NCBI GenBank assembly: GCA_963733035.1
Contig: CAVTBU010000004.1
Coordinates: 352,001 to 416,000 of the forward strand
Origin: Pirellulales bacterium
Lineage (GTDB): Bacteria; Planctomycetota; Planctomycetia; Pirellulales; PALSA-1355
Direction: 5' to 3'
Length of the DNA stretch: 64,000 nt
Under the pieces are notes generated by a model. That model was not told the origin of the DNA. It did no database searches and saw only the letters and a list, made by a program, of their open reading frames with translations. The position numbers and the translations under genes were made by a program. Positions 1 to 64,000 of this stretch are shown in pieces; within the stretch, counting starts at the first letter, position 1, and each line of letters begins with the position of its first letter.

Positions 1-562
1 GATCGTGGCCACCAGCGGACAACATTTCCCGCTCTATCGCCCTGCCTACCGCGAAATCTATTACAACAACCGAGCCACGGGCGGTGGCGCCGTGCAAGAT
101 GCCCTGACACACACCATCAACACGGGTCAGTGGCTCGTAGGCGGCGTGGATCGCGTGGTGGCAGACGTCGCCCATCTGGCTCTGCCGGGCGTCGAGGTCG
201 AAGACACGGCGCATGTGCTCGCACGGCATGGCAGCGTGCTTGGTTGCTACAGCTTGAACCAGCACCAAGCGCCAAATGAAACAACCATCACGGTCATTTG
301 CGAGCACGGTACGTCCCGCTTCGAAAACCACGAGAGCCGCTGGCGATGGATGTCCGAACCAGGCGGACAGTGGACCAATGAAAACGTCGAACCCCTCGAG
401 CGTGATACACTTTTCGTGCGGCAGGCCAACGCCATGCTCGACACCGTCGCCGGTAAGCAACAACCGCTTTGCTCACTGGCCGAGGCAATTCACACCCTGA
501 ACGTCAACTTGGCGATTCTGCGTTCCGCCGAGGTCGGAACCTGGGAAACAGTCTTGCCCTAA
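1..562 (+). CDS. Gfo/Idh/MocA-family oxidoreductase, C-terminal part (5' truncated by window edge)
   Basis: The frame is open from the window edge. GGGAVQDALTH resembles the GGG-x-x-D-x-x-x-H motif, and VEDTA plus a C-terminal 'EA..TL...AI..SA..G' pattern are typical of this family. Confidence 0.75.
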   Translation, partial: IVATSGQHFPLYRPAYREIYYNNRATGGGAVQDALTHTINTGQWLVGGVDRVVADVAHLALPGVEVEDTAHVLARHGSVLGCYSLNQHQAPNETTITVICEHGTSRFENHESRWRWMSEPGGQWTNENVEPLERDTLFVRQANAMLDTVAGKQQPLCSLAEAIHTLNVNLAILRSAEVGTWETVLP

Positions 563-572
563 GAGGAACTCC

Positions 573-1371
573 ATGACCGAGCCGCAACGGAGCGTCCAAC
601 AGTTGTTTGACCTGAGCGGGCGTGTTGCTCTGGTGACTGGTGCCACGGGTCATCTTGGCAGCGCCTTGGCCGCCGCACTGGCAGAGGCCGGCGCGGGTTG
701 TCGTCGGCAGCCGCGATTTGTCTAAAGCCAAAGTTGCCGCCGAGCAATTGAAGGGGGCCCAGTCGGGACGCCATTTGGGAGTTTCGATCAATCATTTGGA
801 CGAAGCGTCCATCGAACAGGGTTTCTCCGCCGCGGTTGCCGAGGCCGGACAGATCGACATCCTGGTGAACAATGGCCACGAAGGCCTGGCGGCCGATTGG
901 CGCGACGTCACCGGCGAGCAGTTCACGCGGCAACTCGCGAATGCCACGGGGTATTTCCTGCTCGCTCGCGCGCTGCGCGATCACGTGGCTGCACGAAATG
1001 CTCCGGCCAGCGTGATTCTTCTCGGTTCAATGTACGGAATGGTGGCCTCCTATCCCGATGCGTACGCAGGCATTTGTTCGGCCAGCCCCGTGGCATATCA
1101 CACGCTCAAAGGAGGGATCATTCACCTCACGAGGCATCTGGCCGTCTACTGGGCTGCCGACCGAGTGCGCATAAATTGCTTGAGCCCCGGTCCATTTCCC
1201 TCACCGCAGGCCAATGCCGAAATGGTCGAACGCCTCAAGCGGCGCTCACCCATGGCTCGCATGGGCGAACCGGAGGAGTTGAAGGGCGCGGTGGTGTTTC
1301 TGGCATCCGATGCGAGCAGCTACATGACAGGACAAAACATGGTCATCGACGGTGGTTGGACGGCCTGGTAA
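573..1371 (+). CDS. Short-chain dehydrogenase/reductase (gluconate-5-DH-like), frameshifted at ~691-697
   Basis: RBS GAGGA at 563-567 and ATG at 573 give MTEPQRSVQQLFDLSGRVALVTGATGHLG (TGxxxxG). The reading continues in the frame of ORF 640..1371 with DILVNNG, S, YHTLK (YxxxK), SPG and DGGW. Confidence 0.85.
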
Positions 1372-1444
1372 GAGGCGACTACCATGGGGTTGTCGACATT
1401 GTCCCGTCCCACCGCTCCTTCGCAGACCCATCGGGAGTCGCATC

Positions 1445-2701
1445 ATGGCCAACACGCGGCGTGACTTTCTCAAGTCGTCTCTCGTGGCTGGCGTTTCGCT
1501 CTCGATCATCCCCTTCAACCGAGACGTCGCAGCGGCCGACGCGATGTCGAACGATACCGACTATCGTCTGACGCGCGACGTGCCGACGCGCTATTTCGAC
1601 GGCGATCATTGCTGGTGCCATCCTCGCGCCGGCATCGTTCCCGACGCGGGCCAGGACGATTGTCCACGGGTGGTGATGACCATGAACACGATGGATCTCG
1701 CCGGCAGCGACGTATTCAAGGGCGTCTTCGATCTGCATACGAACGACCTGGGGAAGTCGTGGACGCAGCCTCGCAAACTGGCCTCCATGGCACCCCGGCA
1801 AGAGACGATTGACGGCGTCGAGCGACCTGTCGCAGCGAGCGATTTCTGGCCGCAGTGGCATGCGCAGTCCAAAATGCTACTCGGCACCGGACACTCGGTG
1901 GTCTATACGCCCGAGTGGAAAGTCGTGTCGAATCGCCCACGTCATACCGTATACGCCACTTACGATGCCCAGTCGGACGAGTGGATGGCCTGGCGCAAGC
2001 TGGAAATGCCGGCCGAGAAAAAGTTTGCCAATTCCGGCGCAGGGTGCACGCAGCGAGTGGATCAGCCAGACGGCACGATACTGCTGCCGTTCTACTTCAA
2101 GCCGCTCGAAAGCAACACCCGCGTGTCGGTCATGCGTTGCATGTTCGGTGACAAGGAGCTGAAGTATGTCGATCATGGCAATGAACTGGGCATTGACGAC
2201 GAAACGCGCGGGGTGGGAGAGCCGTCGCTGGCCCGCTTTGACGGTAAGTACTTTCTGACTGTCAGGCATGACAAGCGGGCTTATGTGACCCGCGGCGATG
2301 ACGGCACGCATTTCGCGCCGCTTCGCACGTGGACATTCGATGATGGCAGCGAGTTGGGCAGCTACAACACGCAGGCACATTGGGTGACACACAGCGATGC
2401 GCTATATCTCGTTTATACCCGTCGTGGCTTGAACAACGATCATGTCTTTCGAAATCGAGCGCCGCTCGTAATGGCCCAGGTCGATCCTGAGCGGCTCTGC
2501 GTGTTGCGAGATACCGAGACTTCCTTGGTTCCCGAGCGTGGTGCTCGGTTGGGCAATTTCGGAGTTACGGACGTAAGCCCCGCGGAAACCTGGGTAACCG
2601 TGGCCGAGTGGATGCAGCCGGTGGGGTGTGAGAAATATGGCAGCGACGGCAGCGTTTACGTGGCGCGAATCCACTGGAAACGCCCGAATCGACTGTTTTG
2701 A
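1445..2701 (+). CDS. Tat-exported BNR/Asp-box (sialidase-like beta-propeller) protein
   Basis: ATG at 1445 follows GGGAG and gives MANTRRDFLK (twin-arginine signal). Asp-box-like TNDLGKSW and GDDGTHF and a GVGEPS motif are present. Confidence 0.7.
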   Translation: MANTRRDFLKSSLVAGVSLSIIPFNRDVAAADAMSNDTDYRLTRDVPTRYFDGDHCWCHPRAGIVPDAGQDDCPRVVMTMNTMDLAGSDVFKGVFDLHTNDLGKSWTQPRKLASMAPRQETIDGVERPVAASDFWPQWHAQSKMLLGTGHSVVYTPEWKVVSNRPRHTVYATYDAQSDEWMAWRKLEMPAEKKFANSGAGCTQRVDQPDGTILLPFYFKPLESNTRVSVMRCMFGDKELKYVDHGNELGIDDETRGVGEPSLARFDGKYFLTVRHDKRAYVTRGDDGTHFAPLRTWTFDDGSELGSYNTQAHWVTHSDALYLVYTRRGLNNDHVFRNRAPLVMAQVDPERLCVLRDTETSLVPERGARLGNFGVTDVSPAETWVTVAEWMQPVGCEKYGSDGSVYVARIHWKRPNRLF

Positions 2702-3045
2702 CCGCCTCTGAGCAAGGCTTGCGCGGAGTTCTTCGACTTCGCCTAGCTCCCCGCTCCGCCATAGGCGCTGTGCCGGCCAGCAACGCTAGCACTTGCGACG
2801 AATCCGGCTTGCAGCCCGAGCAAGATTGTTCTATCGTCCCCACCCCTCACTGCTGCGCGCCGGTATTCGGGTGCGCGGAGTCGAGTCCCGTCAACGACTG
2901 AACGCACGATAGGCGGCGCCCGGGGGCGCCGTCACACATCAAACACAGTTCGACCAATCTTGTCTGTCCAGGGGGGCATGACACGTCTTGGAATGGATAC
3001 CATGCCAGCGCCCAAACGCTGTCCGCTTTCCGGCTGCGCGCCGCG

Positions 3046-4509
3046 ATGGCGTGCCTGGTGCGAACGCCCCTGCTGCGGTGCCTCTGTGCTGCGCTGTTTG
3101 TGTTCTTGGTGCCCGCATTGGGCCAGGCGCAAACGACACCTAGACGGATGCAGAGAACCGCGTCGAGTCGCCTTAAGAATCCACCTGAAGTCGTATCGAC
3201 GCCGCCGACGGTCGATCCATCTCAATCGACGAACACCGCACAGCCTATTTACGAGTTTGAGAGCAGCCCAGTCGACGGTTCCGGTGACGAGTACATAGAG
3301 TCGGGTGACGGTGGCCAAATCTATGACGATGGATCATTTGTCAACGGCGGTTTTGACGACGAGATGTATTGGGGAGACGGTGGCTATCGCCGCTACGGAT
3401 GCCCGGGCATTTTCTGTCACCCATTGTGCTGCCAACAACTCTACCTTCGCGCCGACTATTTGCTGTGGTGGGGAAGAGGATTCTCCGCTCCGCCGCTGGT
3501 AACCACCTCCTTGCCGAACACGAGCAGCACCGATGCCGGAGTACTCGGTCTGTCGAGCACCTCCGTCTTGTTTCCAAACGGCACTCTGGCCGGGGCATCA
3601 CAGTCAGGTGGCCGGGCGCGAATCGGGTACTGGTTCGATCCCTGCGATACAGCAGCCGTTGAAGGAACGTACTTCGCCATCGGGCAAGCGAACTCAAGCT
3701 TCTCGGCCTCGAATTCCGACTACCCGATCCTGGCGCGACCGTTCGTCAATGTGACCACCGGCTCCGTCGGGAACGCCGCTCAACTGATTGCGTATCCAAA
3801 TTTGTATTCGGGAAGCATCGCGGTCAGGGGAACGTCGACTCTGCAAGGCGCGGAAGTCATCGTGCGACACCTGATTGGTCGCGGTAACGATTGGCGACTC
3901 GACTGGACGCTGGGCTGGCGATACAACCGCCTGGATGACAACCTCAACATCACCGGCAATCGCGTCACGCTCGGAGGCGAGACGGCGCCCGTCGCCGGCG
4001 CCACGTTGACCCAGTGGGACCGATTCTCGACCAGAAACACCTTCAACGGCGTGCAGCTCGGCATGATCTCCGAGATGCGGCGGCAGCGCTGGTGGTTCGA
4101 GACTCGCGCGTCGTTGGCTCTTGGCGTCAACCGTGCGCTGGTCGATATCGGAGGACAATCGACATCCGTCACGCCCATGGGGGGCGGAAGCCAAACCGTA
4201 ACCACCCCCGGCGGATTATTGACGCAACCGTCGAACATCGGTCAGTACTACAACGATGACTTTGCCATCGTGCCGCAGATCGGTCTGAACCTGGGCTTCG
4301 AACTCACCAGCGGCCTGTGGGCCACCTTCGGCTACAACTTCATGTACTGGAGCCGCGTCGCTCGGCCCGGCGATCAAATCGACACCGACGTCAATCTCAG
4401 CCAGTCGAGTGGCGGGACCCTGGTCGGCCTGCCTCGCCCTGCCTACTCGGGTCTAACCACCGACTACTGGGCACAGGGTCTCAACTTCGGTCTGGCCTAC
4501 CGGTACTAG
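3046..4509 (+). CDS. BBP7-family planctomycete outer-membrane beta-barrel protein
   Basis: Signal peptide and acidic linker, then YLRADYLLWW, NTFNGVQLG, GYNFMYWSRVARPGDQID and a C-terminal YWAQGLNFGLAYRY beta-signal. The start could be GTG 3058. Confidence 0.85.
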   Translation: MACLVRTPLLRCLCAALFVFLVPALGQAQTTPRRMQRTASSRLKNPPEVVSTPPTVDPSQSTNTAQPIYEFESSPVDGSGDEYIESGDGGQIYDDGSFVNGGFDDEMYWGDGGYRRYGCPGIFCHPLCCQQLYLRADYLLWWGRGFSAPPLVTTSLPNTSSTDAGVLGLSSTSVLFPNGTLAGASQSGGRARIGYWFDPCDTAAVEGTYFAIGQANSSFSASNSDYPILARPFVNVTTGSVGNAAQLIAYPNLYSGSIAVRGTSTLQGAEVIVRHLIGRGNDWRLDWTLGWRYNRLDDNLNITGNRVTLGGETAPVAGATLTQWDRFSTRNTFNGVQLGMISEMRRQRWWFETRASLALGVNRALVDIGGQSTSVTPMGGGSQTVTTPGGLLTQPSNIGQYYNDDFAIVPQIGLNLGFELTSGLWATFGYNFMYWSRVARPGDQIDTDVNLSQSSGGTLVGLPRPAYSGLTTDYWAQGLNFGLAYRY

Positions 4510-4663
4510 CTGCCAGTTGAAAAATGCCGTCGTGGCATTGTTTCAACCTCGCCAAGTGCGAAGCAAAGCTCCGCACGGCTCGCAAAATAACGACTTACGT
4601 CGCTATTTTGGCATCGCATCCATACGATGACGCAGCCCGCCGAATTCTTCAACAGCCTGCTAG
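4506..4663. mobile_element. MITE-like non-autonomous element with terminal inverted repeats and CTAG at both ends
   Basis: The left end CTAGCTGCCAGTTGAAAAAT matches the reverse complement of the right end, CTAGCAGGCTGTTGAAGAAT, at 16/20 positions. There are several internal hairpins and no credible ORF. Confidence 0.65.
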
Positions 4664-4673
4664 GTTTGTCCGA

Positions 4674-5942
4674 TCAACCGCGCCGATGTGCCCGTTTTGT
4701 CGTGGCGCACACGTCGACGACGCGTCCGGTATCCGAAAGCGCCACATGAAAGCGTTGAGAACCCTCGATACGGTGGACGGATAGATGATAGGCCTCATCC
4801 GTCACCGCCAGGTACGGCCGCTCGGTTGGCGTGGCGGGAGACCGCAGGCGGCCCCACGATCCGTCGCCCAGGTAGACGATGCCATTCGTGTTCGTATGTC
4901 CGCCCAGAAGCGGATGCGTGCGTTTGTATGTATGGTCGTGGTGCTCGAAGACGGCATCCACGTTGTAGCGTTCAAAAAGCGGTACCCAATGTTTGCGATT
5001 GCCGCCGCCGGTGCCCGAGCCGTCCTCATGGTCGCCACCATAGGGTCGATACGATGGGTAGGCCGGCACGTGATTGAATACGAATACCGTGTCGCGCTCC
5101 TCGCGCGCCTTCAGCGTTTTGCCTAGCCAATCGGTCTGCTCGCCGGCAATCGGAGTGGTGTGATCGGTGTCGAGAAACACCAGCGACAGGTAGTCGCCGA
5201 AATCAAGAGCCGCGTAGCCAGTCTCCGGATAGAGCCCGTCAAACATGGCGTAAAAGAACGGGGCCTTTTCGCGCGGCTGATCATACCCGCCGTCAACTTC
5301 GTGATTGCCCAGGCACGCCAATAGCGGAATCAAACGCCCGTTTTCGTCGCGCAAGTCGCGCGAGTAGTCCTTCATGAAGGTGTAAAAGACGCCCGGGTTG
5401 CGGCCGTTCTCGTAGGCAATGTCGCCGCCGATGACGACAAAATGAGGTGCTTGTGCCGCGGCGAGTCGATTTGTTTGAGTCGTGTGCGGACCAATCCCGG
5501 CGTCGCCGCCGGAGACGAATTGAATTGCTTCCGTCGCCCTGGCCGGCATCGTGCGAAAACGCTGCTCGGCCGAATCGAGCCCCACGCGAAACCGGTAGTC
5601 GGTATCGGGCTCGAGCCCGGTAAGCTCCGCCCGGAATACCTGCTTCCCCGTCATCGGAAACGGCTTCGATTGGAAGGACTGCTTTCGCCAGACTTCGGAC
5701 TTGTCCTTGGCAAACCACGCGGGCCGCTCGGCGGCGTCGCCAGGCTCGCCGATCCACTGGATCGCCATCGTCGTGGTCGGATCCCGCCACCAGGTGCAGA
5801 ACAGCGCGGTCGGCTCAAAGGTCGCGTCGCTGGCAAACATCGGCCGAGCAAACGTTTCGCCGCCTACCAGTGAACGAGCGTAGCCGCCGGCCAAAATCAG
5901 CGAGGTCGCCTGCAGGAAACGTCGACGATTGGATTCGATCAT
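4674..5942 (-). CDS. Tat-exported purple-acid-phosphatase-like metallophosphoesterase with N-terminal FN3-like domain
   Basis: MIESNRRRFLQ Tat signal (ATG 5942), LTGLEPDTDY FN3 motif, and metallophosphoesterase motifs GD, GDIAY, GNHE, H and EHHDH. Confidence 0.85.
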   Translation of the reverse strand: MIESNRRRFLQATSLILAGGYARSLVGGETFARPMFASDATFEPTALFCTWWRDPTTTMAIQWIGEPGDAAERPAWFAKDKSEVWRKQSFQSKPFPMTGKQVFRAELTGLEPDTDYRFRVGLDSAEQRFRTMPARATEAIQFVSGGDAGIGPHTTQTNRLAAAQAPHFVVIGGDIAYENGRNPGVFYTFMKDYSRDLRDENGRLIPLLACLGNHEVDGGYDQPREKAPFFYAMFDGLYPETGYAALDFGDYLSLVFLDTDHTTPIAGEQTDWLGKTLKAREERDTVFVFNHVPAYPSYRPYGGDHEDGSGTGGGNRKHWVPLFERYNVDAVFEHHDHTYKRTHPLLGGHTNTNGIVYLGDGSWGRLRSPATPTERPYLAVTDEAYHLSVHRIEGSQRFHVALSDTGRVVDVCATTKRAHRRG

Positions 5943-6073
5943 GGGATCTAGACCCCTTGAAATGGAGTTGGTGGGACGAGTGTCCATCCTAAGGAGCCCG
6001 CCGGCGGCAAACAACCTCCGTTGGCCAAGTGGCTTATAATGTCGCGAACGTCGATTTTCTCGTTGCGATGCCG

Positions 6074-6955
6074 ATGCCCGAACTGCCCGATATTACCGTC
6101 TATCTCGAAGCGATCGAACGGCGCATCCTCGGCCTTCCGCTCGACGACGTGCGTGTTCAAAGTCCCTTTCTCCTCCGCACTTTCGACCCACCGCTTGACG
6201 CCGTGAGGGGAAAGCGAGTCTGCGCATTGCGACGACTCGGCAAGCGAATCGCGATCGGTCTGGAAGACGAGCTGTGGCTGGTGCTGCACCTGATGATCGC
6301 CGGCCGCCTGCACTGGAAAGCACGCGCGGCAAAGCTCCGCGGAATGTACCAGCTGGCGGCATTCGATTTTTCCAGCGGCACACTGTTGCTGACCGAGGCC
6401 GGTGCGAAACGGCGAGCGGCCTTGTATTTGGTCGCCGGCGATACGGCGCTCGCGCAGCACGATCCCGGCGGTATCGATGTCTTCTCGGCAACAGATCTAG
6501 AATTTGGCAAGACCATGAGTCGCCGCAATCACACGCTCAAGCGAGCTTTGGCCGATCCAAGCCTGATTAGCGGGATCGGCAATGCCTACTCGGACGAGAT
6601 TCTTCACCGGGCGCAGCTCTCCCCGCTGGCGTTGACACAAAAATTGTCGGCTGAGCAATTCTCGCGTCTTCACGCATCGACGAAAGCTGTACTCAGTGAA
6701 TGGATCGAGCGATTGCGCGAGCAAGCGGGGGACTCCTTTCCCGACGTCATTACGGCATTTCGTCCCGAAATGGCGGTGCACGGCAAATATGGTCAGCCCT
6801 GTCCTGTCTGCGGCGCGCCGATCCAGCGAATTCGCTACGCGGACAACGAAACAAACTATTGTCCGGGCTGCCAGACTGGCGGCAAGATTCTTGCCGATCG
6901 CTCGCTTTCGCGGCTGCTAAAGGACGATTGGCCGCGACACCTCGACGAGTTGTAG
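6074..6955 (+). CDS. Fpg/Nei-family DNA glycosylase/AP lyase
   Basis: N-terminal MPELPD, RLGK, HLMIAG, the H2TH motif [11 protein letters not shown], and a zinc finger CPVC...CPGCQ. Confidence 0.92.
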
Positions 6956-7358
6956 GTGAGCTACAGTTACGGTGGGATGACGGGCGATTACACAGGCAGA
7001 GCAGTTTGAAAATGACCCCGCCGCAAAAGCCAGCAGATGGGCCGCTTCCGCGCCCCTTCGCGGTCCCGGATCGCTGCGCAGCTTCTCGGTCCCGCGCTAC
7101 GGTGATGCTTTCACGGCGGGGTGTGTATTAATGGTTGCCTAGCGACTCGGCTCGGACATCCCCCAAATGGATCGGCCGACAAACGAACAGACGTGCGTGG
7201 CAGGAACCTGCACCCCGAAACGCCCTTGCTAATAATACGGATACAACTTCGACGCGTTCGAATTGTGCGGAAAAAGATTGTCAAATCCATTATGCGTCGG
7301 TCAGAATAAATCCACCTAGCCGCCAAATTGCGCAGCCACTCCTGAGAGGCCCGATTCC

Positions 7359-8315
7359 ATGCCCGCCACGCTGATAGCTGTACGTTCCATTGGGGCGCGT
7401 CGAAACCTCCTGGGCGCAACATTGCTCAGTTTGCTATGGTTCACTGCCGCCCAAACATTCGCCGAGACACCAGCCGCCTCGGTAACGGCCGACGAACAGG
7501 CAATCCGCAACGCGGCCGTGGCATTTACCAATGCCTACAATGCCCATGATCCCAGCAGAATCGCGACTCTCTTCACAGCCAATGGCGAATTGGTGGACCC
7601 CAGTGGCGATGCCCAACGAGGCCATGCCGCGATTGAAGCAGTATTCGCAGCCGTGTTCGCGGAATATCCTGACGCGACCACGTCGGTCAAAATCAATTCG
7701 ATCCGCTTTCTCAGTTCGAGCGTGGCGGAAGAGGACGGTGTGGCTACCGTCGTACGCGAGCCTGGCACCGATGGCGAACCCAACCGCTACACGGCCATTC
7801 ACCTCAAACAACCGGACGGAAACTGGCTGATGGCCAGTGCCCGGGACCTGCCGGATGATGAAAATGCCTCGGCGGAGTCGCTCGACGAATTGGGCTGGAT
7901 GATTGGCGATTGGATTGACGAGAGTCCCGATGCATTGGTTGTTACCTCGTATCAATGGTCGGGCAACCACCGCTACATACTTGGGCAGTTTACGATCCGC
8001 GTCGCTGGCAAGCCGGTACTAAACGGCACTCAGCGAATTGGGTGGGATCCGTTGGAAAAAGTGATTCGCAATTGGGTGTTCGACGAGCAAGGGGGATTCA
8101 CGAGCGGCATTTGGACACGAGAAGGAAATCGCTGGATCATCAAGCAATCCGGTGTTACCAGCGCCGGCGAACCGGCCACCGCCACGAACACAATTACGCG
8201 GCTCCGCGGCGACCGCTTTCAATGGGAATCTCGCGATCGAGTGCTGGGCGGCGAGTTTCAGGACGATTCGCCCGCCGTGATTGTTGTTCGAAAGCCGCCG
8301 GAACCAGCCAAATGA
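7359..8315 (+). CDS. Secreted NTF2-like (DUF4440/SgcJ-EcaC-like) two-domain protein
   Basis: Signal peptide, the NTF2-like 'AFTNAYNAHD...LFT..G...G..AIE' pattern, and a second domain 'LDELGWMIGDW...IGWDP...IRNWVFD..GG' typical of planctomycetes. Confidence 0.75.
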   Translation: MPATLIAVRSIGARRNLLGATLLSLLWFTAAQTFAETPAASVTADEQAIRNAAVAFTNAYNAHDPSRIATLFTANGELVDPSGDAQRGHAAIEAVFAAVFAEYPDATTSVKINSIRFLSSSVAEEDGVATVVREPGTDGEPNRYTAIHLKQPDGNWLMASARDLPDDENASAESLDELGWMIGDWIDESPDALVVTSYQWSGNHRYILGQFTIRVAGKPVLNGTQRIGWDPLEKVIRNWVFDEQGGFTSGIWTREGNRWIIKQSGVTSAGEPATATNTITRLRGDRFQWESRDRVLGGEFQDDSPAVIVVRKPPEPAK

Positions 8316-8379
8316 CGCGGAGGCTCGACGCTACACCCGTTCGTTTTGAGAATGCCTGATAGTGCGTGGGGAATAGGCG

Positions 8380-9960
8380 ATGATTCAAAAGGTAAAACCA
8401 CTGGCCTGGTTCTTGGCCGTAATGCTCGCGCTGCCAGTCGCATCGGTTGAGGCCCGCGGCGGCCGTGGCGGTGGCGGATTTCACGGCGGTGGCGGCGCGC
8501 GCGGTGGCGGCGGAATGCACGCGGCCAGCCGCCCGGCGGCGAACCGTTCGCCTTCGTTGAGCCGCCCTCAACAGGTCTCGCGACCGTCGGGAGCAGGGCT
8601 GAGCCGCCCGGCGATTGGCGGCGGAAATGCACCCGGAGTTTCGACCCGCCCGTCGCTGCCGAATCGCCCTTCCATATCTTCGCGCCCGAATACCCCCGGT
8701 CGCCCGGGCCAACCGGATCTTCCAGGCGCAGGTAACCGACCAAACATCGCGCAGCGTCCCAACCTTCCCGAAGGAAATCGACCCGGTTTCGACGGCAACC
8801 GGCCTGGCGTCGGAAACCGACCAGGGCGTCCCGGCGATGGCGGCAATCTGGCGGGACGTCCCGGCAATCGACCGGGCAACAACCATTGGGACAACCACCA
8901 CATCAACCACGACTACTGGCAGCATGGCCGCTGGCACGACAACTGGAACTACGGTTGGTACAACCGGCCATCGGCCTGGTGGTGGGGAGGATTTGCAACC
9001 GGCGCAATCGCCGCTTCCATTCCCTGGTCGTGGGGCTATTGGTCTTACACCAATCCCTATGCCGCACAACCGATCGTGGTCAACAACGTGGCGTACGACT
9101 ATTCTCAGCCCTTGGCCGCAAGCGATACGTACGCCGACGACGCAGTTCCCGCCGGCCAGCCGACGCCAGCCGAACTCGCCGCCAATTTGTTCGACACTGC
9201 CCGTCAAGCGTTCTACCAGGGCGACTACGAGACTGCGCTGGCGAAGGTCAACGAAGCAATCGCGCAAGCGCCCGACGATGCTACGCTGCACGAATTCCGC
9301 GCTCTCTGCTGGTTCGCGACTGGCAACTACAAGGAGTCCGCGGCGGCGCTTTATGCTGTCCTGTCGGCCGGCCCTGGTTGGGACTGGACAACATTGAGCG
9401 GCCTCTATCCAAGCACGGATGTGTACACGAAACAATTGAGAGCTTTGGAGTCGTACGTCGAAGCACATCCACAGGAGCCGCAGGCACATTTCGTGCTTGC
9501 TTATCACTACCTGACGTGCGGCCAGACCGACGCGGCCAAGGGTCAGTTGCAAGACGTTGTTCGACTAAACCCGCAGGACACGCTGTCCGCCCAGCTGCTG
9601 GCCAGCCTCGTTCCACCGGCCGAGCAACCTGCCCCTGCCGCGACTCCGCCGGCACCCGCAGCCCCCGCCGCACCCATCACGGCGGCAACTCTGGCCGGCA
9701 ATTGGAAGGCGTCGCAACCCGATGGCACGACAATCGCACTGCGGCTAGGAAAGGATTCTCAATACGTTTGGAGCGTTTCCAGGAACAAGCAGCAACAAGA
9801 ATTCAGCGGCAAATATACGGTCGCGGACAATCTGCTGGTACTCAACCAGGACGGCAATCCGGCAATGGTGGGCCAGGTGGCGGACGCGACGCCCCGCGGT
9901 TTCAATTTCCGCCTACCCGGCGCGGCTCCGAGCGATCCTGGCTTGAGCTTCACGAAATAG
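8380..9960 (+). CDS. Secreted protein with Gly/Arg/Pro-rich low-complexity repeats, a Trp/Tyr-rich segment and TPR repeats
   Basis: Signal peptide, RGGRGGGG and many (N)RPG units, then WWWGG/WSWGYW. TPR-like helices follow (ARQAFYQGDYETAL, LHEFRALCWF, AHFVLAYHYL), then a C-terminal beta domain. Confidence 0.75.
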   Translation: MIQKVKPLAWFLAVMLALPVASVEARGGRGGGGFHGGGGARGGGGMHAASRPAANRSPSLSRPQQVSRPSGAGLSRPAIGGGNAPGVSTRPSLPNRPSISSRPNTPGRPGQPDLPGAGNRPNIAQRPNLPEGNRPGFDGNRPGVGNRPGRPGDGGNLAGRPGNRPGNNHWDNHHINHDYWQHGRWHDNWNYGWYNRPSAWWWGGFATGAIAASIPWSWGYWSYTNPYAAQPIVVNNVAYDYSQPLAASDTYADDAVPAGQPTPAELAANLFDTARQAFYQGDYETALAKVNEAIAQAPDDATLHEFRALCWFATGNYKESAAALYAVLSAGPGWDWTTLSGLYPSTDVYTKQLRALESYVEAHPQEPQAHFVLAYHYLTCGQTDAAKGQLQDVVRLNPQDTLSAQLLASLVPPAEQPAPAATPPAPAAPAAPITAATLAGNWKASQPDGTTIALRLGKDSQYVWSVSRNKQQQEFSGKYTVADNLLVLNQDGNPAMVGQVADATPRGFNFRLPGAAPSDPGLSFTK

Positions 9961-10119
9961 TCTGCCCCGGCCGGTGCAGCAACGGTGGCAAGCGGCGTAC
10001 CTCGACGAACGTCGGCTTGAGGAACCAACCGTCACGTGGGGTTGGCCGCGACGTGTCGAGCCCGTTAGAATTCCAGCCAAGGATTACTGGAACGCTTGAT
10101 ACAACGATCACAGGAAACG

Positions 10120-12018
10120 ATGCCTGTACCTACCAAGTCTCCTCGTCCTCAGCGCCGCCTGCCTGTCGGCGCGGAGGTCCAGCCCGATGGCGGTGTCCAT
10201 TTTCGTGTTTGGGCCCCCAAGCGCCGGCACGTTTCGATTGAGTCACAAGTCTCCGCCGGCACGCAGACGGTTTTGCAAGTTCCGCTTGATGACGAGGGGA
10301 ACGGTTATTTTTCCGGATTCTCACCCGATGTCGGGCCGGGAGACCGATACGGTTTTCGCCTGGACGACGAGCGGCCGTTGTTTCCTGATCCGGCTTCCCG
10401 CCGTCAGCCCGATGGACCGCATGGACTGTCGGAAATCGTCGACCCCGCGCTGTTTCAGTGGAGCGACGCCGCCTGGCTCGGCAAGCCGCTCAAGGGTCAG
10501 GTCATTTATGAATTACACATCGGCACCTTCACGCCAGAGGGTACTTGGGCCGCGGCGATCGGCCAGCTACCGGCGCTCGCGGACCTGGGCATCACGATGG
10601 TCGAGGTAATGCCGATCGCTGAATTCGCCGGAGAGTTTGGCTGGGGATACGACGGCGTGAATCTATTTGCACCAACGCGACTGTACGGCACGCCGGATGA
10701 TTTCCGCCGCTTCGTCGACGCAGCCCATCAGCACGGACTCGGCGTCATGCTGGACGTGGTCTACAATCACTTTGGTCCGGTTGGCAATTATTTGGGACAA
10801 TTCTCCGATGACTACCTGAACGCAGAACACCACACCGGCTGGGGCGAAGCGATCAACTTTGACGGAACAAATTCCGGACCCGTCCGAGAGTATTTTGTCG
10901 CGAACGCCGGCTTTTGGATCGACGAGTATCACGTCGACGGCCTGCGGCTCGACGCGGTGCATGCGATTGTTGACGAATCTCCCGAGCACATCCTGACCTC
11001 CATCGGCCGCGGTGTGCGAGAAAAGTCCGGCCATCGGCAAACGCTCGTGATCCTCGAGAACGAGCACGAGGAATCCTATGCCCTGCGTCCCATCGAGCGG
11101 GGTGGTTACGGCATGGACGGCGGCTGGAACGACGATTTTCATCATGTGGCCCGCGTCGCCGCCACCGGACACGCCGAGTATTACTTTGGCGACTATCACG
11201 GCACACCGCAGGAATTCATCTCCCTGGTCAAATGGGGCTATCTCTACCAGGGCCAATGGAATTCGCGGCAACAGCGGTTTCGCGGCTCGCCGGGGCTCGA
11301 CCTGGAAGCGAAGCAGTTTGTGATCTTCCTGCAGAATCACGACCAGGTTGGCAATTCACCTGGCAGTCGTCGCCAACATGAATTGACCTCGCCGGGCCGC
11401 CACCGGGCACTCACCGCGCTGTTGCTGTTGGCACCGGGCACTCCCCTGCTCTTCCAGGGGCAGGAGTTTTCGTCGTCGAGTCCGTTTTACTTTTTTGCCG
11501 ACCACGAGCCGGAGCTCAGCAAGCTGGTGCGCGAGGGACGACAGAAGGAAATGCAGAATTTCCGCCGCCAGATGGGTCACGACGTCTCCAAGAAGTTTGC
11601 CGATCCCGGCGATGTTGGCACGTTTGAGAAGTCGCGGCTCGACTTGTCCGAGCGGGAGCGAAACATCGCCGTGCTCGACTTACACCGCGACTTGCTTAGG
11701 TTGCGGCGCGAAGATAACGTCTTCGCGGCCCAACGAGCCGACCGAATTCATGGTGCGGTGATCTCAGTCGAGGCCTTTTCGCTCCGTTATTTTGGCGAGG
11801 ACGGCGACGATCGCTTGTTTTTAATGAATCTCGGCCGCGACTTGGATTGGTCGCCCGTCACCGAGCCACTGTTGGTGCCTCCCGCGGGTCGGCAATGGCA
11901 GTTGCTGTGGTCGAGCGAAGATCCTCGCTATGGTGGTCTTGGTACGCCCCCGTTGGAAAATGATCGCTGGTTCATTCCCGGCCACTCCGCGCTCGTGCTC
12001 ACGGCGCGGAAGGCGTAG
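10120..12018 (+). CDS. treZ: Malto-oligosyltrehalose trehalohydrolase (GH13)
   Basis: [44 protein letters not shown] and LLFQGQE motifs. ATG at 10120 follows AGGA. Confidence 0.93.
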   Translation: MPVPTKSPRPQRRLPVGAEVQPDGGVHFRVWAPKRRHVSIESQVSAGTQTVLQVPLDDEGNGYFSGFSPDVGPGDRYGFRLDDERPLFPDPASRRQPDGPHGLSEIVDPALFQWSDAAWLGKPLKGQVIYELHIGTFTPEGTWAAAIGQLPALADLGITMVEVMPIAEFAGEFGWGYDGVNLFAPTRLYGTPDDFRRFVDAAHQHGLGVMLDVVYNHFGPVGNYLGQFSDDYLNAEHHTGWGEAINFDGTNSGPVREYFVANAGFWIDEYHVDGLRLDAVHAIVDESPEHILTSIGRGVREKSGHRQTLVILENEHEESYALRPIERGGYGMDGGWNDDFHHVARVAATGHAEYYFGDYHGTPQEFISLVKWGYLYQGQWNSRQQRFRGSPGLDLEAKQFVIFLQNHDQVGNSPGSRRQHELTSPGRHRALTALLLLAPGTPLLFQGQEFSSSSPFYFFADHEPELSKLVREGRQKEMQNFRRQMGHDVSKKFADPGDVGTFEKSRLDLSERERNIAVLDLHRDLLRLRREDNVFAAQRADRIHGAVISVEAFSLRYFGEDGDDRLFLMNLGRDLDWSPVTEPLLVPPAGRQWQLLWSSEDPRYGGLGTPPLENDRWFIPGHSALVLTARKA

Positions 12019-12048
12019 TCATCGCTCAGATTGTAAATTAGGTACGCC

Positions 12049-15000
12049 ATGGCCAAAAGAACCCGCGCCTCTCGTTCCACCGTCCAAGAGGCGACGCTGC
12101 CCGCCGATCCGCAATGGTACAAAGACGCGGTCATCTACCAGTTGCATGTCCGTTCGTTCTTCGACAGCGATGGGGACGGGATCGGCGATTTTCATGGTTT
12201 GGCGCAGAAGCTTGATTACCTTCAGGACCTGGGCGTAACGGCGATTTGGCTGCTGCCGTTCTATCCGTCGCCTCTCAAGGACGACGGTTACGACATTGCC
12301 AGCTACACGGAGGTCCATTCGTCGTACGGCACGATGCGGGACTTCAAGAACTTCATCCGAGAGGCCCATGCGCGCGGTCTGCGAGTGATTACTGAGTTGG
12401 TCATCAACCACACGTCCGACCAACATCCCTGGTTTCAGCGAGCCCGGCACGCGAAGCCCGGCAGCCCGGAACGCAATTTCTATGTTTGGAGCGACACGCC
12501 GGAGAAGTACCAGGACGCGCACATCATCTTTAAGGATTTCGAGGTTTCGAACTGGTCCTGGGACCCGCTGGCCAAGGCTTACTACTGGCATCGCTTCTAT
12601 TCGCACCAGCCGGACCTGAACTTCGAAAACCCACGCGTGCAAAAGGCCCTCTTCGAGGTGCTGGAGTATTGGCTCGACCTGGGAGTCGATGGCTTGCGGC
12701 TCGATGCCGTGCCGTATCTTTACGAACGCGAGGGCACGAACTGCGAGAACCTGCCCGAGACACACGCGTTTCTCAAGGCGCTGCGGCGCGCGTCGATAGG
12801 TCATTTTCCGACCGCATGCTGCTGGCCGAAGCAAACCAGTGGCCCGAAGACGCGATTGCCTATTTTGGCCAGGGCGACGAGTGCCACACGGCGTTTCACT
12901 TCCCGGTGATGCCACGGCTGTTCATGGCGATTCACATGGAAGACCGCTTCCCGGTGGTCGATATCCTGCAGCAGACCCCGGCCATTCCCGACGACTGCCA
13001 ATGGCTCATTTTCCTCCGCAATCATGATGAACTGACGCTGGAAATGGTCACCGACGACGAGCGCGACTACATGTATCGCGTCTATGCCCGCGATCAACAG
13101 GCCCGAATCAATCTGGGAATTCGCCGCCGGCTGGCGCCGCTGCTATCGAACAATCGCCGCAAGATTGAGCTGATGAACGGCCTGTTGTGTTCTCTGCCCG
13201 GCACCCCCGTGATCTATTACGGTGACGAAATCGGCATGGGCGACAATATTTACCTGGGCGACCGCCATGGCGTGCGGACGCCGATGCAGTGGAGCCCCGA
13301 CCGCAACGCCGGCTTTTCCGACGCCAACCCACAGCGGCTGTACTCTCCCGTCATCATCGACTCGGAATACTTGTTCGAGACGGTAAACGTCGAGACGCAG
13401 CAGCAAAACCCACATTCGCTTCTGTGGTGGATGAAACGGGTAATCGCGCTACGACAAAACTATATCGCGTTGCGGCGCGGAACAATCGACATCCTGGCGC
13501 CAGAGAATGGCAAGATTTTGGCATTCACGCGTGACTATGAAGATCAAAGCGTATTGATGGTTGCCAACCTGTCGCGATTCGTGCAATTCGTAGAGTTGGA
13601 TTTGTCTCGCTTCGCTGGCCGCCGCCCAATCGAAATGTTTGGCCAGACTCCGTTCCCCGCCGTCGGAAAGTCTCCCTATGTGTTGACCGTTGGCCCCCAT
13701 GCGTTTTACTGGTTTTCGCTGGAAAAGGAGCCGACCGAGGCCACGCTGACCGCCAAGCCGAGCGAAGCTCCCCGCCTGACGGTAACCCGCGGCTGGCAGG
13801 ATCTGCTGGTGGGGCGAACGAAACGTCACTTCGAATCAATCCTCCGACAGGAGCTTCCGCGCCAACGATGGTTCCGCAACCGCGGCCGCCAGCTCCAATC
13901 AACGCAGATCTACGACTCGATCGCGCTGGGCCGCTCGTCGGACCGCGGCGCACCGGGCCTATTCTTATTGCGGGCCGATTTCAACAACGGTGAACCCGAG
14001 GGCTACATCCTCAGTCTGGCGACGGCTTGGGGCCAGGAACAGATCGAGCACGTTCTGACGACGTCTTCACCCACGCTGGTTGTTCCGCTACAGCGTGAAC
14101 CGACCAAGGAAACAGGGATCCTCTACGATGCCACCGTCGATCGGGCGGCGGCCCGGGCATTGCTCGAATTGATGATCCATCGCCGCAAGTTCAAAGGCGC
14201 GAAGGGGGAACTGACCGGCTGGTCGACGCCGGAGCTGGACGACATCGTGGCCGCCTCGTTCGATATACAAACCGTGCCGTTGCGGCTCGAACCGCGCGAC
14301 GGCGCGATCGTGTTTGGCGACAAAATGTTGCTCAAATTGGCTCGACGCGCCGAGTCAGGAACTCATCCCGACTTGGAAATCGGCCGCTATTTGGCACACT
14401 GCAAATCGAACTGTCCACCGACACTGAAGGTCTTGGGGGCACTTGAATATCGTTCTGGCAACGAGAACACGACGGTCGGCGTACTGCAGGAATATGTCCC
14501 GAACACCACGCCGGCTTCAACGTACGTGCAGGATGCACTCGGTCGGTTTTTTGAACAAGTGATGGTGAGTCCGGCCGAACAGCGCCCGGCGGCACCCTTG
14601 GGATCTCTCTGGGATCTCGCCAGTGGTGAGGCCTCGCCCGAGGCACAGGAGCTGCTGGGAGGGATGCTGGAATGGGCAGCATTGCTGGGGCGTCGGACCG
14701 CGGAGCTGCATGTGTCATTGACCAGTCGTCGCAACACGGAATTTACGCCCGAACCGTTCACGCAGCTTTACCAGCGCTCGCTGTATCAGTCGGCGAGAAA
14801 AATGGCGCTAAGAGCGTTCCAGCACCTGCGCAGCGTGCGGGCGTCGCTTCCCGAAGATGTGCAGATGCTCGCCGACGCAGCCCTCAATCAAGAAGACCTC
14901 GTGCTGGCAAAGTTTCAGGGCATCATTGGGCAAAAGATCCTGGCGCATCGAATCCGTTGTCACGGCGATTTTCACTTGGGACACGTGCTCTACACGGGGA

Positions 15001-15413
15001 AGGACTTCCTGATCGTCGACTTCGACGGCGATCCGGGCGTGGCGCTTTCCACACGACGCGTGAAACGATGTCCCCTGTCGGACGTCGCGGCGATGATCCA
15101 TTCGCTGCAATGCGCGGCATCACTAACCGTGCTGCAGTTACCCAAGACGGGCGTGGTCACCCCGGAGGCGGCGGAGGGGTGGCACGAGGCCGGTCGATTC
15201 TGGAGCCAGTGGGTCAGTTCGGCGTTTTTGCGGGCGTACATCGCCAACCCCGGCGTGGCCGTGCTCGTCCCTTCGGCCGGCAATCCGCTCAGTCGACTGC
15301 TCGAGTTCCATCTACTACAGGAAGCCATGGAGCACCTGTTCAAGGAACTCGACAATGATAACCTCGAGCACATCGCGGTAGCACTGGTTCGGATTGCGGC
15401 CAGTGAACAATGA
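12049..15413 (+). CDS. treS: Trehalose synthase/maltokinase fusion (TreS-Mak), frameshifted at ~12785
   Basis: ORF 12049..12909 has [26 protein letters not shown] and [11 protein letters not shown] 12669..15413 has [21 protein letters not shown] and a kinase-like [14 protein letters not shown]. One missing G joins them as FLKALRARVDRSF (~1121 aa). Confidence 0.9.
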
Positions 15414-15442
15414 CCCCTCTATTCGCCACACCTTCGGAATAA

Positions 15443-17620
15443 CTAGAGCAACGTCTCTTCCTCAATTGCCACCCGTGACCGCAGCACGACAACTGAGCAC
15501 GGCTGCAATGGATACGATTCGACGAGATTCACTTCGCCGTCGAGCTCCTCCTGGGCGGTATCGAAAATCAGTTCCCATGGTCCGTCCAATTCTTCCGGTC
15601 TAGGCAGGACAAACGGAATCGTGGTTTCATGGTCCGCGTTGAACAGCAACAAGATGTTGTCGCCGCGGATCCACTCGCCGTGGTCGTCGACGTCGATCTT
15701 GCCGCCGTAGAGCTGCACGCCGAGGCAGCGGACAAATCCCTTGTTCCAAGAGTCATCCGACATCTCGGCGCCAGTCGGATCGAGCCAGGCAATCTCCGGT
15801 GCCTCGGCGCCCTGGATGGCCTGTCCGTGAAAGAAGCGACGCCGATGAAACACTGGTTGTTCATGAAAGAAGTCGATTACTCGGCGCGTGAATTTGAGTA
15901 GCGACTCCTGCTCGGGTTTCAAATCCCAATCGAGCCAGGAAATTTCGTTATCCTGGCAATAGGCGTTGTTGTTACCGTGCTGAGTGTGCCCGATTTCATC
16001 GCCCGCAAGCAACATGGCAACTCCCTGCGACAGCAACAGCGTGGCGAGGAAGCTGCGCTTCTTCTTTTCGCGTAGGGCGAGGATATCCGGATCGTCCGTC
16101 GGCCCCTCGACGCCGCAGTTCCAGCTCATATTGTCGTCGGCACCGTCGCGATTGTCCTCGCCGTTGGCTTCGTTGTGCTTTTGGTCGTAGGAAACCAGGT
16201 CTTGCAGCGTAAAGCCATCGTGCGCCGTAACGAAATTGATGCTGGCGTGTGGTCGGCGGCTGCTCCACTCATACAGATCGCTCGACCCGCAAAAACGTGT
16301 GGCGAATTCCGACACGACCCCACCGTCTCCCTTCCAGAAACGCCGGATGCAGTCGCGGTATTTGCCGTTCCATTCCGACCACAAAGCCGGAAAGTTGCCG
16401 ACTTGATACCCTCCTGCTCCCAGGTCCCACGGTTCGGCGATGAGCTTGACCTGCGAGATAATTGGATCTTGATGGATGATATCGAAGAATGCACCCAGCT
16501 TGTCAACTTCGTGAAGTTCGCGGGCCAGCGTGCTGGCCAGATCGAAGCGGAACCCGTCGATGTGCATGTGCGTGATCCAATAGCGGAGGCTATCCATGAT
16601 CAATTGCAGCACGCGTGGGTTGCGCATATTGAACGTGTTTCCGCAGCCCGTAAAGTCCATGTAATAGCGCGAATCCTCGGGCGAAAGACGATAGTACGAC
16701 GCATTGTCGATGCCGCGAAACGAAAGCGTGGGCCCCAGGTGATTGCCCTCGGCAGTATGGTTGTAGACCACGTCGAGGATTACCTCGATGCCGGCCGAAT
16801 GCAGGTTGCGAACCATCGTCTTGAACTCGCGGACGACGTCGCCCGCCGCGGGCACCGAAGCATAGCGTCCGGCCGGCGCGAAGAAGCTCAACGTGTTGTA
16901 GCCCCAGTAGTTGACCAGACCGCGTTCGACCAGATGCCGATCATCAAGCGGTTCTTGTACGGGCAGCAGTTCGACGGCTGTGATGCCCAGATTCTTCAAG
17001 TAGCGTATGGCCGCGTCGGAACTGAGCCCCGCGTAAGTGCCGCGGAGCCCTTCCGGTACTTCTGGATGCAGCTTCGTGAAGCCCTTCACATGCAGCTCGT
17101 AGATGAGCATCTTGCTCCAGGGCACGCGCGGCGGACGGTCGTCGCCCCACGTGAAAGCCTCGTCAAGAACGGCGGCCAGCGGCGCAAAGCGGGCATTGTT
17201 TCTGCGGTCGAACGAGAGGTCCGCTTTGGCATCGCCGACCTTGTACCCCCACATTTCGTCGGCCCATTTCGTCTGCCGGGCGATCGCCTTGGCGTATGGG
17301 TCGAGCAACACCTTGTTCTTGTTGAAACGATGGCCCTCGGCGGGACTGTAAGGTCCGTCAACGCGATAGCCATAAACCTGACCGGGCAAGACATCCGGCA
17401 GATAGGCATGCCAGACCATGTCGGCTTGCTCGGTGATCGGAATTCGATGCGACTCTCGCTTGCTCTCCGTGGAATCAAATAGACAGAGCTCCACACCCGT
17501 GGCGTGCTCGGAGTAGATTGCGAAGTTCGTCCCGCTGCCGTCCCAGGAGGCACCCAGTGGATAGGGTCGGCCTGGCCAAACGCGAAACTTTCTGGGCGCT
17601 TTCTTGTTTTCCACAGCCAT
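15443..17620 (-). CDS. glgX: Glycogen debranching isoamylase GlgX/TreX (GH13)
   Basis: PYPLGA, YELHVKGFT, NYWGY, DVVYNHTAEG, DGFRFDLA, IAEPWD, AHDGFTL and GNNNAYCQDN motifs. Confidence 0.95.
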   Translation of the reverse strand: MAVENKKAPRKFRVWPGRPYPLGASWDGSGTNFAIYSEHATGVELCLFDSTESKRESHRIPITEQADMVWHAYLPDVLPGQVYGYRVDGPYSPAEGHRFNKNKVLLDPYAKAIARQTKWADEMWGYKVGDAKADLSFDRRNNARFAPLAAVLDEAFTWGDDRPPRVPWSKMLIYELHVKGFTKLHPEVPEGLRGTYAGLSSDAAIRYLKNLGITAVELLPVQEPLDDRHLVERGLVNYWGYNTLSFFAPAGRYASVPAAGDVVREFKTMVRNLHSAGIEVILDVVYNHTAEGNHLGPTLSFRGIDNASYYRLSPEDSRYYMDFTGCGNTFNMRNPRVLQLIMDSLRYWITHMHIDGFRFDLASTLARELHEVDKLGAFFDIIHQDPIISQVKLIAEPWDLGAGGYQVGNFPALWSEWNGKYRDCIRRFWKGDGGVVSEFATRFCGSSDLYEWSSRRPHASINFVTAHDGFTLQDLVSYDQKHNEANGEDNRDGADDNMSWNCGVEGPTDDPDILALREKKKRSFLATLLLSQGVAMLLAGDEIGHTQHGNNNAYCQDNEISWLDWDLKPEQESLLKFTRRVIDFFHEQPVFHRRRFFHGQAIQGAEAPEIAWLDPTGAEMSDDSWNKGFVRCLGVQLYGGKIDVDDHGEWIRGDNILLLFNADHETTIPFVLPRPEELDGPWELIFDTAQEELDGEVNLVESYPLQPCSVVVLRSRVAIEEETLL

Positions 17621-17643
17621 ATGCTAAAGCAGTTCCATTCGAT

Positions 17644-20583
17644 TTATTTTGATTCGCCAGTGAAAAGCGCGACGGGAAAGCTTGCCAAGACATCCTCCAC
17701 CTCCAGCGACAGACCACCGTCCGCCGACGGCACCGCTTGCACGGTTTGGCCCGTGAATCCGTGAATCAGTTCCGCCGGCGCGTCGGCCGGCAAGGTCAAT
17801 GTTGTCTCCCGCCACCAAGGAGCCAGCGCCCAGCGTGGTTCTTTGGCATCGAGTGCGGCGGATTCCACGCCTAAACTGCGCCAGGCTTCCATCGTAAACC
17901 TGGGTACGACGCACAGGCTCCATTGCCGACCGTCGACGCGCGCGAAGGCGATGACGTTCGCCTTGCGAGGTCCCTCGCATTCGAGGGGAAGATAGTGGCC
18001 ACGATTTAGTTCCGCTCGTTCGCCACGCAGGCGCAGCGTCCGCCAGGTTACAAACAACTTGATCAGTTGGTCGGGCCATTGGCTGAGCAAGTCCGCCGAG
18101 AGGCGTGAGAGATTCTTTTTGGCGCGCGATGCGATGCTGCGGAGCGCCTTCTGGCGTGCGGAAAAATCCACCGGACGCCGATTGTCGGGATCGACCAGGT
18201 TAAAGTCCCAGAACTCGACACCTTGGTAGAAGTCTGGAACGCCCGGAACGCACATTTTCAAGAACAGCTGCGCCAACGAGTTGGTAAACCCGGCGTTGGC
18301 GATCGAATGCGCGAACTCGTCGACGTCTCGGACAAATGGCAGTTTTGTGCTGCCCAGAGTTGCCCGCACGAAACCCGCCACGGCCTGATCGTACTCCTCA
18401 TAGGGATTCGTCCAACTTGTATGCCGTTTGGCCTCGCGCAGCGCCTTGTCGACATAGCGGACAATCCGCTCGACGTAGGCAACTCGTTGCCTTTCATTGA
18501 GCGGATCGATCGGCCAGGTACCGACCAAGGTTTGATAGATCAGGACCTCTTCGTTCGCGTCGGGCACAGGCTCACCGTCTAGTTCGACGCGCATTTCCGC
18601 GTTCATGCCCTGCCAGCGAGAAAGCCGGGCCTCCCATTCGTCAGGCACTTCGGAAAGCACATTCAGCCTGGCCCGCATGTCCTCGCCACGCTTCGTGTCG
18701 TGCGTTCCGGTAGTCAACATCGTATGCGGCCAGGCAGTCTCCTGGTCCTGGATGCAGCGGTGAAAATGTTCAACCGAGGTGCCGGGCGTGGCGGGCTCGC
18801 CGCCTACTTCATTGAGCGAAGCCAGCGGATAATATCGATAAAAGGCCGTGTCTTCGGTTCCCTTGGCCGTCACCGGGCCCGTGACTTGCTGGAATTTCAA
18901 CACGAATTGTCGCCGCACGCCGCGGTCCTCGTCGGAAAGACCATCGGGGTCCTCCAACAACAATACCGAGGCGATGAAATCGAAGAACGAGGCACTCATC
19001 GCCGGATTTCGCCGCTTCGCCACTCTGACGGCCGCCATGATCCGGCGACGATCTTCCTCGCGTACCTCGTCGCAGTTAGGCCGGATGTAGGTGCGGTACA
19101 CGGGAAAACAGGCGACCACCTCGCGCAGTGCGCGGAACAGCGAGAGCCGCGTGAAATCGCGCGACCAACGGTGCTGTTCGGAAATGCGGTCGAGTTGATG
19201 CGAGAGCGTGTAAAGCTCGGCCGAAAGAGATGCCGAGAGGATCGCGCGTTTGCTCTCGTGGAGCACGTCACTCCATGAAGTCCAACTGCCGATGAAACGT
19301 GCATAGGCGTCACGCAAGGCATATCCGCCTCGGCGGTCGACGAACAGGCCATTTAGCAGGTTAAGAAAGTCATAACCGGTCGTACCGTGGGTCAACCACT
19401 CTTGCGGCAATGCCTCGTCATGGGCGAGGATCTTTTCGACCACGGTGTACAACCGAAGATGCGGCTCGCTCACCTCCTGTTCGCCAAGGGCGCGACCGGT
19501 GGCATCGGCCAGATTCTCAAGGTATTGCTGCGGATCGCGCAAACCGTCAGCATGGTCGATTCGTAGCCCGGTCACCCATCCCTCGCCAACCAACCGCAGT
19601 ATCTCGGCGTGCACGGCCTCGAAGACCTCCGGATCTTCGACGCGAATCGCCGCCAGCTCGTCGATATCGAAGAACCGACGGTAGTTAATTTCGTCGGTCG
19701 CCACGCGCCAAAAGCACAACCGGTAAGCCTGGGCGGCCAGGAAGGCATCAAGCAGGTCGAAGCTCGCCAAATCGCCGCGACGCCCATTGAAATCCTTGGT
19801 TGTCCGGTCAATCGCCTCTCTCACCTCTTTGCTCGCCTCGATTAGTCGGGCCAACCGGCCCCCGGCAACTTCCATTTCGCGATGCCGCTCCTGCATCGCC
19901 TCCGATTCCGTTTCATTGCGGTGCGGCAAATGCTCCAAAGCCGTGATGATGCTTTCCATTTCCATCCGCTCGAGAACTTCCGCATCGAGCTGCCTGGCGA
20001 CGTATGTCAGGGCGTGTTGCAACACCGGCACCCAGGTTCCCGGATCGGTCGGCAATCGGCGTTCGTAGTAGCAGACCACAAACTGCTGGTCTTCGTACGC
20101 CAATTGCAGTTGTTGGTCTTCCAACACCTTTCCAAACTGATCGCCCAGCACCGGAAGCAAGACTTTACCTCGGAGCGCCTCTTTCGGCGGGTTCCAATCG
20201 ATGTCAAAATACCTGGCATAGGGCGACGCGGGACCGTTGGCCAGCACATCTTGCCACCAGCCATTGTGCGGATCGTCGATCCCCATGTGATTGGGCACAA
20301 TATCCACGACCAAACCTAACTTATGTGCCCGAAGTGATTCGGCGAGGGCCTGGAATTGCTTCTCGTCCCCCAACGCCGGATCAAATTCGCTGTGGTCGAC
20401 GACGTCGTAGCCGTGGGTGCTGCCGGCACGTGCTCGGAAAAAAGGCGATAGATAAGCCGCGCCAATGCCTAGTTCCGATAGATAGCCGACCAACCCCCGC
20501 GCATCGGCGAACGACAGTTGCCCGCAGAGTTGCAGCCGGTAGGTGGCGCTGGGAATCGAAGGCAACGGCAAACTCACGGGCAC
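17644..20583 (-). CDS. treY: Malto-oligosyltrehalose synthase
   Basis: ATYRLQ, GSTHGYDVVD, DIVPNHM, INYRRFFD, GLRIDHADGL, VEKIL, THDTKRGED, GVPDFYQG and LVDPDNRRPVD motifs. GTG 20577 is an alternative start with a better-spaced GGAG. Confidence 0.95.
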   Translation of the reverse strand: MPVSLPLPSIPSATYRLQLCGQLSFADARGLVGYLSELGIGAAYLSPFFRARAGSTHGYDVVDHSEFDPALGDEKQFQALAESLRAHKLGLVVDIVPNHMGIDDPHNGWWQDVLANGPASPYARYFDIDWNPPKEALRGKVLLPVLGDQFGKVLEDQQLQLAYEDQQFVVCYYERRLPTDPGTWVPVLQHALTYVARQLDAEVLERMEMESIITALEHLPHRNETESEAMQERHREMEVAGGRLARLIEASKEVREAIDRTTKDFNGRRGDLASFDLLDAFLAAQAYRLCFWRVATDEINYRRFFDIDELAAIRVEDPEVFEAVHAEILRLVGEGWVTGLRIDHADGLRDPQQYLENLADATGRALGEQEVSEPHLRLYTVVEKILAHDEALPQEWLTHGTTGYDFLNLLNGLFVDRRGGYALRDAYARFIGSWTSWSDVLHESKRAILSASLSAELYTLSHQLDRISEQHRWSRDFTRLSLFRALREVVACFPVYRTYIRPNCDEVREEDRRRIMAAVRVAKRRNPAMSASFFDFIASVLLLEDPDGLSDEDRGVRRQFVLKFQQVTGPVTAKGTEDTAFYRYYPLASLNEVGGEPATPGTSVEHFHRCIQDQETAWPHTMLTTGTHDTKRGEDMRARLNVLSEVPDEWEARLSRWQGMNAEMRVELDGEPVPDANEEVLIYQTLVGTWPIDPLNERQRVAYVERIVRYVDKALREAKRHTSWTNPYEEYDQAVAGFVRATLGSTKLPFVRDVDEFAHSIANAGFTNSLAQLFLKMCVPGVPDFYQGVEFWDFNLVDPDNRRPVDFSARQKALRSIASRAKKNLSRLSADLLSQWPDQLIKLFVTWRTLRLRGERAELNRGHYLPLECEGPRKANVIAFARVDGRQWSLCVVPRFTMEAWRSLGVESAALDAKEPRWALAPWWRETTLTLPADAPAELIHGFTGQTVQAVPSADGGLSLEVEDVLASFPVALFTGESK

Positions 20584-21156
20584 TCCATACTTTCGGCCGA
20601 CGGCATCATCGACGCTCGAGCGAATGGATCGAACGTCCGCCGAACTGGTCGTTCCTCATACAACGCGACATCCCACCGCGGACCAGCCAGATTACCCCCT
20701 GCGTTTGCGCGGGTTTTGCCCATCGATCCGCCCACGAAGGGCGTTTGAGCGGGCACAAATATCATAGCAGTTGGCTAGCTCACCGGCGGCCTATGCAGAA
20801 GACGCGCCAAGCGATCAATCAGACCGGCGGCGCGCCAATTGCAAATAGGTGACACATTCTATCGCAAACGGCCATCGACGTGCATGTGCCGCACCCAGAA
20901 TTGACCAAATTTCCTGTACAACCTGAGTTAACGTTGATCGAACGAAGAAACTTGGTCGGGGTTGAACGCCGTATCGGCGCATTGATTTCCATGTTTCGGC
21001 CCCGGCGGCCGAAGCGCGGATGCTTTCGATCGCGGCTGTCGTCGCGTGGAAATCGTATGCTGGTTGGCACATGACCGTTCGGCTCGGTTCTTGTGACGGG
21101 CGATGTCCCGCGAACCGCGTCCGCGACAATGCATCCTCAACCGCCGGTGAGAGTTT

Positions 21157-23211
21157 ATGCAAGCGCCCGCAGCAAGTCCCCTTGTTACCCGTACGCTGTG
21201 GCGCGACGGCGAAGACCGCGACCCACGGCAACTGGTGACGCGCGAATGGTTGGTTGCCAACGGACTGGGCGGGTATGCGTCTGGCACCATCTCCGGAATT
21301 GCCACTCGCCGTTACCACGGCCTACTGGTTGCCTCGTTTCCCGGTTCGCTTGGGCGGATGATGATGTTCAATCACCTGGTCGAGGTCGCGAAACTTGGCG
21401 ACCGGACAGTCGTTCGGCTGGCCGGCGACGCCGCTACCGGAAAAACTGAATCCTGGTCCGTGCCGCAAACCTTGTCCAGCTTTACGCTGGAAAACGGGCT
21501 GCCGGTTTGGCACTATCGGCTCGGCGAGTCGACGCTCGAAAAACGTTTGATCATGCCGCACGGCGCCAACACCGTCCATGTCCTGTACCGTTTTGTCGGC
21601 GGCAAAGACCCCCTGCGTTTGCTTTTGCAACCTGGACTTCATTTCCGCGGCCACGAGTCACCCGTCGAAGAGTCGGACTTCAGTGCTTACCAAATCCACG
21701 TCATGGGGCAAAGGGTCGAGATCTCAACGAGTGAAGGTATATGCCTGAGGTTGAAACTGCATCACAAGCAACGAGCCCTGGTACTCGATCGGCGCCACTA
21801 CGACGTTGAGTATCCGCTCGAAGCACATCGCGGCTATGCGCACCGCGACCGACTATGGTCGCCCGGGCACTTTCACGTCGACTTGGCACCGGGCGAGCGT
21901 GTCGTGTTGACAGCTTCGACCGAAAGCTGGGAAGCCGTGGAAGCCGTCGGACCGCACGAGGCTTGTGAAGCGGAGGTGCGGCGGCGCGGGCGGCTTGTCG
22001 AGCAGGCGGCGCCGGAGGCCCGCTCGGATTTCGGTGCTGAGCTCGTCCTTGCGGCCGACCAGTTCATTGTTGCACGCGGTCCTCGCAATGCAGACGAGGC
22101 CAGATCGACTGTCGCGGGCTACCACTGGTTCACGGAGTGGGGCCGTGACACGATGATCAGTCTCGAAGGGCTGACCCTGGCGACCGGGCGGCATGAAGAT
22201 GCACGCCTCATTTTGGGTACATTTGGACGACACATCCGTGACGGCTTGATTCCCAACTTATTTCCGGACGGCGCACAAGCCGGACTTTATCATACTGCTG
22301 ACGCCACACTCTGGTACTTTCATGCGCTCGATCGGTACCTCGCCTACACCGGTGACGTGGACACGCTCCGCGACTTACTCCCTAAATTCCAGAACATTGT
22401 GGACCATCATCTGGTGGGAACACACTTTGGCATCGGTGTTGATCCCGCAGACGGTCTGCTAAGGCAAGGTGCCCCCGGCTATCAGCTCACTTGGATGGAT
22501 GCGAAGGTCGGCGATTGGGTCGTCACGCCGCGGCGCGGTAAGGCGGTCGAAATCAATGCCCTGTGGTACAACGCCCTGCGATTGCTGGAAGGTTGGTATC
22601 AGTCGCAAGATCAAAATCAAGCCGCGGCAAACATTGCCGAACATGCCGCGCAGGCGCGCGAATCGTTTAATGCCCGCTTTTGGTGCCGGGAGCGGGGATG
22701 GCTTTACGACGTCGTCGACGGTGAAGGGCCCGACGACGCGTCGCTCCGGCCCAACCAACTACTGGCGATTTCCTTGCCGCATCCGGTTTTGGACCAGGGC
22801 CACTGGTCGGCGGTTCTGGAAATCGCCAGGCAGAAGCTGCTTTCACCGGTCGGTCTCAGATCGCTGGGGCCCGCTGAACGGGACTACAAATCGCGCTATT
22901 CGGGCGATCTGCGGGCGCACGACGCGGCCTATCACCAGGGAACCATCTGGGCGTGGTTGATCGGACCTTTCATTGACGCCTGGCTTCGCGTCCACCCTGA
23001 CCAAATTACCTCTGCGCGACGGTTCCTTGAAGGCTTTGAGCCGCACCTCGATGAACACGGCACCGGCACGATCAGCGAAATCTTCGACGCCGACCCGCCT
23101 TTCACGCCTCGCGGATGCATCGCGCAGGCCTGGAGCGTCGCGGAGGTCCTGCGGTGCTGGATCAAGACCGCAGCCAGGACGGACTCGACGCCGAAAAACG
23201 CGCAGTCGTAA
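21157..23211 (+). CDS. Amylo-alpha-1,6-glucosidase (glycogen debranching enzyme, GDE_N + GDE_C)
   Basis: EWLVANGLGGYASG, RRYHGLL, AGYHWFTEWGRDTMISL, TWMDAK, TPRRGKAVEINALWYN, YHQGTIWAW and GCIAQAWS motifs. Confidence 0.92.
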   Translation: MQAPAASPLVTRTLWRDGEDRDPRQLVTREWLVANGLGGYASGTISGIATRRYHGLLVASFPGSLGRMMMFNHLVEVAKLGDRTVVRLAGDAATGKTESWSVPQTLSSFTLENGLPVWHYRLGESTLEKRLIMPHGANTVHVLYRFVGGKDPLRLLLQPGLHFRGHESPVEESDFSAYQIHVMGQRVEISTSEGICLRLKLHHKQRALVLDRRHYDVEYPLEAHRGYAHRDRLWSPGHFHVDLAPGERVVLTASTESWEAVEAVGPHEACEAEVRRRGRLVEQAAPEARSDFGAELVLAADQFIVARGPRNADEARSTVAGYHWFTEWGRDTMISLEGLTLATGRHEDARLILGTFGRHIRDGLIPNLFPDGAQAGLYHTADATLWYFHALDRYLAYTGDVDTLRDLLPKFQNIVDHHLVGTHFGIGVDPADGLLRQGAPGYQLTWMDAKVGDWVVTPRRGKAVEINALWYNALRLLEGWYQSQDQNQAAANIAEHAAQARESFNARFWCRERGWLYDVVDGEGPDDASLRPNQLLAISLPHPVLDQGHWSAVLEIARQKLLSPVGLRSLGPAERDYKSRYSGDLRAHDAAYHQGTIWAWLIGPFIDAWLRVHPDQITSARRFLEGFEPHLDEHGTGTISEIFDADPPFTPRGCIAQAWSVAEVLRCWIKTAARTDSTPKNAQS

Positions 23212-23763
23212 TTACGCCGTCGCCGCGGCGACTCGTCCTGACTCGCGACGTTGCCCGCGGCACCGCTCCCTGGTTCTTAGTAGAGCCAATTCGGCGTCAC
23301 GCGCCAGCGACATTGGGCTGACCCCCGTGGACGGTCGGGCCGTTGCCAGTCCCACCGAGATCGTAACCGTGCGTCCGATTGGCGACCGCGGATGGGGAAT
23401 CACCAACGCCTCGGCCTGGAAGCAAATCTCAGACGCGACCCATTCGGCTTCGAGTGCGCCGGTTTCGGGCAAAATAACTGCAAACAAGCCGGCGCCCCAG
23501 GCGAATGCCACCGCGCCCGGCTGGCGGGCATTTTCCACGATCGCCGCGGCAACGGCATCAAGGCAATCGTCGCTGGCAGCGATGTCGCAGGCAGCCTGAT
23601 ACTGCTGAAAGAAGTCAATCTCCACTAGCAGCAGCGAGAGTGGGCTTCCACTTCGCTCATGAAACTTCCAATGTCGTTCCAGGGCAATGCCGAAATCCTC
23701 ACGGCAACCAATGCCCGCGAGCCCTCCGGCTATGGCAATCGTTTCCATCAGCGCGCTGTCCAT
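23212..23763 (-). CDS. Stand-alone degenerate GGDEF-domain protein
   Basis: GGAGGA RBS and ATG at 23763. GGDEF-fold cues are SLLLVEIDFF, FAVILPET and VTISVGLA, but AWGAGLF replaces RYGGEEF. Confidence 0.75.
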   Translation of the reverse strand: MDSALMETIAIAGGLAGIGCREDFGIALERHWKFHERSGSPLSLLLVEIDFFQQYQAACDIAASDDCLDAVAAAIVENARQPGAVAFAWGAGLFAVILPETGALEAEWVASEICFQAEALVIPHPRSPIGRTVTISVGLATARPSTGVSPMSLARDAELALLRTRERCRGQRRESGRVAAATA

Positions 23764-23927
23764 GATGTTTTCCTCCCAAAAAAGATTCCGTTTGTCCCCC
23801 GGAGCCAGGGGAGCCCCAAGCAAAACGTAGCTTTCCGCGTCGGGTCGGCTGACGACGAAACGCGGAAAATCGGCCGTCTCAAGCCGGAAAACTCGCGCCA
23901 ACCGCCACGATCGGCATCAGCCGCCCC

Positions 23928-23953
23928 GCCCGCGGACCCTGCGGTCCGCGGGC
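23928..23953 (-). terminator. GC-rich hairpin downstream of the peroxidase gene (possible terminator or processing stem)
   Basis: GCCCGCGGACC-CTGC-GGTCCGCGGGC forms an 11-bp perfect stem. There is no clear U-tract. Confidence 0.35.
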
Positions 23954-23990
23954 CGGACGTTGCTATTTACACGAGCCGCTCTGCGAGACG

Positions 23991-26062
23991 TTACCGGCGC
24001 CGGTGACCAGTGGGTAACGCGCCCAGCAGATTCATATCCATCTGCTGCATCTGCCTGCTGACCTGGTCGAGGGCCATCGCATGCACCGGATCATGCCCAC
24101 GGTGTGGTCGCGCGGCGCCCTCAGGCTGGCGCCGAAATCGATCGAGGCAAACTCCTCGGCGCGCGTCAGGTCAACGTGCCGCACCATAGGCGTCGTCGCA
24201 CTCGCACCTCTTGGCAGCGACACGCGAACCTGGTATGTGCCCAACTCCAAGTCTTCAAATGCATAGCTTCCATCTCCTGCCGTCAGTGCCGACGCGATAA
24301 CGTTCCCATCGCTGTCGATGAGTTCCACGGTAGCGCCGGCCAGACCGCGCTCGTTTCGTCCCGGCCGATGGTTGACGTCGCCGTCGACAAACACCCGACC
24401 CTCGACGGAATTGAAAAATGCAAATACATCCGACTGCAAGTTCGTGATCGTGGTGTTATTGCGAATCACGTCGGCCAGGGTCGTACCTTGCACGCGTGCC
24501 AGATCGGGCCCGGAAAGGTCGCGCTGGTACCAGAATCGATCCCCGTCGCGCAGGCGCTGGAACTGATCGACGAGAATCCGTTGAAACAAGGGTCCCACGC
24601 TCGCTCCGCGCAGGTGGTCCTCGGCCAGGCCTCCCACCCAAAGATCGATGTTATTGACATCGCCTTGATAGGCTTCAGCCAACGCCTCTTGAAGCGCCGG
24701 ATCACTCGTGATCTCCGCGAAAGAAGTGACGGGCGACAGGCCATACGCCACGCGCGTGGCATTGTAGCTGGCCAACCCGTGGTCGCGTCCGCGCTGAATG
24801 TTCAGCGATGCCAGATCAAAGCCCCCGGCACCTGGTTCTCCGAATAGGAAATTTCGCAATTCGTCGACAACTTGATTGTCGATCTCCTGTGATGGATCCG
24901 ATGCCAAATACTTGAGAATCGGATCAATGCCGGTCTGCGCAACCAGCGCCGGATTGAAGAGGGCATCTCGCAGGGGAACCGCATCGTGCACTTCCTGGTC
25001 GTTATTGTCGAGAAACTCCACGTCGTTGCCGAGCATGCTGTGCCCCAACCGAAACGCCGCCGTGGAGAATTCATTGGCAATACCCGGATTCACGGTCGGA
25101 TCGTACCCGTGGTACGGAGACAAAGCATGATCTCCCAACAACGCGGGCAAGAACTCGTTGTAGGTGATCGCCTGGATTTCACCGACAACGAGCCGACGCG
25201 CTTGCTGATACAGTTGTTCATCGTTCCAATCGGGATGCTGCCCGGCCAATTTATCGGCCAGGCGATTATGCTCGCGCATGAACAGCGTCTGCATCGCGGT
25301 AAGCTCAATATTCTCGTTCGCGCGCACGTCGCCCGCCAGAAACAGCGACTCCGTTGGCAACCCAGTGGAATTATCGTTGGACAATCCATCCGTATTGTAC
25401 GGCAGCAGATTGCCTGCACTGGTTTTGAGGTGCCCGCCACTAAAGGTACGCAGTTCCGCGGCACGCGTTTCATCAGAACCGTAGATCTGGGAGCCGTCGA
25501 TGAACGCCGTAATGCGGTTTATTTGTTGCCGGGGATTGTCAGTTGACGTTCCGGTGGCCGGATCGTAGGAACTGCGATACATATCGATGGTGGCCGTCCC
25601 CGACCCTTGCGGGTCGAAGTACGCATCGCCCGTGGGTACGGCAATTGGCATTGGCTCGGCTGGATCGAATGTCGCATCCGTCAGGTCAATGCCATGGTCG
25701 ACGAACTGTCCCCATGCATAGACCATCGCCGAAAGATTCCGGTCGTTTACTATGTCTTCGGCGGTTTGCGACGCCAAAAGATTGCTGATTTCGCGAGCAC
25801 TGGCGCGATCTTCGCCGCCGGGGCTCGAAATGCCGTCGCCATAGTCGGCGGCAGCGGTACGCAACAGTTGCACGTCCGTGCTGCCCCAATCGGGATTCGC
25901 CAGGTTGTTGTCGACTCCCGTAATCGTGCGAACATCGGCCGCCAGCAGGTTGCGATGTTCGAGCGGTTCGAGGTGGAAAGAACGTAGTCGGCGACGCGGC
26001 GGTGCGGCCGTACCACGAAACAAGTCGCTGAGAGAACGATGCCAGACAAGGTGCGCGCGCAT
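23991..26062 (-). CDS. Animal-type heme peroxidase (peroxidase-cyclooxygenase superfamily) with planctomycete extracellular motif and SdrD B-like domain; probable frameshift near 24110
   Basis: RRRLRSFHLEPLEHRNLLA N-terminal motif, WGQFVDH, GDVRANE, AFRLGHS and NIQRGRDHG. The C-terminus has a GRVFVD...GLAGATVEL...GSYAF domain. The ORF track stops at 24032, but a shifted frame gives a more natural tail ending TGHRRR* at 23991. Confidence 0.85.
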
Positions 26063-26303
26063 GGTGATGCCTCCTCAAACGAACGGGGGAAAATGCCTCT
26101 GTTCCGACAGCAGAAAGGAAGCCGAGAGGAGGGAAGATGTGTGCCGCGCCTCGAGTGCCGGTTTTCGAGCGCAGTGCCTCTTCTCGTTGCCACCTCGACC
26201 CTAGTTCGCGCACCGAGAGCTGTACACCACCAAGGTTAGGTATCTCTTATCCGATGGCACCGAGCACGGAGTTACGATCGTGAACTACCGACCGTTCAGA
26301 CGC

Positions 26304-28202
26304 TCAGGAAACGGACGCTCGGCTGGCGGCTTTGACACGAGCCGAGCCATAAAGCAAACGCAGATACGCGCTGGCCACGTCCGTACGACGAACCATGCCC
26401 AACACCCGCTTGTCTTGCAGATTATTGACCACGGGCAACGCCTGCAGTTCGCTCTCGACGAACGACTCGTAGACTCGTTCGAGCGAGTCCTCTGGGACAA
26501 TCGGCGTGAATTCGGTTCGCATCAGGTCCGCGGCCAGCAACAGCGGGCGCAATGCCGGCGTGTGCGAAACAAGATAAACCTCTTCCAAGTCGACGATGCC
26601 GATCAGCCGCTGGTTGTCGTCAACCACTGGCATCACGGCAATCGTGGCATCGTCAAACTGACTAAGGACTTCAGACAGCGTGTCGCCGGGCCTGAGAATG
26701 TGATGATCCTTGGTGTTCATGAACCTGGCCACGGTAACGCCGGCAAGCGCTTGACGAACAAAGGCTCCCTGGTGGGCTGGCGAACGGCTTCGAGTTTCCA
26801 CCTGCTGACTGTAGATCGACTGACGGTCGGACAACATGAATGCCAGGGTACAGGCCCACAGGGCGGGCAACAGCAGCGTGTAACCGCCGGTCATTTCGCT
26901 GACCATGATCAGCGTTGAGAAGGGCGTCTTGGCGGCCGCCGCAAAGAAGCCCGCCATGCCGACCAGCGCAAAGCTGCTCGGATGAGGAACCAGCTCCGGC
27001 CAGACATCGTGCAACGCCAAGCCCAAAGCCCCACCCGCGCACGCACCGATCACCATCGACGGCCCGAACACGCCACCCGAACCGCCACTGCCAATGGTCA
27101 GACTCGTGGTGAGCAATTTTCCCACGGCAATCGCGAGCAGCAGTCCGACGCCCATGGTTTCCGGCTCGATCAAAACGCCTTGTACGGCCGCATATCCAAA
27201 AGCCATCACGGATAGGGCCGATTGGGAATTAAACCAGTAGTAGAGTCCCACAGCCAACAGACCGGTCAGACAAGCACCGATGGCCGGGCGAAAGTGATGG
27301 GGAATTGGCAAGCGCCGGAACAGCGCCGTTAGTCCGTAGAACGTCCTCGTATAAACCATTGCCAGCGGCACCATCGCCAGCGCCAGCAGCGTATAAGCAA
27401 CAAGCTGCCACGGATTTCCGAAGTGCAACTCCGGCAACGTGAACAACGGAGTCCAGCCAAAAATCGCGCCGAACGTGCTATAGGCAATCACGCTTGCCAG
27501 CGCGGCAGGCAGAATCACCTCCGGTTCGAACTCGGGCGAAGCGTACAACACTTCGGCGGCGAACAGCGCCCCGGCCACCGGAGCGCGGAAAATCGCGCCA
27601 ATGCCCGCGCCCATGCCCGCAGCCAACAGAATTCGGCGCTCGGCCGAGCGCAATCGCAGCATTCCGGCCAAGGCAGAGCCAAAACCGGCACCGATTTGCG
27701 CAATGGGGCCCTCGCGGCCGCCGGATCCCCCCGAACCGATTGTCAGCGCGCTGGCGATGATTTTGACGACCGGCACTTGCGGTCGCATGTAGCCCTGGTG
27801 CTGATGATAGGCGGCGATGACCGAGTCCGTGCCGTGCCCCTCGGCCTCTGGCGCAAACGTATAAATGACGAATCCAGCCAAGAGGCCGCCAACCGTCGGT
27901 ACGAGAACCAACATCCACGGGTTGAAGGGATGATCGGTCGGCGGCATCCAACTGAATTTGATTTCGCCCCCGGGATGCGGCTCCGGCCGATACCCGGCCA
28001 GACCATCGAGGGCATAGTAGGCGGCCGCCTCGGTGACGACGTAGAAGACAACCGCGGCCAGGCCGGCCACGACGCCAACCACAACCGACAATCCTAGAAT
28101 TCGCACCTGCCCGCGGATGCGTTTCTGACCAAAGATTAGGAATTCCGGCCACCAACTCCGGGCCGAATGCTCAGAACTGGGCGGTAGTTTTTGCTCGCTC
28201 AT
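26304..28202 (-). CDS. ClC-family chloride channel/H+ antiporter with C-terminal CBS pair
   Basis: GHGTD, GSGGREGP (gating Glu) and GGVFGP motifs, many TM helices, and CBS domains (MPVVD, LPVVN). ATG at 28202. Confidence 0.92.
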   Translation of the reverse strand: MSEQKLPPSSEHSARSWWPEFLIFGQKRIRGQVRILGLSVVVGVVAGLAAVVFYVVTEAAAYYALDGLAGYRPEPHPGGEIKFSWMPPTDHPFNPWMLVLVPTVGGLLAGFVIYTFAPEAEGHGTDSVIAAYHQHQGYMRPQVPVVKIIASALTIGSGGSGGREGPIAQIGAGFGSALAGMLRLRSAERRILLAAGMGAGIGAIFRAPVAGALFAAEVLYASPEFEPEVILPAALASVIAYSTFGAIFGWTPLFTLPELHFGNPWQLVAYTLLALAMVPLAMVYTRTFYGLTALFRRLPIPHHFRPAIGACLTGLLAVGLYYWFNSQSALSVMAFGYAAVQGVLIEPETMGVGLLLAIAVGKLLTTSLTIGSGGSGGVFGPSMVIGACAGGALGLALHDVWPELVPHPSSFALVGMAGFFAAAAKTPFSTLIMVSEMTGGYTLLLPALWACTLAFMLSDRQSIYSQQVETRSRSPAHQGAFVRQALAGVTVARFMNTKDHHILRPGDTLSEVLSQFDDATIAVMPVVDDNQRLIGIVDLEEVYLVSHTPALRPLLLAADLMRTEFTPIVPEDSLERVYESFVESELQALPVVNNLQDKRVLGMVRRTDVASAYLRLLYGSARVKAASRASVS

Positions 28203-28602
28203 TAGGCCCTCTACGGTACCCGATGGGCCTATTGTTGTCGACTGCCACTTACAACGTGCGCCTGCCATGAGTCGTTCAACGATCCGCAGGTCGTTTCCGA
28301 CACCTTGACCAGTGGCTTCCGGTGCGCTGCTTTTCGTTGAAAAAACCGACGACGCGTTTTGGTACGCCGCTCAGAAGGCCCGGTGACGTGACGACGATCT
28401 TCAGCAGCCGTCGCGAAGCCGCCTGCAGGGAACCAACCCCGGCGCCGCGGTGCTTGACCTGCGAGCGTATGGCCAGGTCCAAGCTAGCAGCATTACTGCG
28501 ACCAACTTTGTCGACCAGGGCGGCAGCAACTTACTCTTTCATTGATGCGCAAATCGTAGCCACGGGCGGCGTCGCCGTGGACGTATCCCCGATCAACGCA
28601 AG

Positions 28603-31600
28603 TCAACGCGAATCGGCGTGGGTGGGACTGTCGCCGGCCTCAACCGACACATGGGGACCACCCTCTGTGAGTTTCTTGCCATTAAGCCGACCGGCGACCC
28701 TGCGCTTGCCAAGCGGACGCGGAACCTTGCGCAACCAGCCGCGAACTTTCTCGCGGCGTTGTTTCCTTCCGCGCCACAGGTCGTTACACCACTCGATGAC
28801 GTAGTAGAAAACGGGCGTCAGAAAAACCCCAAACAACGTAACTCCCAACATGCCGCCAAACACGGCAGTGCCCAACGTGCGCCGCATTTCAGCACCGGCC
28901 CCGACCGAAATCACGAGCGGTACCACGCCGAGAATAAACGCGAACGATGTCATCACGATTGGCCTGAGTCGCAGATTCACCGCTTCGAGCGTCGCTTCGT
29001 AACGTCCTTTGCCGGCCAGCCGTTGTGCTCGGGCAAATTCCACCACCAAGATCGCGTTTTTGCAAGCCAGGCCGATCAGCACCACGAAGCCAACCTGGGT
29101 GAAAATGTTGATGTCCATTTTCGACCACTGCACTGCCATGATCGAACACAACAGACACATTGGCACGACGAGAATCACCGCCAGCGGCAACGACCAACTT
29201 TCATATTGCGCGGCAAGGACCAGGAACACCAACACGACGGCCAGCAGCAACACGAGCATCGCCGTGTTGCCGGTTTGCAACTGTAATAGCGCCAGCTCGG
29301 TCCACTCGTAGCGCATCGACCAGCCGAGCGAGTCGTCGACCAGCTTTTCCATCTCCTCGATGGCCTGCCCCGAACTTACTCCCGGGGCCGGGTTGTAGAT
29401 GATCGGCGCCGAGGGATACATGTTGTACCGTGCGATCAACACTGGACCCGTGATGTCTCGCACCGTTGCCAGCGTGCCAAAAGGAACCATTCGCCCGTGC
29501 TCGTTGCGCACTTTGAGTTGTTTGAGGTCTTCGATTCTCCGGCGAAAATCCTGGTCGGCCTGTACGTTCACCTGCCAGGTACGGCCGAAAAGGTTGAAGT
29601 CGTTCACGTAGAGCGAGCCGAGATAGACCTGCAATGTGGTAAACAACTCCGACATCGAGATCCCCATCCGCTTGGCGGCCGTACGATCGATGTCCAGGTA
29701 TAGCCAGGGAGTTTCCGCCCGGAAGCTGGTAAACGCGTCTTCGATCGACGGATCACGCTCGGCCGAGACGACAATTTGATCGGCCACGTCCTGCAAGACG
29801 TTCAGCCCCGCGGCTCCCCGGTCTTCGATCATGACCTTGAATCCGCCTGTTGTACCCAGCCCATCCAGGGGCGGTGCGCCGAGTACGTTTACGATTCCGT
29901 CGCGAATCTCATGCTGCAGGGTTCGCTGCAAACGGGTGGCAATCGCCGAGCTCGACATTTCGACGCCGCGTCGTTCGTGAAAATCGTCGAGCATCACATA
30001 CATCGCCCCAAAGTTTGGAGCGTTGGCCGACAGCGAGATCGATTGCCCTGATATCGCCACCGTGTGGCGAATGCCGGGGGATTTGAGCGCCAGCTCTTCA
30101 ATCTTCGCCATCACGTCCTCGGTGCGGCCCACCGAAGCCGAGTCTGGCAGTTGCAGATTCACGAGCAGATAACCTTTGTCCTGATCGGGAATAAATCCTT
30201 TGGGCGTCTCGTTGAACCGCACGTAGGTCATGTACAACAGTCCGCCGTACCCGACCAAGACCAGCAAGCTCACGCGTAGCAGGCGTCCAACCGACCAGGT
30301 GTAGACATTGGCCGTAAAATCGAAGGCCAAGTTGAAACTGCGGAACAACAGCCACAAGATACGGTTAAGCGGCCAGGCCAGCAGCGCACCGAGAATAGCT
30401 CCCGAGGCCGCGCCCACCCACGGGTGCGACTCGGCTGCAAAGCCGGCGAGCCAGTTTCCATCCCGCAGCCATGGTGTCAGAAAGACCCAACCCAGCCAAC
30501 CGCCGGCCACGACAAAGGCCAACCACGGCAACGGCGCGGCACGCTGCTTGTCCCGTTCACGCAATAGCAGCGCCGTGAGCGCCGGGCTCAGCGTGAGCGA
30601 GTTGAACGTCGAAATCAACATCGAGACGGCAATCGTCAACGCGAACTGCCGAAAGAACTGTCCCATGATGCCGCTGATAAACGCGCAGGGTACAAACACG
30701 GCGCTCAGCACGAGGCCGACAGCGATCACCGGTCCGGAAACCTGCTCCATCGCTTTAATCGTGGCCTCGCGCGGCGCTAGCCCACGTTCGATGTGATGTT
30801 CGACGGCCTCGACCACCACGATCGCATCATCGACGACGATGCCGATCGCCAGCACCAGGCCAAACAACGTGAGATTGTTGAGGCTGAATCCCATGGTGGC
30901 CATCACGGCAAATGTGCCAATGATCGCCACCGGAACGGCAATCAAAGGAATGATGGCGCTGCGCCAATTCTGCAGAAACACGAGCACCACGACAGCGACC
31001 AGGATCACCGCGTCGCGCAGCCCCTTGAAAACCTCGCTGATCGATTCATTGATGAACGGCGTGGTATCGTACACGATGGCGTAGTCGATTCCCTCGGGGA
31101 ACCGCGTTTTCAGATCTTCCATCTTGGACCGCACGAGGCCAGCAACATCCAATGCGTTCGAGCCGGGGAGCTGATAAATCGACAGAGCGACCGACGGTTG
31201 GCCGTCGAGTCGGCAGGCCTGATCATAGCCCTGGGCCCCGAGTTCGATCCGGGCCACGTCCTTCAGTCGCACCAGACCGCCGTTGGGCTCGCGCTTCAGA
31301 ATCATTTCAGCGAACTCGTCCGGGTCGGCCAGACGTCCCATCGTACTGATGGTGAACTGGAATACCTGCCCGTTGTCGACGGGCGGCTGACCGATTTGCC
31401 CGGCGGCGACCTGCGTGTTCTGCTGCTGGATCGCCTGCACGACATCGCTGGCAGCGAGATTGCGCGAGGCCATGCGTTCTGGATCGAGCCACAGTCGCAT
31501 ACTGTAGTCGCGCTGTCCCAAGTACGTGATGTCGCCCACGCCTTGAAGTCGCGAAAGTTCGTCTTTGAGCTGAATCGTGGCATAATTGCTCAGGTACAGA

Positions 31601-32055
31601 TTGTCTCGCTTGCCCGCCGGCGAGAAGAGATTGACGATCATCAGCACGCTGGGCGACTTCTTCTTGACGGTCACCCCGCGCCGCTGGACGAGTTCGGGCA
31701 AGACCGGCTGCGCCAGCGCCACGCGATTCTGCACGAGCACCTGAGCCATGTTCAGATCCACGTCGTTGCTGAACGTCACGGTGAGCGTATAGCTGCCGTC
31801 ATTGCCGCATTGCGACGACATATAGAGCATCGCTTCGACACCGTTCACTTGCTGTTCGATCGGGGCGGCAACGGTGTCGGCAACCACCTTGGCGTTGGCG
31901 CCGGGATAAACGGCCGAAACCTCCACGGTGGGCGGCGCGATCTGCGGATACTGGGCAATCGGCAGCGTAAACAGCGCAATCCCGCCGGCCAGCGTGACGA
32001 TGATCGACAACACCGCGGCAAAGATCGGTCGATCGATGAAGAACCTGGAAAACAC
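28603..32055 (-). CDS. RND efflux permease (AcrB/HAE1-like), copy 2
   Basis: FFIDRPIFA, GIVVDDAIVVVE, AAQYESW, GLACKNAIL and RLRPIVMTS motifs. Confidence 0.95.
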   Translation of the reverse strand: MFSRFFIDRPIFAAVLSIIVTLAGGIALFTLPIAQYPQIAPPTVEVSAVYPGANAKVVADTVAAPIEQQVNGVEAMLYMSSQCGNDGSYTLTVTFSNDVDLNMAQVLVQNRVALAQPVLPELVQRRGVTVKKKSPSVLMIVNLFSPAGKRDNLYLSNYATIQLKDELSRLQGVGDITYLGQRDYSMRLWLDPERMASRNLAASDVVQAIQQQNTQVAAGQIGQPPVDNGQVFQFTISTMGRLADPDEFAEMILKREPNGGLVRLKDVARIELGAQGYDQACRLDGQPSVALSIYQLPGSNALDVAGLVRSKMEDLKTRFPEGIDYAIVYDTTPFINESISEVFKGLRDAVILVAVVVLVFLQNWRSAIIPLIAVPVAIIGTFAVMATMGFSLNNLTLFGLVLAIGIVVDDAIVVVEAVEHHIERGLAPREATIKAMEQVSGPVIAVGLVLSAVFVPCAFISGIMGQFFRQFALTIAVSMLISTFNSLTLSPALTALLLRERDKQRAAPLPWLAFVVAGGWLGWVFLTPWLRDGNWLAGFAAESHPWVGAASGAILGALLAWPLNRILWLLFRSFNLAFDFTANVYTWSVGRLLRVSLLVLVGYGGLLYMTYVRFNETPKGFIPDQDKGYLLVNLQLPDSASVGRTEDVMAKIEELALKSPGIRHTVAISGQSISLSANAPNFGAMYVMLDDFHERRGVEMSSSAIATRLQRTLQHEIRDGIVNVLGAPPLDGLGTTGGFKVMIEDRGAAGLNVLQDVADQIVVSAERDPSIEDAFTSFRAETPWLYLDIDRTAAKRMGISMSELFTTLQVYLGSLYVNDFNLFGRTWQVNVQADQDFRRRIEDLKQLKVRNEHGRMVPFGTLATVRDITGPVLIARYNMYPSAPIIYNPAPGVSSGQAIEEMEKLVDDSLGWSMRYEWTELALLQLQTGNTAMLVLLLAVVLVFLVLAAQYESWSLPLAVILVVPMCLLCSIMAVQWSKMDINIFTQVGFVVLIGLACKNAILVVEFARAQRLAGKGRYEATLEAVNLRLRPIVMTSFAFILGVVPLVISVGAGAEMRRTLGTAVFGGMLGVTLFGVFLTPVFYYVIEWCNDLWRGRKQRREKVRGWLRKVPRPLGKRRVAGRLNGKKLTEGGPHVSVEAGDSPTHADSR

Positions 32056-32069
32056 TCGCTACCCTTTTC

Positions 32070-35000
32070 TCACTCGTATAGAACCGGTTCCGAAGACTCG
32101 TCGCTCGTTTGCCTGGTCGCTCTCGAATTGCGACGTGATTTCTTCGGCAAGGTCAGATTCGATAGTGGCCGGAAGACTCGCTTGGGCAATTCCCCGATCC
32201 AATGCATGACTCGCGACGCGAAGAACCGCGTCCCGCTGATCCAATCGATTGTGTAGAAAAACACCGGCGTCAAAAACACGCCGAACAGCGTGACACCCAA
32301 CATGCCGCTGAACACCGCGGTTCCCAAGGTTTGACGCATTTCCGCCCCGGCACCCGTGGCCAGCATCAGCGGCGCCGCACCGAGAATGAAAGCGACCGAC
32401 GTCATCACGATTGGCCGCAACCGCAGTCGGCACGCTTCCAGCGCGGCCTGACGGCGGCTTTCGCCCGATTCGCGTTTTCGTTTGGCAAATTCCACGATCA
32501 GAATCGCGTTCTTGCTGGCCAGCCCCACCAGCACGACAAAGCCGATCTGCGTGAAAATGTTGATGTCCATGTGGGCCATATTGACGCCGATGATCGCGCT
32601 TAACAGGCACATCGGCACGACCAGGATCACGGCTAGCGGTAGCGACCAGCTCTCGTATTGCGCCGCGAGCACCAGAAACACCATCACGACCGCCAGGGCA
32701 AAAATGATCATCGCCGTATTGCCGGCCATCAATTCCAAGAACGCCATTTCGGTCCACTGGGGGGTCATGCCACCCGTCAGCTCCCCAGCCGCCAGTTGTT
32801 CCATGATCGCCAGCGCATTTCGAGAACTGACGCCGGGGATACTCGAACCGTTGATCGAAGCCGCCGGATACATGTTGTAGCGCGTGAGTACGAGCGGGCC
32901 ATTGACGTGTCGGACCGTGGCCAACGACCCCAGCGGCACCATGCGTCCCTCATTGTTGCGAACCTTCAGCTTGGAAATGTCCTCGAGCTCGTCGCGATAT
33001 GGGAAGTCCGCCTGCACGAGCACTTGCCACGTGCGGCCAAACAGGTTGATGTCGTTGACGTACAGCGAGCCTTGATAGACGCGCAGGGTTTCGGCAAAAT
33101 CGCGGAGTGAAACGCCCTTCTCCATGCACTCGCGCACGTCCGGATCGACGTCGAGCATTGGCACGTTTGCCCGAAATGCCGAGAACGCCTTGGCCATTTG
33201 CGGATGCGCATTGGCGGCTCCGACCAGTTGTTCGGTCTGGGCCTGCAGCGCCGCCGGCCCCAGGTCGCCACGATCCTGGATCATCATCGTGAAACCGCCG
33301 GCGCGGCCCACTCCGCGCATCGGCGGCGGCGGAAATACCTGCACCATGGCGTCGGTGATTTTGGTGAACGCCTGATTCAACTTGCCCACGACCGCCATGC
33401 TCGACCGGCTCGGATCGCGCCGCTTGTGGTATTCGTCGAGCCCGACAAACATCGTGCCGAAGTTCGAACCGGCCGCATTCAATGCGAACGACTGACCGCT
33501 GATGCCGGTCACATGCCGTACGCCGGGAGTCGACATCACGGTTTTTTCGATCTGCCGGATCACCGCGGCCGTCCGTTCCTCGGAAGCCGAGTCGGGAAGC
33601 TGGACGCTGATCAGCAGATAGCCCATGTCCTGACCGGGAATGAATCCCTTCGGCGTGCTGACGAACTGCTGGTACGTGAGCAGGACCATACCTCCGTAGA
33701 CGACGAGCACCAGCACGCTGACTCGCAGTAGCAAGCCGACGCCAAACGTATAGACGACTCCCAGCGCGTCAAAGGCGCGATTGAACGCCCAGAATGCGGT
33801 GCCAAGCACCTTGTTCGCGGGCCACGCCAACAGGATTCCAGCCACGGTACCAAGGGCCGTCGCAACCCAAGGAATCGATTCGGGCGCCCATCCGGCTGCC
33901 AGTGGAGAATTGCCAAGCGGCTCGACCAAACGCGCCCAACCCAACCAGCCACCGGCCGCGGCAAAGGCGAACCAAGGCAAAACGCCCGATCGCTTCTGTT
34001 CTGCCTTGGGGCGCAACAGGAGGGCCGTCAGGGCTGGGCTAAGCGTCAGCGAGTTGAACGCCGAGATGATCGTCGACACCGAGATTGTCAGCGCGAACTG
34101 TCGAAAGAATTGTCCGGTGATGCCACTGATGAAAGCACAGGGCACGAATACGGCGCTAAGCACCGCGGCCACGGCCACCACTGGTCCGGACACCTGTTGC
34201 ATCGCCAGCACCGTTGCCGAACGCGGCGACATGCCCTCCTCGATGTGATGCTCGACTGCCTCGACGACCACAATCGCGTCGTCCACAACGATACCGATGG
34301 CCAACACCAGACCGAACAACGTGAGATTGTTCAAGCTGAAGCCGAATAGCGCCATCGCCGCAAACGTGCCCACGATGGCCACCGGCACCGCCAGCAGCGG
34401 AATGATCGCGCTGCGCCAATTCTGCAGGAATACCAACACCACGATCGCGACCAGAATGATCGCGTCGCGCAGCGCCTTGAACACCTCGTTGATGCTCTCG
34501 CGGGTATACGGTGTCGTGTCGAAGCCAATCTCGAAACCCACTCCGGCTGGAAAGGTCGCCTGCAACTCGCGCATCTTTTCGAGCACCAGGTCGTGCGTTT
34601 CCAGGGCGTTGGCCTCCGGCGTTTGAAAGACCACCAAGAGCACCGTTGGCTGGCCATCAAACATGACGTCGAAGTCTTCGTTCTTGGCTCCCAACTCGAC
34701 ACGGCCGATGTCCTTGATGCGAACCAGCCGCCCCTCGGGCGTGCTCTTGACAATCACATCTTCGAACTGTTTGGCATCCTCCAAGCGTCCTAACGTGCTG
34801 AGCGTGACTTCAATTTGCTGCTCACCGCGTATGGGCGGAGCGCCTATCATGCCGGTTGCGACCTGGGCGTTCTGCTCGCGAATCGCGCGAACGACGTCGC
34901 CGGCCGTCATGCCGCGGGCAGCCAGTTGCTCCGGATTGACCCACACGCGAATGCTGTAGTCTCGCTGGCCCATGATCACGATCTCGCTGACCCCCTCGAC

Positions 35001-35507
35001 GCGCAGCAACTCGTCGCGGATCTGCATCAGGGCGAAGTTACTCAGGTAGAGCTGGTCGTATTGCCGATTCGGCGAAATGACCGACAACCCCATCAACACG
35101 TCCGGAGTTCGCTTGCTCACGCGCACCCCGGTCTGCTTGATCACATCGGGTAAGGAGGGCAGCGCCAGGGCCACGCGGTTTTGCACAAGCACCTGGGCCA
35201 TGTCCAAGTCGACGCCTTGCTGGAACGTTACCGACAGACTGTAACCGCCGTCATTCGTGCAACTCGATGACATGTAGAGCATGCCCTCGACGCCGTTGAC
35301 CTGCTGCTCGATCGGGGCGGCCACGCTTCCAGCCACGTCCTCGGCGCTCGCGCCAGGATAAGCACAAGTGACGCTAACGTTGGGTGGTGAGATGGAGGGA
35401 AACTGGGCCAGCGGTAAATTGAAGACCGCAATCCCACCGGCCAGTGTGATCAGGATCGACAGCACGGAAGCAAAGATCGGGCGATCGATGAAGAATCGTG
35501 AAAACAC
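32070..35507 (-). CDS. RND efflux permease (AcrB/HAE1-like), copy 1
   Basis: FFIDRPIFA, GIVVDDAIVVVE, AAQYESW, GLASKNAIL and RLRPIVMTS motifs. Confidence 0.95.
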   Translation of the reverse strand: MFSRFFIDRPIFASVLSILITLAGGIAVFNLPLAQFPSISPPNVSVTCAYPGASAEDVAGSVAAPIEQQVNGVEGMLYMSSSCTNDGGYSLSVTFQQGVDLDMAQVLVQNRVALALPSLPDVIKQTGVRVSKRTPDVLMGLSVISPNRQYDQLYLSNFALMQIRDELLRVEGVSEIVIMGQRDYSIRVWVNPEQLAARGMTAGDVVRAIREQNAQVATGMIGAPPIRGEQQIEVTLSTLGRLEDAKQFEDVIVKSTPEGRLVRIKDIGRVELGAKNEDFDVMFDGQPTVLLVVFQTPEANALETHDLVLEKMRELQATFPAGVGFEIGFDTTPYTRESINEVFKALRDAIILVAIVVLVFLQNWRSAIIPLLAVPVAIVGTFAAMALFGFSLNNLTLFGLVLAIGIVVDDAIVVVEAVEHHIEEGMSPRSATVLAMQQVSGPVVAVAAVLSAVFVPCAFISGITGQFFRQFALTISVSTIISAFNSLTLSPALTALLLRPKAEQKRSGVLPWFAFAAAGGWLGWARLVEPLGNSPLAAGWAPESIPWVATALGTVAGILLAWPANKVLGTAFWAFNRAFDALGVVYTFGVGLLLRVSVLVLVVYGGMVLLTYQQFVSTPKGFIPGQDMGYLLISVQLPDSASEERTAAVIRQIEKTVMSTPGVRHVTGISGQSFALNAAGSNFGTMFVGLDEYHKRRDPSRSSMAVVGKLNQAFTKITDAMVQVFPPPPMRGVGRAGGFTMMIQDRGDLGPAALQAQTEQLVGAANAHPQMAKAFSAFRANVPMLDVDPDVRECMEKGVSLRDFAETLRVYQGSLYVNDINLFGRTWQVLVQADFPYRDELEDISKLKVRNNEGRMVPLGSLATVRHVNGPLVLTRYNMYPAASINGSSIPGVSSRNALAIMEQLAAGELTGGMTPQWTEMAFLELMAGNTAMIIFALAVVMVFLVLAAQYESWSLPLAVILVVPMCLLSAIIGVNMAHMDINIFTQIGFVVLVGLASKNAILIVEFAKRKRESGESRRQAALEACRLRLRPIVMTSVAFILGAAPLMLATGAGAEMRQTLGTAVFSGMLGVTLFGVFLTPVFFYTIDWISGTRFFASRVMHWIGELPKRVFRPLSNLTLPKKSRRNSRATRQTSDESSEPVLYE

Positions 35508-35601
35508 AGCCCGAACCTTTCACCGCCCACGACCGCCGCGCGACTTGGCTCCCTTGGCCAAACGGGGCGGTTGTTGCTCGCAGGAACCTACGCTTCTAGT
35601 G

Positions 35602-36825
35602 TCATCTCGTTTGGCCCGCCGCCGCTTCGGCCATCTCCGACTGTCCGCCGGCGGCCGGTGCCGTGTCGCCGGCGGGTTTCGGATTAACCTCGGCGCCCGG
35701 TCGCACGCGCTGCAAACCGCTAACCACGACACGCTCGCCTGCGGAGATTCCCCCCAGGATCACGCGCTGACTCTTCTGCAGCTTGCCCACCTGCACTCTC
35801 CGATATTGTGCCTTGTTCTGATCGTCGACGACGTACACAAACTTCTGTCCCTGGTCCGTCCCCAAGGCTTGCTCGGGGAGCAGCAACGCGCGATACGGCT
35901 CGCCGATCGGCAAGCGCACGCGCACAAACATACCCGGCGACAGCATCCGATCGGCGTTGCTGAATACGCCGCGGGCCTGCAACGTGCCGGTGCTTGGGTC
36001 GAGTTGATTGTCAAAGTAGTTCACGACACCGTCGTGCGGATATCCGTCCTCGTCAGCCAGGGCCATCTTGACCGGCACGCTCCGTTCATTGCGGGTATTG
36101 ATCGCGCCCTGCTGCTCGGAAGATCTTCGCAGTCGCAGCAGCGTTCGTTCGTCGAGCTCGAAGTAGGCATCCATGGGCTCCATCGAGACGATCGTGGCCA
36201 GCACGGTTTCGTCCGCCCGCACCAGGTTTCCCTGGTCGAGTTGCGTGCGACTAACGCGGCCACTAATCGGTGCCTTGACCTCGCAATAACTCAGGTTCAA
36301 CTTTGCGAGGTCTAAATTGGCCTGCATGATCTCGACCTGCGCCTTGGCTTCCGCCCGATCGCCGGCCACCTGGTCGAACTGCTCTTGGGTAATCGTGCGA
36401 GTCGCGACTGTCTTGCGGGCCCGATCGTAATCGAGCTCGATGCGTTTCAGTCGAGTGGCCGCTTGCAATAAATTTGCTTCGGCACGAGCGACCTCGGCCT
36501 TGTAGAGGCGCGGATCAATTTCGAACATCACCATCCCTTCTTCGACGTCGCGGCCCTCCATGTGTTCAAAGTTGACCTTGTCGATGTAGCCGGTAACTCG
36601 AGCACGCACGTCGATCGTCTTGTCGGCCACGGTGCGACCCGTGAAATCCTCATAGTCAGTCACTTCGCCGGCATGCGGTAATGCAACGAGAACTTCCGGC
36701 GCCGCGGGCGGACCTGGGGGCCCGATTTCGGCCTTGGCCGGCACGCCGCTCTTGGCGCAACCAACGTGGGTCGCGGCCAAGAGCAGCAACAGTAGCCCAC
36801 AGACTTGTCGAACGGCGATCATCAC
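35602..36825 (-). CDS. RND periplasmic adaptor (membrane fusion protein), probable lipoprotein
   Basis: GAGGAGGA RBS, and a GTGATG start overlapping the tetR stop. Lipobox-like HVGC, VRARVTGYI, EIDPR, APISGR, N.LDPSTGT and VVVSGLQRVRPG are present. Confidence 0.92.
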   Translation of the reverse strand: MMIAVRQVCGLLLLLLAATHVGCAKSGVPAKAEIGPPGPPAAPEVLVALPHAGEVTDYEDFTGRTVADKTIDVRARVTGYIDKVNFEHMEGRDVEEGMVMFEIDPRLYKAEVARAEANLLQAATRLKRIELDYDRARKTVATRTITQEQFDQVAGDRAEAKAQVEIMQANLDLAKLNLSYCEVKAPISGRVSRTQLDQGNLVRADETVLATIVSMEPMDAYFELDERTLLRLRRSSEQQGAINTRNERSVPVKMALADEDGYPHDGVVNYFDNQLDPSTGTLQARGVFSNADRMLSPGMFVRVRLPIGEPYRALLLPEQALGTDQGQKFVYVVDDQNKAQYRRVQVGKLQKSQRVILGGISAGERVVVSGLQRVRPGAEVNPKPAGDTAPAAGGQSEMAEAAAGQTR

Positions 36826-37604
36826 GAGCGAGAATCCTCCTCGGGCAGGAGCCCCGAGTTTGCCTTTCGGTTCGCGGTCGAGGCATCGCACTCAACCGAC
36901 TGGCAGTTCTGTTTAAATCGGACTGAGTCGGTGAGGATGCCGTTAAAAACCACGTCGAGAATGTCTTCGGCCTGCGCCTCCGGGGACTTGGTTTGACCGC
37001 TGAAATAGTTGGTAAAAATAGTTCCGTAGAGCAGGTTACCGACCACGTCGGTGATCCGCTCGACCGGCATGCCACGAACCTGCCCGTCGGCAATCAGCCC
37101 TCGATAAATGGCTCGCCAGCGTTCGATGTTGAGCTCGCGATGCTCCATGAACGTGGGGCGCGTACGGTCTTTGAATTGAGCCCGCTCCTGCATCAAGAGT
37201 TCGACAAAAGCGGGATGTTCGGCGAAGAAATCAAGAAAGGCAAGAATGCCGCCGCGGATGCGTTGGAACGAGTCGGTCTCATCGCCGATGCTGGTTTCGA
37301 TGTGCTCGCGAAGCATTCGCATCACACGATCGGCCGCCGCCAGAAACAGGGCTCGCTTGCTGGGAAAGTACCGATAAACCGTTCCCTTCCCGACGCCGAT
37401 CGTCTCGGCGAGCAACTGCGTATCACAATTGGAGTAGCCATGCTCGGCAAACAGCCGCGCGGCCTGGACCAGGATTTCTTCGCGGCGGCCAGCTAGCCGC
37501 TCATCGCATTCAACAGTCTGTTTTTCCGGAGACGGCGCCACGGCACGGCATTCGGTAGGCAGTTTTCGAAGTACGTCAGCCCGACGGACTGACCAGTCAG
37601 TCAA
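36822..37604 (-). CDS. TetR/AcrR-family transcriptional regulator
   Basis: The HTH region reads REEILVQAARLFAEHGY...LAETIGVGKGTVYRYFPSKRALF. The true start may be GTG 37541 rather than TTG 37604. Confidence 0.92.
   Translation of the reverse strand: MTDWSVRRADVLRKLPTECRAVAPSPEKQTVECDERLAGRREEILVQAARLFAEHGYSNCDTQLLAETIGVGKGTVYRYFPSKRALFLAAADRVMRMLREHIETSIGDETDSFQRIRGGILAFLDFFAEHPAFVELLMQERAQFKDRTRPTFMEHRELNIERWRAIYRGLIADGQVRGMPVERITDVVGNLLYGTIFTNYFSGQTKSPEAQAEDILDVVFNGILTDSVRFKQNCQSVECDASTANRKANSGLLPEEDSRS
37587..37602. promoter_or_regulatory. Probable TetR operator (perfect inverted repeat)
   Basis: GACTGAC-CA-GTCAGTC lies just downstream of the predicted -10 of the tetR operon. Confidence 0.7.
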
Positions 37605-37607
37605 CCC

Positions 37608-37637
37608 ATACTAGCACCACCGAACAAAGTTAGTCAA
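37608..37637 (-). promoter_or_regulatory. Sigma70-like promoter of tetR-MFP-RND-RND operon
   Basis: On the minus strand TTGACT (37637-37632) is followed by an 18-nt spacer and TAGTAT (37613-37608). TGC precedes the -10, giving an extended -10. Confidence 0.55.
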
Positions 37638-37760
37638 TCATTGCACGGATGCGCAAATTCCGCCGTCTTTTGGCTTTACTGCCGGTCTGCTCCCGGCTGA
37701 TGCGCCACGGCGACTTGGGCCGTCGTTTGGACAGGTGATGGCCCAAGCGACCGCGAAAGC

Positions 37761-39860
37761 TCAGGACTTCGACGCCGGCTGCGGAACCAGGCCGAGTTGC
37801 AACCACGCACCGACGAGTTGAACGCTTTCAACCCGAAGTGTCGTTTGCTCGTCTCCCGTCAGCGGCAAACGGATGTCCGTGCCTTCGAGTTCTGGTGTGA
37901 GCACCTTGGCCAGTTTTCGTTCAACCGCCAAACGAAGCGTCTGCTGCCGACCACTGACTACGGGAGCGTTACCGTCGCCCGACGCCAGCGGCCTGACCCG
38001 CACGCGTCCCTCCCGCAGAAACACCATGCGCCCGTCGCGCGCCTCGGGCCGATACGAGACATCAACCGTCATCGCCGGGTATTGAACGTCGGCCGAGTCA
38101 AACTTCGTGACGTACAACCGCACGCGTACGAGCCCCTCCTCGAATCGAAAGTCGCAAGGATCTTCGGCGAAAGCGACGTTGAACGAGTCTTTGCTCTCCG
38201 ATTCGCCCTCTTCCGACGTGCGCCCCATTTTCTCGAGTAACTCGGCTCCCGTCAGTTCGCGCCCTGCCAAACCGACAATTGCCTGCTCTTCAAGGGCCGA
38301 GGCAGCGATGTTGAAGACGACTTGGGCGTCACCTGGAGAAGGCGGCGGCGGCGTAGGCGCACCGAACGTCCGCTGTCCCTCGAGTAAACCTTGCCAACGC
38401 AGACGCCCGTCGGCAAAACGGATGCGAATCTCTGGGCTCGGGCGTAGCGATCGGATCCGCGGGTCACGCAACTGCTTGTAATAGGAAGCGTTAAAGTCCT
38501 TGGCCACTTTATTGGCTTCCTCTTTGACCCGTCCCAGAATTGAACCGCGAGCATACGATGCGCTTTCGCGCTCGGCCTGTGGCCGACGGGCGTACGTCTC
38601 ACTGACCGCCTGGCTGCGTCGACGTGGCAAGCCGGGAGAGTCGATGCTTTCGTATACGATGTCGGTCTTTGCGCCGGCGGTCGCCACCCCTGGCTCCAAG
38701 CCGCGTGCGTCAAGCCGAAACGGCTGGGTCGCCGCCAAACGCGTCGTGGCTCGACTCACCACGCGAACCCGGTCCTGACTTCCACTGGTGCGGGCCGTCG
38801 ACGTGCCGCCAAACTTAAGCAACCAACGCCCGACGGCGCTCGACGGCAAGATCTCCGCGCGCATCGTACCCACCAACCGACCGCTTCCAACGCTACGAGT
38901 GCCCGCGAAAACGTCGTTAACCTGATACGGTTCGTCGATCTCTTGCTTGAATTGCGATTGAAGCCACTCGGCGTCGATTTGCACCTCCAGGTTCGGTCGC
39001 GAAAATTCTTTGCGAATCGAGGCCGTCAGACGCGAGGCCTCACCTAGCCGTTCGCGTTGCGAAACCGCGGCGGCGACGCGCGATGTATCCGACGTCTCAG
39101 TCGCCATGGCTACCAGTAGTTCGCCGAGTTCTCGCCAGGCGGCGGCATGTTGCTGGCGGGTTTCACCCGCCAGATACCCTCGCAACAAGCGGATGTACGT
39201 TCGAGCTGCCAATGAGGCCTCGTAAAGCGTTTCGTCGTCCCAGACGGCCGGGGCCGACTGCCAGCGCGTTTCCAGACGATCGAGCAATTCTCCGACTGGC
39301 TTCACGCCGGAAGCTGGAGACGCCAGTGCCCGCGATTCCGGCCAAAACAAGAAAGTTCCCCACTGGCTGTCGGGGTCGCGCACCGATGGCAAGACTTGTT
39401 CAAACTGGTCGAGTTGCCGTTGCCATTTTTCGCGAGCCGCCTCGAGACCTTCGACGGTGCTCGGCTCGTACTCCTCCGCCAAGCGCACGCATTCGCTTGG
39501 CCACTCTGACTGCGGTGACACGATGAGCTCTTGGGCTCGTTCATCCAGCGCTTTTGCCAGCCGCGCGAACGGCGGCTCACTATATTCCGACACGCGTCCT
39601 GACAGCAGTTCGACGACCGCCGCGGACATCACCTCGGGCTCGCCGCGCTCGCCCGCGAGTAGCTCGTACTGCACGTCGGGCAGGTTCAACGCAGCGGCCC
39701 AGGCATTCCAGTCGGCATGGCTATCGTAGCGATTTCGCACCTCCCGCAGCGCCTGTCGCGCTTCGAAGGCTGCAGGAGTGTCGACTTGCCCACTGGCCGC
39801 TGGGAGGGTCGTGACTGTCAACAAAAACAGTAGCGCGACGGTGGAAAAAAATCGAGCCAT
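37761..39860 (-). CDS. Secreted hypothetical protein (699 aa)
   Basis: Long ORF with a GAGGAA RBS and signal peptide MARFFSTVALLFLLTVTTLPAASG. The N-half looks helical and the C-half beta-rich. No motif recognised. Confidence 0.75.
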   Translation of the reverse strand: MARFFSTVALLFLLTVTTLPAASGQVDTPAAFEARQALREVRNRYDSHADWNAWAAALNLPDVQYELLAGERGEPEVMSAAVVELLSGRVSEYSEPPFARLAKALDERAQELIVSPQSEWPSECVRLAEEYEPSTVEGLEAAREKWQRQLDQFEQVLPSVRDPDSQWGTFLFWPESRALASPASGVKPVGELLDRLETRWQSAPAVWDDETLYEASLAARTYIRLLRGYLAGETRQQHAAAWRELGELLVAMATETSDTSRVAAAVSQRERLGEASRLTASIRKEFSRPNLEVQIDAEWLQSQFKQEIDEPYQVNDVFAGTRSVGSGRLVGTMRAEILPSSAVGRWLLKFGGTSTARTSGSQDRVRVVSRATTRLAATQPFRLDARGLEPGVATAGAKTDIVYESIDSPGLPRRRSQAVSETYARRPQAERESASYARGSILGRVKEEANKVAKDFNASYYKQLRDPRIRSLRPSPEIRIRFADGRLRWQGLLEGQRTFGAPTPPPPSPGDAQVVFNIAASALEEQAIVGLAGRELTGAELLEKMGRTSEEGESESKDSFNVAFAEDPCDFRFEEGLVRVRLYVTKFDSADVQYPAMTVDVSYRPEARDGRMVFLREGRVRVRPLASGDGNAPVVSGRQQTLRLAVERKLAKVLTPELEGTDIRLPLTGDEQTTLRVESVQLVGAWLQLGLVPQPASKS

Positions 39861-39869
39861 ACTGGAAAC

Positions 39870-41718
39870 CTATTCCTCGCGGCGCAAGGCGTAATCGTGA
39901 CGTTCCAACTCTCGCCGTCCGGCGAAAATGTGATGCTTGCCGGCGGCAACGACGGTCGCAATCGATCGAATGCCGGCGCGGCCGAGGTGGGCACGTTCGC
40001 GTTCTGCGAGGCGTCTCCAAACAACAGTATTCTCCACAAGCCCGACAGCGGTCCACCTTGCGAGCCGTCGTCCTCGTCGTTCGGTGGTTCCGACGTGGCC
40101 TGAGCATACGATGGCGCCAAGACGTCGTCGAGCCTCGCCATTGCCCACAAGGCACCCGCGGCACCGGCGCGGTCCCTCATCGATTTCCACATTCCGGACC
40201 AGGCGGTCTGGTCTTTCAAAAGTTCACTCCGTGGACCTCCGGCCAGTGTCGAACGCAAGAGTCCCTCGTCCGTGCCAAACAGCATTCGACCTTCTCCCAG
40301 GGCTAGCGCCCGAACGCTAACGACCGAGTCGCTTTCTCCTTCGACAAACAGCGATGCTCCTTCTGGCACCGTCCAAATGTCGTATCCCCCTTTTCGTTCG
40401 TGGCGGACGCGATCGTCGCCCTTGTAAAACCGCGTGAGTGCGCCGGCTACGATCGGCACGTCGCGAACCTGGGCCACGTACAGCGTGCGGTCGCCGTGGG
40501 GCAGAATTTCCGTTTTTGGTCCCTGACGATCGGTGATGTTCAGAATCTCGGGCCCAAGTTGTTCAAAAACCTCGCGACGAAGGTCCACCTGCACGCCCTC
40601 GGGATCATCACGAAGGCCGTCGAGCATATCCTCGAACAATCCGACCCCGTCCGGCCCCGGTTCATTGGCTTCGTCGAACAAGTTGCCGAATCCTTTCATG
40701 GCCTGCGAAAAATTCCATCGCCAGAAAGTGACGCTGGTGATATCGGCAGCGATATATTCCGGCAGTTCCGGCATTGGACCGGGCGGCATGTCGAGCATCC
40801 GGAGCGCTTTCTCGTAGGGGGGGGGAACTTCCATGCGGACTGCGATTTCCCAATCCCGCTGGCTACTCGCCGTGAAGGAAATCCGCCCGGCCAAGGCCTG
40901 GATCGCATCGAAACCGACTTGACGGCTGGAGGCCATTGGATCGGTGGTCGTTTTCTCCGAGGCTCCCTCTTCGGTCGTGCTCGGGGGCGCGTTCGATTCG
41001 GGTTTCGACGTGCTTACCAGTTCCCAAAGTTCCATGGGTCGAATCAACAGCCGCACATCGCCTGGTAGTGACGCGACATCGGTGCCCGCAACAACCATTT
41101 GCTGCCAACTGGGAACGTCGCCCAACGAATTGTCGCGCGTCACGTGCAGCAGTGCGTCAGCCGCGGCGGGAGAATTGGCCACGCCATAAATTCCTGGTGC
41201 GGCAAACAAGACTCGAGGAGACTCGTCATTCCTGTCCGCGGGTGGAGTCAAAGTTGTCAGGGTCGCCCCCGACTGCTTTTCGGTTTTGCTACGAAAGCCT
41301 TGCTCACCAAAGTACTTCGCGGCCGCGGTGAGCGGTCCCTGAGTATCCGAGCCCGTTCCAATGAATATCCAAGCCATTCCCAGTTTGTCGCCGTCCAACG
41401 GAAATACGAACAAACCGCCTGCGTCATGCAGCGATTCGAGTTCGGCCCAATCGAATCCAACCACGGGCGCAAGTTAAGCGGCCCACCCAATTGCCGCCGC
41501 CGCAATTCGGCAATTAACGGCTGGAAGTCCAAACCGGTAAGCGTTTGGCCAATCCGCGTTCGCTGAAACTCCTGGCAGGTCTGCCCGATGTCGCCGCTCA
41601 CAAGCGCCAGGCAGGCCGAACTTGGCACGCGCTCGACGAGACTGGCAATTCCATCGCCCCGGGCAACCGCGCTCGCAAGAAATATTGCCAGGACAAACCC
41701 GAAATGCACCTTGCTCAT
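39870..41718 (-). CDS. Secreted hypothetical protein (~616 aa) with two probable single-base frameshifts (~41458, ~39890)
   Basis: ATG 41718 follows GAGGAAG and gives a signal peptide (MSKVHFGFVLAIFLASAVARG). It joins ORF 39818..41464 as LRPWLGFDW. A second shift gives ITALRREE* at 39870, which removes the overlap with the next gene. Confidence 0.65.
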
Positions 41719-41986
41719 CAAAAAACCCGCTTCCTCAGCCCCTGTCTCGTGGCCCATTCGCGTGCCGCAAACCGGCGGTACGTTGGGAGGTTACTTGCCC
41801 AGAGCCAAGATTGCAGTTTAATGTATGATGGGAGATTTAGGAAATCTGCGTTAAACTGCCGCGTCCAGGTGCGAATCGGCCAAGAAGGCACCCAGCAAAT
41901 GCCCGTCCCGCATTGGCCGGCGCATAAGATGACGGGGCCATTGTCCACGCCCCTACGTTTTGCCCGACCACCTCTCCGGTTCCCCC

Positions 41987-42715
41987 ATGTCGCTACTCGT
42001 CGCCAAGAACGTTTCGAAGGAATATGGGACCGGATCGGTCAAGGTTCAGGCACTGCGTCAGGTGGACGCGGCCGTTGAACTCGGCGAATTTCTGGCGGTG
42101 ATGGGGCCTTCGGGCTGCGGCAAGAGCACGCTGCTGCATGTGCTCGGTGGCATCGATCCGCCGACCTCGGGCAAGGTGTTGCTCGACGGCAAGGACTTAG
42201 GGGGCCTGGACGACACGGCTCGCAGCATTCTTCGTCGGCGTCGCCTCGGCTTCGTATTTCAGCGGATCAATTTGCTGCCCACACTTTCGGCAGTGGAAAA
42301 CGTGGCGCTTCCGCTGCGCATCGATGGCATCGGCCGCAATATCGCACATGCTCGAGCGGCGAGTTGTTTGGAACGCGTGGACATCGCCCATCGGTCGGCT
42401 CATTACCCCCATGAAATGTCCGGCGGTGAACAACAGCGAGTGGCCATTGCCCGGGCGTTGGTAATCAATCCCGCGGTGATCATGGCCGACGAACCGACCG
42501 GGGCGCTCGATAGCCACACGGCCCATCGCATCCTGGAGCTCTTGGTCGATTGTGCTCGTCAAGGACAGACGATCGTAATGGTCACGCACGACCCAAACAT
42601 GGCCCGGCAGGCCAGCCGCGTGCTGGTTATGCACGACGGCCGCATCCAGGACGCTGCCGACCTTCCTGGTGCCGATCAAGCAGCGAGTCTGCCCACGTGG
42701 GGCGAAACGCGATGA
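41987..42715 (+). CDS. ABC transporter ATP-binding protein (LolD/MacB-like)
   Basis: Walker A GPSGCGKST, GFVFQ, MSGGEQQRVAIARAL, ADEPTGALD and VTHD. Confidence 0.95.
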   Translation: MSLLVAKNVSKEYGTGSVKVQALRQVDAAVELGEFLAVMGPSGCGKSTLLHVLGGIDPPTSGKVLLDGKDLGGLDDTARSILRRRRLGFVFQRINLLPTLSAVENVALPLRIDGIGRNIAHARAASCLERVDIAHRSAHYPHEMSGGEQQRVAIARALVINPAVIMADEPTGALDSHTAHRILELLVDCARQGQTIVMVTHDPNMARQASRVLVMHDGRIQDAADLPGADQAASLPTWGETR

Positions 42716-45219
42716 ACCTGCTATTCCTCATTGCGCGCGGCTGGCGGCAGCGTCCGGGACGCACCATTTTATCGGCAGCGAGCGTGACGATCGCCATTGC
42801 CGCCGTGCTGGGCACGGCCCTCGCGCAATCGAGCGTGCGGCGTGGAATGCGCGAACTGACGCGTGTCGTCGACAAATATCCGGCGGTCGAAGTCGTTTCT
42901 GCGTCAGGCGGCCGATTCGAGTCGTCTCACGCGCCAAATCTCTCGCAATTGCCAGGCGTCCAGAGCGTCGTTCCCGTCGTGGCCAGGGCCACCATGGCCA
43001 GGGTCAATGGCAAGCGATTTCGCACGGTGCTCGCGGGCCTGCCGGTGTCGAACAAGACGGCGTGGAAGACGCTCGCGGTGGCCGAAGGCCGCGCGTGCGA
43101 TCGGGAAGGCCAGGCAATACTCTCGTCCTCAGTGGCCAAGAGCATCGGGGCGGGGCTCCAAGATCGTGTCACCGTGATCACGCGACGGGGACCGCGCTCG
43201 GCCACAATCGTCGGAATCGCCGACGCCGGAGCTTTGGCAGCCTATGCGCCGGGGGCGGGCCTCGTCATGCCGCTGACGGACGTGCAAAGCTACTTCGGGC
43301 TCACCGGTCAGCTTGACCGCCTCCGTGTGTTGCTTCACTCACCGGATGACCGCCAGGAAGTTCTGGACGCCGTGGCCGGGCGGCTTCCTGACGCGTTAAC
43401 GGTGCAAGCCCCGTCAACACCGACGGAGATGATCGACACAACGTTGCGCTCCACCGAACTGGCATTGAGGCTGGCCGGGGCGCTATCGATGGCGATGGCC
43501 GCGTTCATTATCTTGAACACGTTACGTTTGAATTTTAGCGAACGGCGTCGCGATTTTGCCGTTGTCCGCGTGCTTGGTGCAACTCGAAGGCAACTGGTCG
43601 GACTACATCTACTCGAAGGTCTCTGTCTGGGGGCCATCGGCGCGATGGTCGGCGTCCCGCTCGGCTTCGTCGTGGGGCGCGGCCTGGAACACGCCATGGC
43701 CGCGCTACTCGGAATCGAAGCCATGACCGCCGAGACGCCCTTTGGCGTGATTATCTTCGTCTTGGTCTTGGGGCCCGCCGTCGCCGCGCTAGCCGCGCTG
43801 GTCCCGGCACTGCAAGCCCGCCGCGTGTCGGCCAGCGAAGCCATGGGAGAAACGGAACTTCGGCGCGCCGAGCACTTCCCCTTGTGGGCCGCGGGCCTGG
43901 GCGTGTTGTCCTGGTCTGTCGCCGTCACGTTGGTGCTCCTGGTCGTCCAAGGGCGACTTCCTCCCGAGGCGGCAATTCCGTCGGGTTTGTTGATGCTCGT
44001 GGCCTTTATTACGGTGATTCCCGCCGTCGTCAAACCGGTGGTGCGAGCCGCGGGCTGGGGGCTTTCGCCATGGTTGCGAACCGAAGGAGAACTGGCCGCC
44101 GATCAACTGTTGGCCCGCTCAACTCGCACCGGCCTGACTGTGGGAGTGTTAGTCGTGGCGCTTTCATCCGGCCTCGGATTGGGCACCGCGATCATCAACA
44201 ACGTCGACGACGTTCGCGGTTGGTATCGGCGGTCGCTCTCGGGCGACGTGTTTCTGACGAATTCGGCCGCCTCCGAGGAAACAACCGCCGCGCCAGGTCC
44301 TGGCTTAGGATCGCAACTGGCCGAACAGCCGGGTGTCCAACGGATTGTCGAAATACGCCTGCTGTCGGCCAAGGCGGAAGGGCAGCCAGGCATGTGCGTG
44401 GTGCGCAATTTTGATCCCGAGGTTGAACTTCCCTGGATACTCTCTCCGTCGGCGGAGACGGAACTGCGAGCGAAGCTCAAGGCCGGCGAAGTTGCACTGT
44501 GTGGCGTCATGGCAAAAAAAATTGGGCTCGCGCCCGGCGACCAATTGCGCCTAGAAATCCAAGGCCGGGTATTCTCGTTGCGGGTTGCCGCTTTGGTGAA
44601 TGACTACATGCTTGGCGGCCGCGTCGTTTACCTCGACCAAGCGGCGGCCGAAAAGTTGTTCCCGCTCGGTGCGGCCAGTTTCATGATCGTGCAGGCAAGA
44701 CCGGACACGTCGAGCGATGAGCTAGCCGCCACACTTGAAAAACGCTTCGACGGCCAGGGTATTGTCGTACAGTCGTTTGCCGAAATGCGCCATCAACTCG
44801 ACACGTTGATCGATGGCGTGGTGGCCGCGCTATGGGGCCTGTTGGCGGTCGGTTTTCTCGTGGGAGGTGTCGCCGTGAGTAACACGCTGACGCTCAACGT
44901 GCTCGAACAGACGCGCGAACTGGGACTTCTCCGCATCATCGGCATGACGCCCGGCCAAACGAGGCGTCTCGTCTTTTGCGAATCGCTGTTGCTCGGCCTG
45001 CTGGGAGCGCTGATGGGAACACTGGGCGGAATTACCACGGCCATTGTGATTCACTACTGCAATGAACCGGTACTAGGTCGTTCCATCCCGCTTCAGCTGC
45101 ATGGTTGGCTGTTGGCGGCAAATGCGGGGGGCTGCTTGCTGATTGCGCTTGCGGCTGCCTGGAGACCATGCGTCTGGGCGACGCGTCTTAACGTGCTATC
45201 AGCCATTGCGTACGAGTAG
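42712..45219 (+). CDS. ABC transporter permease, duplicated MacB_PCD/FtsX type
   Basis: ATGA overlap with the ATPase stop. Two FtsX-like repeats are visible (ERRRDFAVVRVLGAT, EQTRELGLLRIIGMT), ending AIAYE. Confidence 0.9.
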   Translation: MNLLFLIARGWRQRPGRTILSAASVTIAIAAVLGTALAQSSVRRGMRELTRVVDKYPAVEVVSASGGRFESSHAPNLSQLPGVQSVVPVVARATMARVNGKRFRTVLAGLPVSNKTAWKTLAVAEGRACDREGQAILSSSVAKSIGAGLQDRVTVITRRGPRSATIVGIADAGALAAYAPGAGLVMPLTDVQSYFGLTGQLDRLRVLLHSPDDRQEVLDAVAGRLPDALTVQAPSTPTEMIDTTLRSTELALRLAGALSMAMAAFIILNTLRLNFSERRRDFAVVRVLGATRRQLVGLHLLEGLCLGAIGAMVGVPLGFVVGRGLEHAMAALLGIEAMTAETPFGVIIFVLVLGPAVAALAALVPALQARRVSASEAMGETELRRAEHFPLWAAGLGVLSWSVAVTLVLLVVQGRLPPEAAIPSGLLMLVAFITVIPAVVKPVVRAAGWGLSPWLRTEGELAADQLLARSTRTGLTVGVLVVALSSGLGLGTAIINNVDDVRGWYRRSLSGDVFLTNSAASEETTAAPGPGLGSQLAEQPGVQRIVEIRLLSAKAEGQPGMCVVRNFDPEVELPWILSPSAETELRAKLKAGEVALCGVMAKKIGLAPGDQLRLEIQGRVFSLRVAALVNDYMLGGRVVYLDQAAAEKLFPLGAASFMIVQARPDTSSDELAATLEKRFDGQGIVVQSFAEMRHQLDTLIDGVVAALWGLLAVGFLVGGVAVSNTLTLNVLEQTRELGLLRIIGMTPGQTRRLVFCESLLLGLLGALMGTLGGITTAIVIHYCNEPVLGRSIPLQLHGWLLAANAGGCLLIALAAAWRPCVWATRLNVLSAIAYE

Positions 45220-45439
45220 TTCTCGCTCACTTATAGTTGCCCAAACTACCCCGGCCGATGCGACGGACTGTAGGGATTGTGTAACTTCGGCAGCAGTCTC
45301 TCTAGACTCGCCTTGGCCTGCCCGATTTGACAGCGGAAGTGCTGGAAACTCTGGATGCACGTCCGAATTCCTTCGATTTGGGCCCAAAAGTTGCCGTTAA
45401 AGTTTGACTGGTTCGCCAGACACCCACAATCGCCGCGGC

Positions 45440-45467
45440 TTGACACTCTCCAAAGTGAGAAGATAAT
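45440..45467 (+). promoter_or_regulatory. Sigma70-like promoter upstream of the aminotransferase operon
   Basis: TTGACA-16 nt-GATAAT in a relatively AT-rich intergenic region. Confidence 0.5.
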
Positions 45468-45572
45468 GGCCGCTTGATGTAAAGATGCGGGCGATGCGAC
45501 AAATGGCGTAAATGCATCGATCCAATTGACTTTGAAACTTTTGGCTACCTCCAACGGTTTAGGCAGTTGTAG

Positions 45573-46928
45573 ATGACCCAGCTATCGAACGGAAAAGTGT
45601 TAGAGACGACCACCACCGGTTCCGAGCGACTGCTAGCACGTGCTCGGCAAAGTATCGCCGGTGGAGACAACAGCACGATGCGTGTCCTGCCGTACCATCT
45701 GCCGCTGGTCGCTACTCGCGGCGAAGGCTCGCGGATCTGGGATGTCGATGGGCAAGAGTACGTCGACCTGAACATGGCCTATGGGCCGCTGATCTTCGGG
45801 CACCGACCGCCGGCAATCGTAGATGCCGTCGTGCGTCAAATCACTGAGAGTGGCTCGCAGCTCGGCTTCCCGGCCGAGGTCTCTGTGCGGGTGGCCGAGA
45901 AGGTCAAGCGGCTATTTCCGCACATCGACTTGCTGAGGTTTTCAAGCACGGGTACCGAGGCCATCGTGGCGGCGCTGCGGTTGGCGCGAACGTTCACGAG
46001 TAAGAAATACGTGATCGCATTTGAGGGCCATTACCACGGCTCGAGCGACAACATCTTCCATCGCTACCATGCACCGCTCGATGAACTACCCTCGGGGCCC
46101 TATGGGCCGGCCTTGCCGGGTACGTTGGGCATGAACGGAGCGCCGCGCGACGTGTTGGTCTGTCGCTGGAACTCCCCCGAGGCGCTGGAGCAGTGTCTCA
46201 ACGACCACGCCGGTCAAGTAGCAGCGGTCATCATGGAACCGGTCATGGGCAACGGTGGCGTTGTTCCGCCAAACCCTGACTTTTTGGACATCGCCCGCGC
46301 GTTGACCAAGGAGCACGAATCCTTGTTGATCTTCGACGAGGTGATTACGGGCATGCGGGTGGCCGCGGGGGGAGCTCAGGAGCGATTCGGCGTTGAGGCC
46401 GACATCACGATTCTCAGCAAGGCCATGGGAGGCGGGTTCCCCATTTCAGCCCTGGGCAGCACGCGTGAGATCATGCAGTGCATTGCGGAGGGCAAGCTGT
46501 TCCACGGCGGCGTTTATTCGGGCAATACCCTGGTGATGGCCGCCGCCGACGCCGTGCTGGACGAAATGCACCGCGACGGCGAGGCAATTTATGCTCATCT
46601 GGAAAGCATTTCGACTGCCTTGGCGACGGGAGTGGACGAGATTTTCAATCGGTTGGGAATCCCGCATCAGGTACAATATGTGGGCCCGATGATCTCGATG
46701 CTGTTGACCCATGAAGACGTCGGCCCGCTGACGAACTACCGCGAAGTGCGCGCGAGTTGCGACTTCGACAAGTTCATCCGCTTCCAGCATCAGTTGCAAC
46801 GATCGGGCGTGTACTTTCACCCGAACCAATTCGAGCCGATGTTCCTCTCCACCGCGCACTCGCATGCCGACATCGCCAGTGTCCTGGATCGGATCGAGGA
46901 CGGTGCTCGCGCCGTGCTGTTGGCCTGA
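45573..46928 (+). CDS. Class III PLP-dependent aminotransferase (GSA-aminomutase-like)
   Basis: YVDL..AYGPLIFGH, STGTEA, FEGHYHG, EPVMGN, LIFDEVITG, SKAMGGGFP (PLP Lys) and GVYSGN motifs. Confidence 0.92.
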   Translation: MTQLSNGKVLETTTTGSERLLARARQSIAGGDNSTMRVLPYHLPLVATRGEGSRIWDVDGQEYVDLNMAYGPLIFGHRPPAIVDAVVRQITESGSQLGFPAEVSVRVAEKVKRLFPHIDLLRFSSTGTEAIVAALRLARTFTSKKYVIAFEGHYHGSSDNIFHRYHAPLDELPSGPYGPALPGTLGMNGAPRDVLVCRWNSPEALEQCLNDHAGQVAAVIMEPVMGNGGVVPPNPDFLDIARALTKEHESLLIFDEVITGMRVAAGGAQERFGVEADITILSKAMGGGFPISALGSTREIMQCIAEGKLFHGGVYSGNTLVMAAADAVLDEMHRDGEAIYAHLESISTALATGVDEIFNRLGIPHQVQYVGPMISMLLTHEDVGPLTNYREVRASCDFDKFIRFQHQLQRSGVYFHPNQFEPMFLSTAHSHADIASVLDRIEDGARAVLLA

Positions 46929-46932
46929 GAGC

Positions 46933-48396
46933 ATGGACCTGTCGCCACAACCGATCCTGGACGCAGCCGAAAGGTATCGGGGCACGTTTGTCGATCTCGA
47001 TGCCGGGCTCGTCGTCGACGCGGCCGATTTCCATGCCGCGCGTTTCCAACTCGCCGAACGCCTCAGTTCGCTCGGGCTATCTCCTGGCGAGCGGGTGGTT
47101 GTCTCGGTCGGAAATGGCCCCCAGTTCGTGGTCACGCTGCTTTCGGTTTTAGCTGTCGGCGGATCGCCACTGCTGGTGCATGCGAAAACACCGGCCGCGG
47201 AGCTGAAACGGACGGCACTGCGGTATGGCGCGCATCTGGTTCTCAGCGATGAATGCCCGCTCGCGGATCTTGAAGCCGCGGGCTTGCCAATTGCTGCCCT
47301 GTCAGCCGGCGAGTGGCTGCGACTTGGCGCGGGTAAAATCGATCCTGGCTTATCGGGCTTCAACGGTGGCTACGTCGAACTGGCCGGAGTGCCACTTCAT
47401 CCCACATCGGGCACGACGGGAGTTCCCAAAGTTGCCGTGCGGCCAGGGCTCGCCGCGACAGAAGAGGCCCGGCATTACATCGAAACAATCGGCATTACCG
47501 CCGACGATACCATCATGGCCATCGCGCCGATGTGCCACGCCTACGCGTATGGGATGTGCGTCATGGTGCCATTACTAAGTGGCGCGTCGATCGTCTCGAT
47601 GCGCGGCTTCCAGGCGAGTAAGGTCTTTCAAGCGGTCGGCGATCATGCGGTCACGATTCTGCCCGCCGTCCCGGCGATGCTTGACGTGCTGCTATTCGGG
47701 GCCGGAGATCGCCTGCGCGGTGCCGCGCGGACCGTGTTATCCGCCGGCTCCCCGCTGTCCGAGCGAACGGCCGAACGTTTTCACGGGAAGTCGGGCCTGA
47801 GGGTCCGGCCGCTCTACGGCACGACGGAAACCGGCGGCATCACGGTCGCTCCCCCGGGCGAGCTGCAGATCGCCGGCAGCTGCGTCGGCCCGCCGATGGA
47901 AGGCGTCGAAGTCCAGGTTCGCCCCCACCCGGCCCATGCCGATTCGCAGCCCGGCGTCGGCAGACTATTTATCCGATCGAGTTCCATGATGGCCGGTTAC
48001 CTGGGGACTGACGGCATCGATGCGTCCATGCTGACCGATGGCTGGTTCGAGACGGGCGATTTGGCGCGGCTCGACGATTCGGGTTTCATTCACCTGTTGG
48101 GGCGCGAAGCCGAGGTCATCAACGTCGAAGGACTGAAAGTCATTCCCTCGGAAGTCGAGGAAGTTATCGCGGCGATTCCGGGAGTCGTCGAAGTCAAGGT
48201 GTATGCCGGAACGCGTAAGAGCGGGGGGCAGTACATCAAGGCGGCGGTCGTCGTCGATAATGGATTGGACGTGCAGGTCATCCGCGCCCACTGCGAACGA
48301 AATCTCGTCTACTACAAACGGCCGGAGCGGATTCTGCCGCTCGACGCCCTACCACGCTCGGCTGCCGGAAAGATCCTTCGCGAGCAGTTGCCGTAG
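46933..48396 (+). CDS. ANL-superfamily AMP-dependent acyl ligase/synthetase
   Basis: TSGTTGVPK, YGTTE, TGDL, GR..EVINVEGLKV.PSEVE and LPRSAAGKI motifs. ATG 46933 lies 4 nt after the previous stop. Confidence 0.9.
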   Translation: MDLSPQPILDAAERYRGTFVDLDAGLVVDAADFHAARFQLAERLSSLGLSPGERVVVSVGNGPQFVVTLLSVLAVGGSPLLVHAKTPAAELKRTALRYGAHLVLSDECPLADLEAAGLPIAALSAGEWLRLGAGKIDPGLSGFNGGYVELAGVPLHPTSGTTGVPKVAVRPGLAATEEARHYIETIGITADDTIMAIAPMCHAYAYGMCVMVPLLSGASIVSMRGFQASKVFQAVGDHAVTILPAVPAMLDVLLFGAGDRLRGAARTVLSAGSPLSERTAERFHGKSGLRVRPLYGTTETGGITVAPPGELQIAGSCVGPPMEGVEVQVRPHPAHADSQPGVGRLFIRSSSMMAGYLGTDGIDASMLTDGWFETGDLARLDDSGFIHLLGREAEVINVEGLKVIPSEVEEVIAAIPGVVEVKVYAGTRKSGGQYIKAAVVVDNGLDVQVIRAHCERNLVYYKRPERILPLDALPRSAAGKILREQLP

Positions 48397-48409
48397 CCCG
48401 GGAGTCGAC

Positions 48410-49258
48410 ATGCAATTGGGCAATTGGCAACTCGACACGATCAACGGCGGCCTGTTTCGATTGGACGGCGGCGTCATGTTTGGCGTCGTGCCGCGAACCA
48501 TCTGGAAAACCGTCGCGCCGCCCGATGAGATCAATCGCATCCAGTGCGCCAACAACTGCGTGTTGGCCCGCGATGGAACGCACACGGTGCTGATTGATAC
48601 CGGTTACGGTGGCAAATTCGCGCCCCTCGACCGGCGGTTCTACGCAATGGAAGAAGGAGCGCCGCTACTGAAGGGTCTGGCCGAACTCGGCGTGGCACCC
48701 GACGAAATTGACACCGTCGTTTTCAGTCACTTGCACTTCGATCATGTCTGCGGTGCCACGGAATTTGATTCGGCTGGTCGGCGTGTGCCAATCTTTCCGC
48801 GGGCCCGCCATATCGTCGGCCGCACCGAGTGGGAAGACGCAACCTCCGGTTCGCCGGAACTCGAAACGGCGTATCCGATGGAAGACATTCTGCCACTCTA
48901 CGAAGCGGGACTAATGCTGGTCGTCGAAGACCGGCAGGAAATCGTGCCGGGCTTGCGCGGTGAGGTCACTGGCGGTCATACGCGCGGCCACATGGCGCTG
49001 TTTTTCGAGTCGGGGGGCCAAACAGCGGCCTATCTCGGAGACATCTGCCCCTCGACCGTCCACCTGCGACGAATGTGGCACCTGGCCTACGACACCTATC
49101 CGCTCGACACGCGTCGCCGCAAACCCGAGTTGTTGGCCCGGGCCGTGGACGAGCAGTGGTGGATCATGTGGAATCACGATCCGCGTGTGAGTGCCAGCCG
49201 GGTCGTGCGCGATCCGAAGCGCGAGTTCGTCCCCATCGAGGCTCACCCGAGGGCCTAG
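48410..49258 (+). CDS. MBL-fold metallo-hydrolase, YtnP-like (lactonase/amidase-type)
   Basis: GGAG RBS and ATG at 48410. FRLDGGVMFGVVP, LIDTG, SHLHFDH, GGHTRGH, GD and the C-terminal HD are present. Confidence 0.9.
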   Translation: MQLGNWQLDTINGGLFRLDGGVMFGVVPRTIWKTVAPPDEINRIQCANNCVLARDGTHTVLIDTGYGGKFAPLDRRFYAMEEGAPLLKGLAELGVAPDEIDTVVFSHLHFDHVCGATEFDSAGRRVPIFPRARHIVGRTEWEDATSGSPELETAYPMEDILPLYEAGLMLVVEDRQEIVPGLRGEVTGGHTRGHMALFFESGGQTAAYLGDICPSTVHLRRMWHLAYDTYPLDTRRRKPELLARAVDEQWWIMWNHDPRVSASRVVRDPKREFVPIEAHPRA

Positions 49259-49348
49259 TTCGGTGGGCGGTAACGGTTGCGGAATCCGCAAAACCTGCCT
49301 GTCCAGAACACCCAATCCAATACCCGCAGTTTACTCATTTACGCCATG

Positions 49349-49377
49349 TTGACGTTGTCAAAACCCACTTGTAGAAT
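49349..49377 (+). promoter_or_regulatory. Sigma70-like promoter for reductase-PKS operon with palindrome over the -35
   Basis: TTGACG-17 nt-TAGAAT, with a TTGAC-GTT-GTCAA inverted repeat at 49349-49361. Confidence 0.6.
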
Positions 49378-49476
49378 CGGGGCTTACGCCGCCTGCCTCC
49401 CGCCTGCAAGCCTTGCTGCTGGAAGGCGGTACGACGTATCAAAATCGAATACTCCGGCAATAGAGAATCTCCGTTT

Positions 49477-50960
49477 ATGTCCTACCTCCTGCTGACAGGT
49501 TCGACAGGTCTCGTTGGCCGCCATTTGCTAAGAGACTTGCTGGCAGCCGACGTTCCGGTGGCCGCCATGGTTCGCCCCGGCAAGGGCGCCGCCACACTCG
49601 AGGGCATCATGGGCCACTGGGAACAGCAGGCAGGGCGGCGCTGCCCCGACCCGTGGTCATCGGGGGCGACCTGTGCCTGGAGGAGGTCGTACCCGACGAG
49701 GCCCAGCGACGCTGGGTGGCGACACACTGCGACCGGATCTTGAGTTGCGCCGCCAGCATGACGTTTCGCGAAGATAAGCGCGGCGAGCCGTTCCGCACGA
49801 ACGTCGAAGGCACGAAGCATCTGCTCGAGTTGTGCCGCACGAGCGGAATCCGACACTTTCACCAGGTGTCAACCGCCTACATCTGCGGCCTGCGGCAGGG
49901 CAAGATTCTCGAAAGCGACATCGACGTAGGCCAGACGCTCGGCAATGTCTACGAGCAGAGCAAGCTAGCGGCCGAAAAGCTTATTCGCTCGGCTGACTTC
50001 CTTGATCAAAGATCGTTCTATCGTCCCGCCAGCGTGGTCGGCGACTCGAAGTCGGGCTATGTCACCAGTTTCCACGGCTTCTACTTGCCACTGCAACTGG
50101 CTCATGCGATGGCGGGCCGCGTGCCGGTGCGCCAGATGGACGAGCGGTTTTTCGCCAAGCTGGGCTTGCAGGGTCACGAAGGCAAGAATCTCGTGCCGGT
50201 CGATTGGTTGTCGGCGGCCATCGTGTATCTCGTGACGCATCCGGAGCACCACGGCCAGACCTACCACTTGGCCAATTCCGAGCCGGTGCCCGTGGTCGAG
50301 ATCCAGCGGGTGATCGCGGAAGCCATCGAGCGCTACTATCCAAAGCCGCTGGCCACGACGATCTCCGAACAGGAGTTGCAAGCCCTGGAGGGGATGTTCT
50401 ACGAATACATGACGATCTACCAGTCGCATTGGCGCGACGATCCAAAGTTCGACCTGACGAACACCCGCAGGGCATTGCCCCACCTGCCGTGTCCGCGAAT
50501 GACGTACGACGTGCTAATGAAGATTTCGCGTTATCCGGTGGAGCGGAATTTCATCGCTCCGCGCCACGAGAAACCTGCAGTGGCCTGCGACGTCGCTGAG
50601 CAGTTGGGTGAATTACTTGGGGCATCGCGCCCGACGAATGCGTCTCAAGTTGGTTTGCAGGTCACCGGTCCGGGCGGGGGCCAGTGGCAATTGCATCTGG
50701 CCGGCGGCCTCGTTTCGGCGGCCGAGCGTGGGCTGCCGACCGCGAGCGCGGCCGGTTTTCATTTGAACTCCGCCACGTTTCGTTCGCTGTTGGCGAGGGA
50801 ACTGTCGGTTGACGAATCGATCAACTCCGGCCGCCTGGTGGTCCAAGGCCCCAGCCAACGGCTCGGAGAATTGAAGAGCGCGCTTGAGCAAGTCGTATCT
50901 TCTCGAACCGGTGACCATCGGACCGTCCAAGCCATAAATGCCCAAGCGATGAAAGCATAG
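49477..50960 (+). CDS. Thioester/acyl reductase (NAD_binding_4 extended SDR) with C-terminal SCP2-like domain; frameshift at ~49638
   Basis: LLTGSTGLVG is in ORF 49477. CAA, NVEGT, VSTAY, YEQSK and RPASVVG are in ORF 49653. The C-terminal GLQVTGPGGGQW...SGRLVVQG is SCP2-like. One missing G restores GRALPRPVVIGGDL (~494 aa). Confidence 0.85.
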
Positions 50961-51012
50961 CTCAGACGCGTCGTCAGGCGGTCGACCACGCCTTGTTGGG
51001 CACGGCCGTCAC

Positions 51013-51037
51013 CCGCCCGGCAGACCTTGCCGGGCGG
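51013..51037 (+). other. Perfect 10-bp GC hairpin between reductase and PKS genes
   Basis: CCGCCCGGCA-GACCT-TGCCGGGCGG, with no adjacent U-tract. Confidence 0.5.
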
Positions 51038-51150
51038 CGCACGCGTTTCAAGACAAACTAGCCCAGGGAGGGAAAGCGTCCGCGGTACTATCGCCGCAAC
51101 CAGGGAGGTGAATTCAAACCGCAATCAGACACACGAAGTGAATCACCAAC

Positions 51151-54100
51151 ATGGCCGATCGCTACTCTCCGCATCAAACTCCGCTGGCCATTGTAGGCAT
51201 GGCTTGCCGCCTACCGGGCGCCGACAATCTCGATCAATATTGGCGGATGCTCGTCGAAGGGCGTCACGCCGTGGTGGAGTTGCCCCCCGATCGCCTTGAT
51301 CAGGACATGTACTTCGATCCTGAAGTCGGCGTTCGCGGCAAGACCTATTCGAAGCTCGGCGCGATCATCAACAGCCGTACGGTCGACTTCAACCGACTAC
51401 CAATCGACCCCAAGCTGGCCGCCAGCGTCGACATCGCCCACCTCCTGATGTGCGACGTCGCCGCTTCGGCCCTGCGACATGCCGGCATCGACCCGTTCAA
51501 CGTGCCGCTGCGCAACACGGGCGTCTACGTCGGCCACGCTCAGGGCAGCACACTCGCCGGCGATCAAACCTATTCGAGTTGCATGCAGGAAGCGGCCGAG
51601 TTCCTGCGCGAAACGCCCGCGTTCCGTCAGCTGCCCCCGGCCGAACAGGAAGCCCTGATTCGCGAACTCGTTGAGCGCGTTCGTGCATCACTACCACATC
51701 CCACGGTGGAAACACCGGACGTTTCGGCCAGCCTGGTAGCTGGCACGATCAACAAGGCCTTCGGCCTGAACGGTCCCTACGTGGCAATCAACTCGGCGTG
51801 TGCCTCGTCGCTACAGGCAATGCTGTTGGGCGCTGCGCGCTGCAACTCGGCCGAGTTGACATGGCAATCGTCGGCGGCGCATCGGACTGCAAGAGCGATT
51901 CGCTCGTGCTGTTTTCGAACGCTCGGGCCATGAGCGCCACCGGCACGCGTCCCTTCGACTCAGAGGCCGACGGCCTGATCTGCGGCGAAGGCTACGTGGC
52001 CGTGGTCATGAAAACGCTCAAGCGGGCGCTCGACGATGGCGACCGGATCTGGGCCGTCGTCCGCGGTTTGGGTGTCTCCTCGGACGGGAAAGGCAAAAGT
52101 CTTTGGGCCCCTCGCAAGGAAGGCCAGACCAAGGCCATGGAGCGGGCGTACCGTGAGGGACTCGACGTTGGCGATTTGGACTATATCGAAGCGCACGCCA
52201 CGGCGACCAAACTTGGCGATGCCACCGAACTGAACACACTGAAAGACATCCTGGGCAAACATTTTCCGCCGGGCAAAAAGATTCCGATCACCAGCGTCAA
52301 GGCAAACATCGGCCATACGCTAGAAACGGCCGGGATTGCCGGCGTGATCAAGGCCGTGCTCGCGATCAACAACGAGACCGTCGCGCCGGCCATCAACATC
52401 AACCAGCTCAATACCAACATCGACTGGGCCAACTCTCCGGTCTACGTGCCGACCACGGCCCAACCGTGGCCCAAACGGGCCGACGGCAAACCGCGCCGCG
52501 CCGGTTGCAATGCATTCGGCATTGGCGGCCTGAACATGCACGTCGTGGTCGAGGAATTCCTCGAATCCAGCCGCGCGCTGGCAGCCGCCGTGCCCGGGCC
52601 ACCCATGCAAAACCTGTCGGCCGACGAGCAGGCGATCGCCGTGATCGGCTTGGGTTGCGTGTTGCCGGGCGCCGAAAACCCCGCGGCATTTTGGAATCTG
52701 CTGGCCGCCGGAACCGACCCCAAGTCGCCCGTGCCGGCCGACCGCTGGCGCCCAGAGGTGGCGATGAAAGGCGCGCCGCACCCGACGCCCGAACCGAATT
52801 CGCTCGTGGGCGGCTTTATCTCGGGATTCGAGTACGACTGGAAGCGTCACAAGGTTCCGCCCAAGCAAGTGCAGCAGGCAGACCCGCTGCAGTTCATGCT
52901 GCTGGAAGCCACGGATCAGGCGATGCAGGACGCCGGCTACGACCAAAAGGCATTCAACCGCGAAAACGTTGGCGTGGTAGTGGGCACGGAATTCGGTGGC
53001 GACTTCTCGTTTCAATTGCAACTTGGGCTACGTCTGCCCGAACTCGAACGGCACATCGAAGCACTGCTCACCAAACGCGGCCTCCCCGTCGAAGACGCCA
53101 GGCAGGCCGGCAAGGACTACGCCACGGCGATGCTCAAGAAGTGGCCCGCACTCATTGACGAAACCGGAAGCTTCAGCACCAGCTCACTCGCCTCGCGGAT
53201 CGGCAAGACCTGGAACCTGATGGGCGGAGCCGCGGCAATCGACGCCGGACAGTCGTCCGGACTCGCCGCACTGTCGACGAGCGTCGACATGTTGCTGGCC
53301 GGCGATTGCGACCTGATGATTTGCGCCGCCGGACAGCGCCGCATGGGTTGGCCCATCTACGAGAGCCTGGCCCTGGGTGGCGATCTGGCACAAGGCCAAC
53401 CTCGATCACCGCTTGACGCCGATGCCCAGGGTTGCGTGCCGGGCGAAGGTGTCGTTGTCGTACTGCTCAAACGACTGGCCGATGCGAAGCGCGACGGCGA
53501 CCACGTCCATGCAATCTTGCGCGGGGTTGGCGGTGCCCACGATCACAATTCCTGGGGCAAGGCGCTGGAACTGGCCATGGAGCGATCGTTCGCTCCAAAT
53601 GCAAAATCGTCCGACGTGGCCGTGATGGAACTCGATGCTTTGGGAGACAAGGATGCGACGGCCGACGAAGTGCGCGCCGTGGCCACCGTCTACGGCAAGG
53701 ACGGCCGTCAGCAGCCGCTGATGCTCAGTTCGGCAATCGGCCAGCTGGGCAATACACAAGGCGCCGTATCGCTTGTGTCGCTATTAAAGGCCGTTCTGGA
53801 AGTCAGCCATGGCGAATTGCCCCCACCGGTTGGCATGCAATCGCCGGCGCCGTTCGTCAACCAGCACGGCAACATTGTTTCCGCGCCGACCGCCAAGACG
53901 GCAATCGACCTGACCACGGCCGATGGTCGTCGATTGGCCGCCGTCGGAACCTGCTCCCGAGGTTTGGCCTACCACGCAATCTTGGAGTATGGCAGTCGCG
54001 TCGAAGTGAAAGCTGGAACTCCAACTCCGCAAGCGGCCGCGGCACCGGCAACAGCGAAAGCCGTTTCGACGGTCGACCTGAGAGAGTTGGAAAAATTCCT

Positions 54101-57100
54101 CATCAACTTCGTCGTCGAACAAACGGGCTACCCGCCGGAAGTCGTTGAGCTCGATGCCGACCTCGAAGCCGACCTGGGGATCGACAGTATCAAGAAGGCG
54201 CAGATGTTCGGCGAGTTGCAAGAGTACTTCGACGTCACGCCAACCGACGACCTGACGCTCGATGATTTTCCCACGCTGCGGCACATCGTCGAATTCCTCG
54301 CCAAAGCTCCGACCAAGGAGGGCGCGCCCGTCGCCACGACGGCCGCGGCGTCTCAAATAGCACCGCCTCCGCAGCCCGCACCTGCGCCGATAGCGCAGCC
54401 AGGGGCTCCGGCGCCCGTTGCGCAGCCGGCGACCTCGGCAACGGCCAAAGATGCATCGGTGAACCTGGCCGAGCTCGAGCAGTTCCTGATCAACTTCGTC
54501 GTCGAACAAACGGGCTATCCGCCGGAAGTGGTCGAACTCGACGCCGACCTGGAAGCCGATCTGGGCATCGACAGTATCAAGAAGGCCCAAATGTTCGGCG
54601 AGCTGCAAGAATACTTCGATGTTACGCCGACCGACGACCTGACGCTGGATGATTTCCCAACGCTCCGGCACATCGTCGAATTCCTCGCCAAAGCGCCCAC
54701 CAAGGAAGGCGCGCCGGTGACGACTGCGGCGTCGGCTACGCCACCTGCCGTGGAACCGGCCCGACCACGGCCTGCGGCGATGCAAGCTCCCGCCCCCAGC
54801 GTGGCGGCAACGGCTGTCGCACCCTCCCCTGCAACGACGGCCCCCGCAGCGCAACCTGCGCCCAGCGCTGCCGCCCCAACTGCCGGCTGGCAAATTTGTC
54901 GCTTCGGCGCGGCCGACCCAGCGACGTTGCGTGCCTTGCTCACGGCGGCTCAGCAGGACGCCTCCGCCTTCCAGGCCTCTTCGCGGCGGAAATTCCTCGC
55001 ACCAGACACGTTCCGCCTGGCCGTCGTTGCCGACAGTGCCGCCACACTCAACACTCGGTTGGCCACGGCCGTCAAACAGATGGACAATCCGGCCGCTCAA
55101 ACCGTCCTCGAACAACAAGGCGTGTTCTATCGACAGGCCAATCCCGACACACGAATTGCCTTCCTGTTCCCTGGCCAGGGGTCTCAGTATACAGGCATGC
55201 TGCGGCAACTCGTTGCCGACGTGCCGGCAGTCGCCAGGCAGCAGGCCGAAATCGACGCCACGATGACCCGGCTCGGATTTCCAACCTGGGCTCAGCTCGC
55301 CTGGGATGAGGCGTCGCCACTGGGCAAGGATGTCTGGACAACGCAAATTTCGATGTTGTTGGGCGATGTGCTCGTGCTTGCGGCACTTCGCGACCGTGGC
55401 ATTCAGCCCGACCTCGTCGCTGGGCATAGCTACGGTGAGTACCCGGCGCTGTTGGCCGCTGGTGCCTGGAATCTCGAACAAGCGATTCGGGTGACGCGAC
55501 GCCGCTGCGAGTCGATCGACGCCCAGCCGGGCGGTCAAACCGGAATGTTGGCCACCACGGCGACGCCAGAGATCGTCGAAAGTCTGACACCGCGCCTGAA
55601 CGGCCCGGCCTACGTCGCCAATCACAATGCCCCCGATCAAACGGTGGTCGGGGGAACGCTCGCCGCATTGGCCGAGCTCGAGCCAATGCTGCAAGCCGGG
55701 TTGTTCGAAACCCGCAAACTCGCAGTTCCCAGCGCATTCCACACACCCCTGATGCGCGAGGCCGCCGACCTGTTTGCCCGGCACATTGCCGCTGAGAAGT
55801 ACGCGATGCCGCGAGTGGCCACGTACAGTGTGGCAAACAACGAAGCGGTGACGGATCCAGTACAGATCGGCAAGAACCTGGTTGCCCATTTGACGACGCC
55901 GGTTCGCTATGCCGATCTAATTCGCAAGTTGGCGAGCCAGGCACCCACGGTGTTCGTCGAAGTGGGTCCGCAGCAAGCGCTGAGCCGTTTGAACCGGCGC
56001 ATTCTGCCCGCGCACGAACTGACCGGCATCGCGGCCGACAATCCGTCGCGCCCCGGCATCGAGCAATTGGTGCGCGTGCAGGCGCTTTTGGAATGCTGCG
56101 GCGCATTGGATCGACCGCGAGCAGAAAACACTCCGACAGCGGCACCACCCGCCTCGTTAGCCAAGGGTCAGATTTGGCACTTTGACGCCACGTCCCGGCG
56201 CCGCGATAAGATGCGAGCTTCGGCCAACAAAGGTGCCAAACCCGCCGCTAGCCGCGCTGCCCCGCCGGCGGCACCGCCGAATCCGGCTCCGTCTCCAGCA
56301 CCGGCGCCGGTGGCTCAAACTCCGGCCCCGATCCCCGCTCCGGCGCCAGCGCCGGCACCTGTCGTGCAGGCCCAGCCGCAAGCGGCACCATCGCCCCCGT
56401 CGCCACCACCAGCGGCACAGCAGACGACGGCGGTCGACACGTTGGAATTGGAGAAGTTCCTGGTTAACTTCGTCGTCGATCAGACCGGTTATCCACCGGA
56501 GGTCGTCGAACTCGACGCCGACCTGGAAGCCGACTTGGGCATCGACAGCATCAAGAAGGCCCAGATGTTTGGTGAGTTGCAGGAGTACTTCGACGTCACG
56601 CCGACCGACGATCTGACGCTCGATGATTTCCCCACGCTACGCCACATCGTGGAATTTCTGGCCAAGGCGCCCACCAAGGAAGGCGCGCCGGTTTCGACCG
56701 CAGCCACCCCTTCTCTGACCGCGCAAGCGCCGCCCGCTCCGCAACACGCTGCCGCGCCGGCAGCCGTGCAGCCCCACCCGACAGCCGCGGCGACCAGCGT
56801 GCCCGCCACCGGCTCCGCACCGTCCGTCGATACCTCGGAACTCGAAAAGTTCCTCGTCAACTTCGTCGTCGAGCAAACCGGCTATCCGCCGGAGGTCGTG
56901 GAACTCGACGCCGACCTGGAAGCCGACTTGGGCATCGACAGCATCAAGAAGGCCCAGATGTTCGGCGAACTACAGGAGTACTTCGACGTCACGCCGACCG
57001 ACGATCTGACGCTCGACGATTTTCCCACGCTGCGGCACATCGTGGAGTTTCTGGCCAAGGCGCCCACCAAGGAAGGCGCGCCGGTTTCAACGGCGGCAAG

Positions 57101-60100
57101 TGCTCCCGCGCCAGCTCCCGCTGTAACAGAGTCGAACGGCGCGGCCGGCGTTTCAGCTTCCGCCTCGGCGCAGATCGACGTACTGCACGTTAGCGGAACG
57201 CCGTATGAGCTCGGCTACCAGCAGGGCGCGGAAAAAAAAACGGAAATTCGAGCCCTCCTGAAGCGCGTCGCTGATCTCACCGACGGCGATTGGAGTGAAT
57301 TGCCGATTCCGGCCGAGGCGCGCAAAAATCCCGAGCGGTTCTTTAGCCCCAACCAATGGGAAGAACTGCGGGGGATGGCCGACGCCGTGGAAGTGCCGCT
57401 GGGCAACCTGGCGGCGCTGAATCTGGCCGTGCTCCCCGACTTCGCCGCCAGCGCCGCGCAGGTGGCGCTGGTCACCCACGTTGGCACGCAAATCCAGGTG
57501 CTGCATGGGCTGGCGGGTGAACTTTCGCTGCCGCCGGCCCTCACGGAAATGCTGACACCCCTGGTGCTCGTTCGCGAGCCGTCGCAGGGGTGGGCCTGTG
57601 CCACGGTCAGCTTCGCCGGCGTAATTGGCAGCCTGGTCGGACTGAACGGAAACGGCCTGGCCGCATCGACAGGCACGCTGATCGACACCGTAGCCACCCA
57701 GAACGGCAGCGCAGCCAGTTCGACCGTGAGGGTCGACGGACTGCTGCAGCGCAACGATACGTTGGAACATGCGGCCGAGGGTTTGCGGCATACGCATGCG
57801 ACCCGTGGCTGGACGGCCTGCCTCAGTCATCAGGGACAAAACCGAGTGGCGGCCGCCGAACACAACGGCTCGTCCTTCACCCAACAGTTTGCCGAGCAGG
57901 CCGTGTTCGCCGCGAACCATAGCGTGCTGCATTCGTCCGGCACGGCTGCTCCGGCCGCGTCGGTCGAACGTTTCAACTGGCTCAAGGCTCAATTGTCTTC
58001 CGCCCAACAGCCGCGCGATGCCGGAGAACTGTTGACCATGCTCGGGCGGATGCCGTCGCGGGGGTCGCTCCGCTTGTTGGCCGTGGTCGATGCGTCGCGC
58101 GGCGACCTGCTTGTTGAATGCGGCTCGGTTCGCGAACGCGTGCACATTGGAGCGTTGCTGCCGACAGCGCCCGCCGGCGATCCCGCGACGTTTCGCTCCA
58201 ACGGAACCGCACCGGCTCCCATAGCCAAACAAGCCCCGGCAGCGCCAGCACCTGCGCCGACCTCGTCAGATCTGAAGCAGCCGGCGGAAGTCGATCCGGA
58301 AAGCATGCGGTTCGTACTTCGCACAGTGCCGAGCCCGTGGCCGCAACAGCCCGCTGACTTCCCCATTTGGAAAGGCGCCGTGGCGATCCAGGGAGAAAAC
58401 CCGCTGGCCGACGCGCTGTGCGAACGAATCACCGCCACCGGAGCGACCGTGGTGCGTCTCAGGGAAACTGGTTCGACCGAGGCCGCCGTGGCAGAACTCG
58501 AGCGGCATTGGCAGCAGCAACCCATCACGCATCTCTTTCTGACCACGCTCCGCGATGAGCAGACACCCGACCGCACAAATGCCGAGGGCTTTGTGCAGGT
58601 CTGCAACCGCCAGGTGATGCTTCCCTACTTTCTCTGCCAGCGGCAAATGCAACTCGCCGGCGATGCCAAACGGCTGAGCGATTGCACCGTCGTGGCGGCA
58701 ATTGATCTGGCGGGCGACCTCGGTTTTTCGGGCAACGTCGCTTCGCCCGAGTCGGGCTTCGTCACGGGGCTGATGAAGTCCCTGTTGCTCGAATACCAAA
58801 TCATGCGCGAGCAGAAGGGCTTTCTGGCCAAAGCCATCGACGCCCCAGGCAGCGAACCCGTCGCGGACCTGGCCGCCAACATTTGTCGCGAACTGGCCCA
58901 TGGCACGAACGACTATGAGGTCGCATTTGTCGGTGGAAATCGGTATCTGCAAGTTGGACTGCCCGTCGCGGCCGAGATGCAATCGACCAGCGACGTCCGG
59001 CCCGGCGGCACGTGGGTACTCACCGGGGGCGCCCGCGGCATCACGGCCGATTGCGGCCTGGAATTGGCAAAACGCTTCGGCCTGAAGCTTCATCTGCTTG
59101 GCACGACTCCGCCGCCGACGCTCGACCCGGCGTGGCGCAATCTCGACGAGCAACAAACCGCCGCCCTGCGCGGCAAGGTGATCATCGAGGCACGCCAGAA
59201 CGGACAGAAGCCCAACGAAGCCTGGGCTCGAGTGGAAAAGGCGATCGAGATCGACCGAAACCTGCGGGCATTCGCCGATGCCGGCATCGACGCGACGTAT
59301 CACGTGTGCGACGTGACGGATCGCGCCGCGCTGGCCCGCGTGCTCGATGACGTCCGCCGCAAGGACGGTCCAATCGAAGGTATCCTGCACGGCGCCGGAA
59401 TCGAGCAATCTTGCCGCTTCGAAAAGAAGACGCCGCAAGCCGTGCAAGCGACGGTTGGAGCCAAGGTGGTTGGCGCCTACTACCTGATGGAGCTCACCCG
59501 CGTAGATCCGGTGAAACATTTCATCGGCTTCGGTTCGATCAGCGGGCGGCTCGGCAGCAACGGCCAGACCGACTATGCGGCCGCCAGCGACATGCTTTGC
59601 AAGTTGATCGGTTGGTACCACACGCAGCGACCCGAATGTCACGCCATCGCCTTCCATTTCCATCCGTGGGATGGCGTGGGCATGGCCGCCAGGCCCGACA
59701 CGGTAGCCATGCTCAAGGCGAGCAACCTGCGACTCATGCCCAAGCGCACCGGGCTGGCCCATCTGCTCCGCGAATTGTATGCCAGGCCAGCGGATACCGA
59801 GCTGATGATCACCGACTGGGAGTATCACCAGCGCTATTACGGCACGACCTTCACCGAGACCGCAAAACGCACCGACCTGCTTGGCGCACCCGGCCAAGCC
59901 GTGCCAACGTTCGGAGCGCCGCGGCAGGATGGCAGCCAACAGCCTGCCACGCCACATATTGCCGACCGCGTGGTGCTCCGCATGGCCGACGCACCTCTGC
60001 CTGGCGCTGGTAGCCAGCCGCTGCCAGCCTCGGCATTTTTGCTCGGACAGAATTCCGATGCCGACGCATTGGCCCAAGCGCTTACGGCTCGCGGTGTGAG

Positions 60101-62432
60101 CGTCGTGCGGCTTCCGGCCGAAGGAGATGCCAACGCGGTATGTGCGGCTCTGGAAAAATCGTATGAGCAGAGTCCAGCCCGCTGTCTTTTCCTTTGCACG
60201 GCCCGCGACGCGGAAGCCGCGAACCTGAACGACCGAGCAAGTATCAGCCAACGGGTTCAACGCGGCGTCTACCTGCCCTATTGGGTCACGCGGCGTTGGT
60301 TCCAACTGGTCAGCAAGAACCCCGAGCCCGCAACCGTCGTCGCGGTCACGTCACTTGGCGGCGACTTTGGTTTTGGTAATCCCGTGCCAAGCCCCGAAGG
60401 AGGCTCGTTCACCGGCCTGCTCAAGTCGATCTTCGTTGAAGACGCCCGCTACGACCACGCCCGCTTCAAAGTAAAAGTGATCGATGCTCCCGCCAATGAG
60501 CCGCCAGCCCAGCTTGCGGACGCCGTTTGCCAGGAGCTTGGCGGCAGTGGACCGGAAGTGGAGGTCGCCTGGTCTGGCGGTAAACGTCAGGTGGTGGCCG
60601 TCTCGCGCGAGCCGGTGGAGAATCTACCGCTAGGCGATCTACCGCGCGGCGGCGTATGGGTGATCACCGGCGGCGCCCGGGGCATCACGGCTGCAACGGC
60701 GCTCGAACTGGGCCGCCGGTATGGCCTGAAATTGCATTTGCTCGGCAAAAGCCCAGCGCCCGAGGCGAACCCGCCGTGGCGAAACTGCACCGACGAGGAG
60801 CTCAAGAAGATCAAGGCCGAAATCGTTCGCAAGGCCACGCTCGAAGGGCGTTCGCCCACGGACGATTGGGACCGCGTTCGCAAGGATCGGGAGATTCAAG
60901 AGTCGCTCGACAAATTTGCAGCGGCCGGCGTCGCGGCGACCTACCACTCGTGCGACGTTGCCGACTGGGACGATATCGACCGCGTGCTCAAGAACATCCG
61001 CGCGGCCGATGGTCCCATCTCCGGAATTGTGCACGGTGCGGGCTACGCCAAGAGTTTTCGGTTCGGCACCGGCGTGGGTAATAAACTCGAGGCGACGATT
61101 GCGCCCAAAATCGACGGCACGCTGGCGCTGATGCACCTGACCGCGGGCGACCCGCTCAAGTATTTCGTCGGCTTTGGTTCACTCAGCGGCCGTTTCGGCG
61201 GCAACGGGCTCAGCGACTACGCGGCCGCCAACGACGCTCTTGCGAAGATCTGCGGCTGGTTTCGGCAGCGACGGCCTGAGTGCCACACGGTTTGCTTCCA
61301 CTGGCAAACCTGGGACGCCGTCGGTATGGCGCTGCTGGCAGACGGTGTCGGGATCACCAAGAATGCGTTCAAGATGGACTTCATTCCGCCGGAAGAAGGC
61401 GTTAACCACCTGATCGACGAACTTCGCGCCGGTGCGCCAGAGAGCGAAGTGCTGATCACCGACGGTTTTTTTCAACGACAGTTTTATCCTTACGATTTCG
61501 AGCGGCCGCTGCCCGGTTCGAGCGGCGCCTCGGCGGCGGCACCGCTTCGAGCACCCGCGGAAAAACCATCCTCGCTCGGTCCGCTACTTTCGGCCTGGCA
61601 GCCAGGCTCCGTCGCGGCGGGCACCGCGCGGATTGACTTCGATCCCGAGTCCGATCCTTTTCTGAAGGAACATCGGCTGAAGCAAAAGCCTTTCCTGCCG
61701 GGAGTGGTCGGCGTTGAAGCCCTCTGTGAAGCGGCGCGTTGTGCGCTGGGTCGCGATGAAATCCGCGAGATTCGCAACGTCCGGATTGTTAATGGCATGT
61801 CGTTTCCGACCGGACCACTGACGGCGCGCGTCGAAGTAACGCCGACAGAAAGCGGGCTCGGCTGCCGGTTGCTCACCGAGCAGCGCGACCGGCAAGGCCG
61901 CTTGATCGATGCCAACCGTCTGCACGTCGAAGGTGTGGTACCCACGGTAAGTAGCGGCCACCCAATCGCAGCCGACCCGCCCGGGCGACCGCCGCTGGGC
62001 TGGTTCCCGCATGCCTATCCGGATGACGGACTGTTGTATCACGGGAATGGGCTCCGCTGCCTGAAAGCCTGCGCCTATCAATACGACGGTGGCTGGGGAC
62101 AAATACTTGCTCCGCCGCTCGCCGAATTGGCCGGACCGCGAGGCGGCGAGGGCTGGATCACGCCGATCGCCGTCATGGACGCCTGCGTGGTGGCCTGCGG
62201 CAGCTTCCTGTTCCTGCAGTTTGGCGGCGTCGTCGAAGTGCCTTACGAGTTCGAACACATGCAGATCGCCAGGCATCCCCGGTCCGGCGAGGAATGCATG
62301 GTCCGACTCTATTTCCGCGAGCGAGACGAACGACACAGCCGCTTCGATTTTACCCTCTTCGGTGACAGCGACGAACCACTAGTGAAAGTCGTTGGCTATC
62401 GCACGATTCGAGTCGGCGCGGGAGGCCGATAA
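51151..62432 (+). CDS. PUFA-synthase-like iterative type I PKS (~3760 aa): KS-KS(C>Q)-ACP-ACP-AT-ACP-ACP-C45-like-KR-KR-DH; frameshift at ~51835
   Basis: KS1 has [27 protein letters not shown] and KANIGH. KS2 has [12 protein letters not shown] and DAGQSSGL. There are four LGIDSI ACPs and an AT with FPGQGSQ, GHSYG and SAFH. Two KRs carry TGGARGIT and DYAAA, and the DH has [11 protein letters not shown]. One missing base restores LLGARALQLG. Confidence 0.92.
54087..54332 (+). repeat. ACP repeat 1 (246 bp)
   Basis: Encodes [16 protein letters not shown]...LGIDSIKK...[10 protein letters not shown]. Confidence 0.95.
54474..54719 (+). repeat. ACP repeat 2 (246 bp)
   Basis: Same 82 aa as repeat 1 except K3Q. 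Confidence 0.95.
56448..56693 (+). repeat. ACP repeat 3 (246 bp)
   Basis: Same 82 aa as repeat 1 except I6V and E11D. Confidence 0.95.
56841..57086 (+). repeat. ACP repeat 4 (246 bp)
   Basis: Same 82 aa as repeat 1 except I6V. Confidence 0.95.
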
Positions 62433-62436
62433 CGCA

Positions 62437-63159
62437 ATGAGCGTCACACGCACGCGCTACGCTCGACTCTCCGAACTACCGCCGGATGCGGCTGCGCGCT
62501 GGCTTTCAGCGGACGAACGCCACGCGTACGGCACGCTACGTTCGCCAGAGCGACGCACCACCTGGCTGGCAGGTCGATTCGCGGCAAAGCGATTGCTTTT
62601 GGAAATGCTTGCCGAAGAGGGCGGCGAGCCCCAACCGGTCGCGGCCGATGAGATTCACATAGAATCGCGATCGTCGCGGTTTGGCCATGGCGAACGGCCC
62701 CTGTTGTATTTCCGCGGTCGTCCAATGTCCTACGCCATTTCGATTGCCCACACGAACCGAGGCGTCGTCGTGGCAGCAAATCTATGCGCCGAGGTTGCGC
62801 TCGGTGTCGACTTGGCACCGACTTCAACGTCGACACGCGGCTCGCTTAATTGGACGTTCACGGCTGCCGAGCGGCGCTGGCTGGCAACGACCCATGCCGA
62901 GCAATTCCAGGCAGAACGTCTCTGGACAATGAAAGAGGCCCTCTACAAAGCATGCCAATGCGGCGAGGGCTTTGCACCTCAGAATATCGAAGTGGTTCCT
63001 GGCCTTCCGCCACGCTATCCGTCATTCGATTCGGCCAACTTGCGACAACTCCAATGTTGGCAAGTCGACGGTCATATCGCGTGTTTGGCCATTGTCAAGA
63101 ATGTTCACAAAGCCTTGCCGACGAATCCGGCGAACGACATGCTTCGCTCGGCCGCGTGA
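62437..63159 (+). CDS. Sfp-type 4'-phosphopantetheinyl transferase
   Basis: WLAGRFAAK, ISIAHT, LGVDL and LWTMKEALYKA motifs. ATG lies 4 nt after the PKS stop. Confidence 0.88.
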   Translation: MSVTRTRYARLSELPPDAAARWLSADERHAYGTLRSPERRTTWLAGRFAAKRLLLEMLAEEGGEPQPVAADEIHIESRSSRFGHGERPLLYFRGRPMSYAISIAHTNRGVVVAANLCAEVALGVDLAPTSTSTRGSLNWTFTAAERRWLATTHAEQFQAERLWTMKEALYKACQCGEGFAPQNIEVVPGLPPRYPSFDSANLRQLQCWQVDGHIACLAIVKNVHKALPTNPANDMLRSAA

Positions 63160-63225
63160 CCATACACAGAATTCGTGCTCCTTTACCATACAATTCACCT
63201 GCAAATTGCCTGAGAGAATAAAGCG

Positions 63226-63990
63226 ATGATTGATCTCACCGGAAAAACGGCCCTCGTTACCGGCGGTTCCCGAGGCATTGGCCGTGCCTGTGCCACGCGA
63301 TTGGCGGAAGCGGGCGCGGACGTTGTGCTCAACTACGTCACGAGTTCGGCGGCCGCCGACGAAGTGGCCGAAGTTGTCCAGGCGATGGGCCGCAATGTGG
63401 CGGTCGTCAAGGCCGACGTGAGCGAACGGGACGACTGCGAGTCGATGATGCAGTTCATCGGCGAGACGTTTGGCAAGCTCGACATCCTGGTGAGCAACGC
63501 TGCCACGGGCGGGTTTCGGCCGATGCTGGCCATCACGCAGAAGAACTTCGAATCGACGATGAAGACCAACGTGATGGCCCTGATCCACCTGGTGCAGGCC
63601 GGCTACAAGTTGTTCCAGAAAGCCGACGGCCGTGCCAAGGTCGTAGCCATCTCCAGCCACGGATCGCACATGGCTCTGCCAATGTACGGAGCGGTGGGTG
63701 GTTCCAAAGCCGCTCTGGAAAGCTTCGTGCGGCACTTCGCCCTCGAACTCGGCGGTCAGGGCATCAATCTAAACATCGTGAAAGCCGGGCTCGTCGATAC
63801 CGACTCCACCCGGAGAATCCCGTACGCCGAACAGTTGTTTGCCGCCCGCGGAATGCGCAGCATGACCGGCGATCGGTACCTGCTGGCCGAAGATGTCGCC
63901 AACTGCGTGCTGTTTCTGTCGAGCCCGCTCAGCGATATGGTGCAAGGCGAGACACTGACGGTCGACGGCGGAGCAGCCGTGCACGCTTAG
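63226..63990 (+). CDS. FabL-like enoyl-ACP reductase (SDR)
   Basis: TGGSRGIG, then SNAATGGFRP (cf. NNAASGVLRP of Bacillus FabL) and a Y-x6-K motif, YGAVGGSK, instead of the classical YxxxK. Confidence 0.8.
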   Translation: MIDLTGKTALVTGGSRGIGRACATRLAEAGADVVLNYVTSSAAADEVAEVVQAMGRNVAVVKADVSERDDCESMMQFIGETFGKLDILVSNAATGGFRPMLAITQKNFESTMKTNVMALIHLVQAGYKLFQKADGRAKVVAISSHGSHMALPMYGAVGGSKAALESFVRHFALELGGQGINLNIVKAGLVDTDSTRRIPYAEQLFAARGMRSMTGDRYLLAEDVANCVLFLSSPLSDMVQGETLTVDGGAAVHA

Positions 63991-64000
63991 TCACTCGTTG

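Follow-up and report, generated by a model that had tools for sequence, protein, structure and literature searches.

The 64,000-nucleotide stretch of Pirellulales DNA analysed here (the window) raises the question of whether the seven co-oriented genes near its right edge form one biosynthetic unit, and what such a unit would make. Pfam and NCBIfam profile searches recovered all seven genes listed in the initial annotation, on the + strand between positions 45573 and 63990. They belong to an orphan, uncharacterised gene cluster, which is genuine and common to many Pirellulales; no characterised counterpart was found in the literature searched. The cluster is larger than the seven genes, with an ABC exporter upstream and, as had been suspected, a continuation past the right edge, where a condensation enzyme and then an RND pump are encoded. 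It covers approximately 27 kb, from position 41960 to about 3.5 kb beyond the right edge, or ends 8.4 kb beyond this edge if the RND pump is a member.

The first of the seven genes (45573..46928, + strand) encodes a stand-alone class-III aminotransferase of the GSA/HemL family (PF00202, E 5e-66). It scored 388 bits with the HemL subfamily and 343 bits with GntE, an aldehyde transaminase, both under the NCBIfam cut-offs. PDB matches were 4zm3 ('Aminotransferase', 2e-94), HemL (1e-88) and the AMT domain of MycA (6kfm, 4e-54). By the last match the enzyme would equally fit the group that acts on beta-keto thioesters as amination substrates, a point against the aldehyde role favoured below. The genome's own hemL is a separate gene (L002, approximately 18040-19350), with 37.5% identity to the cluster aminotransferase over the aligned region. 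The second gene encodes an ANL-superfamily acyl-AMP/CoA ligase (46933..48396, +; AMP-binding and AMP-binding_C), which probably begins with the ATG at 46933 rather than at 46864. Its best NCBIfam match was the long-chain-fatty-acid-CoA ligase PRK06187 (231 bits; cut-off 476). It is followed by a YtnP-lactonase-like MBL-fold hydrolase (48437..49258, +; PF00753, E 3e-19) with an HLHFDH motif, a score of 185 bits to the YtnP family (cut-off 425) and a match to PDB 3esh (3e-45); a thioesterase or an editing function are both candidate roles.

The fourth gene (49477..50960, +) encodes a stand-alone thioester reductase (TR) with the motifs GSTGLVG and YEQSK and a family-level score of 67 bits, under the curated cut-off. 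It had been described as a thioester reductase-SCP2 protein; the reductase part matches NAD_binding_4 (E 1e-24), and the weak C-terminal SCP2-like domain is borderline (20.9 bits; cut-off 21.3). An Sfp-type phosphopantetheinyl transferase (PPTase; 62392..63159, +; PF01648, E 3e-13) follows the polyketide synthase (PKS) in all clusters examined. The last gene encodes a FabL-like SDR (63226..63990, +; FabL NF005975, 256 bits, cut-off 328), a probable trans-acting enoyl reductase; among 19 loci with a homologous PKS, this gene adjoins the PKS in 13.

The giant PKS itself (51151-62432, +) has the order KS(Cys)-KS(Gln)/CLF-ACP-ACP-AT-ACP-ACP-C45-KR-KR-DH. KS1 (51151..52622) carries the active-site motif SACASS. 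KS2 (52623..54062) has both ketoacyl-synt halves and is of the chain-length-factor/KSQ type, with the active Cys replaced by Gln (AIDAGQSSG); PDB 6riw ('ORF10'), which we take to be the PfaC KS-CLF didomain, aligns over both halves (8e-74). KSQ/CLF chemistry is that of decarboxylative self-priming, so that with a Gln-type KS2 the ligase would be available for a different function. Two pairs of PP-binding ACPs (ACP1 and ACP2, 54063..54881; ACP3 and ACP4, 56427..57164) correspond to four 277-nt direct repeats with 82-90% DNA identity, and flank a presumably malonyl-specific AT (54882..56165; PF00698, E 1.5e-34; motifs GHSYGE and SAFH). Each KR has an N-terminal structural half: KR1 (58299..59960; PF08659, E 3.5e-28; YAAAS) and KR2 (59961..61577; PF08659, E 4.5e-29; YAAAN). 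A PKS-type dehydratase (61578..62432; PKS_DH_N, 8e-9) gave weak PS-DH and FabA matches. The PfaA model TIGR02813 scored 344 and 259 bits on the PKS, the latter on the KR2-DH region, far under its cut-off of 1010.

Between ACP4 and KR1 lies an IAT-like Ntn domain of type C45 (57165..58298; NCBIfam NF040521, 87.2 bits, cut-off 85; IAT 2x1c/2x1d profile match, 1e-8), which had been proposed to form an amide. This role is unlikely, because the alignment places Ala in the column of the Cys nucleophile and because the domain is missing from the orthologous PKS of one relative (G014); in this genome C45 is a degenerate remnant. Better candidates for amide formation would be the ligase and a condensation-family enzyme beyond the right edge (L002:1988-3532, - strand), which is convergent with, and located just after, the FabL-like gene. 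This PapA5/WS-DGAT-like enzyme has an HHxxxDG motif, is planctomycete-specific as judged by its Atlas neighbours, and its nearest families, WS-DGAT (54 bits) and PapA5 (35 bits), score far under their cut-offs. It is followed by the RND (L002:3706-7140, -) and MFP (L002:7152-8384, -) genes. Since the family-level scores (HemL/GntE, FabL, WS-DGAT, PapA5 and TR) are all under curated cut-offs, they leave the substrates undefined.

On the upstream side, an ABC transporter ATPase of the LolD/DevA/MacB type (41960..42715, +; PF00005, E 6e-33) scored 235 bits with LolD and 189 bits with the DevA family, both under cut-off. The next ORF, listed as 42550..45219 (+) and probably starting near 42740, encodes a duplicated FtsX/MacB-type permease (two FtsX and one MacB_PCD) with a LolC/E score of 86 bits, also under cut-off. 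The permease adjoins the aminotransferase on its upstream side in G003, G016, G009, G023 and G014, and the ABC/FtsX pair is found within the rearranged clusters of G004 and G539.

G003, G016, G009 and G023 carry the complete set in synteny, as does G001 up to the contig end. In other orders the set is present in G014, G004, G562, G539, G503, Bremerella sp. JC770 (L053) and L098, giving at least five gene orders across Pirellulales families. The recurring set consists of aminotransferase, ligase, MBL, TR, PKS, PPTase, FabL-like enzyme, condensation enzyme and ABC exporter; the MBL gene was found in the clusters of the four fully syntenic genomes and of G014, G004, G562, G539, G503 and Bremerella. 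Among 301 genomes of the order, queries matched an aminotransferase orthologue in 41, the ligase in 44, the KS-CLF in 76 and the TR in 108. Cross-tabulation of these separate query surveys of the same 301 genomes placed the ligase directly after the aminotransferase (at most 500 bp, same strand) in 35/41 carrier genomes, the TR within 20 kb of it in 31/41 (mostly adjacent) and the KS-CLF within 20 kb in 27/41. The aminotransferase, ligase and MBL genes are thus syntenic with homologous PKSs in other genomes, with the aminotransferase linked to ligase, TR and KS-CLF in most of the 41 carriers, which supports reading the genes as one conserved unit.

From the domains and motifs and from the co-conservation of the genes, we infer the chemical steps and the product, and at slightly better than even confidence favour a pathway in which a long acyl chain would be released as an aldehyde, converted to an amine, probably N-acylated and exported as a lipid. 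The iterative PKS, similar to PUFA and heterocyst glycolipid synthases (KS-CLF, four ACPs, AT, two KRs and one DH) and activated by its own PPTase, would act with the FabL-like reductase in trans to make a long chain that is mostly reduced and may carry hydroxyl groups. The TR, with its lipid-binding SCP2-like tail, would take this chain off as an aldehyde, which the GSA-family aminotransferase would convert to a primary amine. For the probable N-acylation the ligase would activate an acyl donor, and the bond could be formed by the PapA5/WS-DGAT-like enzyme or by the ligase itself. The lipid would leave through the Lol/DevCA-like ABC system, and perhaps also the RND pump; it may have a membrane or an antibiotic role.

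This pathway presupposes a functional cluster, and two genes are broken in the assembly. Compared to four relatives, 1-nt deletions are present in the TR near 49637 and in KS1 near 51834. In relatives the PKS frames are unbroken (3670-3814 aa), and a metagenome contig with approximately 94% identity has an extra C at both sites. Real inactivating mutations would mean that the cluster is dead in this genome, and the presence of both frameshifts in this assembly, with their absence from the four relatives and the metagenome contig, would fit such a loss. However, the rest of the PKS is a 3585-codon frame without a stop. Moreover, frameshifts also interrupt treS-mak (12037-15410) and the housekeeping copy of hemL, which brings the broken genes to four over approximately 84 kb, and the genome consists of 10 contigs yet is only 92% complete, a pattern that fits indel errors of long-read assembly. 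The near-identical public contigs have no coverage of either site. The deletions are private to this assembly and, as treS and hemL are also affected, likely assembly errors rather than biology; a dead cluster is quite improbable.

With regard to the product, the distribution of the genes leaves some room for a lipid that contains no nitrogen. The aminotransferase orthologue is absent from 43/76 genomes with a KS-CLF match, and L036, L044 and L045 have TR, PKS, FabL and condensation enzyme in genomes without this orthologue, so the core pathway needs no amine. The reductase and an acyltransferase could then yield a fatty aldehyde or alcohol together with a lipid that is wax-ester-like or a diol ester, with the aminotransferase-ligase pair as an add-on of different or minor role; the higher frequency of TR (108/301) and KS-CLF (76/301) than of the aminotransferase, and the fact that WS/DGAT and PapA5 are O-acyltransferases, agree with this. 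Where present, however, the aminotransferase is nearly always in the cluster beside the TR or the ligase, a placement difficult to account for unless the enzyme acts on what the TR makes, and we consider a nitrogen-free product unlikely. About equally unlikely would be a zeamine-II-like polyamine or amino-alcohol, formed if the aminotransferase acted repeatedly on ACP-bound beta-keto intermediates and on the final aldehyde, while the second KR left a hydroxyl, giving a polyamino lipid. The GSA family does include PKS-embedded AMT domains such as that of MycA (the 'GSA' class in the available text of PMC3870968), and the two KRs, stand-alone TR and stand-alone condensation enzyme mirror Zmn10/13/14/19 as far as described in the available part of PMC5811116. 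But the aminotransferase is a protein separate from the synthase, it is most tightly linked to ligase and TR rather than PKS, it scores better with GntE and HemL, both acting on aldehydes, than with MycA, and no second NRPS/PKS assembly line was found within about 20 kb. A cyclised alkaloid, in which a cyclic imine would arise, as for coelimycin and similar products, when the amine formed after reductive release attacks a keto or enone group left in the chain, is very unlikely: the available text of PMC5365063 describes a TR followed by a transaminase as the universal route into polyketide alkaloids of actinobacteria, but an iterative synthase with tandem ACPs, CLF and trans enoyl reductase is typical of long reduced chains, and the SCP2-like tail, the lipid-type acyltransferase and the Lol-like export point to a lipid.

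For the favoured N-acylated amine, zeamine/fabclavine (Zmn10-14 and Zmn19) is a functional parallel, and a closer one than initially proposed. In the part of PMC5811116 available to us, an iterative PUFA-synthase-like KS/CLF/ACP/KR/DH system works with a second KR and a stand-alone TR; the aldehyde that the TR gives is transaminated to a primary amine, which a stand-alone condensation enzyme then N-acylates. Here, in contrast, the synthase is one fused polypeptide instead of PfaA/C/D-like subunits, the enoyl reductase is FabL-like instead of PfaD-like, the aminotransferase is free-standing instead of a domain of a PfaD homologue, an ANL ligase takes the place of the nearby NRPS/PKS partner line, and C45 and MBL are added. 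In the tambjamine tail pathway, TamA and TamH likewise convert a fatty acid to a fatty amine via an acyl thioester by means of an ANL enzyme (A-ACP), a TR and a class-III transaminase (available text of PMC9594044). The corresponding three genes are clustered here, with aminotransferase and ligase adjacent. However, TamH is a TA-TR fusion, TamA has its own ACP and the chain is a C12 fatty acid, whereas here the proteins are separate and a dedicated giant PKS would supply the chain. Coelimycin-type pathways share reductive release followed by aldehyde transamination (available text of PMC5365063), but use a modular PKS with an in-line TR domain and yield cyclising products; here the PKS is iterative, the TR acts in trans and the accessory genes are of lipid type. 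The catalogue of Shulse & Allen, in its available text (PMC3098273), places planctomycetes in types I and J only and contains neither 'aminotransferase' nor 'thioester reductase'.

The KS-CLF pair, tandem ACPs and PfaA-like KR-DH region are shared with PUFA synthases (PfaA-D) and heterocyst glycolipid synthases, but here FabA-type tandem DH and PfaD are lacking, no glycosyltransferase was seen and an aminotransferase is present. The hgl/dev systems also combine a reductive release enzyme with an FtsX-type ABC exporter (DevBCA), as here. Pairing of an NAD_binding_4 reductase with an HHxxxDG acyltransferase resembles wax-ester synthesis (fatty acyl reductase and WS/DGAT) and PapA5, which acts in phthiocerol dimycocerosate assembly, although the scores are far under the cut-offs and an amine, not an alcohol, would serve as acceptor here. 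Judged from gene content, the cluster appears to be a variant of the known thioester reductase plus transaminase logic, with an N-acylated lipid amine as its predicted product.

The initial annotation had listed seven co-oriented genes at 45573-63990 on the + strand, and their Pfam and NCBIfam domain content confirmed this set. The first encodes a class-III aminotransferase (45573-46928; PF00202, E 5e-66). It is followed by an ANL ligase with a likely ATG start at 46933, five bases past the aminotransferase stop, a YtnP-like hydrolase of the metallo-beta-lactamase fold (MBL; 48437-49258) and a thioester reductase (TR; 49477-50960; NAD_binding_4, with the motifs GSTGLVG and YEQSK), of which the SCP2-like tail is borderline (20.9 bits versus a cut-off of 21.3). 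The PKS (51151-62432), an Sfp-type PPTase and a FabL-like SDR complete the set. For the last gene the FabL equivalog NF005975 was the best match by a wide margin, though its score of 256.4 bits lies below the cut-off of 328, and 'FabL-like SDR' is therefore the safe name.

The window corresponds to positions 352001-416000 of contig C4 (G000), and a further 18 kb were examined on its right side. The cluster had been suspected to run past the right edge of the window, and it does. The gene next to the FabL-like one, in convergent orientation, encodes a 514-aa condensation-superfamily protein, P0001 (Pfam Condensation; positions 1988-3532 of L002, the DNA just beyond the edge), and is followed by an RND pump gene and the gene of a membrane-fusion protein (MFP). 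Upstream of the aminotransferase gene are genes for a LolD/DevA-like ABC ATPase and a duplicated FtsX/MacB permease. Membership of the RND/MFP pair is doubtful, since its synteny is limited to the window's own family (genomes G003, G001 and G009) and the pair was not seen in the inspected neighbourhoods of rearranged clusters. Between window position 1 and a point 20 kb beyond the edge, neither an NRPS nor another PKS was detected. Upstream of the ABC genes of the cluster, at a distance of 6 kb, is a second efflux system, composed of two tandem AcrB-type RND genes (1151 and 1149 aa) and a membrane-fusion protein gene (28606-36891, - strand). Between this block and the ABC exporter are two large ORFs of 699 and 548 aa (37761-41464, - strand), without any Pfam or NCBIfam match. 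The window also carries a glycogen/trehalose metabolism block (10069-23208), with several alpha-amylase-family genes with CBM48, treS-mak and a GDE-type debranching enzyme, and a putative BBP7 family beta-barrel porin (2902-4506, + strand; E 6e-106).

A profile search of the split pieces of the PKS gave the domain order KS1-KS2-ACP-ACP-AT-ACP-ACP-C45-KR-KR-DH, with two complete KR units. The active site of KS1 reads SACASS, and that of KS2 AIDAGQSSG, with Gln at the position of the active Cys, as in chain-length factors (CLF/KSQ type); PDB entry 6riw aligned across both KS halves. The AT motif is GHSYGE, and the four PP-binding domains detected by Pfam correspond to four 277-nt direct repeats with 82-90% identity. 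The PKS shares both the KS/CLF pairing and the tandem ACPs with Pfa-type synthases. Its scores on the PfaA family model TIGR02813 were 344 bits for the KS region and 259 bits for the KR-DH region, versus a cut-off of 1010. In place of tandem FabA dehydratases there is one PKS-type DH, with a FabA match of just 19.7 bits, and the candidate enoyl reductase is the FabL-type SDR instead of a PfaD-type enzyme. In the clade of the window the AT lies between two ACP pairs (ACP2-AT-ACP2, 54063-57164); in the PKS of G014, G004, G562 and G503 it precedes all ACPs. This difference is a rearrangement of domains inside a single PKS family.

Both the TR gene and KS1 are split over two frames, and alignment with four relatives, in which the PKS frame is open over 3670-3814 codons, showed a single missing base per site. 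Contigs from a soil metagenome (X1), about 94% identical to the window, have one additional C at each of the positions 49637 and 51834; they cover most of 49400-52100 and have both frames intact. Near-identical contigs from three other public read runs (X2, X4 and X5) stop short of both sites, leaving X1 as the only one of the four DNA runs that covers them. Any one public run shares only a small fraction of the sampled words of the stretch, and no RNA run was among those listed as sharing any. The identity of about 94% indicates that relatives of this organism occur in soil samples. The treS-maltokinase fusion gene (12037-15410, + strand) is also split by a frameshift, with positions 1-227 of the alpha-amylase profile in the ORF at 12037-12906 and positions 327-446, Malt_amylase_C and the maltokinase domains in another frame, in the ORF at 12534-15410, an indication that indel errors occur throughout the assembly. 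The genuine hemL gene (L002:18040-19350, + strand, about 432040-433350 of the contig) is frameshifted as well, its N-terminal approximately 60 residues being in a different frame from the remainder. Within about 84 kb, four genes are thus broken, a housekeeping gene among them, and the assembly has 10 contigs yet is 92% complete. This pattern fits assembly indel errors better than pseudogenisation, and assembly error is the probable cause.

It was proposed earlier that the C45 acyltransferase-like domain of the PKS could form an amide. The domain passes NCBIfam model NF040521 (87.2 bits, cut-off 85), and a profile of nine C45 domains matched Penicillium isopenicillin-N acyltransferase (IAT; 2x1c and 2x1d, E 1e-8). 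The sequences of these two entries differ at the residue following Asp-Gly, which is Ala in one and Cys in the other; this residue, Cys103 of IAT, is presumably the Ntn nucleophile. The IAT alignment was used to locate the nucleophile column in the PKS homologues. The Cys of the C45 Ntn family is replaced by Ala in the window PKS and in G002, G003 and G009, by Thr in G001 and by Ser in G016; Bremerella, G562, G503 and locus L036 also have a residue other than Cys. Cys is present in G023 (L008), G015, G004 (L010), L044 and L039. The genome of G014 contains no C45 domain at all (E <= 0.001), and in its PKS only about 460 nt separate the last ACP from KR1. As C45 lacks its nucleophile here and G014 does without the domain, we rejected it as the amide-forming catalyst in this genome. 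On these comparisons, the domain is decaying or dispensable in the lineage of the window. In free-standing C45 enzymes, the nucleophilic Cys drives autoproteolysis. If, by analogy, this occurred in the homologues that keep the Cys, it would split the PKS between the ACPs and the KRs.

A search for the C45 domain in 41 related genomes yielded close orthologues with 59-73% identity, located inside giant open frames, in six of them, and the neighbourhoods in five of the six (G003, G016, G009, G023 and G001) were inspected. The complete order in G003 is FtsX, aminotransferase, ligase, MBL, TR, PKS, PPTase, FabL-like SDR, convergent condensation gene, RND and MFP. G016, G009 and G023 keep this order as far as the examined DNA or the contig reaches, and G001 does so from the middle of the PKS onward. 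All close orthologues are in MAGs of uncultured Pirellulales or Planctomycetaceae. When one genome was scanned for each species, 80 loci were obtained, 19 of which had a homologous PKS (>400 bits); the 10-kb flanks of these 19 contained the FabL-like gene in 13, the TR in 7 and the aminotransferase in 2. Rearranged versions were found in the named strain Bremerella sp. JC770 (L053; MBL-PKS-PPTase-...-FabL-TR-aminotransferase) and at locus L098 (PKS-PPTase-FabL-TR-aminotransferase-ligase), and several single-contig genomes carry a rearranged cluster. In G004 a single strand holds MBL-PKS-PPTase-FabL-TR-aminotransferase-ligase-condensation-ABC-FtsX. G562 follows the same order up to the condensation gene, with the addition of an insert, and ABC/FtsX genes were not seen beside its cluster. 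G539 and G503 have the same genes in a divergent layout. Lineage-specific inserts occur inside the cluster, between MBL and TR in G014 and G009 and between PPTase and the FabL-like gene in G562. Inspection of translations by eye suggested crotonase-like, acyl-CoA-dehydrogenase/oxygenase-like, methyltransferase-like and SDR ORFs in the 5.9-kb insert of G014, of which the PKS lacks C45, a Rieske-type oxygenase (CSHRY...CQYHGW) in that of G562 and tryptophan-biosynthesis-like genes in that of G009.

The distribution of the genes was determined in 301 Pirellulales genomes, this one included. An aminotransferase orthologue (E <= 1e-120) was present in 41 genomes, belonging to 24 of the 161 genera, the ligase (E <= 1e-100) in 44, KS-CLF (E <= 1e-120) in 76 and the TR (E <= 1e-60) in 108. 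In a phylum-wide sample, 3 of 401 genomes had the aminotransferase orthologue. Co-location in the 41 aminotransferase genomes was counted by cross-tabulating the listed coordinates by hand. In 35 of 41 the ligase gene followed the aminotransferase gene on the same strand at a distance of no more than 500 bp; in 31 of 41 the TR shared a contig with the aminotransferase and lay within 20 kb of it, in many cases adjacent; KS-CLF was matched in 33 of 41 and lay within 20 kb in 27. In most of these genomes the genes are therefore linked, and the lack of synteny that would have refuted the first reading was not found. In several of the exceptions the aminotransferase gene lies where a contig ends, or its contig is short, in a fragmented assembly. 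KS-CLF without the aminotransferase was found in 43 genomes, and the genomes of loci L036, L044, L045 and L039 gave only HemL-like matches of 36-40%, on other contigs. The aminotransferase-ligase pair is therefore an accessory module, carried by only some members of a broader PKS-FabL-TR(-condensation) family.

With its 451 aa, the aminotransferase is a protein of its own, not fused to the synthase. Among the NCBIfam models it came closest to the HemL subfamily model NF000818, with 388 bits for a cut-off of 398, and to GntE, with 343 bits for a cut-off of 525. HemL itself was rejected as its identity, since it scored 375 bits against the cut-off of 527 of the HemL equivalog TIGR00713 and is not the only copy: a better hemL, with 536 bits on NF000818, is located 16 kb downstream. 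P0001 carries an intact catalytic HHxxxDG motif (HHACCDG) and scored 38.8 bits on Pfam Condensation, above the cut-off of 30.6. The nearest curated families remained far under their cut-offs (WS/DGAT, 54.2 bits versus 310; PapA5, 35.2 versus 396). Its Atlas neighbours are planctomycete Condensation/WS-DGAT/PapA5 clusters, and a PDB sequence search (E <= 0.01) matched no solved structure.

In the pathway that we propose, the KS with its Gln-type partner, the malonyl-type AT, the four ACPs, the KR, the DH and the FabL-like reductase acting in trans would build a long reduced chain iteratively, in which hydroxyls may remain through the action of the second KR, a role proposed for Zmn10/Zmn13 in zeamine synthesis. 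The TR, also in trans, would release an aldehyde, which the aminotransferase of the GSA family would convert to an amine. The pairing of aminotransferase and ligase, together with the conserved HHxxxDG acyltransferase, suggests that this amine is N-acylated with a ligase-activated acid, which would be the amide analogue of wax-ester synthesis by a reductase and a WS/DGAT. An alternative route would use every gene: the MBL would act as thioesterase, the ligase would re-activate the acid to acyl-CoA, and reductase and acyltransferase would both consume acyl-CoA. In the proposed pathway, the product would be exported through the FtsX-type ABC system. An amine or amide product is thus predicted. 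A more specific reading, which we put forward tentatively and regard as rather unlikely, is that the product is a Pirellulales envelope lipid of an unseen class, an N-acylated PKS-derived alkylamine ('amide wax') made by the reductase, transaminase, ligase and PapA5/WS-DGAT-like enzyme and carried to the outer membrane by the Lol/DevCA-like ABC system, with sister clusters lacking the aminotransferase making the corresponding ester and with possible C45 autoproteolysis, dividing the megasynthase in two, where the Cys is kept. As Bremerella sp. JC770 and several single-contig genomes carry the rearranged cluster, the prediction of a PKS-derived amine or amide lipid is directly testable. Should it hold, the envelope or secreted chemistry of planctomycetes would gain a polyketide lipid that contains nitrogen, and the enzymes would form a natural set for the conversion of acyl thioesters to fatty amines and amides.

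The cluster family is real, widely conserved and uncharacterised. No description of it was found in the open-access literature searched; a review from 2025 on the secondary metabolism of planctomycetes contained none of the terms looked for, and planctomycetes are absent from a 2026 survey of hybrid PUFA-type lipids. In the secondary lipid synthase catalogue of Shulse & Allen, planctomycetes have only types I and J, and the terms 'aminotransferase' and 'thioester reductase' are both absent (PMC3098273). Planctomycete type I PKS clusters are numerous, and genome papers only count them by antiSMASH (PMC13190842). For one such PKS family the full gene set, boundaries, variable parts and distribution have now been defined.

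The observation behind the initial annotation was confirmed and extended, and its interpretation as zeamine/fabclavine-like logic was borne out in part. Zeamine has the closest overall logic. In its synthesis, a stand-alone TR, Zmn14, releases an aldehyde that is then transaminated, Zmn13 supplies an extra KR, and the primary amine is acylated by Zmn19, a condensation enzyme that also stands alone (PMC5811116). The stand-alone TR and condensation enzyme are shared, both being conserved beside the PKS here. The differences concern the synthase, a single polypeptide here in contrast to the split PfaA/C/D-like subunits of zeamine and fabclavine, the type of enoyl reductase, the free-standing aminotransferase, which in those systems is a domain fused to a PfaD homologue, and the NRPS-PKS partner line of zeamine, which was not found here. 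The coupling of TR and class-III transaminase genes known from tambjamine and polyketide alkaloids is also seen here, with the TR within 20 kb in most aminotransferase genomes. TamA/TamH are described as a characterised ligase-TR-transaminase path that turns a fatty acid into a fatty amine (PMC9594044), and in actinobacterial alkaloids TR and transaminase are given as the entry step (PMC5365063). By its gene content, the cluster joins this known logic of reductive release and transamination to an unusual, fused PUFA-like synthase.

Follow-up and report, generated by a model that had tools for sequence, protein, structure and literature searches.

A PfaA/PfaC-fusion type I synthase of a Pirellulales bacterium belongs to a large, uncharacterised planctomycete family

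The stretch of DNA analysed here (the window) is 64,000 nucleotides long and comes from a Pirellulales bacterium (GCA_963733035.1 CAVTBU010000004.1:352001-416000). It contains one PfaA/PfaC-fusion type I synthase gene of about 3,760 codons, at 51151-62432 on the plus strand, and this synthase belongs to a large, uncharacterised planctomycete family. Our best explanation, which we consider somewhat likely when taken as a whole, is that its product is a single lipid megasynthase that works iteratively and is highly reducing, with a PfaC-type KS-CLF fused to a PfaA-type body. The enzyme probably makes a long-chain amino or hydroxy lipid.

In this assembly the gene is read in two plus-strand open reading frames, 51151-51933 (260 aa) and 51798-62432 (3,544 aa). 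Pfam and NCBIfam models matched the N- and C-terminal halves of a KS, a second KS, four PP-binding domains, Acyl_transf_1, C45_proenzyme, two KR domains and PKS_DH_N/PS-DH. The domain order on this single gene is KS, CLF-type KS, ACP2, AT, ACP2, C45-like, KR, KR, DH. A sequence-only reading of the window had called these domains in this order, and all of its calls hold with the HMMs. Its coordinates fall within about 100 nt of the boundaries listed here, except for the start of the linker plus AT (54885), which differs because that reading counts the linker in. The features of the gene are as follows.

51151-52583, plus strand: KS, condensing ketosynthase, by Pfam/NCBIfam; Cys codon 51799, His codons 52194 and 52314
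51834-51835, plus strand: frame-change site, one base missing relative to a relative
52620-54002, plus strand: CLF-type second KS; Gln (53250), Asp and Asn replace Cys, His and His
54067-54343 and 54454-54730, plus strand: ACP1 and ACP2, ahead of the AT; Ser codons 54186 and 54573
54795-56057, plus strand: KS-AT linker and malonyl-type AT (AT 55095-56057; Pfam match 55161-55985)
56428-56704 and 56821-57097, plus strand: ACP3 and ACP4; Ser codons 56547 and 56940
57162-58217, plus strand: C45/Ntn-hydrolase-fold domain without nucleophile; Ala at 57453-57455 where relatives have the Cys of Gly-Cys
58233-59852, plus strand: KR1 unit, structural half and Rossmann half; TGGARGIT from 59022, Ser 59535, Tyr 59574
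59886-61499, plus strand: KR2 unit, a KR1 paralogue; TGGARGIT from 60666, Ser 61179, Tyr 61218
61560-62429, plus strand: PKS-type DH; His 61671 in HxxxQxxxxP, conserved Asp 62178

The front of the protein had been described as a PfaC-like KS/KS* pair, and the active-site residues bear this out. Cys-His-His is kept in 111 of the 112 family KS domains, including that of the window, and the Cys is absent in 111 of the 112 family CLF domains, with Gln/Asp/Asn in the window. The KS-CLF didomain of a near relative is also colinear with the solved PfaC KS-CLF chain 6RIW, residues 155-727. These residues mark the second KS as a CLF that does not condense. The AT is FabD-like (167.6 bits by NCBIfam/Pfam profile search) and carries GHSYG with Ser 55428 and AFH with His 55740, motifs that we take to be malonyl-specific. 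With ACP3 as the reference, the DNA copies of the four ACPs show 82-90% identity, and the same core sequence is common to all four.

The PfaA-like body that the sequence-only reading proposed is likewise supported, as the remainder of the protein aligns to the PfaA model TIGR02813 (omega_3_PfaA). Against this model the 3,544-aa part scores 946.1 bits and the 260-aa part 47.5 bits. Like PfaA, the window protein has an AT, tandem ACPs, a KR and a C-terminal DH; like PfaC (6RIW, Moritella ORF10), it has a KS-CLF pair on one chain; and like bacterial PUFA synthases, it has an Sfp-type PPTase gene alongside. In contrast to the PfaA/PfaC system, the window synthase is all on one polypeptide, has additional ACPs ahead of the AT, a C45-fold domain and a second KR, and lacks a FabA-type DH pair and PfaB. 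The PfaA score and the tandem ACPs would also fit an ordinary PUFA or olefin-precursor synthase whose products are polyunsaturated fatty acids. Shulse and Allen proposed their Type I cluster, which occurs in one planctomycete among other organisms, as a possible source of precursors for the olefin hentriacontanonaene (PMC3098273). We nevertheless regard such a synthase as very improbable here. The curated PfaA cut-off of 1010.1 was not reached, and profile searches found no FabA-type DH in the protein or in neighbouring genes. The organism's own genome (92% complete) gave no match to TIGR02814, the PfaD-family ER, and no other Pfa-like megasynthase. The conserved partners are instead a reductase, a transaminase and an acyltransferase.

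The sequence-only reading had also implied that the architecture is unique, which was wrong: five other proteins have the identical domain order, and the plan KS-CLF-AT-ACPn-C45-KR-KR-DH is common in Pirellulales. Two KR units occur in 63 of 120 homologs and the C45-like domain in 94, mostly in Pirellulales. Carrier domains ahead of the AT are confined to 16 proteins that form a single exclusive clade, and an acidobacterial homolog (P0066) has the order KS-CLF-AT-ACP-C45-KR-DH. The narrower statement, that the order was not recognised from any characterised synthase, agrees with our literature searches, which turned up no characterised synthase with this order and no characterised family member.

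We class the synthase as a variant of the PUFA-synthase-like 'secondary lipid' synthases, among which Type R is one of its nearest known counterparts. This simpler relative, catalogued in 2011, has KS, CLF, MAT, ACP3-6 and KR plus a PPTase, and was given as the string KS-MAT-CLF-ACP(3-6)-KR for Acidobacteria, Elusimicrobium and Roseiflexus; its product is uncharacterised in the excerpted text (Shulse and Allen 2011, PMC3098273). In both systems KS, CLF, MAT, several ACPs and KR lie on one pfaA homolog, and a PPTase gene comes next (PMC3098273, excerpted text). In the window the Type R domain content and the directly following PPTase gene (62392-63159) are present, with a different order and extra domains. 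The present system adds the C45 domain, the second KR, the DH and the TR, transaminase and acyltransferase partners, none of which is mentioned for Type R in that excerpt, and the published list, as excerpted, includes no Pirellulales genome (PMC3098273).

The second KR that had been claimed is present, with two KR domains matched by Pfam. KR1 and KR2 share 42% identity over 534 residues. Each keeps the NADPH motif and the Lys/Ser/Tyr residues, so far as sequence can tell both look active, and the DH keeps its His and Asp. In a KR tree, all 63 second-place KRs fall in one clade (support 0.987), and 8 single KRs group together with 59 of the 63 first-place KRs (support 1.0). This topology indicates that the second KR arose once and that KR1 is the orthologue of the single KR of one-KR relatives.

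The C45-like domain scored 79.2 bits against NF040521 C45_proenzyme (E 3.4e-22), below the curated cut-off of 85. Pfam did not report PF03417 for the window protein; the match is precomputed for some relatives. When an AlphaFold model of the domain (pLDDT 87.8) was searched with Foldseek, the best match was precursor isopenicillin-N acyltransferase 2x1c (E 5.7e-16, TM 0.68), with 2x1d also among the top matches and acid ceramidase and NAAA next. As modelled, the domain has an Ntn-hydrolase fold. It resembles isopenicillin-N acyltransferase of peptidase family C45 (2x1c, 2x1d) in fold, with a sequence match of E 0.008. It differs in being embedded in a megasynthase and in having a non-nucleophilic residue opposite the mature enzyme's Cys (which is Ala in 2x1c, a precursor mutant): Leu in the direct sequence match and Ala in the family alignment.

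For an Ntn mechanism, self-cleavage at the Gly-Cys bond has to supply a free N-terminal nucleophile. In the window this site is replaced by Ser-Ala in the family alignment. The sequence-only reading had counted an Ntn-hydrolase domain among the additions to the synthase; the fold stands, but with Ala in place of the nucleophile it would be wrong to count the domain as a further catalytic activity. Among the 94 C45-bearing homologs, Gly-Cys is found in 31, of which 29 are one-KR proteins, and 58 have no Cys at the nucleophile position, of which 48 are two-KR proteins. Going by the lost catalytic residue, the C45-like domain of the window is dead. It is probably a pseudoenzyme that is kept as a scaffold or acyl-binding module. 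His115, Asn162 and Trp217, in domain numbering, are among the residues invariant with and without the Cys, so a remaining non-nucleophilic function is possible.

Alternatively, the domain could still be catalytic, either through another nucleophile or by offloading or loading the chain in the manner of a non-covalent acyltransferase or thioesterase. Its well-predicted fold is similar to that of lipid amidases (acid ceramidase, NAAA), several of the invariant residues lie in the pocket region, and the domain is retained in 56 two-KR proteins. We consider this quite unlikely, given that the Gly-Cys bond is absent and that the window's clade has no conserved Ser, Thr or Cys at or beside the nucleophile position, where the pairs are SA, NA, NC, NS, DG, SS, DS and GA. 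The domain is also the fastest-evolving and least conserved of the synthase, with 35% mean pairwise identity and 6% invariant columns, compared to 46-71% in the enzymatic domains.

The neighbourhood of the synthase was compared across 36 relatives' loci, each of at least 28 kb, by counting genes within 10 kb of the synthase. The accessory genes of the window and their counts are listed below.

41960-45219, plus strand: ABC ATPase and MacB/FtsX-type permease, possibly an exporter, with conserved synteny in the closest relatives (L004-L007, L025)
45573-46928, plus strand: class-III aminotransferase, a HemL/GntE-like paralogue; 13 of 36 loci
46864-48396, plus strand: acyl-AMP/CoA ligase; 23 of 36 loci
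48203-49258, plus strand: MBL-fold hydrolase, YtnP-like; 20 of 36 loci
49477-50960, plus strand: stand-alone thioester reductase, split by a frame change near 49620-49650; 29 of 36 loci
62392-63159, plus strand: phosphopantetheinyl transferase; 25 of 36 loci
63226-63990, plus strand: FabL-like SDR, a candidate trans-acting enoyl reductase; 35 of 36 loci

The SDR scored 256 bits against the FabL model, below the curated cut-off of 328, and may therefore be a ketoreductase instead. The genome carries its true hemL at another place, and the cluster transaminase is a paralogue of that gene. Since this transaminase is near the synthase in only 13 loci, amination may be clade-specific or outside the pathway. 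Just past the window end lies a convergent gene for a C-type acyltransferase that matched the PapA5 and WS/DGAT families in a profile search; it is found in 23 of 36 loci. In 25 related loci, searched with 10-kb flanks and one tblastn query, the acyltransferase gene was present in 1 of 8 loci with a Cys-bearing C45 and in 15 of 17 Cys-less loci, counts that ignore kinship.

Because no product is known for any family member, we infer every step of the pathway beyond domain identification from homology and gene neighbourhood. The KS-CLF would extend a starter, possibly a fatty acid that the nearby acyl-AMP/CoA ligase has activated, with malonyl units. The reducing cycle would be carried out by KR1, the DH and the FabL-like SDR in trans, with KR2 acting at particular chain lengths or positions to leave hydroxyl groups. 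The stand-alone thioester reductase would then release the chain as an aldehyde, which the HemL/GntE-like transaminase could convert to a primary amine. The PapA5/WS-DGAT-like acyltransferase may then link a second acyl chain, still bound to ACP, to this amine or to an alcohol, and the ABC/MacB-type pump would move the lipid outward. In one-KR relatives with Gly-Cys, the C45 domain is probably an offloading acyltransferase, a job that the stand-alone acyltransferase may have taken over here.

A bolder proposal, which we find doubtful but offer tentatively, extends this to the whole family, as a device not described before. The ancestral Gly-Cys C45 domain would cut its own synthase at a point between the carrier array and the reducing half, and the finished chain would then reach an acceptor by way of the new N-terminal Cys. 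In the two-KR lineage of Pirellulales, including the window, the domain would have died and its job gone to the stand-alone PapA5-like acyltransferase, recruited with the transaminase and the MBL hydrolase. If true, these planctomycetes would have a new and characteristic class of long-chain N-acyl amino-lipids.

All the activities of the zeamine system have counterparts at the window locus, and a zeamine-like polyamine synthase would use the transaminase repeatedly on beta-keto intermediates during elongation, giving a polyamino chain rather than only a terminal amine. We consider this unlikely. The zeamine aminotransferase is a domain fused to a PfaD-like subunit, while that of the window is a free HemL/GntE-like enzyme, and GntE acts on an aldehyde. 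The low transaminase count, the lack of a PfaD-family protein in the genome searches and the lack of an NRPS/PKS partner line beside the cluster also argue against it. As far as the excerpted description goes, Zmn10-14 and Zmn19 share with the present system a PUFA-synthase-like iterative core that works with an additional KR. Both also have a transamination step, and in both the thioester reductase and the condensing enzyme that acylates the amine stand alone (PMC5811116). They differ in being proteobacterial and multi-subunit (PfaA/C/D-like), with the fused aminotransferase and the partner NRPS/PKS line, and this excerpt does not mention a C45 domain (PMC5811116).

The proposed pathway has a further parallel in mycobacterial PDIM, which uses FAAL, Mas as its iterative synthase and PapA5: each pairs an acyl-AMP ligase with a reducing type I synthase that works iteratively, and a stand-alone acyltransferase of condensation fold takes the chain from the carrier. 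The two are alike only in logic; the synthase architecture differs, and PDIM has no TR or transaminase.

The frameshift implied by the sequence-only reading is real: a single base is missing behind 51834. In run X1, a contig of about 91% identity carries an additional C at this point, and adding a base there restores the family consensus around the site. Intact relatives of the synthase are 3,752-3,802 aa long. The two single-base losses, 2.2 kb apart in two core genes, could mean that the cluster is decaying and that the synthase and thioester reductase are pseudogenes in this organism. The recorded product of this DNA (P0003, 3,500 aa) starts downstream of the break, and the site is covered by 0 reads from the organism itself. 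Decay is improbable in our view, since the kind of split seen in the synthase and thioester reductase genes also appears to affect unrelated genes of the assembly, namely hemL and a treS-mak-like gene. As hemL has a role in haem synthesis, its split points to assembly indel errors rather than decay of the cluster, and the frame change is probably such an error. Downstream of it 3,544 codons are open, every catalytic motif is intact, and a same-genus genome has a synthase open frame of 3,769 aa.

The synthase gene is called as two open reading frames:

51151-51933, + strand, open reading frame of 260 aa, the 5' part of the synthase
51798-62432, + strand, open reading frame of 3,544 aa, the remaining synthase

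Pfam and NCBIfam place on this gene a KS split over the two frames, a second KS, two PP-binding domains and an acyltransferase (AT), followed by two further PP-binding domains, a C45_proenzyme match, two KRs and a PKS-type DH. The C45_proenzyme match (NF040521) has an E value of 3.4e-22 and scores 79.2 bits against a cut-off of 85. These matches bear out the domain order proposed by the sequence-only reading, whose coordinates agree with our boundaries to within about 100 nt, except for the AT, where it had included the linker. That reading had also presented the order as unlike any characterised synthase. This agrees with our search of the openly accessible literature, which yielded no characterised member of the family. 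The order is not unique, as the same exact order occurs in 5 other proteins among the best 120 of 1,462 homologs. The synthase is a real gene, not a unique one, and we regard its architecture and family placement as close to certain.

The first synthase frame contains the KS Cys codon (51799) and turns into nonsense sequence about 35 nt further on; from that point the KS sequence is taken up by the second frame. A contig from a soil metagenome run, about 91% identical, has one extra C behind 51834, and with a C inserted there the translation around this site matches the family consensus. Intact relatives of the synthase are 3,752-3,802 aa long, and a genome of the same genus has an open frame of 3,769 aa. 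Contigs identical to the window were present in three runs, small-share runs only, and span 51300-51450, 51849-51998 and 51911-52061; none of them covers the frame-change site at 51834. Three other genes look split in a similar way. The gene of the stand-alone thioester reductase (TR) has the beginning of its Rossmann part at 49477-49650, covering positions 1-47 of the NAD_binding_4 profile, and the remainder (65-258) at 49653-50960. A trehalose-synthase/maltokinase-like (treS-mak-like) gene at 12049-15413 has alpha-amylase profile positions 1-227 in 12049-12909, and positions 327-446, Malt_amylase_C, Mak_N_cap and APH in 12669-15413. The true hemL, outside the window (G000:C4:432082-433340), also appears in two frames with profile positions 1-45 and 35-422. 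Since these genes look split like the synthase, we read the frame changes as the mark of an indel-prone assembly rather than of a decaying cluster.

Homologs were searched for among 5.8 billion proteins, and the window's domains were mapped on 120 distinct homologs, the best of the 1,462 hits. Their general plan is KS-CLF-AT-ACPn-(C45)-KR-(KR)-DH, where CLF is the second, KS-like domain. Among these best 120, two KR units occur in 63 and a C45-like domain in 94. By tblastn, 217 loci were confirmed. When the KRs are placed in a tree, the 63 in second place fall together in a single clade (support 0.987) and 59 of the 63 first-place KRs group with 8 single KRs (support 1.0), indicating that KR2 was gained once. 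The ACP2-AT-ACP2 arrangement could have been a misassembly of repeated ACP DNA. This was ruled out since the copies diverge: the four ACPs have one core protein sequence in common, while their DNA is 82-90% identical to the reference copy. Also, ACPs precede the AT in 16 proteins including the window's, and these form an exclusive clade in the CLF tree (split support 0.972). Judged by their sequences, the ACPs are genuine copies under selection rather than the product of a collapsed repeat, and their position before the AT is a local rearrangement inside the ACP array. The synthase belongs among the PUFA-synthase-like secondary lipid synthases, as a new variant on a common planctomycete plan with three derived traits: a KR2 of single origin, nucleophile loss in the C45 fold and ACPs moved before the AT. 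Among proteins P0075-P0097, a subgroup of homologs with one KR and Gly-Cys at the C45 self-cleavage site ends in two DH matches (KS-CLF-AT-ACPn-C45-KR-DH-DH); one member is named for Maioricimonas.

The first KS of the synthase retains Cys-His-His, which is found in 111 of 112 family members. In the second KS, the equivalent places are taken by Gln, Asp and Asn, and the Cys is absent from this domain in 111 of 112 members. Because of these replacements and the family-wide absence of the Cys, the second KS is a chain-length-factor-type partner. The KS-CLF of a near relative is colinear with the solved PfaC didomain 6RIW over residues 155-727. The AT is FabD-like (167.6 bits) with GHSYG and AFH motifs, and the DH keeps its His (HxxxQxxxxP; consensus HxxxGxxxxP) and the conserved Asp. 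The two KR units are 42% identical over 534 aligned residues; both carry TGGARGIT and the Lys/Ser/Tyr residues, which are invariant in an alignment of 16 proteins. At the sequence level, these features show a KS, AT, ACPs, KR1, KR2 and DH that should all be catalytically competent. LDD and Trp signatures mark the KRs of modular PKSs. Inspection of the two synthase KRs found neither signature and, thus, KR stereochemistry was not called.

The C45-like domain is the exception. It was modelled with AlphaFold from an input of 26 sequences (mean pLDDT 87.8), and the model most closely resembles isopenicillin-N acyltransferase in its precursor and mature forms (E 5.7e-16, TM 0.68), with acid ceramidase and NAAA next. 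The Ntn fold is, on this model, real. The acyltransferase Cys aligns to a non-nucleophilic residue of the synthase domain. In the family alignment, the window's domain has Ser-Ala where 31 of the 94 C45-bearing homologs (from the best 120 of 1,462) have Gly-Cys, and the Ala at the nucleophile position (57453-57455) directly precedes the central strand of the model. Near relatives have SA, NA, NC, NS, DG, SS, DS or GA at this site and, therefore, no substitute nucleophile is conserved. It is also the least conserved domain, with a mean pairwise identity of 35% (6% invariant columns) compared to 46-71% for KS, CLF, AT, KR and DH. The Ntn-hydrolase domain proposed from sequence alone thus stands as a fold but not as a hydrolase with its nucleophile, and we conclude that in the window synthase it is a pseudoenzyme. 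Among the 94 C45-bearing homologs, 29 of the 31 with Gly-Cys have one KR, while 48 of the 58 without Cys at the nucleophile position have two. Among 1.84 billion entries, a profile of the domain matched 161 representative clusters at E values of at most 1e-30, and PKS domains adjoin it in 116 of 142 newly listed representatives. Planctomycetes of the window's order frequently have the synthase: matches to the C45-like domain were found in 66 of 301 genomes sampled from this order, part of them short stand-alone C45 frames, and in 21 of 32 from the same family.

Upstream of the synthase lie an ABC/FtsX pair, a class-III aminotransferase, an acyl-AMP/CoA ligase, an MBL-fold hydrolase and the TR. 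Downstream are a PPTase and a reductase (SDR) best scored as FabL (256 bits, cut-off 328). Just beyond the window end, the opposite strand encodes a condensation-fold protein that matches the WS/DGAT and PapA5 families. Within 10 kb of the synthase in 36 relatives' loci of at least 28 kb, the SDR was found in 35, TR in 29, PPTase in 25, acyltransferase and ligase in 23 each, MBL hydrolase in 20 and transaminase in 13; the gene order varies across lineages. The housekeeping HemL is encoded by a separate gene, which scores 560.7 bits and so exceeds the hemL cut-off; the transaminase of the cluster is a paralogue of it.

Loci with a Cys-bearing C45 rarely have the acyltransferase gene (1/8), MBL (1/8) or transaminase (1/8), whereas Cys-less loci have them in 15/17, 13/17 and 8/17, respectively, counts that come from related loci with short flanks and one query protein. 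We treat this complementary pattern as a lead rather than a test. That a Cys-bearing C45 and a stand-alone acyltransferase nearly exclude each other points to a possible way of offloading that is not yet described in PKS/FAS systems. In three of the one-KR, Gly-Cys loci (L060, L066 and L068), the acyl-AMP ligase query matches within the synthase match at 22-23% identity, a hint that the synthase there includes a fused adenylating domain.

PfaA and PfaC are the nearest enzymes to the synthase, but it falls outside both: it scores below the curated cut-off, it lacks PfaD and FabA-type DHs, and its domains come in another order. Neither a PfaD-family ER nor a second Pfa-like megasynthase was found in the window's own genome, which is 92% complete. 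Of the clusters already catalogued, Type R comes closest (Shulse and Allen 2011; PMC3098273): one pfaA homolog with KS, MAT, CLF, ACP3-6 and KR and an accompanying PPTase gene, with no known product and no Pirellulales genomes listed. Named Type R proteins come from Koribacter, Solibacter, Roseiflexus and Elusimicrobium. Zeamine is nearest in logic, since it joins a PUFA-like core and an extra KR to a transamination step, and its TR and condensing enzyme are both stand-alone (PMC5811116; PMC13291983). Among the matches listed, no paper paired C45 or an Ntn-hydrolase with a PKS or PUFA synthase. A review of planctomycete metabolism (PMC12078418) contains none of the PKS or PUFA terms looked for, the JACS Au 2026 survey (PMC13291983) mentions neither planctomycetes nor C45, and PMC13190842 gives antiSMASH class counts only, with nothing relevant to the synthase.

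In the pathway we propose, KS-CLF would carry out iterative malonyl extension, possibly from a fatty starter activated by the ligase. KR1 and DH, with the FabL-like SDR in trans, would reduce the chain, and KR2 may act at specific positions. The TR would release the chain by reduction, the transaminase would aminate the resulting aldehyde, the PapA5-like enzyme would acylate this amine or an alcohol, and the lipid would be exported. The explanation as a whole is reasonably probable; an amino-lipid product is a tentative suggestion. Since no product is assigned to the cluster, an ecologically widespread group probably makes a lipid, or a metabolite resembling one, that is not yet known. Nucleophile loss, a single KR duplication and ACP relocation on one plan also make the family a natural experiment in megasynthase evolution. 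Its significance would be greater if the product belongs to a lipid class not seen before, or if the C45 form with the Cys cleaves or offloads the synthase. Tests in culture are feasible because Blastopirellula marina DSM 3645 and Bremerella and Bythopirellula strains carry the cluster.

The cluster has two tandem RND pumps and a membrane-fusion protein on its upstream side (28603-36891, - strand); a third RND pump, again accompanied by a fusion protein, follows close behind it downstream (locus L003:3406-8084). Elsewhere in the window, a glycogen/trehalose gene run (10096-23211) includes the treS-mak-like gene, a glycogen debranching enzyme (GDE_N/GDE_C) and several CBM48-bearing members of the alpha-amylase family. 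A 676-aa protein (24032-26062, - strand) combines an animal haem peroxidase domain (E 1.1e-163) with SdrD B-like and carboxypeptidase-regulatory-like domains that come after it.
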